64,000 bases of DNA, taken from the NCBI GenBank assembly GCA_003344405.1, contig NOWV01000186.1, positions 1-64,000 on the forward strand. The letters run 5' to 3'. Source of the DNA: Trichoplax sp. H2 (lineage: Eukaryota). Below the pieces are notes generated by a model. That model had not been told where the DNA came from. It saw only the letters and a list, made by a program, of their open reading frames with translations, and searched no databases. Below are positions 1 through 64,000 of this stretch, in pieces; positions within the stretch are counted from its first letter, which is position 1; every line of letters begins with the position of its first letter. The translations under genes and the position numbers were made by a program.

Positions 1-41
1 TGTACAAATTAAAAATCACATTTCTTCTTTTTTTATGGTAG

Positions 42-676
42 ACTTCAGCCAATCGCCCTTGCTCTACCCAGAGCTATTGATAGTGATCTTGTACTTAGCG
101 GATATAAAGTACCAGCCAAGGTATATTCCTTTATAAAATAAGGAAAACCCTTTAATGTATAATTTACAAGATTTATTTTCTATACGTTGATTTTTATTTA
201 GGATTTTTACTAATGCAACATTTATTATATATAAAAATAGACTTTAGTTATGATCGCCAGTTACGTTATGGGCAGAGACGAGTCAGTTTTTCCCAATCCA
301 AGCCAGTACATGCCGGAAAGATGGCTAAGAGGCAGCGATCGCCAAGGATACAATAGCGATAGCCGATTTCAATATTTACCATTTGGTTTTGGTCCACGTA
401 TGTGTATTGGAAAACGCGTAGCAGAGATGGAAATACATACTTTGTTATTAAAGGTTAGCTACTTCAAACTTGATCTATTCTCTCAAGTATACAAATAATG
501 TATTGTATAACAGTAATGATTTGATGATAATTAAAGAACATTATTAATTCTATACAATGCAGCTAATTTTGGAACATGAAATAAAAACCATGAATTCTAC
601 CGAAAATACTCTAGTTAACAGGCTCATCATGGCCGCCAAGGATAAGATGATAATAGCACTTAATGATTTAAAGTAG
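42..676 (+). CDS. Mitochondrial-clan cytochrome P450, copy A (last 3 exons; 5' part lies outside the window)
   Basis: Exons 42-120, 241-453 and 563-676 with GT-AG introns. They encode LVLSGYKVPAK, PERW and the heme signature PFGFGPRMCIG, ending at TAG 674-676. Exon sizes (79/213/114 nt) match copies B and C. Confidence 0.93.
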
Positions 677-1049
677 GTATTATGCTATGCTTGTTTTTAT
701 GATATATGTTAAATACTCGTACTCAGTACTTGACAAGATTTCATCTTCTCGGATATTTTAATAGTAAAATTTAATACAATACTACTACATTTCAATGAAT
801 ATTTTTGGAAGGCTAAGATAAACGTAAAAATAAACTAGCGAGTAGATTAATGCTTAAATATTGTAGTGCCTTTCAAAGAGCAAATGTTATCAACTGCAGC
901 TTACATTCATTAAATTCGGCTAATACTAGACCTGAAGCTTTTCCAATCTAAATTGTTTATCAAAATGAATAAATGATACCGATATTCCCAGCTATCGACT
1001 TAGAGTATTTCTAATGACGATACTGACATGCATTCCAGAATCTACAGTA

Positions 1050-1250
1050 TAAATACCCGTATATTGTACAAGAGCAGATATAGAATACACCATATTTGGA
1101 GCAGAGATCTGCAACTTGTCATTTGTTGTCTGGTTTGGAATATGAATTCAGAGTAACATGAGGAAAGAGAATCTACTGTAAAAGATTATCTTGACATTCT
1201 ATGAATATGATAACTGTAATAAATATGGGTTATAGTCGAGTGAAACATAC
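1050..1250 (+). pseudogene. Possible decayed fibronectin type III (FN3) coding fragment
   Basis: 1132-1158 reads GLEYEFRVT and ~1197-1229 reads FYEYDNCNKYG in another frame. Both resemble the FN3 F/G-strand motif (YEFRV.A.N..G), but stops and frameshifts interrupt them. Confidence 0.25.
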
Positions 1251-2474
1251 TAGAGTAACTATAGTCGCGATAGAACTAGAGCTAGAACTTTTAACATCAG
1301 ATTTGAAGCAAGACTTGCAAGAGAAATTTCCCTTAAGAAATCGCTGGTAGAGTAATCATAGTAAAACATTGTATACTAAGGATTTCAATGGACTACTTTT
1401 GAAAATATCGATTACGGAATTGGGAGTGGACGAGAACCTGAGAAATTGGAAAACCTACGATAGCATGGTATACCATTGCAGCCATACTGAAGTCACCAGC
1501 GAAATAGTCGATCTACGTATTTTCAGCTGACTAATTCAATCACTTACCGGTTTAGGGGATAGTATTTGTTCAGAGCTGTACTGCCTACTGTATTCTACCG
1601 GTATAGAAAAGCCTTCCGTTTTTATATTCGTATTTTATTTATTTATTAATGATCATCATTGTAGCAATTACTGTTCCATGAATAAGAAAGAATACTCGAG
1701 GTAGAGCTTATGTCAGCAATAGCTGGAGGTTCTGCAATGTTGTGTTTACATAAATGTACAAGTTTGATTATCTTAACAAATTCGTGGATAACTAATACAT
1801 GAGAATTTTATAGATATTTCTTAACTACTGTTTAGGTTACTCTAGATTACCGAGAGTAAACCATATTATAACTGCCAGCCTACTGACATAGACACGTATC
1901 TTTGTTGGAAAGGAAGCAGTAGAAAGATCAAACATAGATTACTACTATTTATCTATCGATTATTTCAGCAAGGCAATAGATCACTCACATCATTCTAGTT
2001 AACAACATGTACCAATCTATCGCGATTGTTTATTTTAGAATAAAGATAGACATACGAGTAAGCCAACGGCTACCATCCTCGATCTACAGCACAGTATTGT
2101 ATGTGGGCTGATCCATGTTAATAAGCACAAAGAACTTTGCCATCCATTAGCCTATTAATGCAATCGACTAAAAATGCATCGATCGATCGTTAGGCCAGCT
2201 TGAAAAGCTGTCAATATTATCCCTATCGAGTTGCATTCTACTTGCATACGATAGGCATTTCTTATCCACAATATCCTCAACTAAAAGGCGCTTGTTTAGC
2301 CGTTTGTTTATTCTAATTTCTCCAAACTATGGTTTAGCCTTGCCTTGTTTCCCAGTAATTCTTGTTGATTTACGCAATCGCAGTCTTATTATAAAATGGA
2401 TTTCAGAATGTAAAAAACAAGAGATGTGGATGATTGCTTTCCTATCAAGATTGCATCATCGACGTAAGCGATCC

Positions 2475-2482
2475 TATATAAA
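2475..2482 (+). promoter_or_regulatory. Candidate TATA box of CYP copy B
   Basis: TATATAAA lies ~360 bp upstream of ATG 2841 in a locally more GC-rich stretch. Positional evidence only. Confidence 0.3.
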
Positions 2483-2840
2483 GGTGTGCAAATTATTGTT
2501 ACTGAGGAGTGGCTAGCTGATCGAGTCGAGTGCAGCTCAAGATACTGCATAACCCAAACACAAAATTATTACACTTCTCATCTATCAATCTTGCGGTGCT
2601 AACCGATATCCTGTAGGTCTTTTAGATACTTGATGAACGTCATTTTAAAAGAAAGCATAAATCATGGCCTCCCACTAATCTTAAATTAATCGTTTATACT
2701 GTACAAATTACTATTGTCTAGTATCAAGAGTAATTGATAAAAGAGCTTTAAAAATATTTTCTACTAGTTTATCAATTGACGACTGAATTGATTGTCGAGC
2801 TTTGGCTGCCCTTTGAAATTGGAAACTACCTGCATAAATC

Positions 2841-5822
2841 ATGGCATACGCTATAACCGTTTTGAAGCATCATCGAGTGATTGCAGCATGCAATCCAAGT
2901 AGCTCATTACCATTTTTATCGCTGAGATATTCCACCACCAATGCTAATCCAGTAGAAGATCACGTAGAAATGGCCAATGCAAAGCCTATGGATCAGATTC
3001 CTGGACCCAAAGGATTACCAATCATTGGTACACTGCTAGAGTACGCTAAAAATGATGGCTGGGGATTCAAAAATTTATTTACCATGACCGAGAGGAGAAA
3101 GCAGAAATACGGCCCAATCTATAAGGAAAAAATGGGAAATTTTACAATTATCGTTGTCTCCGACGCTGATGATGCACAAAAAGTCCTACGTGCAGAAGGT
3201 AAATATCCAAATAGGAGTCCAATCGTGCCATTGATCGAGTACAGAAAGAAACGCAACTTACCCATGGGCGTCATGCTTTCGTAAGTAGTCTTAACCGATA
3301 TTCTTCACTGCGATACTACTAAGAAGATTTTAAGAGCCTCAACACTTTACTTTAATGATCAGTATTACTCTATTAAAGTAACTCAATAATGACAAAATGC
3401 TTACCAGTTCTTCACATTTGCTGCTAACACCCAATACAGTAATGTAAATAGAAACGGTTTAACATCTATGCATTGCCACATAGAATTCAGCTTTAATTTT
3501 ATGTTAATCGTAGTGTATAGGCATGAAATCGCCACCATTTTGCACAACCATCTAAGGTTACATCAGAATAGTTACCTTTGCTAAATGTAGCTCCAATCAT
3601 CTATTTTTAATCAATATCAACATCTGCGTCTTCATAGCTAGCCAACTTGAATAACACCACTTTACCTATAATATACAATTTAGCAAAGATGAAGAGTGGA
3701 AAAAATTTCGCACTGTGATGGATAAGAAAATGATGAGACCACACGAAGTCTCATGCTATGCTGATAGAATCAACGATGTCGGTGATGATCTCCTACAACG
3801 TCTTAAGCGTTGCCGCAGAGATGATGGAATTATACCTGATATCGAGAAAGAAGTTACTAAATATGCAGCAGAGTGTAAGTAATATTAATTGCGAATGACA
3901 ACAGCGATAACTATCATTATCTAATCTTATCAAGCAACCGTTATATAAAATGATAGGAAAAGAAATAGTAGATGTAAATTAATAGAAGAATTTTAACCTC
4001 CTGTACTAATTTTAATTGTAACTATGCAAACAGCCATTGCAACGGTCTTATTCGAAAAACGTCTGGGAATGTTCAACGAGCCAATCGATCCTAAAGTTGA
4101 AGATTTCTACGAGTCTATCACTAAACTTTTGCTAGCTACCAACGAATTAACGGCCGTTCCCCCTTTTATCTTCAAGTATATCTTTACTAAGAATTGGAAA
4201 AAACTTGTTAAATGGTCAGATAAAGCTTTTCAATTTGCTGATGATATCGTAGAGGAGAAAAGGAAAGGACTTGAAAAGAAGATAGCAAGTGCTGATGACA
4301 TAACTCGATCAGGCGATAGAATTGATTTCCTTAGTTATGTTATAGCTACGGGTAAATTAAATCGAAGTGAGGCAAACGTGGCCATGATAGAGTTACTCTT
4401 TGCTGGAATGGACACGGTAAGGCATAGTAAAATAAATGATATACGCATATGTGTTAAATGTTTTAAACAGTAATTAAACGAAGGTACTTTTTAATGCCAC
4501 AATATGTAGAGTTTACGATAATTATAAAGCATATAAGCTAATAAATCGAAAAAAATCAACCCAAAAAGCACCTACATAAGTAGTGTGTTATATCAGTCAC
4601 ACAATATCTGGCTTATATATTCTTATAAGACACCTTGTCAGTATTGAAATTTTTTATGACTCATAGAACATTCTTTTACCAAGAAAACTATTAAATCGAT
4701 GTTAAATCAATCAATCTCCATTCTAATAGACCCTAGTTATAATTATGACTGAAACGTGTTTATCCTTTAGGCAACCTCAACGATTTTGTGGACCCTGTAC
4801 AATCTCGGTAAAAACCCTCAAGTCCAAGATAAATTAAGGAATGAAGTTCGTAGCGTTATGAAAGATTGTAGAGAACCAGATGCAAACTTGTTAGAGAAGA
4901 TGCCATACTTGCGTTCATGCGTGAGGGAAACTTTGAGGTTAGTATTTACTAAACAGAGCAAATGTAATTCAATATCTTACAGATGTAATAGAACTACCAC
5001 AATTGCTGAATTTGATGCTAGATTTAAATCAGCGATAGAACACATTTAAATTACAGTGATCTAAATTTTGATATGGTAAATTAAAATTTTTTAAAATGAA
5101 CTTAATAAGAATTATTATTAAATTATTACAGACTTCAGCCAATCGTTTTCGCTTTACCAAGAATTACTGATAGAGATCTTGTACTAAGCGGATATAAAGT
5201 ACCTGCCCAGGTATAACTGATCCTAAATCGATATTCATTAACTGATTTTTGATAGGATTAGAAAAATAGGCAAAGTATCCTATATTCGAATACTGTACAT
5301 GTGTCCAGCCTTCGAAATCTTAGCTACGCAATAGTTTTCGTGTGATACCGGTACTTGTGGATTTACCTCAATTTGTTTACTTCAAATAGAGTTTTGTCTT
5401 GATTGGAAGCTATATTATGGGCAGAGATGAATCAGTTTTCACTAATCCGCAGCAGTACATGCCAGAGCGATGGCTAAGAGGCAGCGATCGCCAAGGATAT
5501 CAAAGCGAGAGTCGGTTTCAATATTTACCATTTGGCTTTGGTCCGCGAATGTGTCTTGGAAAACGTGTAGCAGAAATGGAAATACAAAGTTTAATGGCAA
5601 AGGTTAGTGCTTATGTTTCGAGATCAGTTATAAAGTACAGTACTTCAACTAGAAAATTTCCACTTTACTTGAGGTAATCCTAATCTGACCAATTTTAAAA
5701 TAACTCAGTTAATTTTAGACTATGAAATAAAAACGATGAATCCCGCCGAAAACACTCCTGTTAATAGGTTGCTCATGGCTCCCAAGGATAAGATGCAAAT
5801 AGCTTTACATGATTTAGTATAA
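2841..5822 (+). CDS. Mitochondrial-clan cytochrome P450, copy B (7 exons, 528 aa)
   Basis: Exons 2841-3280, 3684-3874, 4034-4416, 4771-4937, 5132-5210, 5390-5602 and 5709-5822 splice GT-AG in frame (1587 nt). Presequence-like N-terminus without a membrane anchor, IPGPKGLPIIG, YGPIYKEK, EGKYPNR, I-helix AGMDT, ETLR, PERW, PFGFGPRMCLG. Confidence 0.95.
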
Positions 5823-6574
5823 GCTAATTAGTCTATCCTACGAATTCGATTATAGTATTGGACATGTAAGAAATGCTTTGAATATCTGATATAGTAAAAA
5901 ATAATATCCTTTTCCTTCTTTCATATACAATTAGCGCTCAGATAAATTGGAGAGTAAAATATCTTCAAAATAATAATGCTCAAAAGCTGATAATTTCCAA
6001 AAGTGCAAAAGCAGCTGGTTCTACTGTACTGGTTATAGATTGGTTCTATTAGATAGAGAATTTAAAAATAAGCTAATAAACTATCAAAATTATATCCTAA
6101 AGTGCATTTATATTTTAAATTAGGATAGCAAATAAAATGATGAAAATAATTAATATCTGCATTTGGTTTAATCTATATTAATTTATTGTCTTCCTGTGCC
6201 GGAAGTCTATTACAAAATTTCAGAGTTCCAAATCGTGATTGAACAATTTCATAGGTATTTATATTTGAACTATATTATTCGATTCAAGATCTTTCAAACC
6301 CTAACTTAGATCCTATTTTCCACTAGAACGATAAGCGTAAGAGTAAATGATAACTTAGATTAAGCTGATCCTGCGATTTGATATTGCATGAAAAGCGTAC
6401 GGTATAAAAACCGTAAACCGGTAGTCACATACTTATCCTCCAAGTATATATTACCTAGATAAAAGCTTTAGACTTTCAACTACTGTCACAACAGAAGACT
6501 CTCACCTTATTCTCACTCATTTGCACTATGTAAATAAATAAATATTAATTTTGCAATTTGTGGATCACTGTATT

Positions 6575-6825
6575 TCCGCTGTGATCAATGCCCGAATAAA
6601 TGATTCATTTATACGAATTTTCTATAACTTTCCATAGTGATCAATCCTGAGCTGGACTACTACCCAAATATATATTTCAATTTTTATGAATAATTTCTCG
6701 TTATCGTCAACCTCAAACTTGGCTAATGCCCAATAAATATTTCAGTCTTCTAAATTTACCGCGATCATTCGTTAAACTCAGTCCTGAACGTTAGCAATGC
6801 TTGGATAAATATTTCAATCTCAAGC
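6575..6825. repeat. Degenerate ~70-bp tandem repeat, about 4 units
   Basis: Variants of AATGCCC(G)AATAAATATTTCA recur near 6587, 6660, 6725 and 6798. Confidence 0.45.
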
Positions 6826-7504
6826 ATGTTTACATTCATTTCTATCATCATAAGCCGTAAAATGAAAGCGAATTAAATAATTCAGCTATTGCAAAAGAGT
6901 ACTTAAGATGTTAACAAAACTTCTGATATTACTCATAAATTTATACTACTTCGATAGCCTGATATGAGTTAAAAGGTATACGTGGCTAGTTTTGTATTAC
7001 TTTAAGTACCTTGAACATTGTTTGTCTACAGCTAGCTGGAGACTGTTATGTCTCCCGTTTGGACAGAATGAGGTAATAAATCCTATTGCACAACTACATT
7101 AATGAATCGAATGATACAAGCTTCTAAAGGTTCCTTAGCCTAAAGGATGTCTCGTAGCGACGACGTACTACGCTAAGCATATTTACTTAGCTTAGTCCCG
7201 TAATTAAATCAAGATATATCTATCATATACTATACAACCAGTCTTTATTGCAGTTTACATTGTTACAGTATTAAATCATATGGAGCTTATTTATCTGTTG
7301 TACCATGAAATTGAGGTCAGATTTGACACAAACTCAGGGTCAAATAGAATTTTTCAGTAGCAACATTGATAAATTTTCAAAATTTTTCATTACTTCGCAA
7401 AAATAATCGATAGAACGACTTCTACTTTTCTCGATCAAACTAGTTAGTGGGCACAATAAACAAGGTAGGAAGCAACTTCTAAGATTAAACATTACTTAAG
7501 AAAT

Positions 7505-8160
7505 TTATAAGCTATACATTTACAAGCCATAGTCGAAATTAGACTTCACGGTAGAAAATTTGTTTGCTATACATTTTATATACTTTCGCCAAGCAATTAT
7601 TGAAATTACCGAAGAAATTTGCATGCTATATACCCCTTTATATACTTTAGCCAAGGCAATTGTTAAAATTACTGAAGAAATTTGTTTGCTATATGCATCT
7701 TTATATACTTTAGCCAATGCGATTGTTGAAATTGCTGAAGAAATTTGTATGCCATGTTCATCTTTATATGCCGTATTTTAGCCAAAGCAATTGCTGAAAT
7801 TCGATTTCGCTGAAGAAGCTTGTATGCTATACATTTTATATACTTTAACCGATGTAATTATTAAACTACGAAAGAGGTTTATATGATCTACACATTCATC
7901 TATATTTACGTCCTTTAGCCAATGCAATTGTTGAAAACTTGAAATTAGACATTTGCACCATAGCTTTGTACTATAGCTGTTCCGTCCTGTGCATGTCCGT
8001 CTAGAACAATTTGCTGAAATTAGACATTACTAAAGAAGTCTGTATGCTATACATCTTTGTATACTTTAGCCAGAAAAACTGTTGAAATTAGACATTACTG
8101 GAGAAATTTGTGCGCTATACATCTTGATACACTTTCGTCAGAGCAATTTTTGAAAGGCAT
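7505..8160. repeat. ~60-65-bp minisatellite (about 9-10 degenerate units) directly upstream of CYP copy C
   Basis: Recurring unit close to TATACTTTAGCCAAGGCAATTGTTGAAATTACTGAAGAAATTTGTATGCTATACATCT. It explains the repetitive ORFs 7520-7717 and 7560-7781. Confidence 0.9.
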
Positions 8161-8328
8161 GATCAATTGTTAGCTTCTAGTAATCTTTAATTTTCTATTC
8201 TACTATGTACTATTGATAAATGATCATTACCAAGACCTGTCTTAAGCGTTTCTAACGATGATATAAATGATTTGTCTGAATTGATTACAGTTTCCGTCGA
8301 GCCTAAATTGAAATCATCAATCCAAATG

Positions 8329-11300
8329 ATGTCCTATGCTACAACAATTTGGAAGCATCATCAAGTGGTTGCTGCATGTATTCCGAGAATCTCCTTACCT
8401 ATCCTATCACTGAGATATTCATCAACGAATGTAAATCCTGTTGGAAATGACTTAGAAATGGCTAATGCAAAGCCTATGGATCAGATCCCAGGGCCGAAAG
8501 GATTACCAATCATTGGTACACTGCTAGATTATGTCAGAAATGATGGCTGGGGATTTAAGAATTTATTTGCTATAACCGAAGAAAGAAGACAGCAGTATGG
8601 ACCAATTTATGAAGAGAAAATGGGACATTATTCTATTGTCTATGTTTCCACAGTGGAAGATGCAGAGAAGGTACTACGTGCGGAAGGCAAATATCCAGAT
8701 AGAAATCCTATTATACCACTAGTTGAGTACAGGAAGAAGCGCAACCTGTCCATGGGGGTTATACTTTCGTAAGTTGTTTTTGAGCGATATTTTAAATAGT
8801 TATGCGAACCAGTTTAAGTGTTTTGGATACAAATATTATTCTATTCGAGAATCATTTTAGATTACTCCATTGCTGTAGTTGGCATTTTTATACTGTACAT
8901 CATGAGCTCATTGGTGATAAAATGCCTGTTACTACTGTATAAGAAAGAATAGTGGCCAATAGTAGCCTCAACCTCTACCGTCTATGCATTGCTAACAGGA
9001 TAAAAATAATATTATGATTCTTTGATCTTATCATTTTCTGTTTTATTAATACATATGCATAAAGTGTTAAAATTGCAACGATGACATATTGCAGAATATG
9101 ACATCATAACTGAATCTACATTTATTTATGAGATAGATTCATGAACAATGTTGAATGCAATTAATATTGCCACTTTACTTTCTATCTTAATTTAGCAAAG
9201 ATGAAGAATGGAAAAAATTTCGTAGTGTTATGGATAAGAAGATGATGAGACCAAGAGAAATAGCATACTATTCTGACAGAATTAATGATCTTTCCAATGA
9301 TTTCATTCAACGCCTTAAACGACTCCGCGGAAATAATGGCATTGTACTCGATATCGAGAAAGAAATTAACAAGTATACGGCAGAATGTGAGATGATTAGT
9401 TCTTCCATTCCATATATATAATTAATCATTATAAAAATGATCTTATCTAGCATCTTATATATAAATACTACACATAAAAAAAACTATCAATAGAGCTAAA
9501 CACTATTACGCAGAATTTATTTTTATTTCTATTTCCATAATTACAGCCGTTGCAGGTATTTTGCTTGAAAAACGTCTGGGAATGTTTAAAGAGCCAATTG
9601 AGCCCAAAGTCGAAGAATTCTATCAGTCTGTTACCAAAATATTAGAAGCTACCAGCGATTTATTGACAGTTCCCGTCTTCGTTTTCAAGTATATCTTCAA
9701 TAAAAATTGGAAAAAACTGGTTAAATGGTCCGATTTGGCTTTCCAATTTGCTGACGATATTATAGAAGAGAAACGAGAGCAACTTGAAAAGAAGATAGCC
9801 AGCACGGATGACATAGCTCGATCAGGCAGTGGAGTTGATTTTCTTAGCTATGTGATCGCAACAGGCAAACTAAATCGAAGTGAAGCCAATGTGGTCATGA
9901 TAGAGTTACTCCTTACTGGAATAGACACGGTAAAACGAAATGAAATCAAAATAATGAATCACTTTAACTTGCTAAAGTACAATAATATTGTTAAATACTT
10001 TCTATTGTAATGTACCTTAATGGACGATAAGGTATTCTAAGTGCTTCCTAATTTCGAGTTTAGATTGATTTTGACTTTAGAATAAAATTGAATGGAACTC
10101 AAATACAACGATACTAGTAACCTGTTCCAGAAACAGGACATTGCTTATGGCATATACGCGTATTTCAACGAAATACCAGCATAGCATAATTTAGCTAATT
10201 TATTTGCTAACCTACAAGCAGTTCAACATCGAATAGATGAATAAATCTGGTTCTATAGCCATAATTAATTGCCTTTATATTCCCCTGGTAGTCGTTGATT
10301 TGTTATTCTATTCAACAGAACCTAGCTGTATTTATTGGAAAATTCATATCCTTACATTTTCTCTAGGGAGCCAATACTCTTTTATGGATGCTGTATGATA
10401 TCGGTAAAAATCCACGTGTGCAAAATAGATTACGCGATGAAATTAGAGGCGTTATGAAAGATTCCAAAGAACCCAATCTAGATTTATTTCAAAAGATGCC
10501 ATACTTACGTGCATGCCTGCAAGAAACATTAAGGTTAGTGTATAATCAACTAGAAAACATTAACATCCTTCATGAATAACGATAGTAAAGTATTTACATC
10601 TTCTAATATTAAAATTTATAAATTTTTATCTTCGAGTGGAGATGACAAGATAAATTTTTATTTCTTTTAATGAAGATGGTAGCAAAATCTGAGATTCTTT
10701 GCTATAAGTTAAGAACAATTTTAATCATTATAGAATTCATCCAATTTCCGTTGCCTTACCACGAATCATTAATGAAGATCTTGTACTTAGTGGATATAAA
10801 GTGCCAGCTAAGGTATATCGGTATATTCATTAGTTGAGTATATAATTAGGCAAATAGAGCAAAGTATTCTAAATTATAATATTATAAATTAATAGTGTGT
10901 CCTTTTTTACGAGTATAGCAATAATTATACTTAGTAAATTAAATAAATTTGTTATTTTCAAATAGAGTTTCGTCTGGATCGGACATTACTTTATGGCTAG
11001 AGATGAATCAGCTTTCACTAATCCAAGTCAATACATGCCAGAGCGATGGCTAAGAGGCAGTGATCGCCAAGGAAATAAAAGTGAGAGTCGATTTCAATAT
11101 TTACCATTTGGCTATGGTCCTCGAATGTGTATTGGAAAACGTATAGCAGAAATGGAAATATATACCTTAATGTCAAAGGTTAGTTCCTATCATCTATACT
11201 AAAGTTAGTCTAAATAATCTTTGACAAGACATTATTCTAGCTGAAGTTTATTCTAATCAAATCGATTTAAAATACGTAGTTAATTCTAGAATGCGAAATA

Positions 11301-11393
11301 GAAACAAAGAATTCATCCGAAAATACTCCTATAAACAGAATGATTCTGGTTCCCAGGGATAAAATGCAGATAGCCTTTCATAATTTAGTGTAA
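8329..11393 (+). CDS. Mitochondrial-clan cytochrome P450, copy C (7 exons, ~528 aa)
   Basis: Exons 8329 (or 8326)-8768, 9196-9386, 9547-9929, 10367-10533, 10734-10812, 10966-11178 and 11280-11393, with the same lengths and phases as copy B. I-helix TGIDT, ETLR, PERW, PFGYGPRMCIG. Confidence 0.95.
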
Positions 11394-14115
11394 GAGCTAC
11401 GATAGCGATTAATATGTCACATGAATAGAAACTGTAGATATCCAAGTAATGTTTGTATAATACTAGATACTACAATAGGTTGCTTTTCCTAACTTTTGTT
11501 CAATAGCTGGTTGAATACGAAAGCAATAACTAAAGAAATAATAATGCTTGGAAAATTGCTATATCGTATTGATAAAATTAATTTCTTAACTATTGGTCAT
11601 AGATTAGGAAAGAGAATAGCTTAAGAGTTAACGAAGCACAAGAGCTGTTACATTTCTATAAGATCTCTGTAACTATAAATTAGTTAAATATAAATTAATT
11701 GTATTACACAATGAAATTATGAAGAAGCCAAAAGTTGATAATATTTATACAATTTATACTATTTAATCGTCCGTTATCAAAAGTATATTGCAAAATTTCG
11801 AAGGTAAAATTTATTAAATTAAAGCTTTCTACAGATAGTCTTTTCTTGATTTTATCATGATTACTCCATTAAAATCTGACTCTATATCCAATATTTCTAA
11901 TCAAGATCATGCCTATACAAGAATTAACGGAAAATATATCGGATAATCATTATCCTAATATAGTTAAGGAATACAATAAATCACAGTTCCTGTAGATTAA
12001 TGCATGAAATCTGCGTCTACAATTAAGGAAGATTAAGTTAAGGCATAGTCCACCAAACCTTGTGAAGTACTTAACAATCCATGGTTAAGGGAAATAAAGA
12101 CCATAATTATTGTACTGCAATTAGTCTATTATTACCTGGTTCTTAACATAACATTTTCGAATATAATTAGAGACCTCCAAGCAAGATAAAAAGTAATGTA
12201 AAGAACCTGAATTAATCCAAATTTAATATTTTGGGTAGGATAAGATATGCAATATTACAATATTGTTGATATTTATGATCTTCAATCGCATTTACTGCCA
12301 GTTTTAATCCTTTACACGTATATATTTGTAAGTGCCCTAAAAATAATGATATTACTGAAGCCGTATCAAGTAGCTATAGATCTTTATTACATATACGTAA
12401 TTGATTAAAAAAATTTATTACCTACTACTAGGCAACATATCGTATTAAAAGTCAATGATCATACTAGACTATTTTTGCTCTCTCGAGAATACCTTTTCTT
12501 TCACTAATTATTAAAAATTTTCTGAATCCGTGCAGTATTCAAGTAGCCCTAAGGTTTATTAGCTAGAATAGATGATGTCATAGCTGTTCATAAGCCCACT
12601 GTATGCTATGATGTCACGAATAATTATATAATTTATGGCAACATAGTAAAGAAAATTTTTAATTTGATTGTTGTATTCGCTTTTCAATTAATTATTAATT
12701 AACTACTAATTAAAATCAACAAGGTTATTAAACAGTCCAGTGAATTAATCGACATTGCAAGCTAAAAAAATTACATTGTGTTAATATATCACGGCCATAC
12801 CTTGTATTAGCCAATACTAAATGCCTAATCCATATCAATTGGTAATTATTCTATCTAATATGATTTAATATAAATATATTATTTACTGAAGCTGATTCAT
12901 AGTGTAATGACATGTCTAAGCAAGATGAAGATCTGACTATAGTTTTTTCAAAATTGGAATGTGCTGTTGCTATTTAATATTAAGATTGCATCAAAGTAAA
13001 ATTAATTAAATACCTATTTATGTGTTAAATCACATATATGTGAGAATCATATTTACTAATGCTTACTTCATCCCTAGGCAATAAATGATCTTAATAAATG
13101 CATTAATCATCTTATACTAGTTATATGCTGTTATCTACTCTGAACAGTTAGGTATTGATCTTTTTAAGCGTGCCATATATTTGATCTAACTACTAATAAA
13201 GTTTGAAATCCCCAAATTTCGAATACAAATTAATCTATTTCGTATTGCATTTAAATAGATATTTATGATTGAGTTTAGCGGTGTGACACTCTTGCGTATC
13301 CTAGTAGGGCAGAAACCATGACTTAAATTTTCATAGCCAAACATATCTATTTACTTTATGAGTAATTATCAACACAAAAAATGACTACATCTGACAAATC
13401 AAAAGGAAATCTCTTGCTAAGTGTTAAAACAATCTATTTACTTAGTAAATACCGTGTTTTTAACGCTCTAAAGGATATACAAATAAGTAGAAGCTTATGA
13501 TTACCTAGATCGAATCATAAGCTTTCACAACTTTAATTGGTTAACAGATTTTTAAAATGGTTATAAAATTGTTTCCTCTTTTTATTAAATGATAGAAGTC
13601 GCTGATGAAGCAAAGGATAAATTCCAGTGAATTTCGATACACGACCAGCGCTCTATTACCGAATGAGCGAAGAGCTAATTTTTATTCGAAACCTGAATAG
13701 GCTTTCCTAAGTATTGAATACGCTCAAATAGTAATACAGTACATTCAATACAGCGATTAGAAAGTGCATCAAATTTGCGATAGTAATCAAGAATGTTGAT
13801 AATAACCGAAATTCACGATAATTGATCACAAGTAGCGCGAACACAGCTTTAAAATCTTTTTCTGGTTGATTTTGTAAATATTATATCCATCAAAGGTATC
13901 AATTTTGTAATTAGATCAGGCTTAGGATTTTTAATAAAATAATATTGCTAAAAATAACTTAATATTAACAAGCAGCCAAATAAGCAGAATTAAAGCGCTG
14001 CACCAGTATAAAATAAATTTTATTTTATTCATTTACTAGCTAATTGCTCTATATCACAGTCATTCATTTTCTTAACACAAGCCATTTCGCTACTAGCTTC
14101 CATCAGCATTTACCA

Positions 14116-14697
14116 TTATAATATTGTACAAATCTTTTTACGATTTAACTTTGTCTCTTGATCGGGTGGATACAAAACGGCATTAATAGCTTCATCAAAG
14201 ACCTCTCTTAGCCCTTTTCGTGTCTTTGCAGAACATTCACAATACGCTACTGCGCCGATCTGGCTAGCTGTTCGACGACCTTTGTGAGTCATTACAATTG
14301 AATCCTTTTCCGTCTTTCTCTCTTCATTGATTTCATCCCGTACATCCGTCTTAGTACCCACTAATATAAATGGTACTGAAGGGCAATGCTGAGTAATTTC
14401 TCGTAGCCATTTTTCCGAGGCATTATGTAACGATATTGGATTAGTAACCGAGAAGCAAATCAAGAAAATATTGGTCTGAGGATAGGATAATGGCCGAAGT
14501 TGATCGTAATCTTCTTGTCCCGCTGTATCCCATAATCCTAATGTAATTTGCTTATCATCAACCAGCAAATTTGCTGTATAATTATCAAATACAGTAGGAA
14601 TATATTCTTCGGGAAATTTATTGGATGTATATGATATTAATAAAGAGGTCTTGCCAACGGCACCATCGCCCACTATTACACATTTAATTGACTGCAT
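14116..14697 (-). CDS. Divergent Rac-like Rho-family GTPase (193 aa, intronless CDS)
   Basis: [26 protein letters not shown], TKxD, ECSAK, polybasic tail and CAAX (RKKICTIL). A probable 5'-UTR splice acceptor (TTCTTTAG on minus) lies at ~14724. Confidence 0.95.
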
Positions 14698-17600
14698 AAA
14701 TTATCAACGATTTTTTTAATTGCCTAAAGAATAAATAGTACCATAAAGTAGAGTATGAATATACAAGGAATAATGAGAAAAATAGCTCATAATAAATATA
14801 AAAATATTAATTTACTACAGTAATATCTAATATTAAAGTCCAAATTATTTATAATTAATATTATCTTGATAAAATTTGTAGCTGTATGTCTATAAGGATT
14901 AATCTCTCGCATTGAAGTATATAAAAAATATCTTGCAATAAAATAAGAAAGTTTTTAAAATGGATTGGTAAATTGGCCTTGATAAAGAAAAAATTGAATA
15001 TATTACTTTGTCGTAAAAGTCGTACAAGGAATTACTCACTTTTACAAACTGAAAACTGTTATACTGACGAAAAATTATTTACACTACTACTAAATTATAT
15101 ATTTATTTTACTATAGAATACAATTATAGTCAAATTTTGGTGACAAATTATATGACGGTTTTATAGAATAAAATACATGTCAAGCAAGTCTTGCAATATA
15201 TTATATCTAACTTCAAATAAATCAAGGTTACTGCAAACTCTACTATAAGATAATCAAACATACTATTTACAGGAGACATTTCACCATAAAGTAAATCTAT
15301 TCTATTCAGTAGTGAATATGCTTTCAATTATTGAAACCTGAAACTAATAATAAATTCTGAAAGTGTACATAAAAAGCTGTGGAATTTTGGAATTAATTTC
15401 ACTAGAATTTTTATCACTTAGAGATCAAGCTTTAAATAAATTATATTATAGCAAAATAAATTTTTTTCAATTAATCTGTGTGCTTAGAGTTATATTACTA
15501 TAGAAAAATTAATTAAACTGTGATTAACTCATCCTTTGTAATATGATGACGTTCTATCCTGATTTCGAAATAATCTAAACTTATAGCAACCTATACTATA
15601 CTTGCCTGGATAAATAACAAAATGTTTCGAATGATCCTTTTGATCCTTTTTACTAAACGCAAGAATTTCCTGTATAATTTTCAGTCGTTTGAATATAATA
15701 CTCCCCGCTATGTAATAGAGTAAATTGGATGAGCGTTGCCTTTTAACTAACAGTAGGTCATAAATATCGATCACATCTACGTCGATAGAGTTCCCGTAAG
15801 AAACACCAGACCCTTTGCAACTCTGTAAATACGTGTATAAATGATGTAACGGTAGATAACGTCCTTGAAAATTTATAATTGTCCTTAATATATAAGCATT
15901 GTCGCCAAATAAAGTAGAGTAATTTTCAAAAATGGCAATGACAAAATCAATGCGAGACAGCTGTACAATATATAGCCAGGATAATAATGATTCATTTTCT
16001 ATTGCTGTTATTAAACAGTAATAATACCAAGAGTACAGTATTACGGATCTCTATAAAAGGATAGAGCTAATACCTGACTATTTAAATCAATTATTCCCAA
16101 CTAGGATACTTATCTAAACACAGTATATTTCCTAGGCGGGATTATATATACTGTATGTCATTATTCTTTCTATTATGGCCATGAATTTTTTTAATATAGG
16201 AACTCTATAAGCAAAGCACGATCTCTGTACTGTATAAGACTTTCTGATATACTGTACAAACTATATTGATCGAATATGGTATGATCTAGCATAGCAGTCA
16301 TTTAAAGGATATTTTCATTTATTAATGCAACTTTTATATGGAACCGTTATTCCGTAATAGGATCTTGTTAGATTAAGCTAGAGTACTTGTGATGACATTT
16401 TATTTGATCCATCTTCTCTTAATTATCATTGTCACCATAGCAATTTTGTTAGCTATCTTGAACCAGAAAGTGCAGGATATTCATCATCTGCATGTAAGAT
16501 TAGTCGAAGACCTAATTTTATACTACTAATACTACTACTACTTTCTCATGCGTATAAAATAGTTATAAGAGATAATAGTAGTTACCAACTGGCGATTGAT
16601 TTCCTATAGATTAATTACAGTAGTTCTCCATTATTTTGTCGTATACCTTCAATATTAACGTTATTTTTATTTCAAAGCTAGAAGAAAGATTTCCTCTTTC
16701 ATTCTCCTCCCTGCTCTCCTTTCAAAATGAAATAATTAAAGAAATAATCTTGTTGAATCAGTTTGATCTTAAGAAATGATAGAAAAATTTTATTAAAGCC
16801 TCACAGCAGAAATTAATCGGAAAAAGGATGTTTATGGCGGAAAGTAGAATTGTTTTACGTTACGACTTTATAAGTGTTACAGGAAATGAAATACCTTTAC
16901 TATATTTGATTTTAAATTGCGAAATAATAAAATATTCCTATTTCTTACATACAAGACCGTAGCTAGCTATAGTATACTCGTATGCCCATTATGCTGTTAA
17001 ACAGGCACAATTGCAAATTAATGGAGATACACCGTTAAGCGTAGCTTTGATTTGAAACGGTCAATTCACAAAGCCTTTTTAACTCAGAACTATGACGGAC
17101 TGTCATTATAACTTGTAAATATGAAATAACTGAAGCTACAGCATGTTCTAGGTATAGCCGATAGATTTACCTACGATCCGAAAATGTGCAATTTACAATA
17201 CTTTAAGTGTACCTATTCACGATATAGTGAGTGAACTATTATGGCTATAGCAGCTGATTTACTCTACCTGGAATGGTGTATGAATGCAACTAGTTATGAA
17301 TAAAAGCTCCTTTCTAGCCATCAATACCCTAAGGCATTTAATTCTATAGCTTGATTACGAAGGTCGGTCTTAAGCAACACTGTTAAACACATCTGTCATA
17401 TCAGATTACAACAAAGGTTTCTTAATGATATCAAGGATATTAATTATCAGATAGTTCAACAGTGGCCTGACCGTAATCATTTAACTATAGAACTTTCAGG
17501 ATAAATTAAACTTTACGCTTTTCGAGGGGTATCATTTGATAGGATTCCTTATAGAATAATAAGTAAATTAGGATCAACCTCCTATTCAACAATTTTTAAT

Positions 17601-19257
17601 TCTTGATATTACTCTTAATGAGTACCAATGTGTTGTTAATGTCAGCAGTGAATGATATGAATCTATTTGCATCTAATCGATTGGATGTAAATGTAACAAA
17701 GAATTCCGTATTGGGCTATTAAGCACGGTAATTGTAATTAGTTTATGCCATATCTCTCAGTTTTGCCATATCGAATATTAATTATAAGAGATCAGCTGTA
17801 TAATGGTTATTATCTAAAACAAATATAGTTACCTCGTCCATAACGAACACGAAGAACTGAATCATGTAAGCATCAAATACCGTATCCGATTAAATAAAAA
17901 GCAGCTATCCAAGTTCTAATACTCGCATATCTCCCTATATTGAAATTATTTTACCTCGTAGGTGGCGGATACTGAAAGCGATTGCAGCACTATTCAAAAC
18001 AAAGTGAATCTAATTTAGTATCTACATATACGCAATGTTCCATTCTAAACCTAGATATCTTATTTCAATATTTCACAATAATAAATCATGGCAGATATTA
18101 TAATAGTCCAGTGTATTTGCAAGTAACGAATGAAAGACATTGAATAGTTTGTCACCTTTCCAACATAACTGATTCTCTATATACTTTTATAATACCATAA
18201 AGTGGATAAACTACGGTATTTGTTGCTGCTTACACAAAGATAGGATACGATTTTGAGGAAAATTTAAAGAAAATAAACAATCTTTATTATTGTTATTATT
18301 TGCATCGATATTTTAGTTTGTACATCCAACTATCCCATTGCGGTTTCTAATCCTTTTAGCTCAGCGTAATGCTTCTCTAATATAGATTGAGCTCTCATTG
18401 TAGATTTAGTCGATTAATTATTGATGAACTCTTAAAAATTAAAATTATTATTATTAGTGATGATTGATATCTCCCGCTATTCAATCAAATGGTTCAAACG
18501 ATTATGTAATACCATGATAATCATTTTTGATTTGATGCTCAGCCCTTTCCGATTTACTATTATGCCTATTAGCGAGAGTATCGCATTATTCGAGTTCTAA
18601 GGTTCAAAACTTAATTACTAAATTATCCGATAGTCTATTATACTTATGAATGATCAGGCTAAATGTTTATGCGCCAATTCACAGTAGCCTTACGTATTAC
18701 TATTATCAGCTAGCTCGTCAATATTCTTTACCGTCTTCTAGTCTAAAGCACGTATGGATAGTCATGCGATCTGCGTATATCCAGAGCAACTTTAGATGTA
18801 GCTGCCATTAGCCAACTTGTCCAGGTTGTTAGTCATATTCATCCTACAGTATATCGCTAGGCTCTGCCATCCAATTTATTATACTCGTATGTACGGTATC
18901 TTAATAAAAATAATAGAATAAAAATCATGAAAGGCTTGAGATCCAAGTGAACATGTTTACTATGGACACACTGTATAGAAATTACGTAAACTGCTTACGT
19001 TATCCATTATTTGATGTTGATGCCGATTACACACTCCAAGGTGTCTTTCACTGGAAATAATTCGTTAACGTGTAGTAGTCGATACTTTGCTTTCAGCTGG
19101 CTTGTAATAGCTGGATCCAAGTAAGAAAAGTAACTTGTCTATACCATTTTATGCTAATTCTTTCCCATTCTATCCTTGCAGTAGGCTCTGCTAAAATTCA
19201 TTGAACAAACATTAACTAATAATTTTTTATCGGCAGCGCTGTTTATCTATTTTTAAA

Positions 19258-19418
19258 AGGCTAATGACTAAATTGAAGTTATCGATAGTAAGTTATAATT
19301 ATGTTAATGAGTACCGGTATACTATAGTATAACAACCGCCAAATCGAGATCTCTCTCCAGCAGATTATATGCTATTGACTAAATTGAAGCTATCGACAGT
19401 AAATTATAATTATGTTAA
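19258..19418. repeat. Direct repeat of ~50 bp (19258-19308 and 19369-19418)
   Basis: GCTA(A/T)TGACTAAATTGAAG(T/C)TATCGA(T/C)AGTAA(G/A)TTATAATTATGTTAA occurs twice. Confidence 0.85.
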
Positions 19419-19748
19419 CCTTTTAAAAACTCCAGACAAAACATACTGTAAGCACCCCTAGGAAAGATGGATATTCTTAACTGAAATTAGGACTCTATGT
19501 AAAAAATGAAAGAGAGAGGAAATCAACTTCTCGTTTTCCGTCTGTCATATCTTGATCGTTTCCGTTCATTAAAAAACTCTAGATAAAACATACTGTAAGT
19601 ACCCCTAAGAAAGATGGATATTCTTAACTGAAATTAGGACTCAATGTAAAAAATGGACGAGAGAAGAAATCAATTTCTCGTTTTCCGTCTGCCATATTTT
19701 GATCGTTTTCTGTCCATTAATGTCTGGAGTTTTTGAACTCTTAAAGGT
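19418..19748. mobile_element. MITE-like element with terminal inverted repeats and an internal ~147-bp tandem duplication
   Basis: AAAAACTCCAGACA (19425-19438) is the exact reverse complement of TGTCTGGAGTTTTT (19721-19734), with outer ACCTTT/AAAGGT. 19425-19561 recurs at 19572-19708. No real ORF. Confidence 0.55.
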
Positions 19749-19760
19749 CATTGACGTTGG

Positions 19761-20199
19761 ATTGTAGCATGAGCGATACAGTACTGTATACTGCGTAGTA
19801 CTGTATGAAACATATAATACGTCTAGTGCCATCGTGCTACTTTGACTCTACTGTAGCATACAGTAGCTGCTGGCCTAGTATATGGTAGTGTAGACGACAG
19901 CTTTGTTGTATACTACTGGAGCAGGAGACGGAGTATGGCAATCCGAAAATGTCGCTTCCGGGTTCTTTTGCTTTGCATCGATTGTAGAATGAGCGATACA
20001 GTACTGTATACTGCGTAGTACTGTATGAAACATATAATACGTCAAGTGCCATCGTGCTACTTTGACTCTACTGTAGCATACAGTAGCTGCTGGCCTAGTA
20101 TATGGTAGTGTACACGACAGCTTTGTTGTATACTATTGGAGCAGGAGACGGAGTATGGCAATCCTAAAATGTCGCTTCCGGGTTCTTTTGCTTTGCATC
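19761..20199. repeat. Near-perfect 220-bp tandem duplication
   Basis: 19761-19979 recurs at 19981-20199 with only a few substitutions. Each unit carries TACAGTACTGTA and AAAATGTCGCTTCCGGG. Confidence 0.95.
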
Positions 20200-20639
20200 T
20201 TCAAGCTTAGAATCAATCCTTTTAGTGGACTGTGCCCAGGTCGTTTACAGGAATAACTGATACTGTATACTGTATAGATCAGTTAATCCTTACAGCACAA
20301 TCAGTTACTGGTGGTAGAATTAAAATTCAAGCTGCTGCACAAATTGTATTAGTGTATCGCCACCATCCTGTCATTAAAGTACTGTAAGCACTGAAAACGA
20401 AACAAACAGTTGGAGGAAGAAGCATTGCGCAGCGCTAGATTGACTCTAGCTTAACTTTTTCTTACTCAATCTCAGCTGGCTTCTATTCAGATTGTTGATT
20501 GATAAACTACTGTATACAACCATGCTGATTAATTATTAAATAAAACATTGATATCATTTCATAAAGAAAAAGAGTCATGCTCTATGATTCATTGGCAAAC
20601 AAATACTTTCATTTCAACTTTCCAAGTGAATACTGGTAG

Positions 20640-20679
20640 TGTACATTAGAGACCCTTAGAGAAGGGTCTCTAGTGTACA
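20640..20679. repeat. 18-bp inverted repeat with a 4-nt loop
   Basis: TGTACATTAGAGACCCTT-AGAG-AAGGGTCTCTAGTGTACA, one mismatch. Confidence 0.85.
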
Positions 20680-22751
20680 TGTACTTTGTATTAAATACCC
20701 TAATAGCCGTAATCATAGTTAAGCCATCATAAAATCAACTCCAGTAAGCCTATCATTAATTCTACACGACGCCTACGAGGTTGACAAATTTTCATAGGTG
20801 TAGGTAGGATGGTCGGTTGTTGCAAGGAAAGTGTGTACTACTACAGTAAGACGACTATATACTACACGAGTAAACTGATGATGACTACATTTTTGGACTA
20901 GAATAATCACTGTTCTAGATGAGAGTAGTGTATATTGTTTATAATCTATCGTTTACTCCTCTTGAACAGATTATTTACAATAAATGTAAATATGAGTTAT
21001 CAGATGGCATATGAAATGATGCTTTAAAATACGTGGTAACATTGTTAATGCACAATGTATACGTCGTATTTACATCTGAGAAAAAAAGAAATTAGAGCAA
21101 GTTTATAATTTAAAAGGACCTGTAGTCAGTGGATAAGTGCTAATCAAGAAGATGGTGGACAACGTTGCAGCAAATCTGAGCGTACTTTGCTTGGCGTACA
21201 TCCGTTGATTTTCGATTCTGCAATGGCTACAGTTTCGGACCATACAACTAGTAACATGCTAAACGTTTTGAAAGAATATTAGTACATTATACCGTAGATT
21301 GATATGCATATGCATCTACAGAATAATCTCTTTTGCAAAGATGCTGCAACGGGATGCGAGTACGCTGTGTGCATCCTACTACTATACAGTACACTCTCAA
21401 TCTAAAATTCATTCTTCTATGAGATTAAAATAATTTCATTTCTCTCAGTGCTTCAACTAATAACACTGACATTCATATTGGATCGAGAGTATTTTAAATC
21501 TTGTAATCTCTTCCAAATCGATGTAATTCATCATGGCCTAATTCTTAGCCAATGGATTAACATTCATGAAATACTAGCATAATTGTTTACAAATTGCAAT
21601 GCTTTCGAGCCTAAGACCATGGGTGAAAGTGAACTAAGCCAACATAGACTACAATGGTATCATATTGCAACGGAAATCAACATTTTTTTATTTTTACCAG
21701 TTGAACTAATGATACAACATCAGCTAAGTTTAGCTTATATATCACGCTGCGATAAGTAGTCTTGTCGCTGTAAACAGTTGATCCTCTAAACAGGTAGTAA
21801 AGTATTAATTAATGACGTTATAAAATATTATTCTCAGTTCCGAGCAAGCCTACGACAGATTCGCCGAATAGAAAGCTCGCCATCTCTATCAACTCACACA
21901 ATGACTTTGGTTAGAACTAGACAGGATAAGGACAACCAGATTGGAAACAGTTATCAGGCGTATTGCACTTTTACTATGTCACACCGTCGGCGATGCCACT
22001 GTTAAGAGAGTGATAACAAGAAAATCGATATATACTTTGGTAGCCGTCTTCAAAAGACCAAAAAGGTTTAGTATCAGATTTAAGGTGAAATCCTCTCAAT
22101 CTTGTAATGTACGTATATCATAGTATTATTGTTATTCAAAGATGAGCTGTTAAGAGTGCGTTAAGATCACAACCTAGCTATGACAATCACTGGCTTAATG
22201 TAGTTACAAATTACTGAATGAAGATATAGTTATTAGTCTAGAACAAAAACATAGTGCTAATTAGCTACAATATCCTTCCGTTTGACAATCGTAAGGATGC
22301 AGTTACTGTCGAATGAATGCAAACCCAGTGGAAAACTCACAACGGTTATGATAACTACGTTATACATGATCAAGGTCAAATGTATAAATACAGTAAGGTT
22401 TAGCTTTTACCAATAGCAACTTCACAATTACAGTATTCAATAGATCTAATTTACAGTAAAACGGTCTATAATATGGTGATACCTGCCAATATTGCCATCG
22501 CGTTTTTAAAACAAATGTGGTTATACTGTGTCTGTACATTTGAAGCATTAATGTAAATATAAAATTGGACGTGTAAAAATGAAACAAGGTCGATTCTACG
22601 CGACCGAGCGATCATGATCATACGCACTACAATAGGAGAAATAATAGTTTGTTAGCTAGCACTATCTCAGTAGAGTGTGGTAGCCAGTGTGAATATCGAA
22701 TCCATGCTTGTTTCGACGACATTGAATTAAGGTGGATGTTATACATATTGG

Positions 22752-23345
22752 TTATAGAAGTAGGCAATGTTTCTTATTTCTATCTTTTTTGGGCTTTGAC
22801 ACGGCAGGCGGACACAGTACAACACGAATGGCTTCATCGAATACAGCTTTTAACCCTTTCTGCGATAAAGCTGAACATTCTAAATATTTAACCGCATTGA
22901 TATCTTTGCTCATTTTAAGACCGTCTGCAAAGGGTATAGGAGCCATGTTTTTCTCTTTTAATTTATTGATCGTTTCTCGATCATCGCGAAGATCTAACTT
23001 GGTGCCAACCAAAATGAGTGGCGTATCCGGACAGTAATGGGATACTTCTCCGTGCCATTTAGCACGTACATTCTCGAACGATGTCGGACTGACCAAGGAA
23101 AAGCAAATTAAAAATACATCGGTTTGAGGGTAAGACAGTGGTCTTAAGCGATCATAATCTTCCTGGCCAGCAGTATCCCATAGACCTAGCGTTACATACT
23201 GGCCATCGACCATCACATTGGCCGAATAATTATCAAAGACGGTAGGGATGTACTCGCCAGGAAAGGCGTTGGTAGTGTATGAGATCAATAAGCATGTTTT
23301 ACCGACAGCACCATCACCAACCACTACGCACTTGATATCCCGCAT
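22752..23345 (-). CDS. Rac1: Rac1-like small GTPase (197 aa from the first ATG, intronless CDS)
   Basis: Very close to Rac1: [77 protein letters not shown]-terminal CLLL. The ORF-track start at 23375 is a non-ATG codon. Confidence 0.96.
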
Positions 23346-25155
23346 ATTGTTGTTGTTATCTTTTCTTTTATTCAATCCAAGATCAATTCTCTAATTTAGA
23401 AATAATATCACTACTTACCGGAAATCCATCATGGCGAGATTGGATCGTATCGGGGGCATAGCATGAATGGAGGTTATATAAAAAAAAAAAATTCATTGCA
23501 TTAATTCAATTCATCATCATGCCGACGACTTGCAATGATTCTAACTTATAATTGAGCTGATTGGCAGGAAGTACTGTATAACAACTTTTAGTTTAACATG
23601 ATAGCGGCGTCAATTTAAATCAATCAAGGCTAGACGCGTCCATCATCCATCCATAGACTACTAAATTGCATTTCAGCATTGTCTTTTCTACGATTTAACG
23701 CAATGGACGATCGATCTATTATAAGCGATCGTCTTGATCCACTGCATGGAACCTGTCTGATACAACTTCCATCAACGTCTACGCTGTTGTAATACTAAAT
23801 GCGTTTGTATATTGATTGCAGCCCTATCATGGCTAGAGACGGCAATGGCAAAATCCAACCATGACGTTGGTTAGCAACAATCAGCGCGCAACATCGACCG
23901 ATACAGTAGACAAAATGGTACAACTGATGACATACACTATTCCATCAGTATACATCATGCGATCACTGGATCCATGGGTAATTATCCTATCGATCGATCT
24001 TACCTAGAATGGTGGAATTGCAATAGGACTAATGAATTCTAGCTCTAAGTTGATCAATCCTGCTCTTGATCCTGCTCTTGACGATAGCTTGACAGTCTTC
24101 AGCCGCTTGGAAAATCAATCTGACTCCAAGTCAAGCTAGCACGCGGAAACGCACAGACTTGACTCGATTGTAATTAATGATTTAGACTGTAACCATCGTT
24201 TTACCCGTTAAAAAAGCAAGGCTCGGTCTCTTTTGTTTTCACCCTTTTGACATGGACACGGTGGAAGCCTAAGAGGGTAAGTACTCATACTGTCGGATAG
24301 GCAATAGGCACTGGTAGTAAGATGATTTTGGGGGCTTGTCCAGTAGTAAGATACTGGAGCCACCAAGGGTGACGAAGGGGGTAGCGAGTAGCCCCTCAGG
24401 GCGTTGCCGGTTCAGTTCACAATCAAGGCGTCGTTGGAGTTTCTTTTGACAATCTGTAACCGGTATCGGTTATCTTGTGTACACTGATTGACTGCTGTCA
24501 CAAGTACTGTATGCGATAGAATCAACCCTATCGTACAGTACCAATGGACGTACTGTACACTGTACACTGTACACTACTGTACTGTACAGTGTACAGTCGT
24601 TGGCATTGTTGACTAGCCTCCTCCCTTGACTGTAGCCGGCCATCAGTCACTCGCTCAGTCAGTACGTGATGATCAATATCATTCTTATGAAATCAATCAC
24701 CATTGATTGCGACCTTCCAACAATGATTCACGTGATCCTACAGTGCACTACGATACGTACTGTACAAACAGAGTCTCAAGCAAAGAAAGCGATTTTGACC
24801 AAGTTAAAGCCAGGACCGATTTTGCCCTTTAATCCAACACATTGTACTACACTGTACAAGACTGGTATGACGGTGCGACTTGTAAAATGGTTTGTGTTAC
24901 AAACTAGAAAAAAATAAAATTATTCAATACTGCCACGAAAAGGAACCAAAATATCAAGAGCCAATGGCTCAAGGTTGTACTGATTTGTCTGCATGGAATT
25001 GGAGCCAAATTGAAAGTACATTTATTCAAGATTGAATGGCATGCATTGAGGGCAACGCTGAACATCTTTCAACCATTTTACAGTAGAGGGCTTGCCACGC
25101 CCCTGTCATGATTGTACTGTACACTGTAAAATACTGCACGTCCGTAAATGGAAGG

Positions 25156-25234
25156 TGACTCATTCTTGAGTCATCACCCCTTGTCTTGTATTAGGATGAC
25201 TCTACTCGGCGATTATGATACCGGTCGTGACTCA
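25156..25234. promoter_or_regulatory. Cluster of AP-1 (TGA[C/G]TCA) sites
   Basis: Perfect sites at 25156-25162, 25167-25173 and 25228-25234, plus near-match TGACTCT at 25197-25203. Confidence 0.5.
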
Positions 25235-25435
25235 TCAATTCTCTTGAAATCCACATTTAAATCCACTTTCAACTTGCCCACTCAGCATGGCTCGAAAGAA
25301 TATTAATAGCGTATATTACTCAAGTCAAGGTGAAATGGATCGTACAAAGTTGCTCTTTAAATTACTGCTGTCAATTGATTTCAACTTTGTTAACTTCAAG
25401 TTAAAATCCTTTCCGCTCAACCCTCTGTTGTTACA

Positions 25436-25520
25436 CTGAGTGTACAGTGTACAGTCTGTAGTCTGTACACTGTGTACAGTCTGTAGTCTGTACACTGTGT
25501 ACAGAGTTATAGTCTGTACG
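25436..25520. repeat. 25-bp tandem repeat made of TACAG/CTGTA words
   Basis: GTGTACAGTCTGTAGTCTGTACACT occurs twice, followed by a degenerate third copy. Confidence 0.85.
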
Positions 25521-26019
25521 TCCATGCGTCTGCTCGACGACAGACGGAGAGAGAGAGCGGAAAACATGAAATGAGTTCCGTAACATCGTTGATATTTTAA
25601 TTTGTTGATCAATTCCTATCCTCAAAATTGGTGATGGCTAGCAATTGACAGACAATGTCCACCATAGGCTATCATGGTGGATTTCATAATGCCAGTAATT
25701 CTAGTCCATACTGCCAGGGATACTGTCATTTACAACATCCAGCTGTACCCATACGATAGCTTTCAAAACGGGATAAATGTGCAACTTGATAATTCTGTAT
25801 TTTAGCACAACTCTACTTTAACTCATTGGCGACATCAAAGATAAACTGTACACTACACTGACTACAGACTTCATAAAGACATTCATTTTCGATAAAGTTT
25901 ATTCCGTCAATAAATAAGACTGAACTCAAAGGGTATATATTTTTAGAGTATAACTCTTTTACCGATACAAGATGCCGCTTTAGGGTCATATGCGTACTGC
26001 ATTAACAATTTCATAAACA

Positions 26020-26910
26020 AGTCATGTTGTAGACTAAAGGCTTGTGCCAATGACCATAAGCAAGGCCTAGCCGTCATATTTATATCGTCTCTATCATTAA
26101 ATCATACGTGATCAAAAAGCAATGCAATATGACCCTCTACAGTAGCACTTTTATACTGTACTTTCAGTACTCGTAAATGTGCAAACTGTAGATTAAAGGC
26201 AATTGCCAGTGTGCGATCAAAAAGCAATGCAAAAATGACCCTCTATAGTAGCACTTTTAAAAGTAATGTATTTCCAATACTCGTCAATATGCAGACTGTA
26301 GGTAGATTCAAGTCTTGTGCCAATATGCAATCAAAAGCAACGCAAAATGACCCTCTGTAGTAGTGCTTTTAAAAGTAATGTGTTTCCAATACTCGTCAAT
26401 ATGAAGACTGTAGGTAAATTCAAGCCTTGCGCCAATATACGACCAAAAGCAATACAAAATGACCCTCTGTAGTAGTAGCACTTTTAAAAGTAATGTATTT
26501 CCAATACTAGTCAATATGCAGACTGTAGGTAGATTCAAGCCTTGTGCCAATATACGACCAAAAGCAATGCAAAATGACCCTCTGTAGTAGCACTTTTAAA
26601 AGTAATGTATTTCCGATACTCGTCAATATGCAGACTGTAGGTAGATTCAAGCCTTGTGCCGATACGCGACCAAAAGCAATGCAAATTGACCCTCTACAGT
26701 AGCACTCTCGCAAGGTACTTGCAGTCCTCGCAATGTGCAAATGGAGATTAAAGATAAAGGCTTGTACCAATATGGATGCATTCGATTTCGATATACCGTA
26801 CGAGTATACAGTAAAGGCGATTAAAACGTAATACAAAATCATCCTGTACAGACTTTACGCTTAGTAACACTCTTGTACAGTACTTTCAGTACTTGTAAAT
26901 GTGCAAACAC
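26020..26910. repeat. ~112-bp minisatellite (about 6-8 units) upstream of SLR gene 1
   Basis: The anchor TGACCCTCT recurs at about 26130, 26236, 26348, 26460, 26575 and 26687. Central units are nearly identical and flanking units are degenerate. Confidence 0.93.
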
Positions 26911-27463
26911 TGTAGGGATAGTTATTTTTTGATAGCATTCCAGTGGAGAAATGAAAGCCCTAGCGATAGACTACAGTTACTTACAGCATAGAGCATAGCT
27001 GTGAATGTGCAACGCACTTGGTAGTCTAGCTATTGACTTATAACACTTGCTGACTGGCATCCTACTTTCGATTTACTGTAGCTGTGTCAACGGTGCACTG
27101 TTTTGATATCGCAGCTCGATTCGATTCTTTCATCTTATTTTAGACTTATTATGAAAATCAATCTAATCCATTTCTTAATTATATTTATTATTGACCAGGC
27201 TGTAAACAACAATTTTTCCCCATCAAGCCAATTGACGGGCCCAAAAACTGCAATGCGCTCAAACGATGCACTAGAATATTAATCTTTTTCAATCAGAAAA
27301 ATCGGCCATCAAAATACTTCCGATAACCTTGAGAATTCATAAATAGAATCCATATGCGCATAGGAGGCTTCGTTGCATCATCGATCCTACAGTATCGCAA
27401 GGACTACTTTCATTTCAAGCTAATATCCCCAGTCAAATTGAGAAAGTCAAGATACGTAGAAAC

Positions 27464-29278
27464 ATGGACACTATTTCGTTGAATGAAGAAGATTGTCCAA
27501 GTAGTAGTAGTATTAGCCACGGATACAGCCTAGAATCCATTGAATTGAGAGACAATCTTGAATATGATGCTGATGATCACGAGTGCCTCCTGAAATTTAC
27601 CTCCCGATTTATCAATCGCCATATCCAATATGAGCTTAATGCTAAAGCTTTTCAATATTACTTGGATAAAGTAGACGATTCGCCTGGGCCTACAACGTAT
27701 TATTATCTAGCACGTTGCTATCTCTTTGGTTACGGTATAGAGAGAAATCTTGAAGACGCTTATGAATTTATGGTATCAGCAGCTCAACTGCGCCATCCGG
27801 ATGCATTACGCGATTTAAGCTTATTATTTAGCTGCCCATCGACTCTCCATCATACTCAAACTTTCAGAACCTATACAGTCAGCGATTACAATTATAAACG
27901 ACTCAAAATTACATCATTATTAATGTCGGCATCGCTAGGCAGTTATAATCAATCACTTCAAGATCTTTTCAATTTATCGCAATTCATTTTTTGGCAAGAT
28001 ATGATTTGCCATTTAGATTGTATTTATACCAATTTAATCGATCGTTATTTCGATGGAGATGAACGCCACTTAGTTGATCTTCAACAAATTGCCATGCGTA
28101 ACTCTAAATTGTTACAAACTCACTCAAACTCCGATGATATGATTGATCGTATCTACAGGGACACTGTATTAACAACAGAAAATGAGCTCTTTCAAGACGC
28201 TAAAAATTTCTCTGAAGAAATTATCGCTGATATCTGCAATCAATTAGGCATCTTACGCTATATTAAAAGCCTTCAACCGACGGAAATTCATCACAAGGGA
28301 GAATTATTAGCAGATGCATTAAAGTATTTTCAATGTGCAGCTAAATTAAATTGTGCTGCGGCTTACTTTAACATTGCAATTTATTATGATGAATTTATTC
28401 ACTATCGTCACAATATGACTGTAACAAAACTGCAACTAATGATGGAAGCTTCCGCTCGTGGCCATGCACTTGCACAATATGAACTTGGCTACCATTATCT
28501 TAATTCTATGTCCGAACAAGAGCAGGTTCAAGGTTGGCTATACTTGATGCTATCATCAAAATTGGGCTACTCTGACAATTTATACCTAGTTGGCATGAGC
28601 TATTTGAGAGACGATTGCCGTATATTTGATAAGAAAAATGTATACCTGGCAAAAACTATGTTTAAATTGGCTATTTTTAGTCTTGAAATTCCTAGTGCAA
28701 AGTATTCTAAAAGGGAATGTTTTCAACTTGGATTTGCATATCATCACAGCTTATACTTAGACGACGTACATGATAGTCTATTATACTTTGATCGATATAG
28801 ACTTGCTGCTCATTTTTACGCTTATGCTATTAAGAATCACCTCAATTTTTACTTGCCGTGTTGCTATTTAGCCAAGTTAATAGAAAAGCGCCGCATCTAT
28901 CCGTATGCTATTGAATATATTATAGAATTATATAATCTGGCCATCTGTGACGATGATATCGCTGTCAAAGGATATGCATGTTATCGTTTAGGTAAAACTT
29001 ATTCCAATCAATCCAGTGGTACCTATTATAATCCGTCAAAGGCTAACGAGCACTTTGCCAATGCACTCTGTCATTTTAAAAATGTTAAAGATTCAATTAG
29101 CGGCCAATACCATTATGCCAATATGCTTCTGCAAGGGCTCGGCGTTGTGAGAGACAGAAGCAAAGCTATCGAAATTTTAAGTACTATTTGTAACCGTATG
29201 CGACATTTTGGCGATCCCTATAAATCCTATCTACAATCTAAAGCAGAGCGCAGATTAAGTCAATTAATTAAACACTAA
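27464..29278 (+). CDS. SLR protein 1, single module (604 aa, intronless)
   Basis: SLR motifs YYLARCYLFGYGIERNLEDA, AQYELGYHY and YHYANMLLQGLGVVRDRSKA. Family motifs GYSD, AAHFYA, LAKLIEK, YACYRLGKTYS. Confidence 0.85.
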   Translation: MDTISLNEEDCPSSSSISHGYSLESIELRDNLEYDADDHECLLKFTSRFINRHIQYELNAKAFQYYLDKVDDSPGPTTYYYLARCYLFGYGIERNLEDAYEFMVSAAQLRHPDALRDLSLLFSCPSTLHHTQTFRTYTVSDYNYKRLKITSLLMSASLGSYNQSLQDLFNLSQFIFWQDMICHLDCIYTNLIDRYFDGDERHLVDLQQIAMRNSKLLQTHSNSDDMIDRIYRDTVLTTENELFQDAKNFSEEIIADICNQLGILRYIKSLQPTEIHHKGELLADALKYFQCAAKLNCAAAYFNIAIYYDEFIHYRHNMTVTKLQLMMEASARGHALAQYELGYHYLNSMSEQEQVQGWLYLMLSSKLGYSDNLYLVGMSYLRDDCRIFDKKNVYLAKTMFKLAIFSLEIPSAKYSKRECFQLGFAYHHSLYLDDVHDSLLYFDRYRLAAHFYAYAIKNHLNFYLPCCYLAKLIEKRRIYPYAIEYIIELYNLAICDDDIAVKGYACYRLGKTYSNQSSGTYYNPSKANEHFANALCHFKNVKDSISGQYHYANMLLQGLGVVRDRSKAIEILSTICNRMRHFGDPYKSYLQSKAERRLSQLIKH

Positions 29279-30519
29279 TAAACAATTATCTTCTTAAATT
29301 TATTTCTTTCTGTAAAGTCCTACAAATGAATTGGTTCTTCATGAACAGAACTGTTGCTCTGATCATAAATAATAAATCAGCAGTAGGGTAATTAAAAATC
29401 GAGCCGATAGAATAAATAATGGTTATATTGTACATAGGACGATATCAGCCTTAACACAACTTATCCAGAGGATATACTTGATTATTTGTTACTCTTACAA
29501 AGTGTATAGCAAGAATTTCATTAATCATGCTTACATAAATTTAATTTTTCTATCTTCTTTGCATTTAAATTTAAATATGATAATTTAGACAATATAGCAG
29601 AATTTTCATCTATACTGTAGCGCGGTTTTGTTGCATAAAAATACAATATACTACCAAGATATATAATCATTGCCGCATTTCTAGCATTCTTAATCCTTTA
29701 CAAGCGAAGTAGCATTACTGAAATATGGCAATCTGAATTAATAATTATGAGCATCGGCGTCTTAAGAAGCATATTATATATTTATTCTTTTTCATACAAT
29801 GACTAATGTTGCGTGACTACCGCAAGCATGTTTTTGGCCGCCCACTTTTAATGTTACATTTAAATAGAATAATAATAAGAATAAGAGTTTGTTCAGTTTT
29901 CATAATTGATAATGTCAGTTATCTGACAGCGTATATTTTGTGTAATTAGCATACAGTATAGCAGAAAGAACAGAGCAGTAATTAGTGACCATATAAGACC
30001 ATAGTCTTGAAAGCAATTGTGGATTTGCTATCTTTACTTACAACATAATATAGTACAATTCAATTTCTCTGAGAGAAAAGTGATCGATTTTAAAATTTGT
30101 CTTTGTCCTTATTATACCACGCTAATAGTGACAATAAATTAATTTTCTGGTTATTGCAAGCGATTTTGTAGTTGTGTTATTAGTTTAAGTTAGAATAGAA
30201 TACCCCAAATCTGAAATCGGATTAGACAACAAATTGACAGTACTTAAAAATAGGCCGATAGCTTTAGTATTTGTACACAGATACGCTCAAGAAGTATCCA
30301 GTAGATAGCAAAAATTTTCATATTGTAAGACATGCATTGCTGGTCTATAATCATCCATTATTGCCAACTTTAAAATTTATTATTTCATGATGATGGTAGT
30401 AAGAAATCATTTTTCACTTAAATCAAGCTTAATTCATTTTGATACTTGCTATAATTGACTGAAATTTAATAAAGGAATCAACTATTACAAAATCTAAATA
30501 AGTTATACAATATAATGAA

Positions 30520-33500
30520 TCATTGGCGCTGCATAGAATCTTTTAGCATATCCAGCTTATTTTGACATTTCTTCAGGTAATGCTTAATAAAATAAACGTT
30601 GTTCTTACATTTACATCGTAATCCACACGAATAAAACTGTTTTGCCTTATTTAAATCTTTCCTTCGACCGCAACCAAATTGACACATTACACCTAAATAA
30701 TAATTGGACATACATGAAGTTGATGAATAATGTGAATGATTACGATAAAATAACTGAAATGCGCTGTTATAATGTTCGTTTGCCATATTTTGGCTATTGA
30801 TATTTGAGTACTGTTCGCATCGACTATAAATTTTTCCTAATAAATAATGTGCGTAGGCTGAATAACAGTTATCCTGAATGTAGATAGCTGATTGACATAG
30901 CTTTATCGCATCATCTAATTTATTTTTTGCTTTAATGTGATCATGGATGATTAATTTAGCTAAATAGCATCGACTTTTTGCATCCTCCATTTGATAAAAG
31001 GCATCAATAGCATAATAATGAGCAGCTAATTCGTAATGATTACTAGATGACCAATAATATTGATAGATCAAGCCTAATTCAGCAATGGGTAAATCCACTC
31101 TGTAACATCCTAATAGTTTATCCGATATGGATTGATGCAATAGTTGACGAGCCAGTTCGACATTTTTTGGACCCTGATATTTTAATGTTATTGCTAAATC
31201 AGCCATTGCATCAGGGAAACCAAAATTGGCTGCATTGGTGACACAGCTTGCTTTCTTTTCATCGTCCTTAGTATTTTCGTCACTACGATCGCATTTACTA
31301 TTATTGGTGTTGCAATGGATAAAGAACATTCGATTAGCTCCAGGGTGATTTAATTCAGCAGCTTTGTGATATAAATTGATATATTTCATTTTATTGTCAG
31401 CCAATTTTAGTTTAAGTTTAGTAAATGCATATAAAAATGTTCCTGCTGGATTTCCCAATTTCATTGATTCTTCAAGATGTTTCAATATTTCCTTGACAGC
31501 TTTCTGATCAGGCATTTTATAATTTAATTCTTTAACCATTAGTAAAATACCCATTTCTGCATGATATTTACTAGATGTCGTATTATTTAACCTTTTATTG
31601 ATAAAGCCTAATATTTTTTTATTAAAGCATTTAGTTAAATCTTTGATCCTTTCATCGATGATATCGCGCCAGCATGAATAAGCTTTCAAACGATCTTGCA
31701 TAATATCAATAGCACGAATTGATCCATTTAACGCTGCTGTTACTAAATTTTGTAATTGTACTGTTGCCAATTCTCTAGCAGTAGTAAATACTTGATAATA
31801 GAGTTGTGGACAGTCGCCGTCTTCTTCACAACCATATAAAAATGATAAATTAATACTTGCCATAGGACAATATAATTCAGCAGCTTGACTATAATATTCA
31901 GCTGATAATTTGAAATCTTTAACAGCGCCACCAAGACCATATTGATGCAACAAACCTAACTTATAATATGTAGCAGCATTGGGTTTATCTTGCAATTGGG
32001 TTTTAGCACATTGGAAATCGAATCGAAAATGTTCAACTGTTAACTGTTTACTGTAATATCTTTGGCTTATTTGATAAGCTTCCATCATTAATTGAATAGG
32101 TGAGTATCCCCATAATGTTTTAATTTCTTTATTTAACCAGTTCAGTTGATCATATAATTTGGCATTATCAGCATCTGCTGCAACTAGAATTTTACCTCGT
32201 AGCCAAGCTTTTATAGAGTAAAATCGATTTAAATAATTGTCAGTAAAATGAGCTCGAGTAATATAGAAATTGCGCTGAGGTGCTAACACAGGAATATGGC
32301 TACTTGTATTAGTGCATGATCCATCTTCCATCAATTTAGAGACAACATAGCGATCCATAGCCGCTGGTTTAACTAATAAAGCTTCTTCATTAAAGCAACT
32401 GAATGCAATATCCATATGCAAATGAACAGATACAGGCTGATAAAATGATAAATGTTGATATTGTTGCTGGCCAATAATTCTACCAAGCCTGTAATGACAA
32501 TATGGAGCAACTTGTGTTACATGTGAGTAAGCGCCATACTGATATAATTGGACAGCATCATTAATATTGCACTGAGATAATTTACCTTTTTCGATTAATT
32601 TAGCTAAACGACATAAAGCCAAGCTAATATCATGATGTGGATAAATCGAGGAAGCGTAAAAATGTGCCGCTGTAGTAATATTGGCTTGAACCCCAATACC
32701 AAATTCATACATTAAGCCAAGGTAAAAATATTCTGTTCGATCAACTGGACCAGCCATACTTGGAGGATTGACAATAGCTTGAAAAAAGTAATCTTTACCT
32801 TGATCAATATCAATATAAAATGGTTGGCCATCATTAAAGTACATAGAACCAAGTTGATTATAGACGTCTGAATAGGGTAATGCTTTTATATAATTTTCTA
32901 CGTAATATCGATGTTTTAAGATATTCCGTACTTCATTTCGACTTTCTCTCATACTTGCTTTCAATTTTATAGCAGCTAATGGACAGCCACGCAAAACAGC
33001 TCGATGGTAATGTTTAATTTGATCTAATTCTTGTAAACTAACTTCATTGCCATGACATAATGGAGTATCCAGCTCAGTATAAAATGCATAATTCATATCA
33101 CCACGTGGATCCCCTAGTTGGCTTGCTTTCTTGAAATAATCGAATGATTTGGCAGGTACGCGAATGTCTTCATCACTAGCTTGATCACGAAGTTGATCTA
33201 AAGTATTGCACTTATGGATCAAGTATTCAAGGAAGCCCAAACAGTTATATGAATCAATCAATATAATTGTATTCTGCTTTAATTGCTTAATAGTTTCGTA
33301 ATTTTGCTCTCTAAATTGATTGATTTCTTGGCGCCAATCTTGACTTGATCGATACAACGATCTTAATGCTTGAATAGCATCAGAATGGAGCCCAAAAGCT
33401 GCCGCTTTAATTAAATTATTAGCGTGTTTCTTAGCTAATTGTTGTTGATCGAGATGCTGATCATCAGATTGAATTATTTTGTCCCTATCTAATTGAAATA

Positions 33501-33861
33501 AGCCGTAATAAGCTAAAAGATGATTTCGTTGGGCAGCCTGATTATAATGGTATTCACTTTGTTTTTTATCGATTCCAATGGAAGAATAACCATGATGAAA
33601 GTAGTAACCGAGTAAATAATGGCTATGGGAATCATCGCCATGTTGTAATTTAACATGACAATCTCTCATAGCCTGGTCGTATATTTCAGTTGTTAGATGT
33701 TTTTGAATGCATTTAGTTGCAATTTTGTTGATTTTATCTCCAAATTGTTGAAAAGTAAAATCCCATTGCGTTGATACTTGCCGTTGAATTAGCAAAGCAG
33801 GATCAGGTGCAACCTCGTCATCATCAAAAGATGATGATGATGATGAATAATTCATCATCAA
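30520..33861 (-). CDS. SLR protein 2, double module (1113 aa, intronless)
   Basis: SLR motifs LGLMYEFGIGVQAN, LGLLHQYGLGGAVKDFKLS and LGVMCQFGCGRRKDLNKA. The LAKLI..YxLG block occurs twice, and the second module starts near 32140. Confidence 0.88.
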   Translation of the reverse strand: MMMNYSSSSSSFDDDEVAPDPALLIQRQVSTQWDFTFQQFGDKINKIATKCIQKHLTTEIYDQAMRDCHVKLQHGDDSHSHYLLGYYFHHGYSSIGIDKKQSEYHYNQAAQRNHLLAYYGLFQLDRDKIIQSDDQHLDQQQLAKKHANNLIKAAAFGLHSDAIQALRSLYRSSQDWRQEINQFREQNYETIKQLKQNTIILIDSYNCLGFLEYLIHKCNTLDQLRDQASDEDIRVPAKSFDYFKKASQLGDPRGDMNYAFYTELDTPLCHGNEVSLQELDQIKHYHRAVLRGCPLAAIKLKASMRESRNEVRNILKHRYYVENYIKALPYSDVYNQLGSMYFNDGQPFYIDIDQGKDYFFQAIVNPPSMAGPVDRTEYFYLGLMYEFGIGVQANITTAAHFYASSIYPHHDISLALCRLAKLIEKGKLSQCNINDAVQLYQYGAYSHVTQVAPYCHYRLGRIIGQQQYQHLSFYQPVSVHLHMDIAFSCFNEEALLVKPAAMDRYVVSKLMEDGSCTNTSSHIPVLAPQRNFYITRAHFTDNYLNRFYSIKAWLRGKILVAADADNAKLYDQLNWLNKEIKTLWGYSPIQLMMEAYQISQRYYSKQLTVEHFRFDFQCAKTQLQDKPNAATYYKLGLLHQYGLGGAVKDFKLSAEYYSQAAELYCPMASINLSFLYGCEEDGDCPQLYYQVFTTARELATVQLQNLVTAALNGSIRAIDIMQDRLKAYSCWRDIIDERIKDLTKCFNKKILGFINKRLNNTTSSKYHAEMGILLMVKELNYKMPDQKAVKEILKHLEESMKLGNPAGTFLYAFTKLKLKLADNKMKYINLYHKAAELNHPGANRMFFIHCNTNNSKCDRSDENTKDDEKKASCVTNAANFGFPDAMADLAITLKYQGPKNVELARQLLHQSISDKLLGCYRVDLPIAELGLIYQYYWSSSNHYELAAHYYAIDAFYQMEDAKSRCYLAKLIIHDHIKAKNKLDDAIKLCQSAIYIQDNCYSAYAHYLLGKIYSRCEQYSNINSQNMANEHYNSAFQLFYRNHSHYSSTSCMSNYYLGVMCQFGCGRRKDLNKAKQFYSCGLRCKCKNNVYFIKHYLKKCQNKLDMLKDSMQRQ

Positions 33862-36800
33862 CTATCTGGCTTAATCGAAACTAATGCAACATGGGTGAAG
33901 ATGATAATCAATTCTTTAGTATCAATTACAAAGTATTTTTAATCATCAATTTCATTTTGAATCCTCTTTTAACTTTGACGGTTATAACTATTTCGTCAAT
34001 CTATTATTGCCAGCCATATTTCAATTTGGAAGAGGACAAATAGAATAATGAATAGAAAAATATCTTCCGTCTTTAGAAATCTAACAAATCAAACGAATAT
34101 TGACGGCATTGAGAAATATTTAGTACTAGCACTAATGATCTTTTTTTACTATACTTCAATCGTTAAGTTAATTTCTATTCACACTATTAGAAAAGAAATT
34201 ACGTATTGTGCCTATAGGCTTATTGCTTATCAAAGTAATAAATTAAATTAACATTTTCTGTTGGATTTCCCTAATCAAATTTATTACTCACTTTGATCTT
34301 AATTTTAACTTTTTTTCATCTGCTCTTGGTCCAGTTCTATCTCTGTCTTTTTCTCTTTTTTCTTTCGGTCTAACTATATGGACAGAGAAGTATCTAACTC
34401 AAAAACAATTCGAAATGTACATCAATGGGTCATAAACAAAACCGTCTACTATACTATCTTGATGGAGTAGAAACGTTACTTTGGTAGGCATTGATCTTGT
34501 TTTGTTTTATCTAGACCAATAAAATTAAATTCCTTATTGATTCACTGATTTTAGTCTTGAATAAGGAAGATAATTTATGCATTGTTAAACAATAATTTAA
34601 TTCAGAATAAAAGAGCCTTTTTAAAATAAGAAGAAAAAAAAATAATAGCTAAAATATTGGACCTCCCAAGCTAGACATTATAGCCGGTTATTTTACACAG
34701 CCATCTTCTATTTAGATAGTGTAATAGGATATAGCTATGCCAAGGATAGTTAGAATGCGCTTAATGAGTTCTATTTTTCGTCACTAAATAAGCGTTTACA
34801 TATCAATTGCTACCGCTATTTCGTCCCATTAATTTCTTTCTTGATAGTTTATAAACACGACTAGCATTAATATTTGTGAAAAGTTCAACTAGCCTAGAAA
34901 TAATGACGGCATGATTTCGATGTCAAATTCTTAATGAAACTGAACAGAATATCGGATTATGTGTAGTTTATTAAGCCTAATTAAAATATTTTAAAATGTT
35001 TAGAAACGATTGTATTCGTCTATCCAATATACTCGAGAGTCACTTTTAACTTGAAATAAAAGCAAAAATAGATCATATCGTAAACGAAATGGGTAAAAGC
35101 TAATTCATAGTTAATGAGTGGCATAAAAATCCTATTACATAAATTTAACTGAGGCTTTACTAAATGAAAATTGAAAATTGGATTACTATTAGTGATTATC
35201 ATTTAATACTGACATACAAATACTAATAAACTGAGCAACTTCTTGCTTTAAAAGCATGATATTGAAATAGCATTACAATTTGATAGATGTCGAATAAGTT
35301 AAGAAAATATAGTGATAAAATGAAGCCATCTAAATTATCCTGGCTGACATAAATATATGCACCACTCTGAAGAAATTGATCAAGAATGATATTGAGAAAT
35401 GTGTATTCCCTAGTCTGTATAAGAATATTGTATGTGATTTTCATGAAAGGTCTGCTTGCCCTACGAGTCATTTAGACGGGAATTATCACGAGAAAAATCC
35501 TCAATTCATACCAAAGCTTAATTAGAACAGCATATAGCCTATGAAGCTATAAAACTATTAAATGTAGTTGAAATTTTAACTCCTGAGACTTTTATAATTT
35601 TACAATAAATGAATAGTCAATAGAAACATTATGACATCCATATTATTAGATTAATATAAATTTTGAACTTGAAAGGACATAAGATATTCTTCGCCTTGAG
35701 AAACTTTCTAACCCTTAAAGGGTATCATCACATAGATCTAATAAGTAGTAGTTCATAGCTAAGTACAATTTATTGCAAATATCGCTTTTATATTTCTAGC
35801 ATGACTTAATTTATAAACCAATGAAAAGGAATAGATAATACTTGAATCTAATGCTAATTTATAGTTAGGTACAATCTGCCACAGTTAAATTTTATAAGTT
35901 GTCAGTATAATTTGATCTAAATGCAGTTAAAAGAAGATGATATCCTTTCTCACTTTGATCATGATGGTAAATTACCGTAGCAAATGAAAATGATGAAGCC
36001 ATGTCTTATATCTCAAATTACTATTTTTGAGTAAATTGCTGGAAACCGTAGTAAAGGTCAAATTCTCATTTGGATTAGACCATGATCTCGTTATATTCAC
36101 TAATGATTCATCGATTGCAAGATCACAATTGATCATTCCTACTACTAAATACTGTATAGCCTCACAATTATCTCATTGACTAGATGAAATCGTATATATT
36201 GCAATGATCATGTAATTTTTTAACTATTTTATTCGATAGTATACGCCTACTATATGTAGCCATAGATCATCCACTAAACGTATAAAAGATTTGGCTATGC
36301 TAGTAAAGATCAGTATAGCTTGGACTAATAAGTGAGATGATTGTTGTACTTAAAGACTGGTATATAAGCCGGATAGTTCTAAAATTAATATATATGGCAA
36401 GCTAAGCAACAACCGACATACCTTATCATCTCGAAACTATGGTGCATTACTAATAAATATATGAAAGATTCGGTGATATTAGTACCGGTATTTATCGATA
36501 ATGCTAAGATTTTTGCCTCTTCAGCATTAAATATTTATATAGTACTTATAATACTATCAAACTAATTTCTACCGCCTATAAATCGAGTGAAAGATTACAG
36601 TATCTATTGACGAGATGATTAGACCTTCATTCATAGATACCGGTCAATATACTAGGAGAAAAGAAAGTATAAGCCAACTGAACAACAAGAATTTAGTGTT
36701 GCCTAATGAAAAGATTCCTCTCGAATATCAATATTTTATTTTATAGCATGGAAAGTTTAAATACAGACATAAAATCGAGATTTGTTTACTGTTAACCAAT

Positions 36801-37052
36801 CTAGAATCATATAACGGTGTGCGATTATGGGTACTTTATTGCATACATGAGACGACATCATCAGTAATGCTGAGTTCCTAAGAGATATATCTTTACTATT
36901 CAATGGATTATAAATTTATATAATTTTATGCAGGTTATCGCTACTTCAACATGATCAATACAAATGTTTAGCAGTTTTCATAACTTGATATCACAATTGA
37001 AATAAGAAAATGAAATATTGTAGCATATCTGCTTATCTTAATTTAAATAGAA

Positions 37053-40000
37053 TTACATAGACTGCTGGAGGGCTTTTGCAGCCTTATTTCGATATCGTAA
37101 TCTTACGAAATCGTAATCAGCTTTGGACATGTCTATCGTTTTCTGATAGAATAGCATAGCCTTACTAGAATTAGGATTTGTACCATAGCCACATTTGTAC
37201 ATTTTGGCTAAAATATAACAATCGCGACTAGCATTTTTACTGGATATTAACACATTATATTGAAATTGTCGATAAGCCATCCGAAAGTGCGACTTTGCTC
37301 GATCAAGATCGTAAAATTTATTATTCTGTTTATTGGAATAAATTTTACCTAATCGGTAATGAGCAACTCCGACATGTTGATCATTGATATAAATTGCCGA
37401 TTGATATAGTTTAATCGCATCTAAAATACTTGCTGCTGGAATCTTCTTCTTCTCGATCAACTGACCTAATAGAATACGCCCTTGACAATCGTTTAACTGG
37501 TGTACAATTTGAGTTGAATACCAATGCCTTGCTTTAATATATTTATTGGTACAAGTACTTTCACATTCATATATAATTCCAAGAAGATAATCTGGTAAAA
37601 TAGTTGGGATAACTTGATGATGATCTTCTACCATAGCTCTTTCAAGTGTTGAGATAGCCTTATCTAAATTGATTTCAATACCAAATCGTCCGTCAATCCG
37701 CCCTAATGCTATCACTAAAGTCGATAATGCATCGCCATACTTACTACCATCAATTAGCAATTGGCGTACTTTACGATCGTCCATGGTTAATTTTTCACCT
37801 GCGAATATTAGTTGAACTAACTGCAATTTAGCGGCAATATAATCCAATTTGGCTGCTTTCATAAGATAAGCTTGGGCATCATTCTTTTTATTTGAGCCTT
37901 TAAAATATTTTTTGTCCAATTTTAATTTAAGATAGCCAAGATAATAATAAGCTGCTGGATCATGTAATTTTGCTGCTTTATTGAAGTGATTGATAATTTC
38001 ATAAACAGATAATGAGTTTGGTTGATCGAAAATAGCTTCTCGAATCATGAGTAATATCCCTAATTCGACCTGCAATTTTGTCAATTCATCATGACTTAAT
38101 TTTCTACTTTTACCGTGGCGATAGCTCTTTTCTCGTGTCTTAATACTGGCATCAATTAACTTACTCCAAGCTGGTTTATCTCGAACTTGTTGATCGATAT
38201 AATGCAAAGAATTGATGTTACCCATATAAGCGGATTGTAATAATAAGTCCAGACGATATTCTGCACATTGCTTAGTGCTAGAATACACTTGGCAGTAATT
38301 TGTAGGATCATCACCTTCTTCTTCGCATCCAATCAACAATGCAAGCCCATGATAGGCTAATGAATGACCTAATGCAACAGCTTTATAGTAATGATTCATA
38401 GCTATAGCAGGATCTTTCTTGACAGAGCCTAAACCATTGCGAAAGTAATAACCTAGCTGATAATGGACATTCATATCATCAGATTCTTGCAATTTCTGAC
38501 GATATTTACGGTAGGAATAATCATATAGTTTAGTCATAAAATCACTAGAAAGGTAGCGTAATGCAATTCGGTAGGATGACCACATAATCTCTTTTGGTTT
38601 ACTTTGCCATAAATTTTGAATTTCATCATTCATTGATGTAATATTCTGGATAATTTCTTGCCGTTGTGTAGGTTTCATCCCTTCGTATTTTAATTTAGCT
38701 TTAATAGCATAGTATCGATAATCTAATGATCTATTATAATATTCGCTTGCTGCATAATAACAGGCAGTTGGATTTGTTTCATTTTCTTGATTTGTATCTA
38801 TTGAATAAATATTGCCTTTTATGTAATAACTTATTGGGCATGGTGAAACAGCTTGAAGTAATTTATTGGCCATCTGGTAGTAAAAGCTAGCTTTAGTGGT
38901 ATCAAATCCCATTTCATGACTAATTAATCCTTTGCTACACATCCTACCCAATCGATAGCAAGCATATGCCGATGCTAGCGGTTCTAATTTTAGGCAAGCA
39001 CTTTGATAGAGTCTAACTGAATCAAGGAGTGTTGATCGAGGTACAGTTTCTTTTTCAATTAATTTAGCTAATAGGACCATAGTTATAGGGCATTTACTCG
39101 ATTTTAATAAGGTAGCTGCATAATAATGAGCAGCTTGTACTTTATCAATCCCAGTACCGACACCTAGTTGGTAAAGATAGCCTAAATAGCAATTATGTCG
39201 AGTATCTGTGGGATAAAGACAACTAGGATTGGCTGTTAATGCTCTCTCTAAATATTCCCGAGCCAATTGATGATCGTATTGCCATCCTTGGCGTGGCTCT
39301 AAGTAGGTATAAGCCAATTCTCTCAAGATATCAGAGAATCCGCCAGCTTTAGCAGCTTTTATCAATAGCCCTTGTGATATTCGATTACTATCAACGTTAT
39401 CTGGACGTTGTAAATTTAAAGCTAAATGCAGACTAAACCAGCCTAGTGGGTGATCTTTGATAGCTGATTGTATGAAACAACTCATAGGGTAAAGATTTGC
39501 TTCCTTTGTGTTAATAGAGCTGGAATCGGTTAGAAATTGTGGCGATAACATTTTCCTGAAGGCATAATTAAAATAGCCCTGGCCATCACCTAATTTAGCT
39601 GCTTTTTGAAAGCAGTCGTACGCATAACGTGTTGTTTTGTCAACAGAGGTAATTTTATCAGTGGTCAAGTTATCCTCATCGATGTTTTCTTCATCAGAAT
39701 TATCATCGTCAGTTTGACTAGCATGAATGAAACATTCAATAACACCAAGGTAATTATATAATTCTGCTATAGTCGATGTGTCAGTAGTTTCATCAATAGC
39801 AGTTTCGATATCATCCTTAATTTCTAGCAGTTTATTTCTCCAAAACGGATGACTGTTATATTTACTTCTCAACATTTTTCCAGCATAATAATGTTGACCG
39901 TTAACAACTGCATCCATTAATAATCTCACTTTAATGTCAATGAGTTGTTTTTCATCTATTTTTTGTATTGATGACGATTCTTGGTGATCTATATTTGAAT

Positions 40001-40379
40001 CGCAATCATACAAAGTTGACATGTCGTGACAAGCTAAATGATGGTGTCGCTTAATGGCTTCTTCGTAATACCGTAGCGCCTCAACACTGTCTTTCTTATC
40101 TATTCCAAGCCCATGTTGATGGTAATATCCAATTTGGTAATAAGCATGGCAATGATCATTGTCTTTGATTTTTTGCATATAAGTCTGATAAGCTGTTCTA
40201 TACAATTTATTCATTAATTCTTCATTACGATGTATTTTTAAAATCCTACTGACATCGTTATTTAATTGTTTAGATTGACAATTCCATATTGAAAATAATT
40301 CAGTTCTTAGCCAATTCATGATAGAATTAACTTGTAATTCATCTTGTGGATGAAATAATGTAGTAATACTTGTGTTCAT
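37053..40379 (-). CDS. SLR protein 3, double module (1108 aa, intronless)
   Basis: SLR motifs IGYYHQHGLGIDKKD, LGYLYQLGVGTGIDKVQA, LGYYFRNGLGSVKKD and LAKMYKCGYGTNPNSSKA. Second module starts near 38630. Confidence 0.88.
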   Translation of the reverse strand: MNTSITTLFHPQDELQVNSIMNWLRTELFSIWNCQSKQLNNDVSRILKIHRNEELMNKLYRTAYQTYMQKIKDNDHCHAYYQIGYYHQHGLGIDKKDSVEALRYYEEAIKRHHHLACHDMSTLYDCDSNIDHQESSSIQKIDEKQLIDIKVRLLMDAVVNGQHYYAGKMLRSKYNSHPFWRNKLLEIKDDIETAIDETTDTSTIAELYNYLGVIECFIHASQTDDDNSDEENIDEDNLTTDKITSVDKTTRYAYDCFQKAAKLGDGQGYFNYAFRKMLSPQFLTDSSSINTKEANLYPMSCFIQSAIKDHPLGWFSLHLALNLQRPDNVDSNRISQGLLIKAAKAGGFSDILRELAYTYLEPRQGWQYDHQLAREYLERALTANPSCLYPTDTRHNCYLGYLYQLGVGTGIDKVQAAHYYAATLLKSSKCPITMVLLAKLIEKETVPRSTLLDSVRLYQSACLKLEPLASAYACYRLGRMCSKGLISHEMGFDTTKASFYYQMANKLLQAVSPCPISYYIKGNIYSIDTNQENETNPTACYYAASEYYNRSLDYRYYAIKAKLKYEGMKPTQRQEIIQNITSMNDEIQNLWQSKPKEIMWSSYRIALRYLSSDFMTKLYDYSYRKYRQKLQESDDMNVHYQLGYYFRNGLGSVKKDPAIAMNHYYKAVALGHSLAYHGLALLIGCEEEGDDPTNYCQVYSSTKQCAEYRLDLLLQSAYMGNINSLHYIDQQVRDKPAWSKLIDASIKTREKSYRHGKSRKLSHDELTKLQVELGILLMIREAIFDQPNSLSVYEIINHFNKAAKLHDPAAYYYLGYLKLKLDKKYFKGSNKKNDAQAYLMKAAKLDYIAAKLQLVQLIFAGEKLTMDDRKVRQLLIDGSKYGDALSTLVIALGRIDGRFGIEINLDKAISTLERAMVEDHHQVIPTILPDYLLGIIYECESTCTNKYIKARHWYSTQIVHQLNDCQGRILLGQLIEKKKIPAASILDAIKLYQSAIYINDQHVGVAHYRLGKIYSNKQNNKFYDLDRAKSHFRMAYRQFQYNVLISSKNASRDCYILAKMYKCGYGTNPNSSKAMLFYQKTIDMSKADYDFVRLRYRNKAAKALQQSM

Positions 40380-43300
40380 GATGATCCAAATGCTACAAGT
40401 TCAATTTTTTCACTCAAAGGTATCCAATCAATCGATTATTTATGGCAATGATAAAATGGTAGAAGAAATTTTTTCCTGAATCTCAATTTTCTTCTTCACT
40501 ATCGATATTGACGGTAATATAGGAAAATTGAAGAAGCTTGTAAATGTAAATGTTCGACCATAATAATAGCAAAAGACGCTAGATGTCAATCATCATGCTC
40601 TAAAACTACTGTACATAGAGAGCGAATCGTTGAAAAGCGGAATTGTAGCAATGATGGAAATAATACTGGCAAATAAGTAAGGAAAAAATTTCGGAAAAAC
40701 CTTCCAGAAAAGAATATTCTTTCTCTCTCTCTCTACTTCTATCCAAGACAAGAAATGGCCGATAGTTATTAATAATTTACTTCATCGTATGTTGAAACTT
40801 ACTGTAAAACACTAGAGAAGAGGTTATGCTTATCTCCACCTTAATACTGTCATTTGTGCCCAAACTATAGCTTGTAAGGGATGTTCTTATCGATGATGGA
40901 TGGCGAGACTTGTTTTAGTCAGCTATTCTTGGCTTTTGCTGAATCAATAACAACATTTCAATCATAATATTCAATTATTGTGAATAAAAAGCAATTTATT
41001 CATTATCTTTATACCCAATCAAAGTGAAATAATGACTAACAACAATTTAAACATGTGCAATTTCAATCTATACATCAGTCATTCACGACTTAATTAACTA
41101 GATAAGAAAACTGTTATGACATCATCAAAACTGATAACATTCATGGGCAATGTAGTTGTATTGTTTAATTTGTTTGACGTTATTGTAGTAGAATATCATT
41201 AAAATGATTTAATAGACTCCCATGGTGACCATTGACTAGACTAACAAGCTACGATTAGAAGAGAAATCAACGTCAGCCTATTTTTCCTCTATTGACACTC
41301 ATAATATAACAACTTAACCTTTTAAATAACATGACTTGCCTCATAACATCTATTCAACTAATTTTAGATTACATCTTCAATAACAACTTATTCAGTCATT
41401 TTTGGCATATTTCTAACATTATCGGCAAAACTGTTTTTAATCCTTATTAAAATTGATCGATAAAGACCTAATCCTAACCCTAACCCTAAACGGATTAAAT
41501 GAATAGATGATCTCAGCTCATATTAAAATAAGGACCACGATCTGCTTGATTTATGTTTTGATACGCTAAATAAGCCAGGTGGTAGATGTTCAGGTATTAA
41601 AAGCACACTGTAAGACTTAGATATAAACATCCATACCACTGTCAAGCAGTTTACTTGAGCGTAATCACAAATTCATTCAATATGGATCACAAAGATCTAA
41701 AGTGCTCGAAGCGAAATAGAAGTAAATATTTTGAGTTCTGATATTAATACACAGTGATTGTATCATTTTATTTCTGTGTTCAATAGGAATCAAGTCTATT
41801 ATTTCACAATATAGTTATCATCCAAGTTACAATTTAGAATTTCTATTTTATTATTCATAGAGATCTTGACAGTAATGTAATTTTCTATTGATATTGGAAG
41901 GAAGTGAACACATTATGAGAGGGGTGTTATTCTTAGCAATCCACAACGTTGACTATTTTAAACTATTGTGGCCTCTAGTTCTTGTAATTCACGTATACGC
42001 CAAAATTTAGATAATAATTAAGACAACTATCGGACGATATTGTAATTAGCAGTATAGATGAGTATGTTCCATTAATCAACTATTTTAATAATGCGATTAT
42101 TTGAAATTCAATGTAGTCATTTTGATGTAAATTTACCAGTGATAAGAGATCGATTTTGCTTACTTCTATGGATCTTCCCGAAATAACACACCTGCTGTTT
42201 TGTTTGACAAGATTGAATACTTTAAAATCATCTGTAATATTATAAAACTGCAGATTATTTTAAGCTCTAAATTCTGAAGCTGCTGGTATAGAGAAAAATA
42301 CTTGTTCTCTACAGTTCACATTGGGCATAAGGTTTAGTAGCTTACATTAACTATCCCTAGATACTATTCTGACTTGAATTGATATCGATTACTATAGGCA
42401 CAAATTTATATATATTCGTATCTACAGCCGGTAGTCAAAGTCTACTGACTATACTTCAATGATTCAATAAGTCGAAATACAGAAGTTAACTTCGCCTTTC
42501 CATAACCTTAACCAGCCGATATAAAGTAGAAGCGATGTAATTGCAAATATAAGTACGTCCTTCACTACGATATAATCCCAAGCATAAAATTGATTTTTGA
42601 TGAGCTTTTTCAGTTATTCCGTCAATCCAATACATTGTGGTATAAAATTTAATTATAATATCGATAACAATAGTATATCTTTTTCTAGTATTACGTAGAC
42701 TAAGACATACAGCCTGTATCATGAAGGTTTTTTACCTCTATAGTCTATAGATTTAGCCTACTGCTTGTGCTGACATTTTGAAAGTCATTAGTAGAGTATT
42801 GAGTACCTGTGATACAGAATACACCAAAAGATTAACTGTATGAGTAGTGTAAGTACAGCTATGTTAGGATCACAGAGAAGGACCTCTATAGTTGAGATTT
42901 CAAGTCTTAGAAAGGCATACTGTAAAGTAGATTTAGCATCTTGACCGTAAAAAGACGAAGACGAAATAATAGTCATAACAGCCTCCAGAAACAGAATAAA
43001 ACTGCGAAGATATGTACTAAAATGTACTATAGTTTAATTTTAAATGGAGATCTTGGTAATTCATTGCTATAAATAGCGTTATTACCTATCATTAGCTTTG
43101 TATGTTAATTAGAACTCGGAATAATTTTAATCGTCATTATTAGCAACAAGAGAATCTCTACCAATACTATATTACAAAAGAGTAATAAATTAATTAATTG
43201 ATTGATTATTAACTAATCAAAAAGCCTACTGGTTAAAAATAGCGAACTTAAAATCAACTTAGAGGTCATGCTGGCTTTTCTTGAATATAAAAATTAGTTA

Positions 43301-44519
43301 CAGCCTACTTATTTATATGAGTTCTATCCAAGTTGGCGATATAGGTGTCGATAAAAGGATGTGTCATTTTTTTGAACAGAATGAGCCAAATTTAAAGAAA
43401 CTGCACAAATCGATACTTCCTTACTACAGATCAGTAATCAGTACGACAAAATAATAGCCACGCGTAATTTACTAAACCAGTTGTATGCATGTACAGTGGC
43501 AGTTTCATGAACTTACTGAAATGCTTCATGACCTATTACGCATAAATTGACATATTATTCTGTTAAATAAGAGAGCCATTATATTTAGGTGGGCTCTATG
43601 TTTTTATTTGCATAGGACTATAATTTGAAAAGTGGCATGAGCATTGAGCATAAAGATATTTACTTACAATAAATCAAATAGTAGCTCGAGCAGCTTTCTA
43701 TACGTTAAAATACCAATATAAATATAAAGATAAAAATTCTGTTATTCGGTTCTTTCTATGTGTACTTAGATATATCCTTATGACCTAGATGTATCGCATC
43801 GTAGCCTATTATAGTTAGCTCATCTATAATCTATTCAGAAAGGTCTTAGGCTTTTTACCTTAGCTGTAAGAAAGCACATGAAACAGTTCTACGAGCCATG
43901 TAAGCATTATTAGGATAGATTACCGATGCTGGCGAACTACTGTGAATAAGAGCTTGTACTCGATACATGAAAATGAATCGTATATTAATAAAATAAGGCG
44001 TAGCTACTTCGTCCAGCTATCTTGAGTGCATTTTAATATCTCAATAAGCTGCATGTAGTAGTAGTAGTTAGATAGTGCTTTGCAACTTGTAATCTACTGT
44101 AATTAGGTTATAGACACTACGCATACAGATACATCTTTCTTTCCTATATTTCACGAGATGTTTAGACGCTCTAATGATAAAGACACCAGATATAGAGACA
44201 AAACTGCTTGGTTAGAAGAATTCAGAACCAATCTAGTCATTTACTACTGACTAATATAACAGAAGGAATTAGGAAGGCAATCCGGCACTTTACTAGTATC
44301 TATGGTCTACAATAGAGGTAACTCTTTGCGTCTAGTTACGCATTCTTAGCATACAGTATTAATATGGACGCATAAAGGCAAAACACCATGTCTTGCCTAA
44401 TTTTCTTAATGGTTCTGAAATTATAAGTGTGACATTTAAAAAGACTATCGGCATAAGATTCCAATATGAATAGATTAAATAGCAAGTTTAGGCTTCGAAA
44501 GTATAAATAGCACATCAGA

Positions 44520-46020
44520 GGGATTATTTCAAGTAACTGTAACTGTCCCCTAGAGTTCTCTACTGAAACTAGACAGCATTCTTCTTTGATGCTTTAGCTG
44601 AGTCGTTGCCTTCCTCAATGAAACCTAGAGTAAAACGATAAATATTTCATGACTTATATTACATCGCTCCTTCATAGAAATATCAATTAATGTTATTTTA
44701 TTTCTGAGAAGCTAGCACAGAACTACAAGCAATTCACGCCGTATAATGTTTTAATTCGAAATAACTTTCGAAGTGTTTTGATAATAAACCCGAAACATTA
44801 GGCATCATATCAAATTAAATAGTAGCTACCATTAGATTTCTTAGTTGAAGCTGTACAGAGTATACTCTATATTTATAGTCTTAAATGAATCCAGTTAAAA
44901 ATCATTCGAAAATATAATTAATTAATTAATTGCTATATCTGAGATATCTTATCAAGCTATGGTAAAATTTGTTACCGATTCCTTCACCGAAGCTGCACTC
45001 TGTCTTTTCTACCGTCGACTGGGGAAAGTTAGCCAAAACTATAAGCATTTCATGACCTTAGATTGACTAAATAGGTAAGTGATTCCAAAATGTTGATATT
45101 TAATATGTCTAAGGTATCATATCAAGTTCTAATACTGTCATATTTGTTATCAGTTTTCCTTCATACCGAAATTGTACTCTATCTTTCATAGCCATAATCC
45201 GAGGGAGCTAGTGCAGAATTATGCGTATAAGTACTTCATAGTCTAGAATGGACTCAACCGGAAATAATTTCAAATATCGATATCGAATATATTTATATGT
45301 TTTATAACATGTCAAGCTACCGTAATATTTATTATTGGATCTCCTTTACAAAAAGTATACTCTTTTATCTCTTATAGCCGTGACCTGAGGAAGTATCCCA
45401 TACCCTAGAATAGACTAGATAGAGAATAGTTCCATAGCTTCGATAATTAGCCCATCAAATTCACAAAAACTGCATTCTATCTTTTAAAGTCTCGATTTAA
45501 GGAAGCTAACACAAAACTACAAGCACGATAGGCCCTGAAATAGGCTAAATACTATCGAAAGTAATTTCAAAATATCGATAATAAATACTACAGTAACGAT
45601 AAATATAAAATATGATATAACATTAAGTAAATATGTTCATCTATTTTATGATCAAAATATCTAAAAAGAATATACTGTAACATGTTGTTACATCGAATCA
45701 GGTATCATATCAAGTTATAACTATGTTTGTTATTGGACTCTCTTTATTGAAATTACCATACTCGTATACACGTGTTCCGTCTTTATAGTCTTAAAGCAGA
45801 GAAGCTAGTGTAGAGTTAACTGTCTACAACTATTCTATGGTCTAGAATTACCACAATAGTATAGTAATTCTAAATTATCAATCGTATGCCCATCGAAGGA
45901 GTTATGTCAAGTTAGAGTAATATCTAGTAAGTTCAATGACCTTGGTTGAAATTCTACTCTATCTAATAGAGCTTGCATTAGCGGAAATTAGCAGAGAAAC
46001 AACAAGCATTTCATGGCCGC
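44520..46020. repeat. Old, highly degenerate ~170-190-bp tandem repeat array
   Basis: A skeleton of TCAAG(T/C)T...ATTTGTTA...GAAATTGTACTCT(A/G)TCTTT...GAAGCTAG...AAGCATTTCAT...TTCAAAAT recurs from about 44528, 44809, 44951, 45121, 45311, 45709 and 45907. Confidence 0.65.
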
Positions 46021-48022
46021 CATTTCCATAGCTCTTCTATTATTGCATTCAAGCATCATTTTAACAGCGATAAACAATATTCCAATATCAATTAAATATA
46101 AATGAGAGGATCTGTAAATCTCCTGATCTCAGATTAACAGCCTATTTCTTGGCTACGTTATTAAATCCTATTAGCTCATTATTCTAATCAATTGTACTAC
46201 AATCATTATTCCAATTGCTATTCTAATCCAATTAACAATACGTTGCATTGATCCAAAGTTAGTTTCCTTATTTCCTATTGGAACATGGTGTCAAAGAAAA
46301 TTCTATTATCCAAATAAAGTTCAATTATGACTCAATTTAAAATGCCAACGGAGTAAGACTAGAAGTCAAGGCCAATTTGCTGTAAATGATCACGCCAGTA
46401 GAAGGATGGTTAGATATCCTTTATACGGATAAATATAATAATCGATTGGCCATTTTTAGTATACGTCACATGCTGCGCCAAGCACTTATTATATCAACAC
46501 AAACCAGTCAATTAATTTTGTACAACAGACACCAGCCTAAATTAGGAATTATTAAGAAATTACTCTACTGTTGAGCCGTAAAATCTGACGATAGCAATGG
46601 TTAGTCTTGATCGATCACTGTGGTCAAGCGATAATTGATGTTTTTAGGTTATTTTTTTGTCTCCATGTTGAACTCGTATTGAGATCGATGATTTATCTTC
46701 ACGTCGATGCGATTGCTAAATTATTTCTACCTTGATTGTTAGAATCGTTGTTGAACATTTTTCAACTTCCATCACCACGATTATATAGCTATTTTCCGAT
46801 CGTTTTTTCAACTAAACCAAGTCTACATTCACGGTGAGAACTAAACTATTGATATATAATATAAAGTACTATCAAACTACCAATGGTTATCCAGAACTAG
46901 ATCAAGCTGTTTTATTCTTTTACAATTTACTCTTACATCATTTCAATACAGTGATAATCTATTAGTGAGAAATAAGTTAAATATATTGAATATTTCACTT
47001 CCGTCTTGCTTCTAATTGGGTAATTTGTGCTAAACAATGTCGACGTTAGAAGATTACTTGACTAAGTGTTAATATTCATTGCCAATGGATATTCAATAGT
47101 AATGGAATAGTTCTTTTTTATTCTGAACTACGCGTCTATATCGCTTGGCGACGTTGACTCTGTTGTTGACAAAGTCATAGAGGGAAGTCCATGTCATGTT
47201 ATTTTACATAACTAGCTCACTATTTTATATAAATTTTATACACGTTCTTCGAGTTGCAATAAGATTGACATTGTATTGCACCATTCGCCTGTGATAACTG
47301 GAATACTGTAGGATAGACGAGAAGGACAGCTTGGTATATCTCTCATTGTTGGCTAGCGCGATTGCATACACGTGTTAACCGGCAACTATGTAGTCCACTA
47401 TTTGCAGATATAATTGCTACACTATTGCATCGTATCAAATCCTTTGAAGAAACACGATGCAATTCAGAATTCTATCTTAATATTGAGTGATAACTTGACT
47501 TGCTATATGCGAAAACAGTCGTAGTAGATTAGAGTAGGTGCTATTAAAATTGTCAGCGAACATTAATATTGCACGAGCTAGCTATTATCCTTGGAATAAG
47601 TCATTTTTATCCTGTTAATATATCAATCATAATAAAATAACAGTATGATCGTTACGAATGGCTTCGTTATTATTGATCATTTCTGCAAACTTCTCTTTAA
47701 TCATTAATTAATTCTAGACCTATGATAAGATAATGAAAATAATTACTCTAGTTTTTTCTTTTGTTCATATTAATGTCTAATCTTCTACTCCCTTCTTTTG
47801 TTCCTTTGACTCTAATATTCAATTTAATTTCTACATCTATAGCCTTGTAGACGCAATTGGCAATACAACCTATAGAGAAACCAAGTAAAAAAAGTAACCT
47901 TACAATAAATTCAATAAGAAACGATTATACTTTTAAGATTAAATTACATCGAATTGAATATTCATTGGTTGTATCATTTGAACTTGATTAGAAAGCATCA
48001 TTAAGTAGTTCATCGAGCAAAG

Positions 48023-51000
48023 ATGGATTTAGACGATCAATGGTTGGTTAGCCAATATGAATGTTTTGAAAAGGAAATTGCCGATTTATGGCAGCTATCA
48101 CAGGACGAATTAAAAGATCATATTCTTAAAATTGCTCAAAGTTATCTTCGTCCAGAAATATCCAACGCTTTGTACGCGAAAGCAATTAAAAATTGCCAAC
48201 AACGCATTGAAATTGCTGCTAGTACCAACCAACCTAATCCTCATGCTCATTTCCAACTGGGTTATTATTATCAATTGGGTTGTGGTAATTTGAAAATCGA
48301 TTTAAACAAAGCAAAGTATCACTATGAACAAGCAATACTCCATGATCATTACGCTGCTATGTACCAGATTTGCTCTTTGTATGGTGAATTGGAACATGAA
48401 GAAAATGGCCATCATGATACAAACCCAACTACGCAACAACAGTATGTCGAAATGATCGATCGTAACAAATTAATATCCATGAAACTTAAAATGTATATCA
48501 GAGCTGCCGCCTACGGCTTACATGAGAAAGCAATACGAGATTTACGCCATTATTATCTACAATATCGCGAATGGATAAGAGCTATTGATCAATTAAAAGC
48601 AGAATATGAAGAACAAATTGAAACTGCAATAGATAAAAATATCAATATCGCTGAAGTATATAATAATCTCGGTTTTCTGGAATGCTTTCTCGAATGGTGT
48701 CAAGTAGTAGAAGGCGATGAAGGCGATGAACCTCTTGTTGATTTTCCACAGCAAGCTTACGATTATTTTTTAAAAGCAGGCGAACTTGGACTAGCCAGTG
48801 GCTATATGAATTTCGCATTTTATCGAGGTTACGATGCTAACTGTGTCGATCAAGAAACCAATGGCATTAAAAATAATTTTATGATTATGGCTAAGTATTA
48901 CCTTAAAGCTGCACAAAATGGTTGTGCTATTTCTTGGCAAAAATTATACGATGTTTTGAAAACTGAATTTAAATCTTGTGTTCCTAAACGAAATCTATTA
49001 AAGTATGTTCGAAATGCTCTCAAACACTATCGATTTAGTGATATGTTATTGGCTATGGCTAACAATTTCATGACACAAAATAGCATAGAAATGGCATCTT
49101 TCTCACACGCTATTCAATACCTAGAAGAAGCAGTTGTCTCTTGTCATAGCTACTCTACCGATGATCTTAGGAATGAATTTTTATACCTTGGTTTCATGTA
49201 CGAACAAGGTCTAGGCGTTGAACGAGATACTATCAAAGCTGCTCATTTTTATGCTTGGTCAATTACGACACAATGTGAATGTACATTAGCTGTATGCCGA
49301 TTAGCCAAATTGATCGAGAAAAATCATCTTCCTCCTCCCCATGATATTACACATGCAATTAAATTGTACGAATCGACCATGCTTCTTATTAAACAAGATG
49401 TTACTTCCTATGCTCAATATCGACTTGGTAACTTATTTCATAGTGGTCGATATGAAAATCTCGGTATACTACCTGATATGGCTGAATATCACTACGATGG
49501 AACCTCAAATGCTATGATTTCCCTGATATTATCTGGTAAAGCTACTGCAGCTCATATTTATCATTTAGCTAAGATGCACGCTGTCGGTTGTATGGTTGAT
49601 CCTGCTATTGAAAAAGCAATCGATTTATACAGTAATGCTCTAGCATATTATAAAAATGCTGATTACCACGATCGCTTCCATGCCATCAAGGCTAAACTAC
49701 AGCTGCAAAAAATTAAAAATAGACACCAACTTAATTATAAGGAGCGAAATAATCAACTTCATATCAAAGAAATCAATAGCAATGGCCAATTTTCATCGTC
49801 GGAACTATTTATGAATCCATTAGACCAGGCTTATTATGATAAAGAAGCAGATCAATTGCAAAACAAATTTGTAAATGCACCTTCATCATCCAAATTATCC
49901 ATCAATTCTATTGATAAATCGTACTATTCAGAACAAATCAACTTGTTACACAGTGAATTAGATAGTCTTCAACTACCCTCACCGTCGAAATTATTGATGA
50001 ATTGTATAAATATTGCCGAACAGTATCTATCACAAAATGTAGAATTAAGCTACCGCCAACCAATCTACAATAAAATTATGGCCGAATTAAATGACCAACC
50101 TACAGCGAGCACTTTCTATCACATTGGTAATTTATACTTTCGTGGTCAAGGATTTCAACAATTTGATCTACCATTAGCTATGGAATATTTAAAGAAAGCC
50201 GCTGATATGAATCATCCATTAGCAAAATTAGACATGCTATACCTATATGGATGCCAAGAGAAAGGTGATGATCCATCTTTATCCTATAAAATTACAGATA
50301 CTGCCGAAGAATTGGCTAAAATAGAGTTAACCGTCATCCTCGATACAGCTTATCAAGGTGATCGAAGGGCGCTAACCTATCTTCAAAAGCGATTAGAATT
50401 ATTCCACGCCTGGAACATCGCTGTTGATAATCTGATTAAGCATCATAAGAATGAATTAACCTCGCAAGTGAAAAATTTAAAATCAACCGATCTTGCAAGA
50501 CTATGCCTGGAATTAGGATTTTTAATTATGGCTAAAAATTTAGAAAAAGATCACCTCAATGAAAAGATAATTACTGAAATAGAGACCTATTTTCAAAAGG
50601 CTGAAAATTTGGATAATAGCAGAGTTGACTTCTTTATGGGTTTGTTATGTGAATTTACTGCTTATTCTCATCCAAATGCACAAAATGATGAACATTGTGC
50701 AATTAAGTATTATGAGCGAGCTTTAAAAGCTGGCAATAATCATTTATCTCCCACTATTGCTACTTATTACTTGCATGGCCAATGCAATAACGACCATCTG
50801 CTTAACCAAAGCGCTCTTGATCTGCTACAACAGTCACATCATAATGGCTTTGCAGATGCTACCAGCCAATTATCTATGATTTACCTTGATGGAAGATGCG
50901 ATACACAACAAGATTTCCAACGTTTTACTCAATTAGCAGAAATAGCTCTTGCGACAACATATTCCAATGATATCGATAATACATTTCTATATTATCATTT

Positions 51001-51556
51001 AGCATTTTACTATTATCATTATTCGCATGTAAATAATCGATATGAGCGTGCTGCTCATTTTTGTGCGCTGGATATGAGTCAGCAACTGGACGATGGAAGA
51101 ACTCGATGTTTGATGGCGAAGATGCTTGAAAAGCGACGTCTATCATCGAGTAGTTTAACGGATGCGATCAAAATGTATTTATCTGCATTGTATCTGGACG
51201 ATAACCTTACTGGCTATATACATTATCGACTGGGTAAGCTGCGATCGAATCTATCTGAAATTGATGTCTATGATCTAAAGTTGGCTCAGCAACACTTTCA
51301 TCAAGCTCAACATTACATGAGAACGACCAAGACAAGCAATATTGTGACCAAATGCCGGGATATGTACCATCTCGGTTTGATGTTTGAACATGGCTTTGGT
51401 GTTGCTCAATGTATTGAAAAGGCTAAAGAATGGTATAAAAGATGCTATCAGTTTCAGAACAATTGCCATACCATTTTTGGCTGTCATCAGATTAAGTATT
51501 ATATCACAAAATCAAAGAAAAGATTGAATATTTTAGAGGCTGATATAGAAGACTGA
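48023..51556 (+). CDS. SLR protein 4, double module (1177 aa, intronless)
   Basis: SLR motifs LGYYYQLGCGNLKIDLNKA, LGFMYEQGLGVERDTIKA, IGNLYFRGQG and LGLMFEHGFGVAQCIEKA. Second module starts near 49955 after an extended linker. Confidence 0.88.
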   Translation: MDLDDQWLVSQYECFEKEIADLWQLSQDELKDHILKIAQSYLRPEISNALYAKAIKNCQQRIEIAASTNQPNPHAHFQLGYYYQLGCGNLKIDLNKAKYHYEQAILHDHYAAMYQICSLYGELEHEENGHHDTNPTTQQQYVEMIDRNKLISMKLKMYIRAAAYGLHEKAIRDLRHYYLQYREWIRAIDQLKAEYEEQIETAIDKNINIAEVYNNLGFLECFLEWCQVVEGDEGDEPLVDFPQQAYDYFLKAGELGLASGYMNFAFYRGYDANCVDQETNGIKNNFMIMAKYYLKAAQNGCAISWQKLYDVLKTEFKSCVPKRNLLKYVRNALKHYRFSDMLLAMANNFMTQNSIEMASFSHAIQYLEEAVVSCHSYSTDDLRNEFLYLGFMYEQGLGVERDTIKAAHFYAWSITTQCECTLAVCRLAKLIEKNHLPPPHDITHAIKLYESTMLLIKQDVTSYAQYRLGNLFHSGRYENLGILPDMAEYHYDGTSNAMISLILSGKATAAHIYHLAKMHAVGCMVDPAIEKAIDLYSNALAYYKNADYHDRFHAIKAKLQLQKIKNRHQLNYKERNNQLHIKEINSNGQFSSSELFMNPLDQAYYDKEADQLQNKFVNAPSSSKLSINSIDKSYYSEQINLLHSELDSLQLPSPSKLLMNCINIAEQYLSQNVELSYRQPIYNKIMAELNDQPTASTFYHIGNLYFRGQGFQQFDLPLAMEYLKKAADMNHPLAKLDMLYLYGCQEKGDDPSLSYKITDTAEELAKIELTVILDTAYQGDRRALTYLQKRLELFHAWNIAVDNLIKHHKNELTSQVKNLKSTDLARLCLELGFLIMAKNLEKDHLNEKIITEIETYFQKAENLDNSRVDFFMGLLCEFTAYSHPNAQNDEHCAIKYYERALKAGNNHLSPTIATYYLHGQCNNDHLLNQSALDLLQQSHHNGFADATSQLSMIYLDGRCDTQQDFQRFTQLAEIALATTYSNDIDNTFLYYHLAFYYYHYSHVNNRYERAAHFCALDMSQQLDDGRTRCLMAKMLEKRRLSSSSLTDAIKMYLSALYLDDNLTGYIHYRLGKLRSNLSEIDVYDLKLAQQHFHQAQHYMRTTKTSNIVTKCRDMYHLGLMFEHGFGVAQCIEKAKEWYKRCYQFQNNCHTIFGCHQIKYYITKSKKRLNILEADIED

Positions 51557-52799
51557 CAATGTAGCCGGTAGTTTAACATTAAGCTAGATGCTTGCATCTG
51601 GCTCATACTATCCAATAGTACAGTAGATTATTATAGTAATACTAAAGAGATAAGTTTTAAACAGAAGACTTATTCTATTTTTGATTACACAAAGAGTTAT
51701 TAGGATTTTTGCGATTTATTAAATTTGTTATTTCTCTACCGTGTTTTCTAAGCCAGCTTAGCATTGATTTAGATTAGATTATTCAATTTTTTTTGGATAT
51801 ATTAAACTCCAAGTACCCGTATATGTGTATTGTCGGCTGTAGTAGTAAGATCAAATGAACAATTATTATCACCATTCACCACTAGTATTCGTAATTGGTA
51901 TTATTTGGTGCTGTCCAGAATACGATTTTAAATTTAAATACTGTAGGACAAATGTGCAACTTGAAGGAAATTGCTCATTTGGAAGACTTTAGTGAAATCG
52001 AGGATTGTTCTATGTCGTCACCAAGACAGTGCTGACTGTCTCTAATGTTAGTATGAATGTTTACATACTGCTTTATTCACTACAATAAATTGGTTATTAC
52101 TTTTTAGCGGTGATGGGGATTCACTTTGAAGTCTGCTACGCCTGAGGATTACAGTTTCCGAAATTCTTCCTAACTACCTCCATTACGGAGGAGAGACACG
52201 ACATTAATTTTGACTAGTTTCTGCTGAAACTGGAGTAAATTCCTATGTAGGTGATTACTAGTTGACTAATAACAAAAACTGCTCATGCTGTTGTACATAA
52301 TACAGTATACAGTATACCAGTGTCGCATCACTGGTATATTCGTATACTGTACACTGTACAGGATGGGCAGGAAAGATTGGAATGGGCTTAGAGAGATTGA
52401 AATTTTAAAATGCCACATGAAATTTAGTTCATTTTATCGACCAAGAGTTGCCCCTTCTAAATCTACTGTTACAATCCTCGAATAAGCTCTATTTTATGCT
52501 ATATACTATACTTCCATTCCATGTACACTTGTACACTGTATAGTAGACCCGAATATTTCCCTGTGATACATCCAAATATGCCGCTGAAACGCCTCTGCAC
52601 TTTCATTATACTTATCCAAGCAAATATGCCAACGAAAATCTTGATTGATTTTGCTCAGAATTGGCAGATATGTTTAGATAAATGCGTTAAAGATGTCGTC
52701 GAAAATTGACTGGGTCTAATCTGCGGTATACAGTAGCATGGAATGATCAACGCCGGTCTTGAGCTTCTTCTTCATCTACTACGGTTACTGTAGTCGTTC

Positions 52800-52900
52800 G
52801 TCCGTCCAGTCCATGTCCAAGCCATGACTGGATTGGACTGGAACGGAACGGTAAGGTACGCTAGCGTGTGATTGGCTAATTCGAAATAGCGAATAAACAC
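52800..52900 (+). promoter_or_regulatory. Candidate cell-cycle-type promoter of the forkhead gene
   Basis: Reverse CCAAT boxes ATTGG at 52832 and 52871, CHR-variant TTCGAA at 52880-52885 and forkhead-type site ATAAACA at 52893-52899. Confidence 0.45.
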
Positions 52901-53431
52901 GTTACACTAGGCCATGAAGGAGTTACAGGCAGTATGTTGTATGTATTGCGAAGTAGCGTACGGCACAGTCAATAGAAGGAAAAGACCAGGTGAATTTTTG
53001 GTCATAAACTATATGAGTGCGCCAACATGTATACGCGCTCATACTGTAACATATTGCAAGCAGATCATAGCCGAAGTGTCGAGCAGATTCCATGTGCTAC
53101 GCTACCGTCACTCTGATTTACCGTACTAAGTACAGTACTACAGTACAATTGTCGGTTACAATAGACTGTAGCCTATTGTCATCAACATATTCAAATTCAA
53201 ATTTTAGCAGGTAAAAAGCGGTAGGCAAAAGCTCGCTTAGCTGGCTGCGATCCTCTTCCCAATTCAAGTAGAAAGCGCCATCAACAAGAAGTAAAATCTT
53301 CTCTTATGTGATCTTAGCCATCAAAAACAAATTGAAAACTTGAGGTATCATTCCACGATCATTATCAAGAGGATCTAATTACCAATTCGATGCTAGTATC
53401 GAAGGGTCGATTCCAATTCAAGTAAAGAAAG

Positions 53432-56069
53432 ATGCAACAAGATCAGAGCAATTACGATGATGACGCTCTTAGCGATATCAATTGGCTAACAAATTTACAA
53501 CCTACCCATCTGCATAAGAATCGCAGTGATCGTTATGGCCTTGGCCAGTGTAGTAAAATGGATAACACTATCAACCAACCTCATCATTATTATACGCATC
53601 GATCACAACCGTCGACTTCGCGTTGCGGTATTAGTGAACCACCGCCCGAAGAAGTTATTGTTATGAATAGGAAATATGTCAAACCGCCTTATTCTTATGC
53701 TAAATTGATCACCATGGCCATCGACAGTACAACCGATAAGAAAATGCTCTTGAAGGATATATACGAATGGGTCGAAACGAAATATCCATTTTATAAGTAT
53801 ACTTCAAATAAAGGATGGAAGGTTAGTTTAGAGTGGATATCAATGGAAATGATGCATAGTCAAATCAGTCAGGTGCAGTGAGATGGATGACCAATACAGT
53901 AGATTCTATCTCTGCTTTCCAAAGACTGCGCCTAGAGCATTTTAAATTCATTTCTACAGCATAACCATGGACAACATCATACACCGTACTTGTAATCGAC
54001 AGTCATATAATGGCAAATTTTCATGTAACACACTATCTGAACTAGATCCCACTATTTCGACACACCTTCATAAGACCACTAGTAAGAGTGGCTTATGAGG
54101 CCTTAACATAACCATAAAGCCTTAACAGTCAATACGGTACCAATCATGCTGTACATTTCCAACCTTGTATTATTTATCATGTGTAATTTTATTCCATCAT
54201 TTTCTAGTATACAAACACATCTATTGAAGCAGTATAAGTAAAGATGCACTTGTACAACATGAAAAATTCATTATTTCAGTAATGTTACAGACTGTAGCCA
54301 TCTATTTCTTAGTAAGAAATCTTGCTAAGCCATAACACCATCCAATTCATCGACTTCGCTGAATACAGTAGAATAGGATGGTAGATGAAGTCACAATTTT
54401 ACTTGTTGAAATTTTTAACGATAGTCATGAGTAATTAATTACTAGACACAAATACAATTAGGTCATGTACAATCTTTAACTTAATGCTATAATATTTGAT
54501 TGTGCTATAGTGTATTCTCTAAAACCCATTCAATATTAATATGGTAAATTCAATTCCATCCGGTCAATAAAAGTAATATCTTGTATCGTTAGGAATGATG
54601 TTTTTCAATAGTTATCTTAATATGTGCTCTATGCCTTTAGCTAAATATACAGTATAACGTTCTTACCAATCTTCTTATTATTGTTCATATTTCAATAATA
54701 GAACTCCATACGTCATAATTTATCCTTGAAGCCTTACTTTATTAAGTTGGATCGTAGTGGCCGCGTTTGCAATTCGTCAGAAAGTAAAGGTTGCTATTGG
54801 ATGCTCGCACCATCGATGCAAAAAGAAAACATCCCTCCTGGTCAGCACATTATAACTACTGCTAATAAATTAACAAACATTTACACACAACCAAAAAATA
54901 ACCTGATTCCTACTGGCTTGCCGAATAAATCTGGTAAAAATATACCGACGGCATTAATTGCTACCCCTTTATATGCTGTATCAGACGGTAGCAATGATGA
55001 TCATAATAATAAGCGTGTTATCCCTATCTTACCCAAGGGTCTTCCAACATTTTACGTCTTAGCTTCTGTACCAACGTCCACTTCTGTTAACAGCGAAGCC
55101 ACATCATCTGAACCAATTACAACTATAGCTAGTACATCGCAAGTAAAAGACCTCCACTATGTAGTCGATAATCCCTCATTATTAGCTAACTCTCAATGTA
55201 CTGCATCAGCGCCTCAAGCTAATTTATCAAGCAACAACTACTACATTAACGATAATTTCCCCAATTCTAGCGTTACAGCTAGTTTAGGAACTTGCACACA
55301 AAATAACTCAGACGATATCAAGGCTTGGAATGATGATTTAAATGTGCCTTTCAGTAGAAAAAGACCAGGCCAAGAGATTTCGTCTGTAAATAAGAAACAA
55401 TGTGATAGCGGTATCATGGAAGATTCTACAACTACATTAGATGTCGAGAAATATGAAACTCCCAAGAAGAAAGACAGAGCTTCTACCACTATCGATGAAT
55501 CGACCTATAAAACTCCTATTAGAGCATTACAAGATGTATTTCCAGAAAACATTGTTTCATCACCGTTGGATACTTTGTCAACACCCAACGTTAATGCGCT
55601 ATTAAAAACTGTTAGTAGTAGTTGTAGGAAAAGTTTAGATAAGTTTGAATCATCATCATTTTGGAGTGAAATGGAAGCTGTAGCAGGTATGGCCACGTTA
55701 TTCACTACTCCTGTACGTTCTAGTAGCAAGAGAAATAACGATCACGAAACTACGCCTTTAGTAAGGCAGCAACCTACTTTAGCTGCTTTAAATGACAAAT
55801 CCAAAATAACTCCAACCAAAAATCAAGATAATCGGATTAACTTTGATGATTTAAGTTTAACCCCTTATCTGAAGACGATATTAAATACTAGTACATCTGA
55901 TAGTGGAATTTTTAGCTTTTCCTCGCCAACACGTTCTCCTAAGAGTATTCATGAATCTACGTCCTTGTTATCGCCTGCCGAATTTGTCAAGACCCACGAT
56001 TTGAAAGAGCTAACTCCTAGAAAGCCAATTCGTAATCGAGGTCGTCGATCATACAATATATCACAATAG
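53432..56069 (+). CDS. Forkhead transcription factor, most FoxM-like (2 coding exons, 585 aa)
   Basis: Exon 53432-53821 splices (GTTAGT...AATAG) to 54702-56069, joining KPPYSYAKLITMAI...LKDIYEWV...KGWK to NSIRHNLSL...KGCYW. Upstream LSDINWL motif and a long S/T/P-rich tail. Confidence 0.92.
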
Positions 56070-57516
56070 CTAACAAGTTGATGCTGCTTTTACTATTATT
56101 ACTATTAACTAGAAACTATTGTTAACGTTCCTGTTTAATATAGACTGTCATTGTTTCGCTACTTCAATCAACTTTGTAATATAATAAATTCTATCATAAC
56201 GTAGAACTTAAAATTTCTAGTGAGCGTTTTGTATTATACAAGTTATCACAATATACGTATTACTTATTAGGGATGTTCAATTGTGCATAATACCTTGCCT
56301 TGGACACCATATTGTATAATTTTTTGTACTGTATCAAGTCTAAAATGTCAACTGTATACAATCTCGATAATCTAATATAATGCTGTTAATATGAAACTGT
56401 ACCAAGATAATTAAGTTTAGCTAAATAATGCCTATTTTTGGAATTTACTCTACCTAGCGTTACTATACTATATTGAATTTCATTGAAAGATACTACCCCT
56501 AATTTAGCTTTGCGCTATATATGGGTATACGAAACTACTGTGTATGGTGTAATGTCCAACCATTTCTATAAGCTTGAATTTCTACTTTATTTTCTATATC
56601 TTAATCTTTTTCGTGTAAATAAATTACGACGTTGTAAATTACTTGTTTTACGAACTATCACGTATGTCAAATGCGTGATAACCCAATGAATCATTGGATA
56701 TCAGTAACGATGTGTGCATCAATGTGATACCATAGTACTTTTCAATGCATTTTCTGGAATAACTTTATTTTTCATGAACAAGATATTAGTTTATCGGGTA
56801 AAAAGATGAAAAATATTTTTACATTTTAGTTGAAAATGTACCCGTGAGCTTTTATCAAGCTTGAAGCTCAATACAAGCGATACCTTCAATTTAATTTCAA
56901 CCAACAGGCGCATAGTTTAGTAGACAGTTGTAGAGCTGATGAATGAAACTCTGTTTTGATAATTGAATAAAGCATACATGCAGTCGTTAGTGCTGATAAG
57001 GCAAGACAGAAGTAATCAATTATCCATTAATCTTCAACAACTTGGTAAGTTAATAATAATCAGAATCATTGTTATTAGTAACAAATTACATAAAAGCGAT
57101 TATAAGTGATCATGGTATATTGCCATTTGCCAATATAGATTATTTTGCTCGATACGTCATACACCATAGTATCCAATATTCAATGTTTCGACATTTTACG
57201 TCGTTTACAAAAAAAGGTTTGATCGTAAATAAATTTCTCCAAGCCCTAGACTCCTTTGAAGTACAGAATCATAAATATGTATCATACAGTAAATAGATTT
57301 TCAACGCCAATACTATCTGCATTACAATCATAATGTTCATGAATCAGGTTATACAGTACTACCGATTTTAACATTTATCACACGCGTTGCACTTGTATAA
57401 ATCACATAAACAACCACTAATTTGTACCACTTCCATCACTTTGTCATTATGCCGCCACATGCGCAATACGATAATTATTGTAGCTCTTGCATCAAAAAAC
57501 CATCCTCAGGTTCATA

Positions 57517-59181
57517 CTACTCTAATAATGTTAGTAGTGACTTTCGTTGTTTAAGTGCTTTTTGTGCGTAATGTTTATCATAAACAGAACTAGTTATTTC
57601 AGCAGTTCCAATCGCTTTTTGATAATTAATCACGGCTGCATCCAAATCTTTTCTGACCCCTAAACCAAATTGATATATTCTACCTACATGGTAGTAATCG
57701 TCTGAGTCTTGGTCAATTTTTTCCTTCCTCTTGGATCGAAATCGATCCAAAGCATACTCATAGTGGATTTTTGACAACCGAGAATCGTAATAATTGCAAT
57801 AACGATCATTTGAATAGATTTTACCCAGGCGGTAATGCGCATAGCCGTTAATATTATTATTATTATCTAATTCAATAATTTTCATGTATAACTTGATGGC
57901 TGAGGAAATGTTTAAATTTTGTAATTTCTTTTTTTCAATTAACTTTGCTAAAAATAAGTAGCATTGTAAACAATTGGCCATTAGGATACCAGAGGCGTAG
58001 AAATGCGTAGCTTGCTCAATATCTATGGATAGGCCTAAACCTTTATGATATATATAACCTAATTGAAAATATTGACGACCTTCGTGTAGATTGTCGAATA
58101 GATTAGTAGCAGCAATAGCCCATTCAAAATAATCTTTGGCTAAATTTAAATCTTGAGCAACACCTAATCCATTCAGATAAGCTAATCCAACATGATATAA
58201 TATATCAGAATAGCCGTAGCGAGCCGATTTCAATAACAGTTTTAGTGCTTCAGAATAATCACGATTGGTAGTGGGTGTTTCAGTTTGGTACAGGATTGCT
58301 AACTCAAATTGGGCTAAACAATGGCCTTGATCAGCTGCCATGATATAATATTGGATATTTTCACTGTCATGCGTTGTAGGAGCTGGACGAGGAGAGGATA
58401 AACCAGCAAATTTATGAACAGCTAAGTTGTAGCTGGCCGCCGGTTTACCTAGTTGCTTTGATTTTTCAAAATAGTCATAGCCACGTTGTAATTGGCGATC
58501 GCTCTTTTCTTTTTCATGATTGCATTCAGCGGTAATAACATCTAAGATACCAAGTTCATTATAGATATGACTCAATTGATTGGTATTCTCAGTTGTATCA
58601 ACTGATTTTTCTAATGATTGGTAATAATCATCAATGACTGAACGCCAATTTTGTGAATCAGCGTAAGAGTCTTTCAATTTTCGATAAGATTGTGTGTATT
58701 TGCCTTCAGCAGCAGATTTGGTCAGCATTTTCACTTGCTCTTCGATACTTTCTATTAAAGTTAATTGATCAATGTCTACATCATTATAATTGCCATAGCG
58801 ATCTTGAACTAATTGAGCTAACTGATAATAAGCACCAGGATGATGATCTTCAATTGCTAAACGATAATTTTCCATTGCTTTATGTTCATCCTTTTGAACT
58901 GGACCTATACCATAATGATAATAATATCCTAATTGATAATATTTATGCGAGTTATCTTCGACATCATTGCGAATACTGCGCGTTAACTGTTCTAGCGAAT
59001 TCCTATGCAATCTCTCATCAACCCCATCTAATAAATAATTTCGAGCAATTTTGATGGCGTCTTCATCTAAATCGTCTAATGTATCCTTGAATTTGATTGT
59101 ATTACTTGACGATGTTCTGGATGATGGCCCACTTCTTCTAGCTTGAATCACGATACGAAATCGTGTAACAGGAAAATCCAT
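57517..59181 (-). CDS. SLR protein 5, single module (554 aa from the first ATG, intronless CDS)
   Basis: SLR motifs LGYYYHYGIGPVQKDEHKA, VGLAYLNGLGVAQDLNLA, LGYIYHKGLGLSIDIEQA and VGRIYQFGLGVRKDLDAA, plus GYSD, LAKLIEK and YAHYRLGKIYS. The ORF-track GTG start overlaps a possible splice acceptor at 59283-59284. Confidence 0.87.
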   Translation of the reverse strand: MDFPVTRFRIVIQARRSGPSSRTSSSNTIKFKDTLDDLDEDAIKIARNYLLDGVDERLHRNSLEQLTRSIRNDVEDNSHKYYQLGYYYHYGIGPVQKDEHKAMENYRLAIEDHHPGAYYQLAQLVQDRYGNYNDVDIDQLTLIESIEEQVKMLTKSAAEGKYTQSYRKLKDSYADSQNWRSVIDDYYQSLEKSVDTTENTNQLSHIYNELGILDVITAECNHEKEKSDRQLQRGYDYFEKSKQLGKPAASYNLAVHKFAGLSSPRPAPTTHDSENIQYYIMAADQGHCLAQFELAILYQTETPTTNRDYSEALKLLLKSARYGYSDILYHVGLAYLNGLGVAQDLNLAKDYFEWAIAATNLFDNLHEGRQYFQLGYIYHKGLGLSIDIEQATHFYASGILMANCLQCYLFLAKLIEKKKLQNLNISSAIKLYMKIIELDNNNNINGYAHYRLGKIYSNDRYCNYYDSRLSKIHYEYALDRFRSKRKEKIDQDSDDYYHVGRIYQFGLGVRKDLDAAVINYQKAIGTAEITSSVYDKHYAQKALKQRKSLLTLLE

Positions 59182-59764
59182 GGCTGATAATACTTTGGCA
59201 ATGAAATACTGATTGTATTCCTTCTTGGATGGAAAATGCCAATTCAATGCTTTCCTTTTTGCAGGAGTTGACAGGATAACCACTAGGAATCAATTGTACG
59301 ATGTCGTGATGACGATGATCAACCAACTGTTTACAGGTAGATAACGATTGTAATCACCGCGTTTATCCAATGTTATCTTGACACCAACCTTGGCTGCTGC
59401 TTTATTTGTACTTGATATTCTACTTGAACATTAAGATTGGTTTGTTTAGCAGGAATCAATCCCCTTAGCGGTACGCTTCCAATCGTTCAAGCTTGTCTGT
59501 TGACTGAATAACACTGGTGTAAAGCAATCCAATCACTCATACTAATTTAATCAATCACCTAATAGCGGTTCAAGGCAACGAATGGATTGCTCATTCATCC
59601 ACAAGTATCATTATAAAGTAGTGCGATTTCTTTCTTTTCTTTCACTGCTACTGTAAGCCATCTTGATATTCGTCGGTTTGAAGGTTTTACTTTTGATCAT
59701 TTCCTTGATTTGTTTTTCCTTCCCCTCAATTCTCCAAGAGGCAGCAGCAATCTACTAGACATGT

Positions 59765-60310
59765 ACTGGATCTACTGGACGCTGTCAGCCTGTCCGTCTG
59801 TACCGTACAGTACAGTACAGTACCGTGTACAGTGTACAGTACCTCACGATACAGTGCACATGCTGTACAGGACGTACTGTAGACTGTAGGCTTTCAGTAG
59901 CTTGCAATGTTGGTTAGAATCTCTACTGGACGCTGTCGGCCTGTCTGTCCGTACCGTACTGTACCTTACGCTACAGTATACTGTACTGTATGTACTGTAT
60001 CCTGCACAGTGTACAGTACAGTACAGTACCTTCCTCTACAGTGCGTATAGTGTATAGGACGTACTGTAGACTGTAGGCTTTCAGTAGCTTGCAATGTTGG
60101 TTCTACTGGAGGCCGTTAGACTAGCCGTAGTAGGATCTACTGGACGCTATCGGCCTGTCTGTCCGTGCCGTATTGTACACTGTACAGTGTACAGTGTACA
60201 GTACCTTACGCTACAGTATACAGTATGTACTGTACAGTACTGTACCCTGCACAGTGTACAGTACCTTACTCTACAGTGCGTGTACTGTACATACGCAGTT
60301 CTACAGTACA
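59765..60310. repeat. Three-copy tandem repeat (150-215 bp units) rich in TACAG/CTGTA
   Basis: TCTACTGGACGCT(G/A)TC(A/G)GCCTGTC at about 59771, 59922 and 60136. GGACGTACTGTAGACTGTAGGCTTTCAGTAGCTTGCAATGTTGGTT at about 59870 and 60057. Confidence 0.9.
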
Positions 60311-61841
60311 GCAGGCCGTGGTAGTAGTACTACTATAAAATGGCTTTTGGGTTCATGGCGTAATCCAAGATTGTATTTGGAATATTGATTGATTAGGGGA
60401 AAAATGATTTATTTGTACAGTAGACTGGATAGATCATCGTATGCAGTTGTTCAGAAGGCGCAATGCAACAATATTATGGCTACTCCTAACAGCTGCGGCA
60501 CTAGCCAAAATGATGTCATCAAAAGCCATTAATACGCTACGGTCAAAAAAAATAATAATAAACAAACTTCAATACAGTTCCCTATAGTGATACAGTAGAG
60601 GATTTGCTGGTTGTTGAAGCAGTAAAATTGTGACAGTATTGTCACTTGATCCAGTACTCCTCCTCCTCTATTCTACAGGATAAGACTCCAACGAGAAGGA
60701 AAGACAAGCTGAAAAAGAAACTCGACAAGTGCTTCTACTCCAATTTTCGACATATGCCTACGAGAAAAGAAGATTGCGCAAGTAACAACGAAACGCCATT
60801 GGTGCTGAGTTCACATTGACTGAAACTTTCATAAGCTATCCCTGGTGAAAAAGAGGCAAAAACACTCAGTACGCCAATCGAGAAAAGTAAGAGGGAATAT
60901 ACCGCTGTCATTTGATGTTGATCGATCAATATCATTCTAGTCGTCAATAGCTTTACTATGATGACATGATAGCTTAGTCGTTGTTGATCAAGAATGAAAT
61001 GTCTTATTCCATACATTTGTGCTCTGTTAGGATGATTTGACGGTCTATTATGTTAAAATTATTTCATCACGATAGCGACAGGTAGTGAAATAACCTTGTA
61101 GGATTAGGATTGATAGGCAACGGCTGAGGAGGTACACGTATGGATTCATATCTACAGTAGATTCTACACCTTTTGAGTGATGAAACTACAACTCTTTGGA
61201 TAGAGTCAATGGAGTGCTTGTAGGAATCAACAACTGTAATGTATTTTCCTGTCATAAGATTGTACAGAAGGTACAGGAGAAATACACTGCGTAGTCTTAG
61301 ATCAAGATCAGTTTATTGTTAATAGATGTTAAATCATGCCATTCCAATCAGTCACAAGCAAACGGAATAGTTTAGCAACGGCTATTGGAAACAATCCTAC
61401 ACTATAAAATGAATACTCATGACCAAGACAAGCGCCAAACTTTCCCTTGAGTACATACGTGCAATTTGAATCTTCTACTTTTAAAAACAACATAATCGAC
61501 GTGATACGATGAACAGCAATATACTGTACAGTACTTAGGGTAGCCCACGGATAACAATCATTGATAACTACCTGACCATAAAGAGATTCAATACCTTACA
61601 TCAATGACTTAATCAATAGACAGACGAGCGTACATGAAAGGATATTTTCAACGCTCTTACGTACAATCCTATCATTTACTCTATAAATAATATCAATTTA
61701 CCAGAAATTGCACTATAGTCACGGTACAACAGTAAGTTGAATTATCTCCCTGAAAAATTTTCCTAATCGTTTCTACAGTATAGGTACCATCGCTTGCGCA
61801 AGGCTACAAGTTAACCGCAACAGCTATAGAATTGAAGCAAA

Positions 61842-63509
61842 ATGAGAGATATTTGGTCCTCCAATATTGGTATAATCACAGAATCAGTTGAATCAGAAAT
61901 ACTCGAGGATGATAATAATGAAGACATTGACGACCTCACCCAAGATATTACCTTTGATGATCTCCTTGAAGAAATTGGACATCATGATATTTTATTACTT
62001 TATCATCATCAACATATCATGGATCAACTGTATAGTGAAGCTTTCCAAAAATTTTTACAACGTACACAAACCTCTAATGATGCTCACGCACATTATAACT
62101 TAGCTTATTTCTATTATAATGGTCATGGTGTAGCAAAAAATTACAATCTTGCTTTCTATCATTATCAGCTAGCCGCTAAACAAGACCATCCTGGTGCATT
62201 ATACAATATATGCTTACTGTATGGTATTGAAGGAAATACATCACCACAAAATGTTCGCTTCATGCCACCTGACAAATTAGCTGAATTTAAAGTCACTATG
62301 TATGTTCGATCAGGAGCTCAAGGCCAATATACAAATGCCTATAGTAAATTAGTCGACAATTATCAACAGTCTGAGCTTTGGCAAGTAGCTCTCAATAAAT
62401 TATACGAACTATATTTACAGCAGATTCATTGTACCGACGATCATTCTGATAATAACCATGAAATAGCCAGTCTCTACAATCAGTTAGGTTTTATATGCAT
62501 GGTAAAATATAGTGCCAACGATGATTCCAGCGCGTTATTTCAAGCCAATCGCTTCTTTCATCAAGCAACCCAATTAGGTAATCCATCAGCCTATTTTAAT
62601 TTAGGCTTTTTCAAGTATGGTTTTGCATGTAGTCCAGACAAAGACAGAGAAAAAGAGATAGAAATGTTGGAGATTGCAGCTCGAAATGGTCATACATTAG
62701 CACAGTATCAGTTAGGCTATTATTGGCGTACTACGTTAAAGAGTCAAATTGAAAATTGCCGAAAGTCTTATGAATATTTCCAGAAAGCGTCTGTCCATGG
62801 CTATTCAGATACTTTATGTAACTTAGGATTTTTGTATGTCAATGGTATTGGTGGCGTTCAACAAGACTTTCAACTTGCTGTCGACTACTTCCGAACTGCG
62901 TCAGTGGTGGATGAACTAGCGTGCACGCAGTACGCCAAAAGAGAATGCTTCAGTTTAGGATTTATGTACGAACATGGTATCGGCGTGCCTGTCAATTTAA
63001 TGTTAGCCAGCCATTTTTATGCATATGGAGCAACTTTTCAATTAAATAGTAAAAAATCACTTTGCCATTTAGCTAAATTAATCGAAAAAGAGCACATAAC
63101 CCCATCATTCATTCGAGATGCTATTGAATTATACCAGCGTGCGATTGCTTCCAACAATCCATATATTTGTGGTTATGCTAACTACAGGCTAGGAAAGATA
63201 TATAGTAATCTAAGATTTGATGGATACTTTGACGAAGAGAAAGCGAACTGTCATTATCAGATAGCGCTAAATTGTTACCAAACCTATCCTAATCTGTTAG
63301 GCGAAGGCGGTGCAGACCACTACTACCATTTAGCAACATTATACGAAAAAGGTTACGGTGTCAGTATTGACTTTGAAAAAGCAAAAAACTATTACCTTCT
63401 ATCAATTAAAACTGCAGAAGAAAGGGTAGATGTCTACCAAGACTACTATGGTCAAAAAGCTAAAAGACGCTACAACGCCATCATCACCCAAATTGATACA
63501 GAGTCTTGA
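61842..63509 (+). CDS. SLR protein 6, single module (555 aa, intronless)
   Basis: The most canonical SLRs of the set: AHYNLAYFYYNGHGVAKNYNLA, LGFLYVNGIGGVQQDFQLA, LGFMYEHGIGVPVNLMLA and LATLYEKGYGVSIDFEKA. Also GYSD, LAKLIEK, YANYRLGKIYS and an acidic N-terminus. Confidence 0.9.
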   Translation: MRDIWSSNIGIITESVESEILEDDNNEDIDDLTQDITFDDLLEEIGHHDILLLYHHQHIMDQLYSEAFQKFLQRTQTSNDAHAHYNLAYFYYNGHGVAKNYNLAFYHYQLAAKQDHPGALYNICLLYGIEGNTSPQNVRFMPPDKLAEFKVTMYVRSGAQGQYTNAYSKLVDNYQQSELWQVALNKLYELYLQQIHCTDDHSDNNHEIASLYNQLGFICMVKYSANDDSSALFQANRFFHQATQLGNPSAYFNLGFFKYGFACSPDKDREKEIEMLEIAARNGHTLAQYQLGYYWRTTLKSQIENCRKSYEYFQKASVHGYSDTLCNLGFLYVNGIGGVQQDFQLAVDYFRTASVVDELACTQYAKRECFSLGFMYEHGIGVPVNLMLASHFYAYGATFQLNSKKSLCHLAKLIEKEHITPSFIRDAIELYQRAIASNNPYICGYANYRLGKIYSNLRFDGYFDEEKANCHYQIALNCYQTYPNLLGEGGADHYYHLATLYEKGYGVSIDFEKAKNYYLLSIKTAEERVDVYQDYYGQKAKRRYNAIITQIDTES

Positions 63510-64000
63510 TAGCTTATTTAAGAGATGCAACGATCGATAGGTAGATAAGCCCACGCATATCAACATACTTATGGAAAATTGTGCCATTATAATCATTATT
63601 ATTATACAGTGCATGACAGAAGATAACTGCAAATTTTCTACAATACTTGTATCATCTAAAACTACAATCTGATCATTTACAGATTGATAACTAGATAACT
63701 AAATAAACCAAAATGTATCGATATCCGCATTTATCCAAATATACAATTATCATACAGTGTATGATAGAAGGTGATTGTAAATTTTTTCTTAATATTGTCC
63801 AAAATTAGAATCTTACATATTGCAAGTAGTAAATTTATTTTATAGCTTGTATTCCGTAGCCCACAAGTGTTTACCTTGCAAGCGAAACGTGGTATGCCTC
63901 TGCACTACAAAGTAAATTAACAGACTATTCGATTGTAATTCCTATAAATATAAATAAATCGCAATGTATAGCATCAACTGTCATTCTATTGCTTAAAAAG

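What the first reader, a model, noticed from the sequence alone, without database searches (positions are those of the whole stretch)
27464..63509. Cluster of six intronless, strongly diverged Sel1-like-repeat genes: candidate uncharacterised intracellular sensor or symbiont-interaction family
Seen: six long single-exon ORFs share one ~500-550 aa module (9 copies) with recurring motifs G(Y/F)SD, A.H(F/Y)YA, LAKLIEK, Y..YRLG(K)IYS and a terminal Y..KA...L helix, while the sequence between motifs is very divergent. No signal peptide, transmembrane segment or catalytic domain is visible, so these are not SEL1L/Hrd3. Known: SLR solenoids are protein-binding scaffolds, and animals normally have few SLR-only genes. 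Inference: a clustered, fast-diverging cytosolic solenoid family fits a variable recognition repertoire for innate immunity or endosymbiont control.
Basis: partly seen in the sequence, partly recalled or inferred. Interest (0 to 1): 0.85.

Follow-up and report, generated by a model that had tools for sequence, protein, structure and literature searches.

The report
Ancient placozoan Sel1-repeat gene cluster
This is a real cluster of six expressed, cytosolic Sel1-repeat scaffold genes in the simple animal Trichoplax, but it is old and stably inherited across placozoan genera, which does not fit a fast-changing immune repertoire.

Summary
Six uninterrupted ORFs at 27464-63509 carry nine copies of one ~500-550-aa Sel1-like-repeat (SLR) module with the stated motifs. 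The DNA is Trichoplax, from 99.5-100% protein identity to NCBI entries TRIADDRAFT_51443 and _51449.

Corrections:
- Only the coding regions lack introns; gene 6 has a spliced 892-nt GT..AG 5'UTR intron.
- A FOXM1-like gene sits inside the cluster.
- A seventh gene, TRIADDRAFT_51450, lies just past the window.
- At least 10 further paralogues lie on other scaffolds.

A published orthogroup table lists each cluster gene once in each of four placozoan species, with consecutive gene numbers. Likely orthologues are 64-66% identical. The shown polymorphisms give pN/pS of about 0.17. No member carries a signalling domain.

The "uncharacterised cytosolic SLR family, not SEL1L" part is supported. The "fast-diverging variable recognition repertoire" part is not.

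Best reading: an ancient placozoan-restricted family of solenoid adaptor proteins with a conserved C-terminal docking block. The partners and the function are inferred, not shown. Interest is moderate to low.

The parts
27464..29278 (+). g1: one-module SLR gene (604 aa), TRIADDRAFT_51443
   Evidence: Uninterrupted ORF. Pfam Sel1 hit. 99.5% identical to P0003, TRIADDRAFT_51443. Orthogroup OG_4938 has one gene in each of four placozoans. The Trichoplax sp. H2 orthologue sits in gene module TrH2.darkgreen, membership 0.894.
30520..33858 (-). g2: two-module SLR gene (1112 aa), taken to be TRIADDRAFT_51444 from gene order
   Evidence: ORF. Pfam Sel1 hit. Colinear with g3 and g4. Its N and C modules fall in separate N and C clades. 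TriadG51444 is in module Tadh.purple (peptidergic_epsilon), membership 0.578.
37053..40379 (-). g3: two-module SLR gene (1108 aa), taken to be TRIADDRAFT_51445 from gene order
   Evidence: ORF. Pfam Sel1 hit. 100% identical to P0040. The model has pLDDT 73.9 and pTM 0.48: two solenoids joined by a low-confidence linker, residues 529-596. The H23 orthologue is in module HoiH23.purple (peptidergic_nu), membership 0.521.
48023..51556 (+). g4: two-module SLR gene (1177 aa), taken to be TRIADDRAFT_51446 from gene order
   Evidence: ORF. Pfam Sel1 hit. Contigs from RNA libraries span 47842-52037 in overlapping or abutting pieces, with no joint. Orthologues are in modules TrH2.green (0.703) and HoiH23.salmon (gland, 0.6).
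53426..56069 (+). FOXM1-like forkhead gene embedded in the cluster (forkhead exon 53426-53881, S/T-rich C-terminal ORF 54801-56069). Not a family member.
   Evidence: Pfam Forkhead hit, E 1.2e-16. OG_4942 FOXM1, TriadG20374, lies between 51446 and 51448 in all four species. RNA-library contigs cover 53242-53819 and 54700-56460. That the two ORFs belong to one gene is inferred.
57517..59181 (-). g5: one-module SLR gene (554 aa), taken to be TRIADDRAFT_51448 from gene order
   Evidence: ORF. Pfam Sel1 hit, E 5e-25. 100% identical to P0043. RNA-library contigs cover 56936-59721.
59770..60290 (.). GTACAGT/GTACTGT-rich repeat block between the divergently oriented g5 and g6
   Evidence: Direct-repeat families D1-D4. 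Depth is 2075-3807 in the DNA-like run X1 against about 110 elsewhere, so the sequence has many copies in the genome.
60652..60886 (+). Non-coding 5' exon of g6. The 5' end is a minimum, set by where the contigs start.
   Evidence: RNA contigs join 60886 to 61779 in 3 of 3 RNA runs and in 0 of 1 DNA-like run. The donor is GTAAG at 60887.
60887..61778 (+). 5'UTR intron of g6 (892 nt, GT..AG)
   Evidence: Joint table. Sequence checked. An in-frame stop lies just before 61836, so the upstream exon is non-coding for g6.
61842..63509 (+). g6: one-module SLR gene (555 aa), TRIADDRAFT_51449
   Evidence: ORF. Pfam Sel1 hit, E 8.5e-28. 99.8% identical to P0001. AlphaFold2 model with pLDDT 87.1 and pTM 0.84: an all-alpha solenoid with residues 1-46 disordered. 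Best fold matches are solved SLR proteins.

Best explanation
The window holds most of an ancient tandem cluster of genes for cytosolic Sel1-like-repeat (SLR) solenoid proteins. As far as the searches reach, the family occurs only in placozoans.

Shown:
- A ~500-550-aa module of about 12-13 helix pairs, with a disordered and mostly acidic or Ser-rich N-terminal tail, is the unit of evolution.
- One internal duplication made a two-module gene. Gene duplications then gave four two-module genes and three one-module genes at this locus.
- At least 10 further paralogues lie elsewhere in the genome.
- Each cluster gene has since been kept as a single-copy orthologue, in the same order, in Trichoplax, Hoilungia and Cladtertia.
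- The genes are nuclear. g6 is shown to be transcribed by its spliced 5'UTR intron. g4 and g5 are covered by contigs from RNA libraries.

Inferred:
- The proteins act as non-enzymatic adaptors.
- The block conserved across the whole family near the C-terminus (g6 residues about 386-454: AAHFYA, LAKLIEK, YANYRLGKIY, with conserved K412, K416, R449, K452 and later K539) is a common docking or assembly site.
- The more variable repeats on the N-terminal side give each paralogue its own partner.
- Dispersed paralogues that add long coiled coils, and one with a C-terminal CaaX box, suggest that some members tether partners to membranes or the cytoskeleton.
For: - Module and motifs.
- SLR membership and fold: Pfam Sel1 in 6 of 6 genes. 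The g6 model has pLDDT 87.1 and pTM 0.84. The best Foldseek matches are solved SLR proteins: 6ok3 (E 3.5e-12), SEL1L, EsiB 4bwr, LceB, LpnE and HcpC. A profile search of PDB sequences agrees.
- Cytosolic location: no hydrophobic segment.
- Lineage restriction: of the 150 best profile hits, 22 match the whole module in 1-2 stretches and the other 128 are generic matches in 6-56 stretches. Of 17 family-type hits looked up, 12 carry names, all Trichoplax adhaerens or Trichoplax sp. H2, and 5 are unnamed.
- Duplication history: N modules form one clade (SH-aLRT 96) and C modules another (99). The 14 cluster rows split from the 16 dispersed rows (100). Orthologue paths are 0.43-0.51 against 2.3 or more for paralogues.
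- Stability: OG_4938-4941 and OG_4943-4945 each hold exactly one gene per species in four species, with consecutive gene numbers.
- Constraint: 64-66% orthologue identity against a genome mean distance of 28.3 +/- 12.9%. pN/pS is about 0.17 from 15 listed variants.
- Conserved block: helices 19-22 are the most conserved both among paralogues and between orthologues.
- Nuclear and expressed: the GT..AG joint is present in 3 of 3 RNA runs from one study and absent from the DNA-like run. RNA contigs lie over g4, g5 and g6. Single-cell gene-module membership was seen for TriadG51444 and for orthologues of g1, g2, g3, g4 and 51450. GC3 of 0.24-0.31 is like the neighbouring genes.
- Coiled-coil and CaaX paralogues: P0049 ends in CCAIM after about 600 residues of coiled coil, with an ATG16-like hit. 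P0080 and P0045 have long non-SLR tails.
Against: - No partner, location or phenotype is known. The adaptor mechanism and the role of the conserved block follow only from the general behaviour of SLR/TPR solenoids.
- Many conserved positions (A, G, L, Y) are the structural consensus of SLR repeats. The block could be a folding core rather than a binding site.
- Lineage restriction rests on a top-150 list crowded with giant repeat proteins, and 5 of the 17 family-type hits looked up are unnamed.
- The orthologue identities use unnamed proteins whose species I cannot state.
- pN/pS uses only the 40 variants shown; 94 more were not listed. These variants may mix alleles with strain differences.
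- RNA evidence for g4 and g5 comes from contigs of one study. DNA carry-over cannot be excluded for unspliced genes.
- The two-module model has pTM 0.48, so nothing can be said about how the modules pack.
Confidence: 0.6

Rival explanations
1. One reading: a variable intracellular recognition repertoire for innate immunity or for control of the two bacterial endosymbionts.
For: - The family is an expanded, clustered, lineage-restricted solenoid family with very divergent paralogues.
- Placozoans carry intracellular symbionts (passages).
- Outside the family, unnamed proteins join Sel1 repeats to TIR (P0200, P0203), CHAT (P0201) or caspase-type domains. SLRs can therefore serve in such architectures.
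Against: - There are strict single-copy orthologues in conserved order in four species.
- Orthologue divergence is near the genome average.
- pN/pS is about 0.17.
- The helices on the putative concave face are the more conserved ones.
- No signalling or effector domain is present in any family member seen.
- The module rows I saw are peptidergic, gland or unannotated, not fibre-cell or ventral-epithelial.
Confidence: 0.1
2. A claim about origin that is compatible with the best explanation: the family descends from a bacterial SLR gene transferred into the placozoan stem lineage, then expanded and domesticated.
For: - All coding regions are uninterrupted, up to 3.5 kb, while the neighbouring P450 genes are multi-exon.
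- The best solved-structure and Atlas neighbours are mostly bacterial SLR proteins.
- One dispersed member, TRIADDRAFT_60263, and its 76%-identical relative P0050 carry an N-terminal DUF2610 (PF11020, 68.9 bits). Two papers list that domain as an accessory domain of cyanobacterial orthocaspases (listing; passages of one, PMC8283722, read).
- Driscoll 2013 lists a SEL1/TPR coding sequence among bacterial-like sequences in the assembly (passages).
Against: - GC3 is like the host's and g6 has a spliceosomal 5'UTR intron.
- No bacterial protein matched the whole module in one stretch among the 150 best hits.
- The two neighbouring Rac-like GTPase genes are also single ORFs, so lack of introns is not special to this family here.
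- A scan of prokaryotic genomes with the DUF2610 part gave only a spurious antisense hit.
- The taxonomic range of DUF2610 is partly recalled, not tested.
- The Driscoll coding sequence could not be identified because the supplement was unreadable. The authors treat it as probable symbiont DNA.
Confidence: 0.15
3. The ORFs are non-functional: retro-copies, decaying duplicates or annotation artefacts.
For: Intronless coding regions and a lack of named homologues.
Against: - Nine modules of 500 aa or more stay open despite paralogue path lengths of 2.3 or more substitutions per site.
- There are single-copy orthologues in four species.
- Synonymous variants are in excess.
- g6 is spliced and present in RNA libraries.
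- The fold is predicted with confidence.
Confidence: 0.02

Closest known systems
Bacterial SLR solenoid proteins with solved structures: Oxalobacter formigenes Sel1 protein 6ok3, E. coli EsiB/c5321 4bwr, Legionella LceB 8sxq and LpnE 6deh, Helicobacter HcpC 1ouv
   Same: The same repeat type and an all-alpha superhelix of similar length. They are the best sequence-profile and fold matches.
   Different: Identity is only 17-22%, and TM-scores are 0.18-0.43 when normalised to the full query. As I recall, several of those proteins are secreted or periplasmic bacterial proteins. These genes are nuclear animal genes without export signals, and they carry a family-specific signature block that was not seen as a whole-module match in bacteria.
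SEL1L / Hrd3, the ERAD adaptor. This is the name automatic annotation gives several of these genes.
   Same: Sel1 repeats. Sequence-profile E-values of about 1e-24 to 1e-26 and fold matches.
   Different: There is no signal peptide or membrane anchor. Placozoans have a separate SEL1L orthologue, Tadh_wf_g3828 in OG_3102, which sits in a lipophil-cell module. The labels 'SEL1L adaptor subunit', 'HRD3A' and 'EsiB' on these genes are best-hit names, not orthology.
Other eukaryotic cytosolic or organellar SLR/TPR adaptors: LRP2BP, DELE1, COA7
   Same: Non-enzymatic SLR scaffolds with weak profile matches, E 5e-12 to 1e-7.
   Different: The matches cover only one or two repeats. There is no orthology, and placozoans list a separate LRP2BP in OG_3102. 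None of these proteins shows a duplicating 500-aa module.
Sel1 repeats fused to kinase, TIR, CHAT or caspase domains in protists and unnamed metagenomic organisms
   Same: Expanded SLR arrays in eukaryote-like or conflict-system architectures.
   Different: Similarity is at repeat level only, 22-29%. The placozoan family has no such domain in any member seen.

Membership tests
Sel1-like repeat (SLR) proteins, Pfam PF08238 / TPR clan | Sel1 HMM match above the curated gathering score | tested here: met
   35.6-96.2 bits against a cut-off of 30.7 in 6 of 6 SLR ORFs.
Sel1-like repeat (SLR) proteins, Pfam PF08238 / TPR clan | Helix-turn-helix repeats stacked into an alpha-solenoid that resembles solved SLR structures | tested here: met
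   The g6 model has pLDDT 87.1 and 26 helices between residues 38 and 554. The top Foldseek hits are SLR crystal structures, E down to 3.5e-12.
SEL1L / Hrd3 ERAD adaptor | Signal peptide, luminal SLR domain and C-terminal membrane anchor (features recalled from the literature) | tested here: not met
   The highest 19-residue hydropathy mean is 1.47, and no N-terminus is hydrophobic.
SEL1L / Hrd3 ERAD adaptor | Orthology to animal SEL1L | tested here: not met
   A different gene, Tadh_wf_g3828 in OG_3102, is the SEL1L-named orthologue in the four-species table. The cluster genes form their own orthogroups, OG_4938-4945.
Variable innate-immune receptor repertoire (NLR-, TIR- or Death-type) | A signalling or effector domain joined to the repeat sensor | tested here: not met
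   Only Sel1 and TPR-type families occur in the 6 window proteins. In the 19 relatives scanned, Sel1 came with at most TPR_27, an ATG16-like coiled coil or DUF2610. The long placozoan forms carry PF08238 only.
Variable innate-immune receptor repertoire (NLR-, TIR- or Death-type) | Lineage-specific gain and loss of copies | tested here: not met
   Seven orthogroups each hold exactly one gene in each of four species, in the same order.
Variable innate-immune receptor repertoire (NLR-, TIR- or Death-type) | Positive selection on the ligand-binding face | tested here: inconclusive
   pN/pS is about 0.17 from 15 listed variants. A-type helices are more conserved than B-type between g6 and its likely orthologue. 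No codon alignment of orthologues could be built here.
Secreted bacterial SLR proteins (LpnE, EnhC, HcpC, EsiB type) | Encoded in a bacterial genome and exported | tested here: not met
   The contig is 13.26 Mb and carries animal genes: P450, Rac-like GTPases and FOXM1. g6 has a spliceosomal intron in its 5'UTR. No export signal is visible.

The most novel reading that the evidence does not exclude
The family began as a bacterial DUF2610-SLR gene captured by the placozoan stem lineage, perhaps from an intracellular associate. It expanded to about 19 genes, and its fixed paralogues now serve as cell-type-specific adaptors that handle bacterial or vesicular cargo. This would be an old, domesticated host-microbe interface rather than a fast-evolving one.
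Probability: 0.08. Interest if true: 0.65.

Novelty: new variant of a known kind. Interest (0 to 1): 0.3.

Why it matters
Placozoans are among the simplest animals and are a reference point for early animal cell biology. This family has about 19 SLR adaptor genes, conserved across genera and possibly unique to the phylum. It is currently labelled 'uncharacterized' or wrongly as SEL1L, HRD3A or EsiB. It is a defined and tractable set of lineage-specific scaffold proteins. The result corrects those annotations and removes a tempting but unsupported immune-repertoire reading. It also points to a conserved basic block as the first site to mutate. It does not open a long-standing question.

Tried and rejected
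- Whole-genome search: no genome is held for this window.
- Earlier scan notes: nothing for this place or sequence. One unrelated bacterial Sel1 note was not used.
- Driscoll 2013 supplement, to identify their SEL1/TPR coding sequence: the file was unreadable.
- Paper searches for the gene ids and for placozoan Sel1 families found no description of this family.
- Extra family fragments in the window: none.
- Rfam and tRNA scans of the window: none.
- ESM Atlas gave only generic bacterial Sel1 clusters for g6 and nothing usable for the DUF2610 part.
- A scan of prokaryotic genomes with the DUF2610 part gave one locus, L001. It is a chance match on the antisense frame of a high-GC helicase gene and was rejected.
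- NCBIfam gave only sub-threshold repeat-level hits.
- Names of the best non-family profile hits: 9 of the 10 looked up are unnamed and one is a mucoromycete fungus. This says nothing about origin.
- Two-module structure: pTM 0.48, so no statement on inter-module packing is possible.
- Homodimer prediction for g6 residues 60-555: the job was never accepted because the queue was full. Pairing of modules is untested.
- Reads were laid only on 44001-64000. g1-g3 were not examined that way.
- A supplement search using terms that contained a tab found nothing. It was repeated with plain ids.

Full report
**What is there**

The window is AT-rich (GC 0.29-0.41) and gene-sparse. Seven ORFs exceed 250 aa. 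Six of them carry Pfam Sel1 repeats above the gathering score: g1 27464-29278 +, g2 30520-33858 -, g3 37053-40379 -, g4 48023-51556 +, g5 57517-59181 - and g6 61842-63509 +. The seventh, 54801-56069 +, has no Sel1 hit.

All-against-all BLASTP shows 22-32% identity among the six. g2, g3 and g4 are colinear two-module proteins, which gives nine modules in total. tblastn found no further family fragments in the window, with 0 of 63 hits outside the seven ORFs. A hydropathy scan found no candidate transmembrane segment or signal peptide (maximum 1.47).

**Whose DNA it is, and what surrounds the genes**

g6 and g1 are 99.8% and 99.5% identical to NCBI proteins TRIADDRAFT_51449 and TRIADDRAFT_51443 of Trichoplax adhaerens, on a 13.26-Mb contig. 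No whole genome is held for the window.

The neighbours are:
- two multi-exon P450 genes;
- two single-ORF Ras-family (Rac-like) GTPase genes (14116-14700 -, 22752-23390 -);
- a forkhead exon at 53426-53881, inside the cluster. With the S/T-rich ORF at 54801-56069 it corresponds to FOXM1, TriadG20374. That the two ORFs form one gene is inferred.

No Rfam family or tRNA was found.

**Expression and gene structure**

I laid contigs from four runs on 44001-64000. Run X1 has flat depth of about 110 and behaves like DNA. Runs X5, X6 and X10 are RNA libraries from one study, and their cover is uneven.
- Contigs span g4 (47842-52037, in pieces), the Fox ORF, g5 (56936-59721) and g6.
- Depth is zero or low in several intergenic bins.
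- All three RNA runs, and not X1, join 60886 to 61779. This is an 892-nt GT..AG intron whose acceptor lies 63 nt upstream of the g6 ATG.
- An in-frame stop lies just before 61836, so the upstream exon is non-coding.

g6 is therefore a spliced nuclear transcript, and 'intronless' applies to the coding regions only. For the unspliced g4 and g5, carry-over of DNA into the RNA libraries cannot be excluded.

Independent signs of expression come from the gene-module table of the placozoan single-cell atlas (Najle 2023, PMC10580291, supplement 3; I read part 1 and search passages):

| Gene | Module | Membership | Annotation |
|---|---|---|---|
| TriadG51444 (g2) | Tadh.purple | 0.578 | peptidergic_epsilon |
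| H2 orthologue of g1 | TrH2.darkgreen | 0.894 | not in the annotation sheet |
| H2 orthologue of g2 | TrH2.greenyellow | 0.516 | not in the annotation sheet |
| H2 orthologue of g4 | TrH2.green | 0.703 | not in the annotation sheet |
| H2 orthologue of 51450 | TrH2.paleturquoise | 0.628 | not in the annotation sheet |
| H23 orthologue of g3 | HoiH23.purple | 0.521 | peptidergic_nu |
| H23 orthologue of g4 | HoiH23.salmon | 0.6 | gland |

The Hoilungia (Hhon) ids were not searched. No row I saw is in a fibre-cell module or a ventral-epithelial module. Those are the cell types that house the two symbionts (PMC6784892, passages).

**Size and range of the family**

A profile of the nine modules was run over 1.84 billion representative proteins and hit 120,295 at E of 1e-3 or better. 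This is the generic Sel1 signal. Among the 150 best hits:
- 22 match the whole module in one or two stretches;
- the other 128 are long repeat proteins matched in 6-56 stretches.

I looked up 17 of the family-type hits. Twelve carry names, and every name is Trichoplax adhaerens or Trichoplax sp. H2. Five are unnamed.

Together, this gives 17 named T. adhaerens genes:
- 51443-51446 and 51448-51450 at this locus;
- 60256, 60263 and XP_002116205;
- 55171 and 55173;
- 56576, 57674, 57740, 61821 and 61740.

Two more appear only under Trichoplax sp. H2 names (RDD42610, RDD36814).

TRIADDRAFT_51450 is a two-module gene on the same contig. By the numbering it lies immediately past the window's end.

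Some dispersed members carry additions:
- P0049 has about 600 residues of coiled coil (weak ATG16 hit) and ends in CCAIM, a CaaX-type box.
- P0080 and P0045 have long non-SLR tails.
- TRIADDRAFT_60263 and its 76%-identical unnamed relative carry an N-terminal DUF2610.

No member seen carries a TIR, Death, NACHT, CARD, caspase or kinase domain.

**History of the family**

I built a maximum-likelihood tree of 30 module rows (quick IQ-TREE, SH-aLRT support only).
- The N modules of g2, g3, g4 and 51450 form one clade (96). Their C modules form another (99).
- One internal duplication therefore preceded the gene duplications.
- The 14 rows from this locus separate from the 16 dispersed rows (100).
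- Paths between likely orthologues are 0.43-0.51 substitutions per column. Paths between paralogues are 2.3 or more.

**The decisive comparative result**

Supplement 4 of Najle 2023 (part 165, read) lists each cluster gene in its own orthogroup:

| Orthogroup | T. adhaerens gene |
|---|---|
| OG_4938 | 51443 |
| OG_4939 | 51444 |
| OG_4940 | 51445 |
| OG_4941 | 51446 |
| OG_4942 | FOXM1 |
| OG_4943 | 51448 |
| OG_4944 | 51449 |
| OG_4945 | 51450 |

Each orthogroup has exactly one gene in T. adhaerens H1, Trichoplax sp. [quoted passage not shown] Gene numbers are consecutive in every species: Hhon_g08995-09002, TrispH2_009884-009891 and PlH23_002399-002406. The adjacent P450 orthogroups do differ in copy number between species.

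The seven-gene cluster, with FOXM1 inside it, therefore predates the split of three placozoan genera and has neither gained nor lost a member since. My assignment of g2-g5 to 51444-51446 and 51448 rests on gene order.

**Constraint on the sequences**

- g1 is 64% identical to two unnamed proteins, and g6 is 65% identical to another. If these come from another placozoan genus, as the tree suggests, the distances (35-36%) lie within one standard deviation of the mean protein distance for 6,554 Hoilungia-Trichoplax orthologues, 28.3 +/- 12.9% (Eitel 2018, PMC6067683, section 8).
- Of the 40 sequence differences listed (94 more were not shown), 15 fall in g4-g6. Nine are synonymous and six non-synonymous. 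With 1376 synonymous and 5482 non-synonymous sites, pN/pS is 0.17.
- Along g6, the 'LG..Y' (A-type) helices are about 0.77 identical to the likely orthologue. B-type helices are about 0.65 identical. By analogy with SLR/TPR structures, the A-type helices line the concave face.
- The best-conserved stretch, both among paralogues and between orthologues, is helices 19-22 (residues 386-454). It contains conserved K412, K416, R449 and K452. A119, W180, Y448, Y495 and K539 are invariant.

**Structure**

The g6 model is confident (pLDDT 87.1, pTM 0.84). It has a disordered and strongly acidic tail at residues 1-46 (net charge -15 over the first 45 residues). About 26 helices follow, with one small hairpin. 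Foldseek and the PDB sequence profile return SLR proteins first: 6ok3, SEL1L/HRD3, EsiB, LceB, LpnE and HcpC. TPR solenoids follow.

The two-module g3 model has pLDDT 73.9 and pTM 0.48, with a low-confidence linker at residues 529-596. It shows two solenoids whose relative position is undefined.

**Interpretation**

Shown: this is an old, stably inherited, expressed family of cytosolic SLR solenoids that appears restricted to placozoans.

Inferred: the proteins are adaptors with a common C-terminal docking block and paralogue-specific repeats. Some relatives may be tethered through coiled coils and a lipid anchor.

The immune or symbiont repertoire reading is not excluded by experiment, but it fails the tests that could be made here. 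A bacterial origin remains a minority possibility. It rests on uninterrupted coding regions, the DUF2610 fusion and bacterial nearest neighbours in structure. Against it stand host-like GC3, the spliced UTR and the failure to find a bacterial whole-module match.

No paper describing the family was found. The only related mention is a SEL1/TPR coding sequence among bacterial-like sequences in Driscoll 2013 (passages). Its identity could not be checked because the supplement was unreadable.

**Verdict**

This is a new, lineage-restricted variant of a well-known repeat-protein kind. Its function is unknown and its interest is moderate to low.

Noticed in passing
window 53426-56069 (+): A FOXM1-like forkhead gene sits in the middle of the SLR cluster and keeps that position in four placozoan species (OG_4942). 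In Trichoplax sp. H2 it falls in a module with LIN37 of the DREAM complex (TrH2.bisque4, 0.829).
   Followed up: partly
window 59770-60290: A GTACAGT/GTACTGT-rich repeat block lies between the divergently oriented g5 and g6. Depth in the DNA-like run is about 20-35 times the flanks, with many alternative joints, so the sequence is an interspersed high-copy element. A weaker depth rise occurs at 52005-52671.
   Followed up: partly
window 14116-14700 (-) and 22752-23390 (-): Two Ras-family small GTPase genes, named Rac family in the atlas table (OG_4936 and OG_4937), are also single uninterrupted ORFs just upstream of the SLR cluster. They are conserved 1:1 in four species.
   Followed up: no
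window about 2800-10000 (+): Two tandem multi-exon cytochrome P450 genes (CYP24/CYP27-like by the atlas names). Unlike the SLR genes, their orthogroups OG_4934 and OG_4935 differ in copy number among the four placozoans.
   Followed up: no
P0212 (TRIADDRAFT_60263) and P0050, residues about 28-90: One dispersed family member carries an N-terminal DUF2610 (PF11020, 68.9 bits), conserved at 76% identity in an unnamed relative. Two papers list this domain with cyanobacterial orthocaspases. It is a possible clue to a bacterial origin.
   Followed up: partly
P0049 (Trichoplax sp. H2 RDD42610), C-terminus: A family module followed by about 600 residues of coiled coil, ending in CCAIM, a CaaX-type prenylation box. 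Automatic annotation calls this protein 'Myosin-11'.
   Followed up: no
window 40400-48000: A 7.6-kb stretch between the divergent g3 and g4 has no ORF of 90 aa or more. RNA-library cover over the part examined (44001-48002) is patchy and mostly low, rising only in the last bin next to g4.
   Followed up: no
window 63509-64000 and beyond: An RNA contig carrying g6 runs on past the window's end by about 700 nt. This indicates either a long 3'UTR or read-through towards the next SLR gene, 51450.
   Followed up: no

Follow-up and report, generated by a model that had tools for sequence, protein, structure and literature searches.

Six genes coding for Sel1-like repeat (SLR) proteins, none with an interrupted reading frame, lie in Trichoplax sp. 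H2 among animal genes that carry introns. We asked whether these genes descend from a bacterial founder, from a retroposed copy or from a family native to the host. The stretch analysed, hereafter the window, comprises 64,000 nt of contig NOWV01000186.1 (forward strand), with the features under study at 27464-63509.

Six uninterrupted SLR reading frames among animal genes

The 64-kb window contains 7 ORFs of at least 250 aa, namely six SLR ORFs (S1 to S6) and exon 2 of a Forkhead gene (Table 1). The SLR ORFs run uninterrupted for 554-1177 codons each, all contain Sel1 repeats, and all six passed the gathering score of Pfam Sel1 (PF08238), their scores being 35.6-96.2 bits where 30.7 is required. 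In full-length comparisons, whole deposited protein models matched the ORFs at 100% for S3, S4 and S5, and S1, S2 and S6 were 99.5-99.8% identical to TRIADDRAFT_51443, 51444 and 51449, respectively; therefore, the annotators, too, took S1 to S6 as single-exon coding sequences. An in-frame stop is found 6 nt 5' of the S6 ATG. S1 carries an insert of about 50 aa within the helical linker region, and for its orthologues P0004 and P0005 the identity is 64%. When the six proteins were compared with the window by tblastn, none of the 62 matches revealed an additional SLR fragment or pseudogene outside the six ORFs, and no recognisable gene was present at 40.4-48.0 kb.

Table 1. Positions of the SLR genes, the S6 leader and the interleaved Forkhead gene in the window
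Feature	Position	Strand	Description
S1, single-unit SLR gene	27464..29278	+	604 aa; 99.5% identity to TRIADDRAFT_51443
S2, double-unit SLR gene	30520..33858	-	1112 aa; TRIADDRAFT_51444
S3, double-unit SLR gene	37053..40379	-	1108 aa; 100% identity to P0040
S4, double-unit SLR gene	48023..51556	+	1177 aa; linker of ~50 aa joining the units
Forkhead gene, interleaved, not of the SLR family	53426..56069	+	two coding exons, intron ~53820-54699
S5, single-unit SLR gene	57517..59181	-	554 aa; 99.8% identity to TRIADDRAFT_51448
S6, non-coding 5' exon	60652..60886	+	from RNA contigs; true 5' end undefined
S6, 5'UTR spliceosomal intron	60887..61778	+	892 nt, GTAAGA to TTTCTACAG, GT..AG
S6, single-unit SLR gene	61842..63509	+	555 aa; 99.8% identity to TRIADDRAFT_51449

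The first-pass annotation had described the SLR genes as interleaved with real animal genes, six introns being assigned to each P450 coding sequence and one to the Forkhead gene, and this picture held. The Pfam Forkhead match is spread over two ORFs (53426-53881 and 54702-56069), RNA contigs from two runs stop at 53819 and one begins at 54700. The Forkhead joint is not among the 15 splice joints listed (53 more exist), and this gene is a weak control only. Two nearby P450 genes could be detected in at least five and at least six pieces, consistent with seven exons each. Two nearby Rho/Rac-type GTPases are single ORFs, as had also been remarked; since their coding sequences are likewise intronless, the lack of introns is not diagnostic of transfer.

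The array is integrated, expressed at S4 to S6 and spliced at S6

RNA evidence came from assembled contigs of random-primed libraries rather than poly(A) reads and covered S4 to S6. Colinear contigs were found for S4 (47842-50550 and 50572-52037), for S5 (56940-59449, spanning the entire ORF) and for S6 (61779-64000), while the intergenic region at 44.0-47.3 kb had a depth of 0-2.3 in the same runs. In a DNA-like run of a different study, depth was uniform over genes and spacers at about 110x.

The S6 transcript starts with a non-coding exon in which a short uORF is the sole reading frame. The joint from 60886 to 61779 was present in all three RNA runs and absent from the single DNA-like run, the contigs coming from X8 and X15. 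S6 is thus not an intronless gene: its 5'UTR is spliced and its coding region is uninterrupted. The earlier description of the SLR genes as intronless therefore stands for the coding regions of S1 to S6 and fails for the S6 gene as a whole.

These data also bear on an artefactual origin, in which bacterial contamination or a chimeric assembly would have fused SLR genes to animal genes. The Forkhead-S5 junction is tiled by independent runs (RNA contig 54700-56455 overlapping DNA-like contig 56131-59794), the DNA-like depth is even, S6 is spliced, and the T. adhaerens loci 51443-51450 are numbered consecutively on a single 13.26-Mb scaffold, which implies the same gene order. The first-pass annotation had judged simple contamination unlikely and had left room for chimeric junctions; tiling, depth and splicing contradict the chimera, and we give this explanation practically no weight. 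No point in its support was found. Junction tiling, RNA contigs and S6 splicing show that S4 to S6 are integrated and expressed, which is expected of a native gene as much as of a transferred one.

A fixed unit of about 550 aa defines a family found in placozoans

We compared a family profile built from 12 units (550 positions) with 1.84e9 representative proteins and inspected the best 150 of 124,879 matches. Among these 150, 22 covered at least 490 of the 550 positions with 208-629 bits per unit, in a single stretch except for two that matched in two adjacent co-linear stretches. The other 128 reached at most 86.5 bits per domain; they pile up on profile positions 51-125 and 226-375, corresponding to the canonical Sel1 repeats, and seldom touch positions 126-225 or 401-550. 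No full-architecture relative from outside placozoans was present among the best 150; a weak one below about 200 bits could be hidden further down the ranking. Word-index searches separated the family (at least 645 bits) from the best outsider (177 bits), missing most paralogues, including S5.

Eighteen family clusters were looked up. All 13 that bear names belong to Trichoplax adhaerens or Trichoplax sp. H2, spread over 7 different T. adhaerens scaffolds; the remaining five are contigs without names, for which any organism is possible as source. The SLR family with the ~550-aa unit thus appears to be placozoan-only, as far as the searches reach. No homologue with this architecture from a non-placozoan animal or a choanoflagellate was seen among the best 150 of the 124,879 matches, and its absence counts against vertical descent being regarded as positively shown.

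In each unit, an N-terminus that is disordered and mostly acidic precedes an alpha-solenoid of the SLR type with about 25 helices; two segments are specific to the family and include the signature AAHFYA...LAKLIEK...YRLGKIYSN. Paralogues share merely 22-32% pairwise identity. The dispersed ones include TRIADDRAFT_60256, 55171, 55173, 56576, 57674, 57740, 61740 and 61821, and some of the dispersed paralogues have long C-terminal tails, one being named Myosin-11 by its depositors. Six family locus tags, four of them array members, were mentioned in no paper found, and literature on Trichoplax or placozoa with HGT, Sel1 or intronless/single-exon genes yielded no description of the SLR family.

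The AlphaFold2 model of S6 (pLDDT 84.7, pTM 0.81) is all-helical. Residues 1-46 form a disordered acidic N-terminus, after which 25 helices build an alpha-solenoid whose best Foldseek matches are SLR proteins; the predicted model therefore has the alpha/alpha-repeat solenoid fold of that class. A hydropathy scan revealed no signal peptide or membrane segment in the SLR proteins, with Kyte-Doolittle 19-aa window maxima of 0.98-1.47 and N-termini that contain no signal-like hydrophobic region. We infer that the proteins may be soluble scaffolds of the cytosol, with partner proteins docking along the groove of the solenoid.

The array arose by local expansion

The family tree was calculated without outsiders because these can be aligned over the generic repeats only. 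It splits array members from dispersed paralogues with 100/99 support, and for the double-unit genes support is 98/96 for a clade of a-units and 100/100 for a clade of b-units. S2 gave two profile matches, both full (604 and 621 bits). These results support the origin of the array by local expansion, as the first-pass annotation had suggested for the descendants of the founder, and the ~1100-aa genes derive from one internal doubling of the ~550-aa unit.

Origin of the founder gene

The founder had been suggested to come from a bacterium. In its ancient form, this explanation has a bacterial or protist SLR gene entering the placozoan stem, adapting to the host, gaining UTR introns and promoters and growing to about 18 or more genes, which would fit the intron-free coding regions in an intron-rich neighbourhood as well as the missing animal counterpart among the best 150 matches. 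SLR-only proteins are also far commoner in bacteria, and the top match of the profile among solved structures is bacterial (6ok3, 112 bits). However, LceB (108 bits), EsiB (100) and human SEL1L (99) score nearly the same, and this similarity of bacterial and animal structures speaks against a bacterial origin. Neighbours in feature- and structure-based atlas look-ups were mostly bacterial Sel1 clusters; they were discounted, the method itself warning against reading them as transfer. The closest homologues of a transferred gene should be bacterial, while here they are placozoan, and no donor-like protein emerged, the best outsider domain among the best 150 having 86.5 bits compared to at least 208 in the family. 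The taxonomic profile proposed as a check likewise did not lead to bacteria: six of the ten nearest outsiders are named, and all six are kinases of Tritrichomonas, a parabasalid and thus a eukaryote. A prokaryote genome scan with S6 returned five loci from mixed phyla that matched sections of S6 at 26-47% identity; Rickettsiales were not among them, a weak negative as this mode detects close relatives only.

Composition points the same way. Recent transfers are expected to deviate in composition or codon usage, but the SLR ORFs have host-type codon usage (pooled RSCU against 8 neighbouring host coding pieces, r=0.905; GC3 0.24-0.31 versus 0.29-0.41 in the neighbours). The absent signal peptide and the intronless Rho/Rac coding sequences also weigh against ancient transfer, which we regard as quite improbable, and the bacterial founder of the first-pass annotation was not supported by these comparisons. 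Placozoans carry intracellular bacteria, and an extended version, in which a single bacterial or protist SLR capture gave rise to all 18 or more genes as a domesticated, fast-diversified cytosolic toolkit against such bacteria, seems very improbable. Domestication would there mean that the genes acquired introns in their UTRs, the codon usage of the host and fusions to coiled coils. In the accessible text of a published screen of T. adhaerens for bacterial genes, none of the 12 LGT candidates is an SLR gene, a further point against ancient transfer (PMC3641634), and in the main text of a metazoan HGT compendium Trichoplax appears in the reference list only. Overall, the sequence held no positive sign of horizontal transfer, and no donor outside animals could be identified.

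Under retroposition, an SLR paralogue with several exons would have been copied back into this locus from its processed mRNA, would have acquired a promoter and a 5' exon there and would then have been duplicated in tandem. Retrogenes commonly have an intron in the 5'UTR behind an exon recruited from upstream, a pattern that S6 resembles; every coding sequence of the array is single-exon, and all array members fall on the same side of the family tree. In addition, the H1 and H2 gene models disagree in the tails of four dispersed paralogues, hinting at multi-exon structures. These differences nevertheless fall outside the SLR module, so that the module may be single-exon throughout the family, and a poly(A) remnant or target-site duplication is not expected to survive at the present level of paralogue divergence. 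We consider a retroposed array founder unlikely on balance. Such a founder would not conflict with the family being native.

The explanation that we favour, with a probability of roughly 70%, is that of host nuclear genes in an old tandem array of a placozoan-only SLR family whose founder module was intronless. S1 to S6 would be nuclear genes of Trichoplax and, together with TRIADDRAFT_51450 just past the window, would constitute one old array of 7 genes. A unit would have doubled once within a gene, and the resulting two-unit gene of about 1100 aa would have given rise to the local duplicates S2, S3, S4 and 51450, with S1, S5 and S6 as array members that have a single unit. The founder may already have carried a single-exon repeat module, acquired early on the placozoan stem through either retroposition or the loss of introns, and we propose that the coding regions are intronless because of this.

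Significance and comparison with known systems

This locus is a case in which intronless genes with bacterial-looking repeats can imitate horizontal transfer. Giant repeat proteins of bacteria and protists inflate the scores of repeat proteins compared with them, so that these genes would be flagged by an alien-index test; scored per domain and judged by architecture, S1 to S6 instead fall into a placozoan-only family. To placozoan biology, the analysis contributes a newly defined, fast-diverging SLR family of at least 18 genes, seven of which form the array. The family has a fixed unit of 550 aa, which also occurs doubled once, and its members are candidate lineage-specific protein-interaction scaffolds. 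The result touches no long-standing open question. Independent gene-family expansion has been reported as a main mode of placozoan genome evolution, and the array resembles such lineage-specific expansions, although the word "Sel1" does not occur in the main text of that report as available (PMC6067683).

Among non-placozoan proteins in the best 150, the Tritrichomonas kinases with long Sel1-repeat tails had the top per-domain scores (at most 79.7 bits among those named). Unlike the array family, they combine a kinase domain with numerous uniform repeats and match profile positions ~230-450 only; their likeness may owe much to a similar AT-rich amino-acid composition.

SEL1L/Hrd3 (8kes, 9og0, 6vk3) shares with the array proteins Sel1-like repeats arranged in an alpha-solenoid (profile 90-99 bits; Foldseek E 2e-10 with the S6 model), and several family members bear database names such as "HRD3A" because of this likeness. 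SEL1L/Hrd3, an ER-luminal adaptor in ER-associated degradation, has both a signal peptide and a membrane anchor, neither of which is present in the array proteins, and the match is confined to the canonical repeats and extends neither to the segments specific to the family nor to the 550-aa unit. Orthology with SEL1L/Hrd3 was rejected on the missing signal and anchor and the unmatched family-specific segments.

The best structural and profile matches are the bacterial SLR proteins, for which we compared Oxalobacter 6ok3, Legionella LceB (8sxq) and LpnE (6deh), E. coli EsiB (4bwr) and Helicobacter HcpC (1ouv). They are SLR-only and of similar size, like the array proteins, but their identity to the S6 model is 16-21% and their profile scores are on a par with those of animal SEL1L. 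Bacterial SLR proteins of this kind are typically exported, whereas the array proteins have no export signals and S6 has the spliced structure of a eukaryotic gene.

SLR genes in the window are real, expressed host genes

Results showed that the window is Trichoplax DNA, as three of the six Sel1-like-repeat (SLR, Pfam PF08238) ORFs, S3, S4 and S5, are 100% and S1, S2 and S6 99.5-99.8% identical to deposited Trichoplax protein models (including TRIADDRAFT_51443, 51444, 51448 and 51449), all carried by one 13.26-Mb scaffold. The 64 kb contain seven ORFs of at least 250 aa: S1-S6, all six passing the Pfam Sel1 gathering score, and exon 2 of the Forkhead gene. Upstream of the SLR ORFs are two P450 genes, with at least five and at least six recognisable pieces, compatible with seven exons each. 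The ORF and Pfam matches thus bear out the first-pass annotation, which had described intronless SLR coding regions beside multi-exon P450 genes and a split Forkhead gene. As two Rho/Rac-type GTPases also lie on single ORFs, intronless coding regions are not confined here to SLR genes.

Table. Positions of SLR ORFs and neighbouring genes in the window
Feature	Position	Strand	Description
Rho/Rac-type GTPase gene	14116-14700	-	single ORF, 194 codons stop to stop
Rho/Rac-type GTPase gene	22752-23390	-	single ORF, 212 codons stop to stop
S1	27464-29278	+	Pfam Sel1
S2	30520-33858	-	Pfam Sel1, two units
S3	37053-40379	-	Pfam Sel1, two units
S4	48023-51556	+	Pfam Sel1, two units; colinear with RNA contigs 47842-50550 and 50572-52037
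Forkhead gene	53426-53881 + 54702-56069		DNA-binding domain match split between two ORFs
S5	57517-59181	-	Pfam Sel1; colinear with RNA contig 56940-59449
S6	61842-63509	+	Pfam Sel1; colinear with RNA contig 61779-64000; 5'UTR intron

Three random-primed RNA libraries (X8, X11 and X15) and a genomic-DNA-like run (X1) were mapped on 44001-64000; the RNA evidence consists of assembled contigs, not poly(A) reads, and covers S4-S6. X1 depth was about 100-125 in 27 of 30 bins, while RNA-run depth was 0-2.3 across the gene-free 44.0-47.3 kb versus 5-56 across S4, S5 and S6. S3 and S4 are divergent, and the 7.6 kb that separate them (40400-48000) held no ORF above 85 codons and no SLR remnant; RNA cover was almost nil in the part examined (44.0-47.3 kb).

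A joint that links 60886 with 61779 and leaves out 892 nt bounded by GT..AG (splice sites GTAAGA and TTTCTACAG) was present in all three RNA runs and absent from X1. Because an in-frame stop lies six bases upstream of the S6 ATG, this intron sits in the 5'UTR. S6 therefore has an intronless CDS, yet it is not an intronless gene, and the earlier description of "intronless SLR genes" holds for the coding regions only. The Forkhead splice joint was not among the contig joints listed for 44001-64000. The Forkhead-S5 junction is spanned by overlapping contigs of different studies (54700-56455 with 56131-59794), which speaks against a chimeric assembly and confirms that SLR genes lie among animal genes. 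Taken together, the SLR genes are real, expressed host genes, one of them spliced, with RNA cover coming from S4-S6.

We also observed a satellite-like block rich in GTACAGTAC-type motifs at 59800-60250, in the interval from which S5 and S6 diverge, and likewise at 24547-24597; X1 depth over the block reached 2000-3800x versus about 110x elsewhere, and its many contig joints and loose ends indicate a highly repeated genome element. A second repeat is probably present upstream of the Forkhead gene at 52005-52671, where X1 depth (about 270x) is roughly double that of the surroundings; an RNA contig connects 59842 with 52342.

A candidate placozoan family with local expansion

A single unit of about 550 aa is common to all the paralogues; S2, S3 and S4 carry two each and are mutually colinear. 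Conserved blocks in the 12-unit alignment A1 include AAHFYA, LAKLIEK and YRLGKIYSN. The paralogues are old, with 22-32% identity. Orthologue-like proteins of S1 and S6 (64-65% identity) occur on other contigs, so divergence among the paralogues long predates the split of the lineages to which these orthologues belong.

An exhaustive search with the family profile in 1.84 billion representative proteins gave 124,879 matches at E up to 0.001. The best 150 were inspected, 148 being rescored locally and the other two, the family proteins P0002 and P0004, being rows of A1. Of the 148, 20 covered at least 490 of the 550 profile positions, with 208-629 bits per unit; the match was continuous in 18 of them and fell into two adjacent co-linear stretches in the other two. 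The remaining 128 were long proteins with many repeats, in which no single domain exceeded 86.5 bits; within these best 150 of 124,879, such outsiders concentrate on the canonical Sel1 repeats (positions 51-125 and 226-375) and rarely touch 126-225 or 401-550. Among 18 family clusters looked up, 13 were named, all from Trichoplax adhaerens or Trichoplax sp. H2, and the named members are spread over seven T. adhaerens scaffolds; the other five clusters came from short contigs. The family counts at least 18 genes in Trichoplax. TRIADDRAFT_51450 (1080 aa, two SLR units) adjoins S6 just past the window end (>64000) on the array's scaffold, so the array holds at least seven genes; one RNA contig covering S6 extends 715 nt beyond that end.

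Some dispersed members, encoded outside the array, have long C-terminal tails, and depositors named one of them "Myosin-11". In four pairs of T. adhaerens and H2 models, each pair for one paralogue (P0045/P0188, P0055/P0191, P0159/P0196 and P0094/P0195), the SLR module is identical and the difference lies in the C-terminal tail or an 81-aa tail block, a pattern suggesting that exon calls become uncertain past the SLR module, itself a single exon.

The local expansion proposed earlier is supported by an unrooted maximum-likelihood tree of 30 units (14 array-side and 16 dispersed rows, none dropped), which separated array and dispersed members at 100/99; for the array to be a clade, the root must fall outside it. 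First and second units of the double genes formed clades of their own (98/96 and 100/100), with S2 and S4 as sisters in both, which means that the unit doubled once within a gene and that the whole gene was then duplicated locally.

In the literature searched, none of six locus tags from the family (four belonging to array members) was mentioned, and we found no description of the family under Trichoplax or placozoa combined with Sel1, HGT, intronless or single-exon. Supplements of placozoan genome, single-cell and HGT-compendium papers might list these genes. Judging from the best 150 of 124,879 matches, the family is a new subfamily, restricted to placozoans, within a well-known class of repeats.

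Test of bacterial transfer as origin of the family

We asked whether the founder gene came from a bacterium, as the first-pass annotation had proposed with a retroposed founder, still hypothetical, as the alternative. Bacterial and animal SLR structures score alike against the family profile (6ok3 112 bits, LceB 108, EsiB 100, SEL1L 99). Sel1 clusters in an atlas look-up were mostly bacterial, reflecting the abundance of SLR-only proteins there and giving no sign of transfer. The taxonomy of the profile matches also went against the proposal: among the best 150 of 124,879, full-architecture relatives were only placozoan, the named ones being Trichoplax, and of the ten outsiders scoring highest per domain, all six named clusters were Tritrichomonas kinases with Sel1 tails, the rest comprising one functional name from a metagenome and three without names. 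S6 against 185,579 prokaryote species genomes, a scan detecting close relatives only, gave five partial matches (26-47% identity, mixed phyla), none in Rickettsiales. Codon usage was host-like, with r=0.905 between pooled SLR genes and neighbouring host coding pieces (GC3 0.24-0.31 versus 0.29-0.41). The screen of T. adhaerens for bacterial genes by Driscoll et al. 2013 (PMC3641634) lists 12 large-scaffold candidates (BPL_N x2, DapF, MurA, RsmE, PhrB x4, GNAT x2 and MhpC), which include no SLR gene. All tests together gave no positive evidence of transfer. A very ancient transfer may nonetheless lie at the origin of the family, as no non-placozoan animal relative was identified among the best 150 of 124,879 matches.

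Predicted fold and comparison with known SLR proteins

In the AlphaFold2 model of S6 (pLDDT 84.7, pTM 0.81), 25 helices follow an N-terminus that is disordered (residues 1-46) and has a net charge of -15. No signal-like N-terminus or hydrophobic segment was found in any of the six proteins (maximum 19-aa hydropathy 1.47). Most likely, S1-S6 encode soluble solenoid scaffolds that act in the cytosol in protein-protein interaction. The nearest named outsiders to the family profile, among the best 150 of 124,879 matches, are the Tritrichomonas kinases, in which Sel1 repeats form tails. The best Foldseek matches of the S6 model are SLR solenoids of bacterial proteins and of SEL1L/Hrd3.
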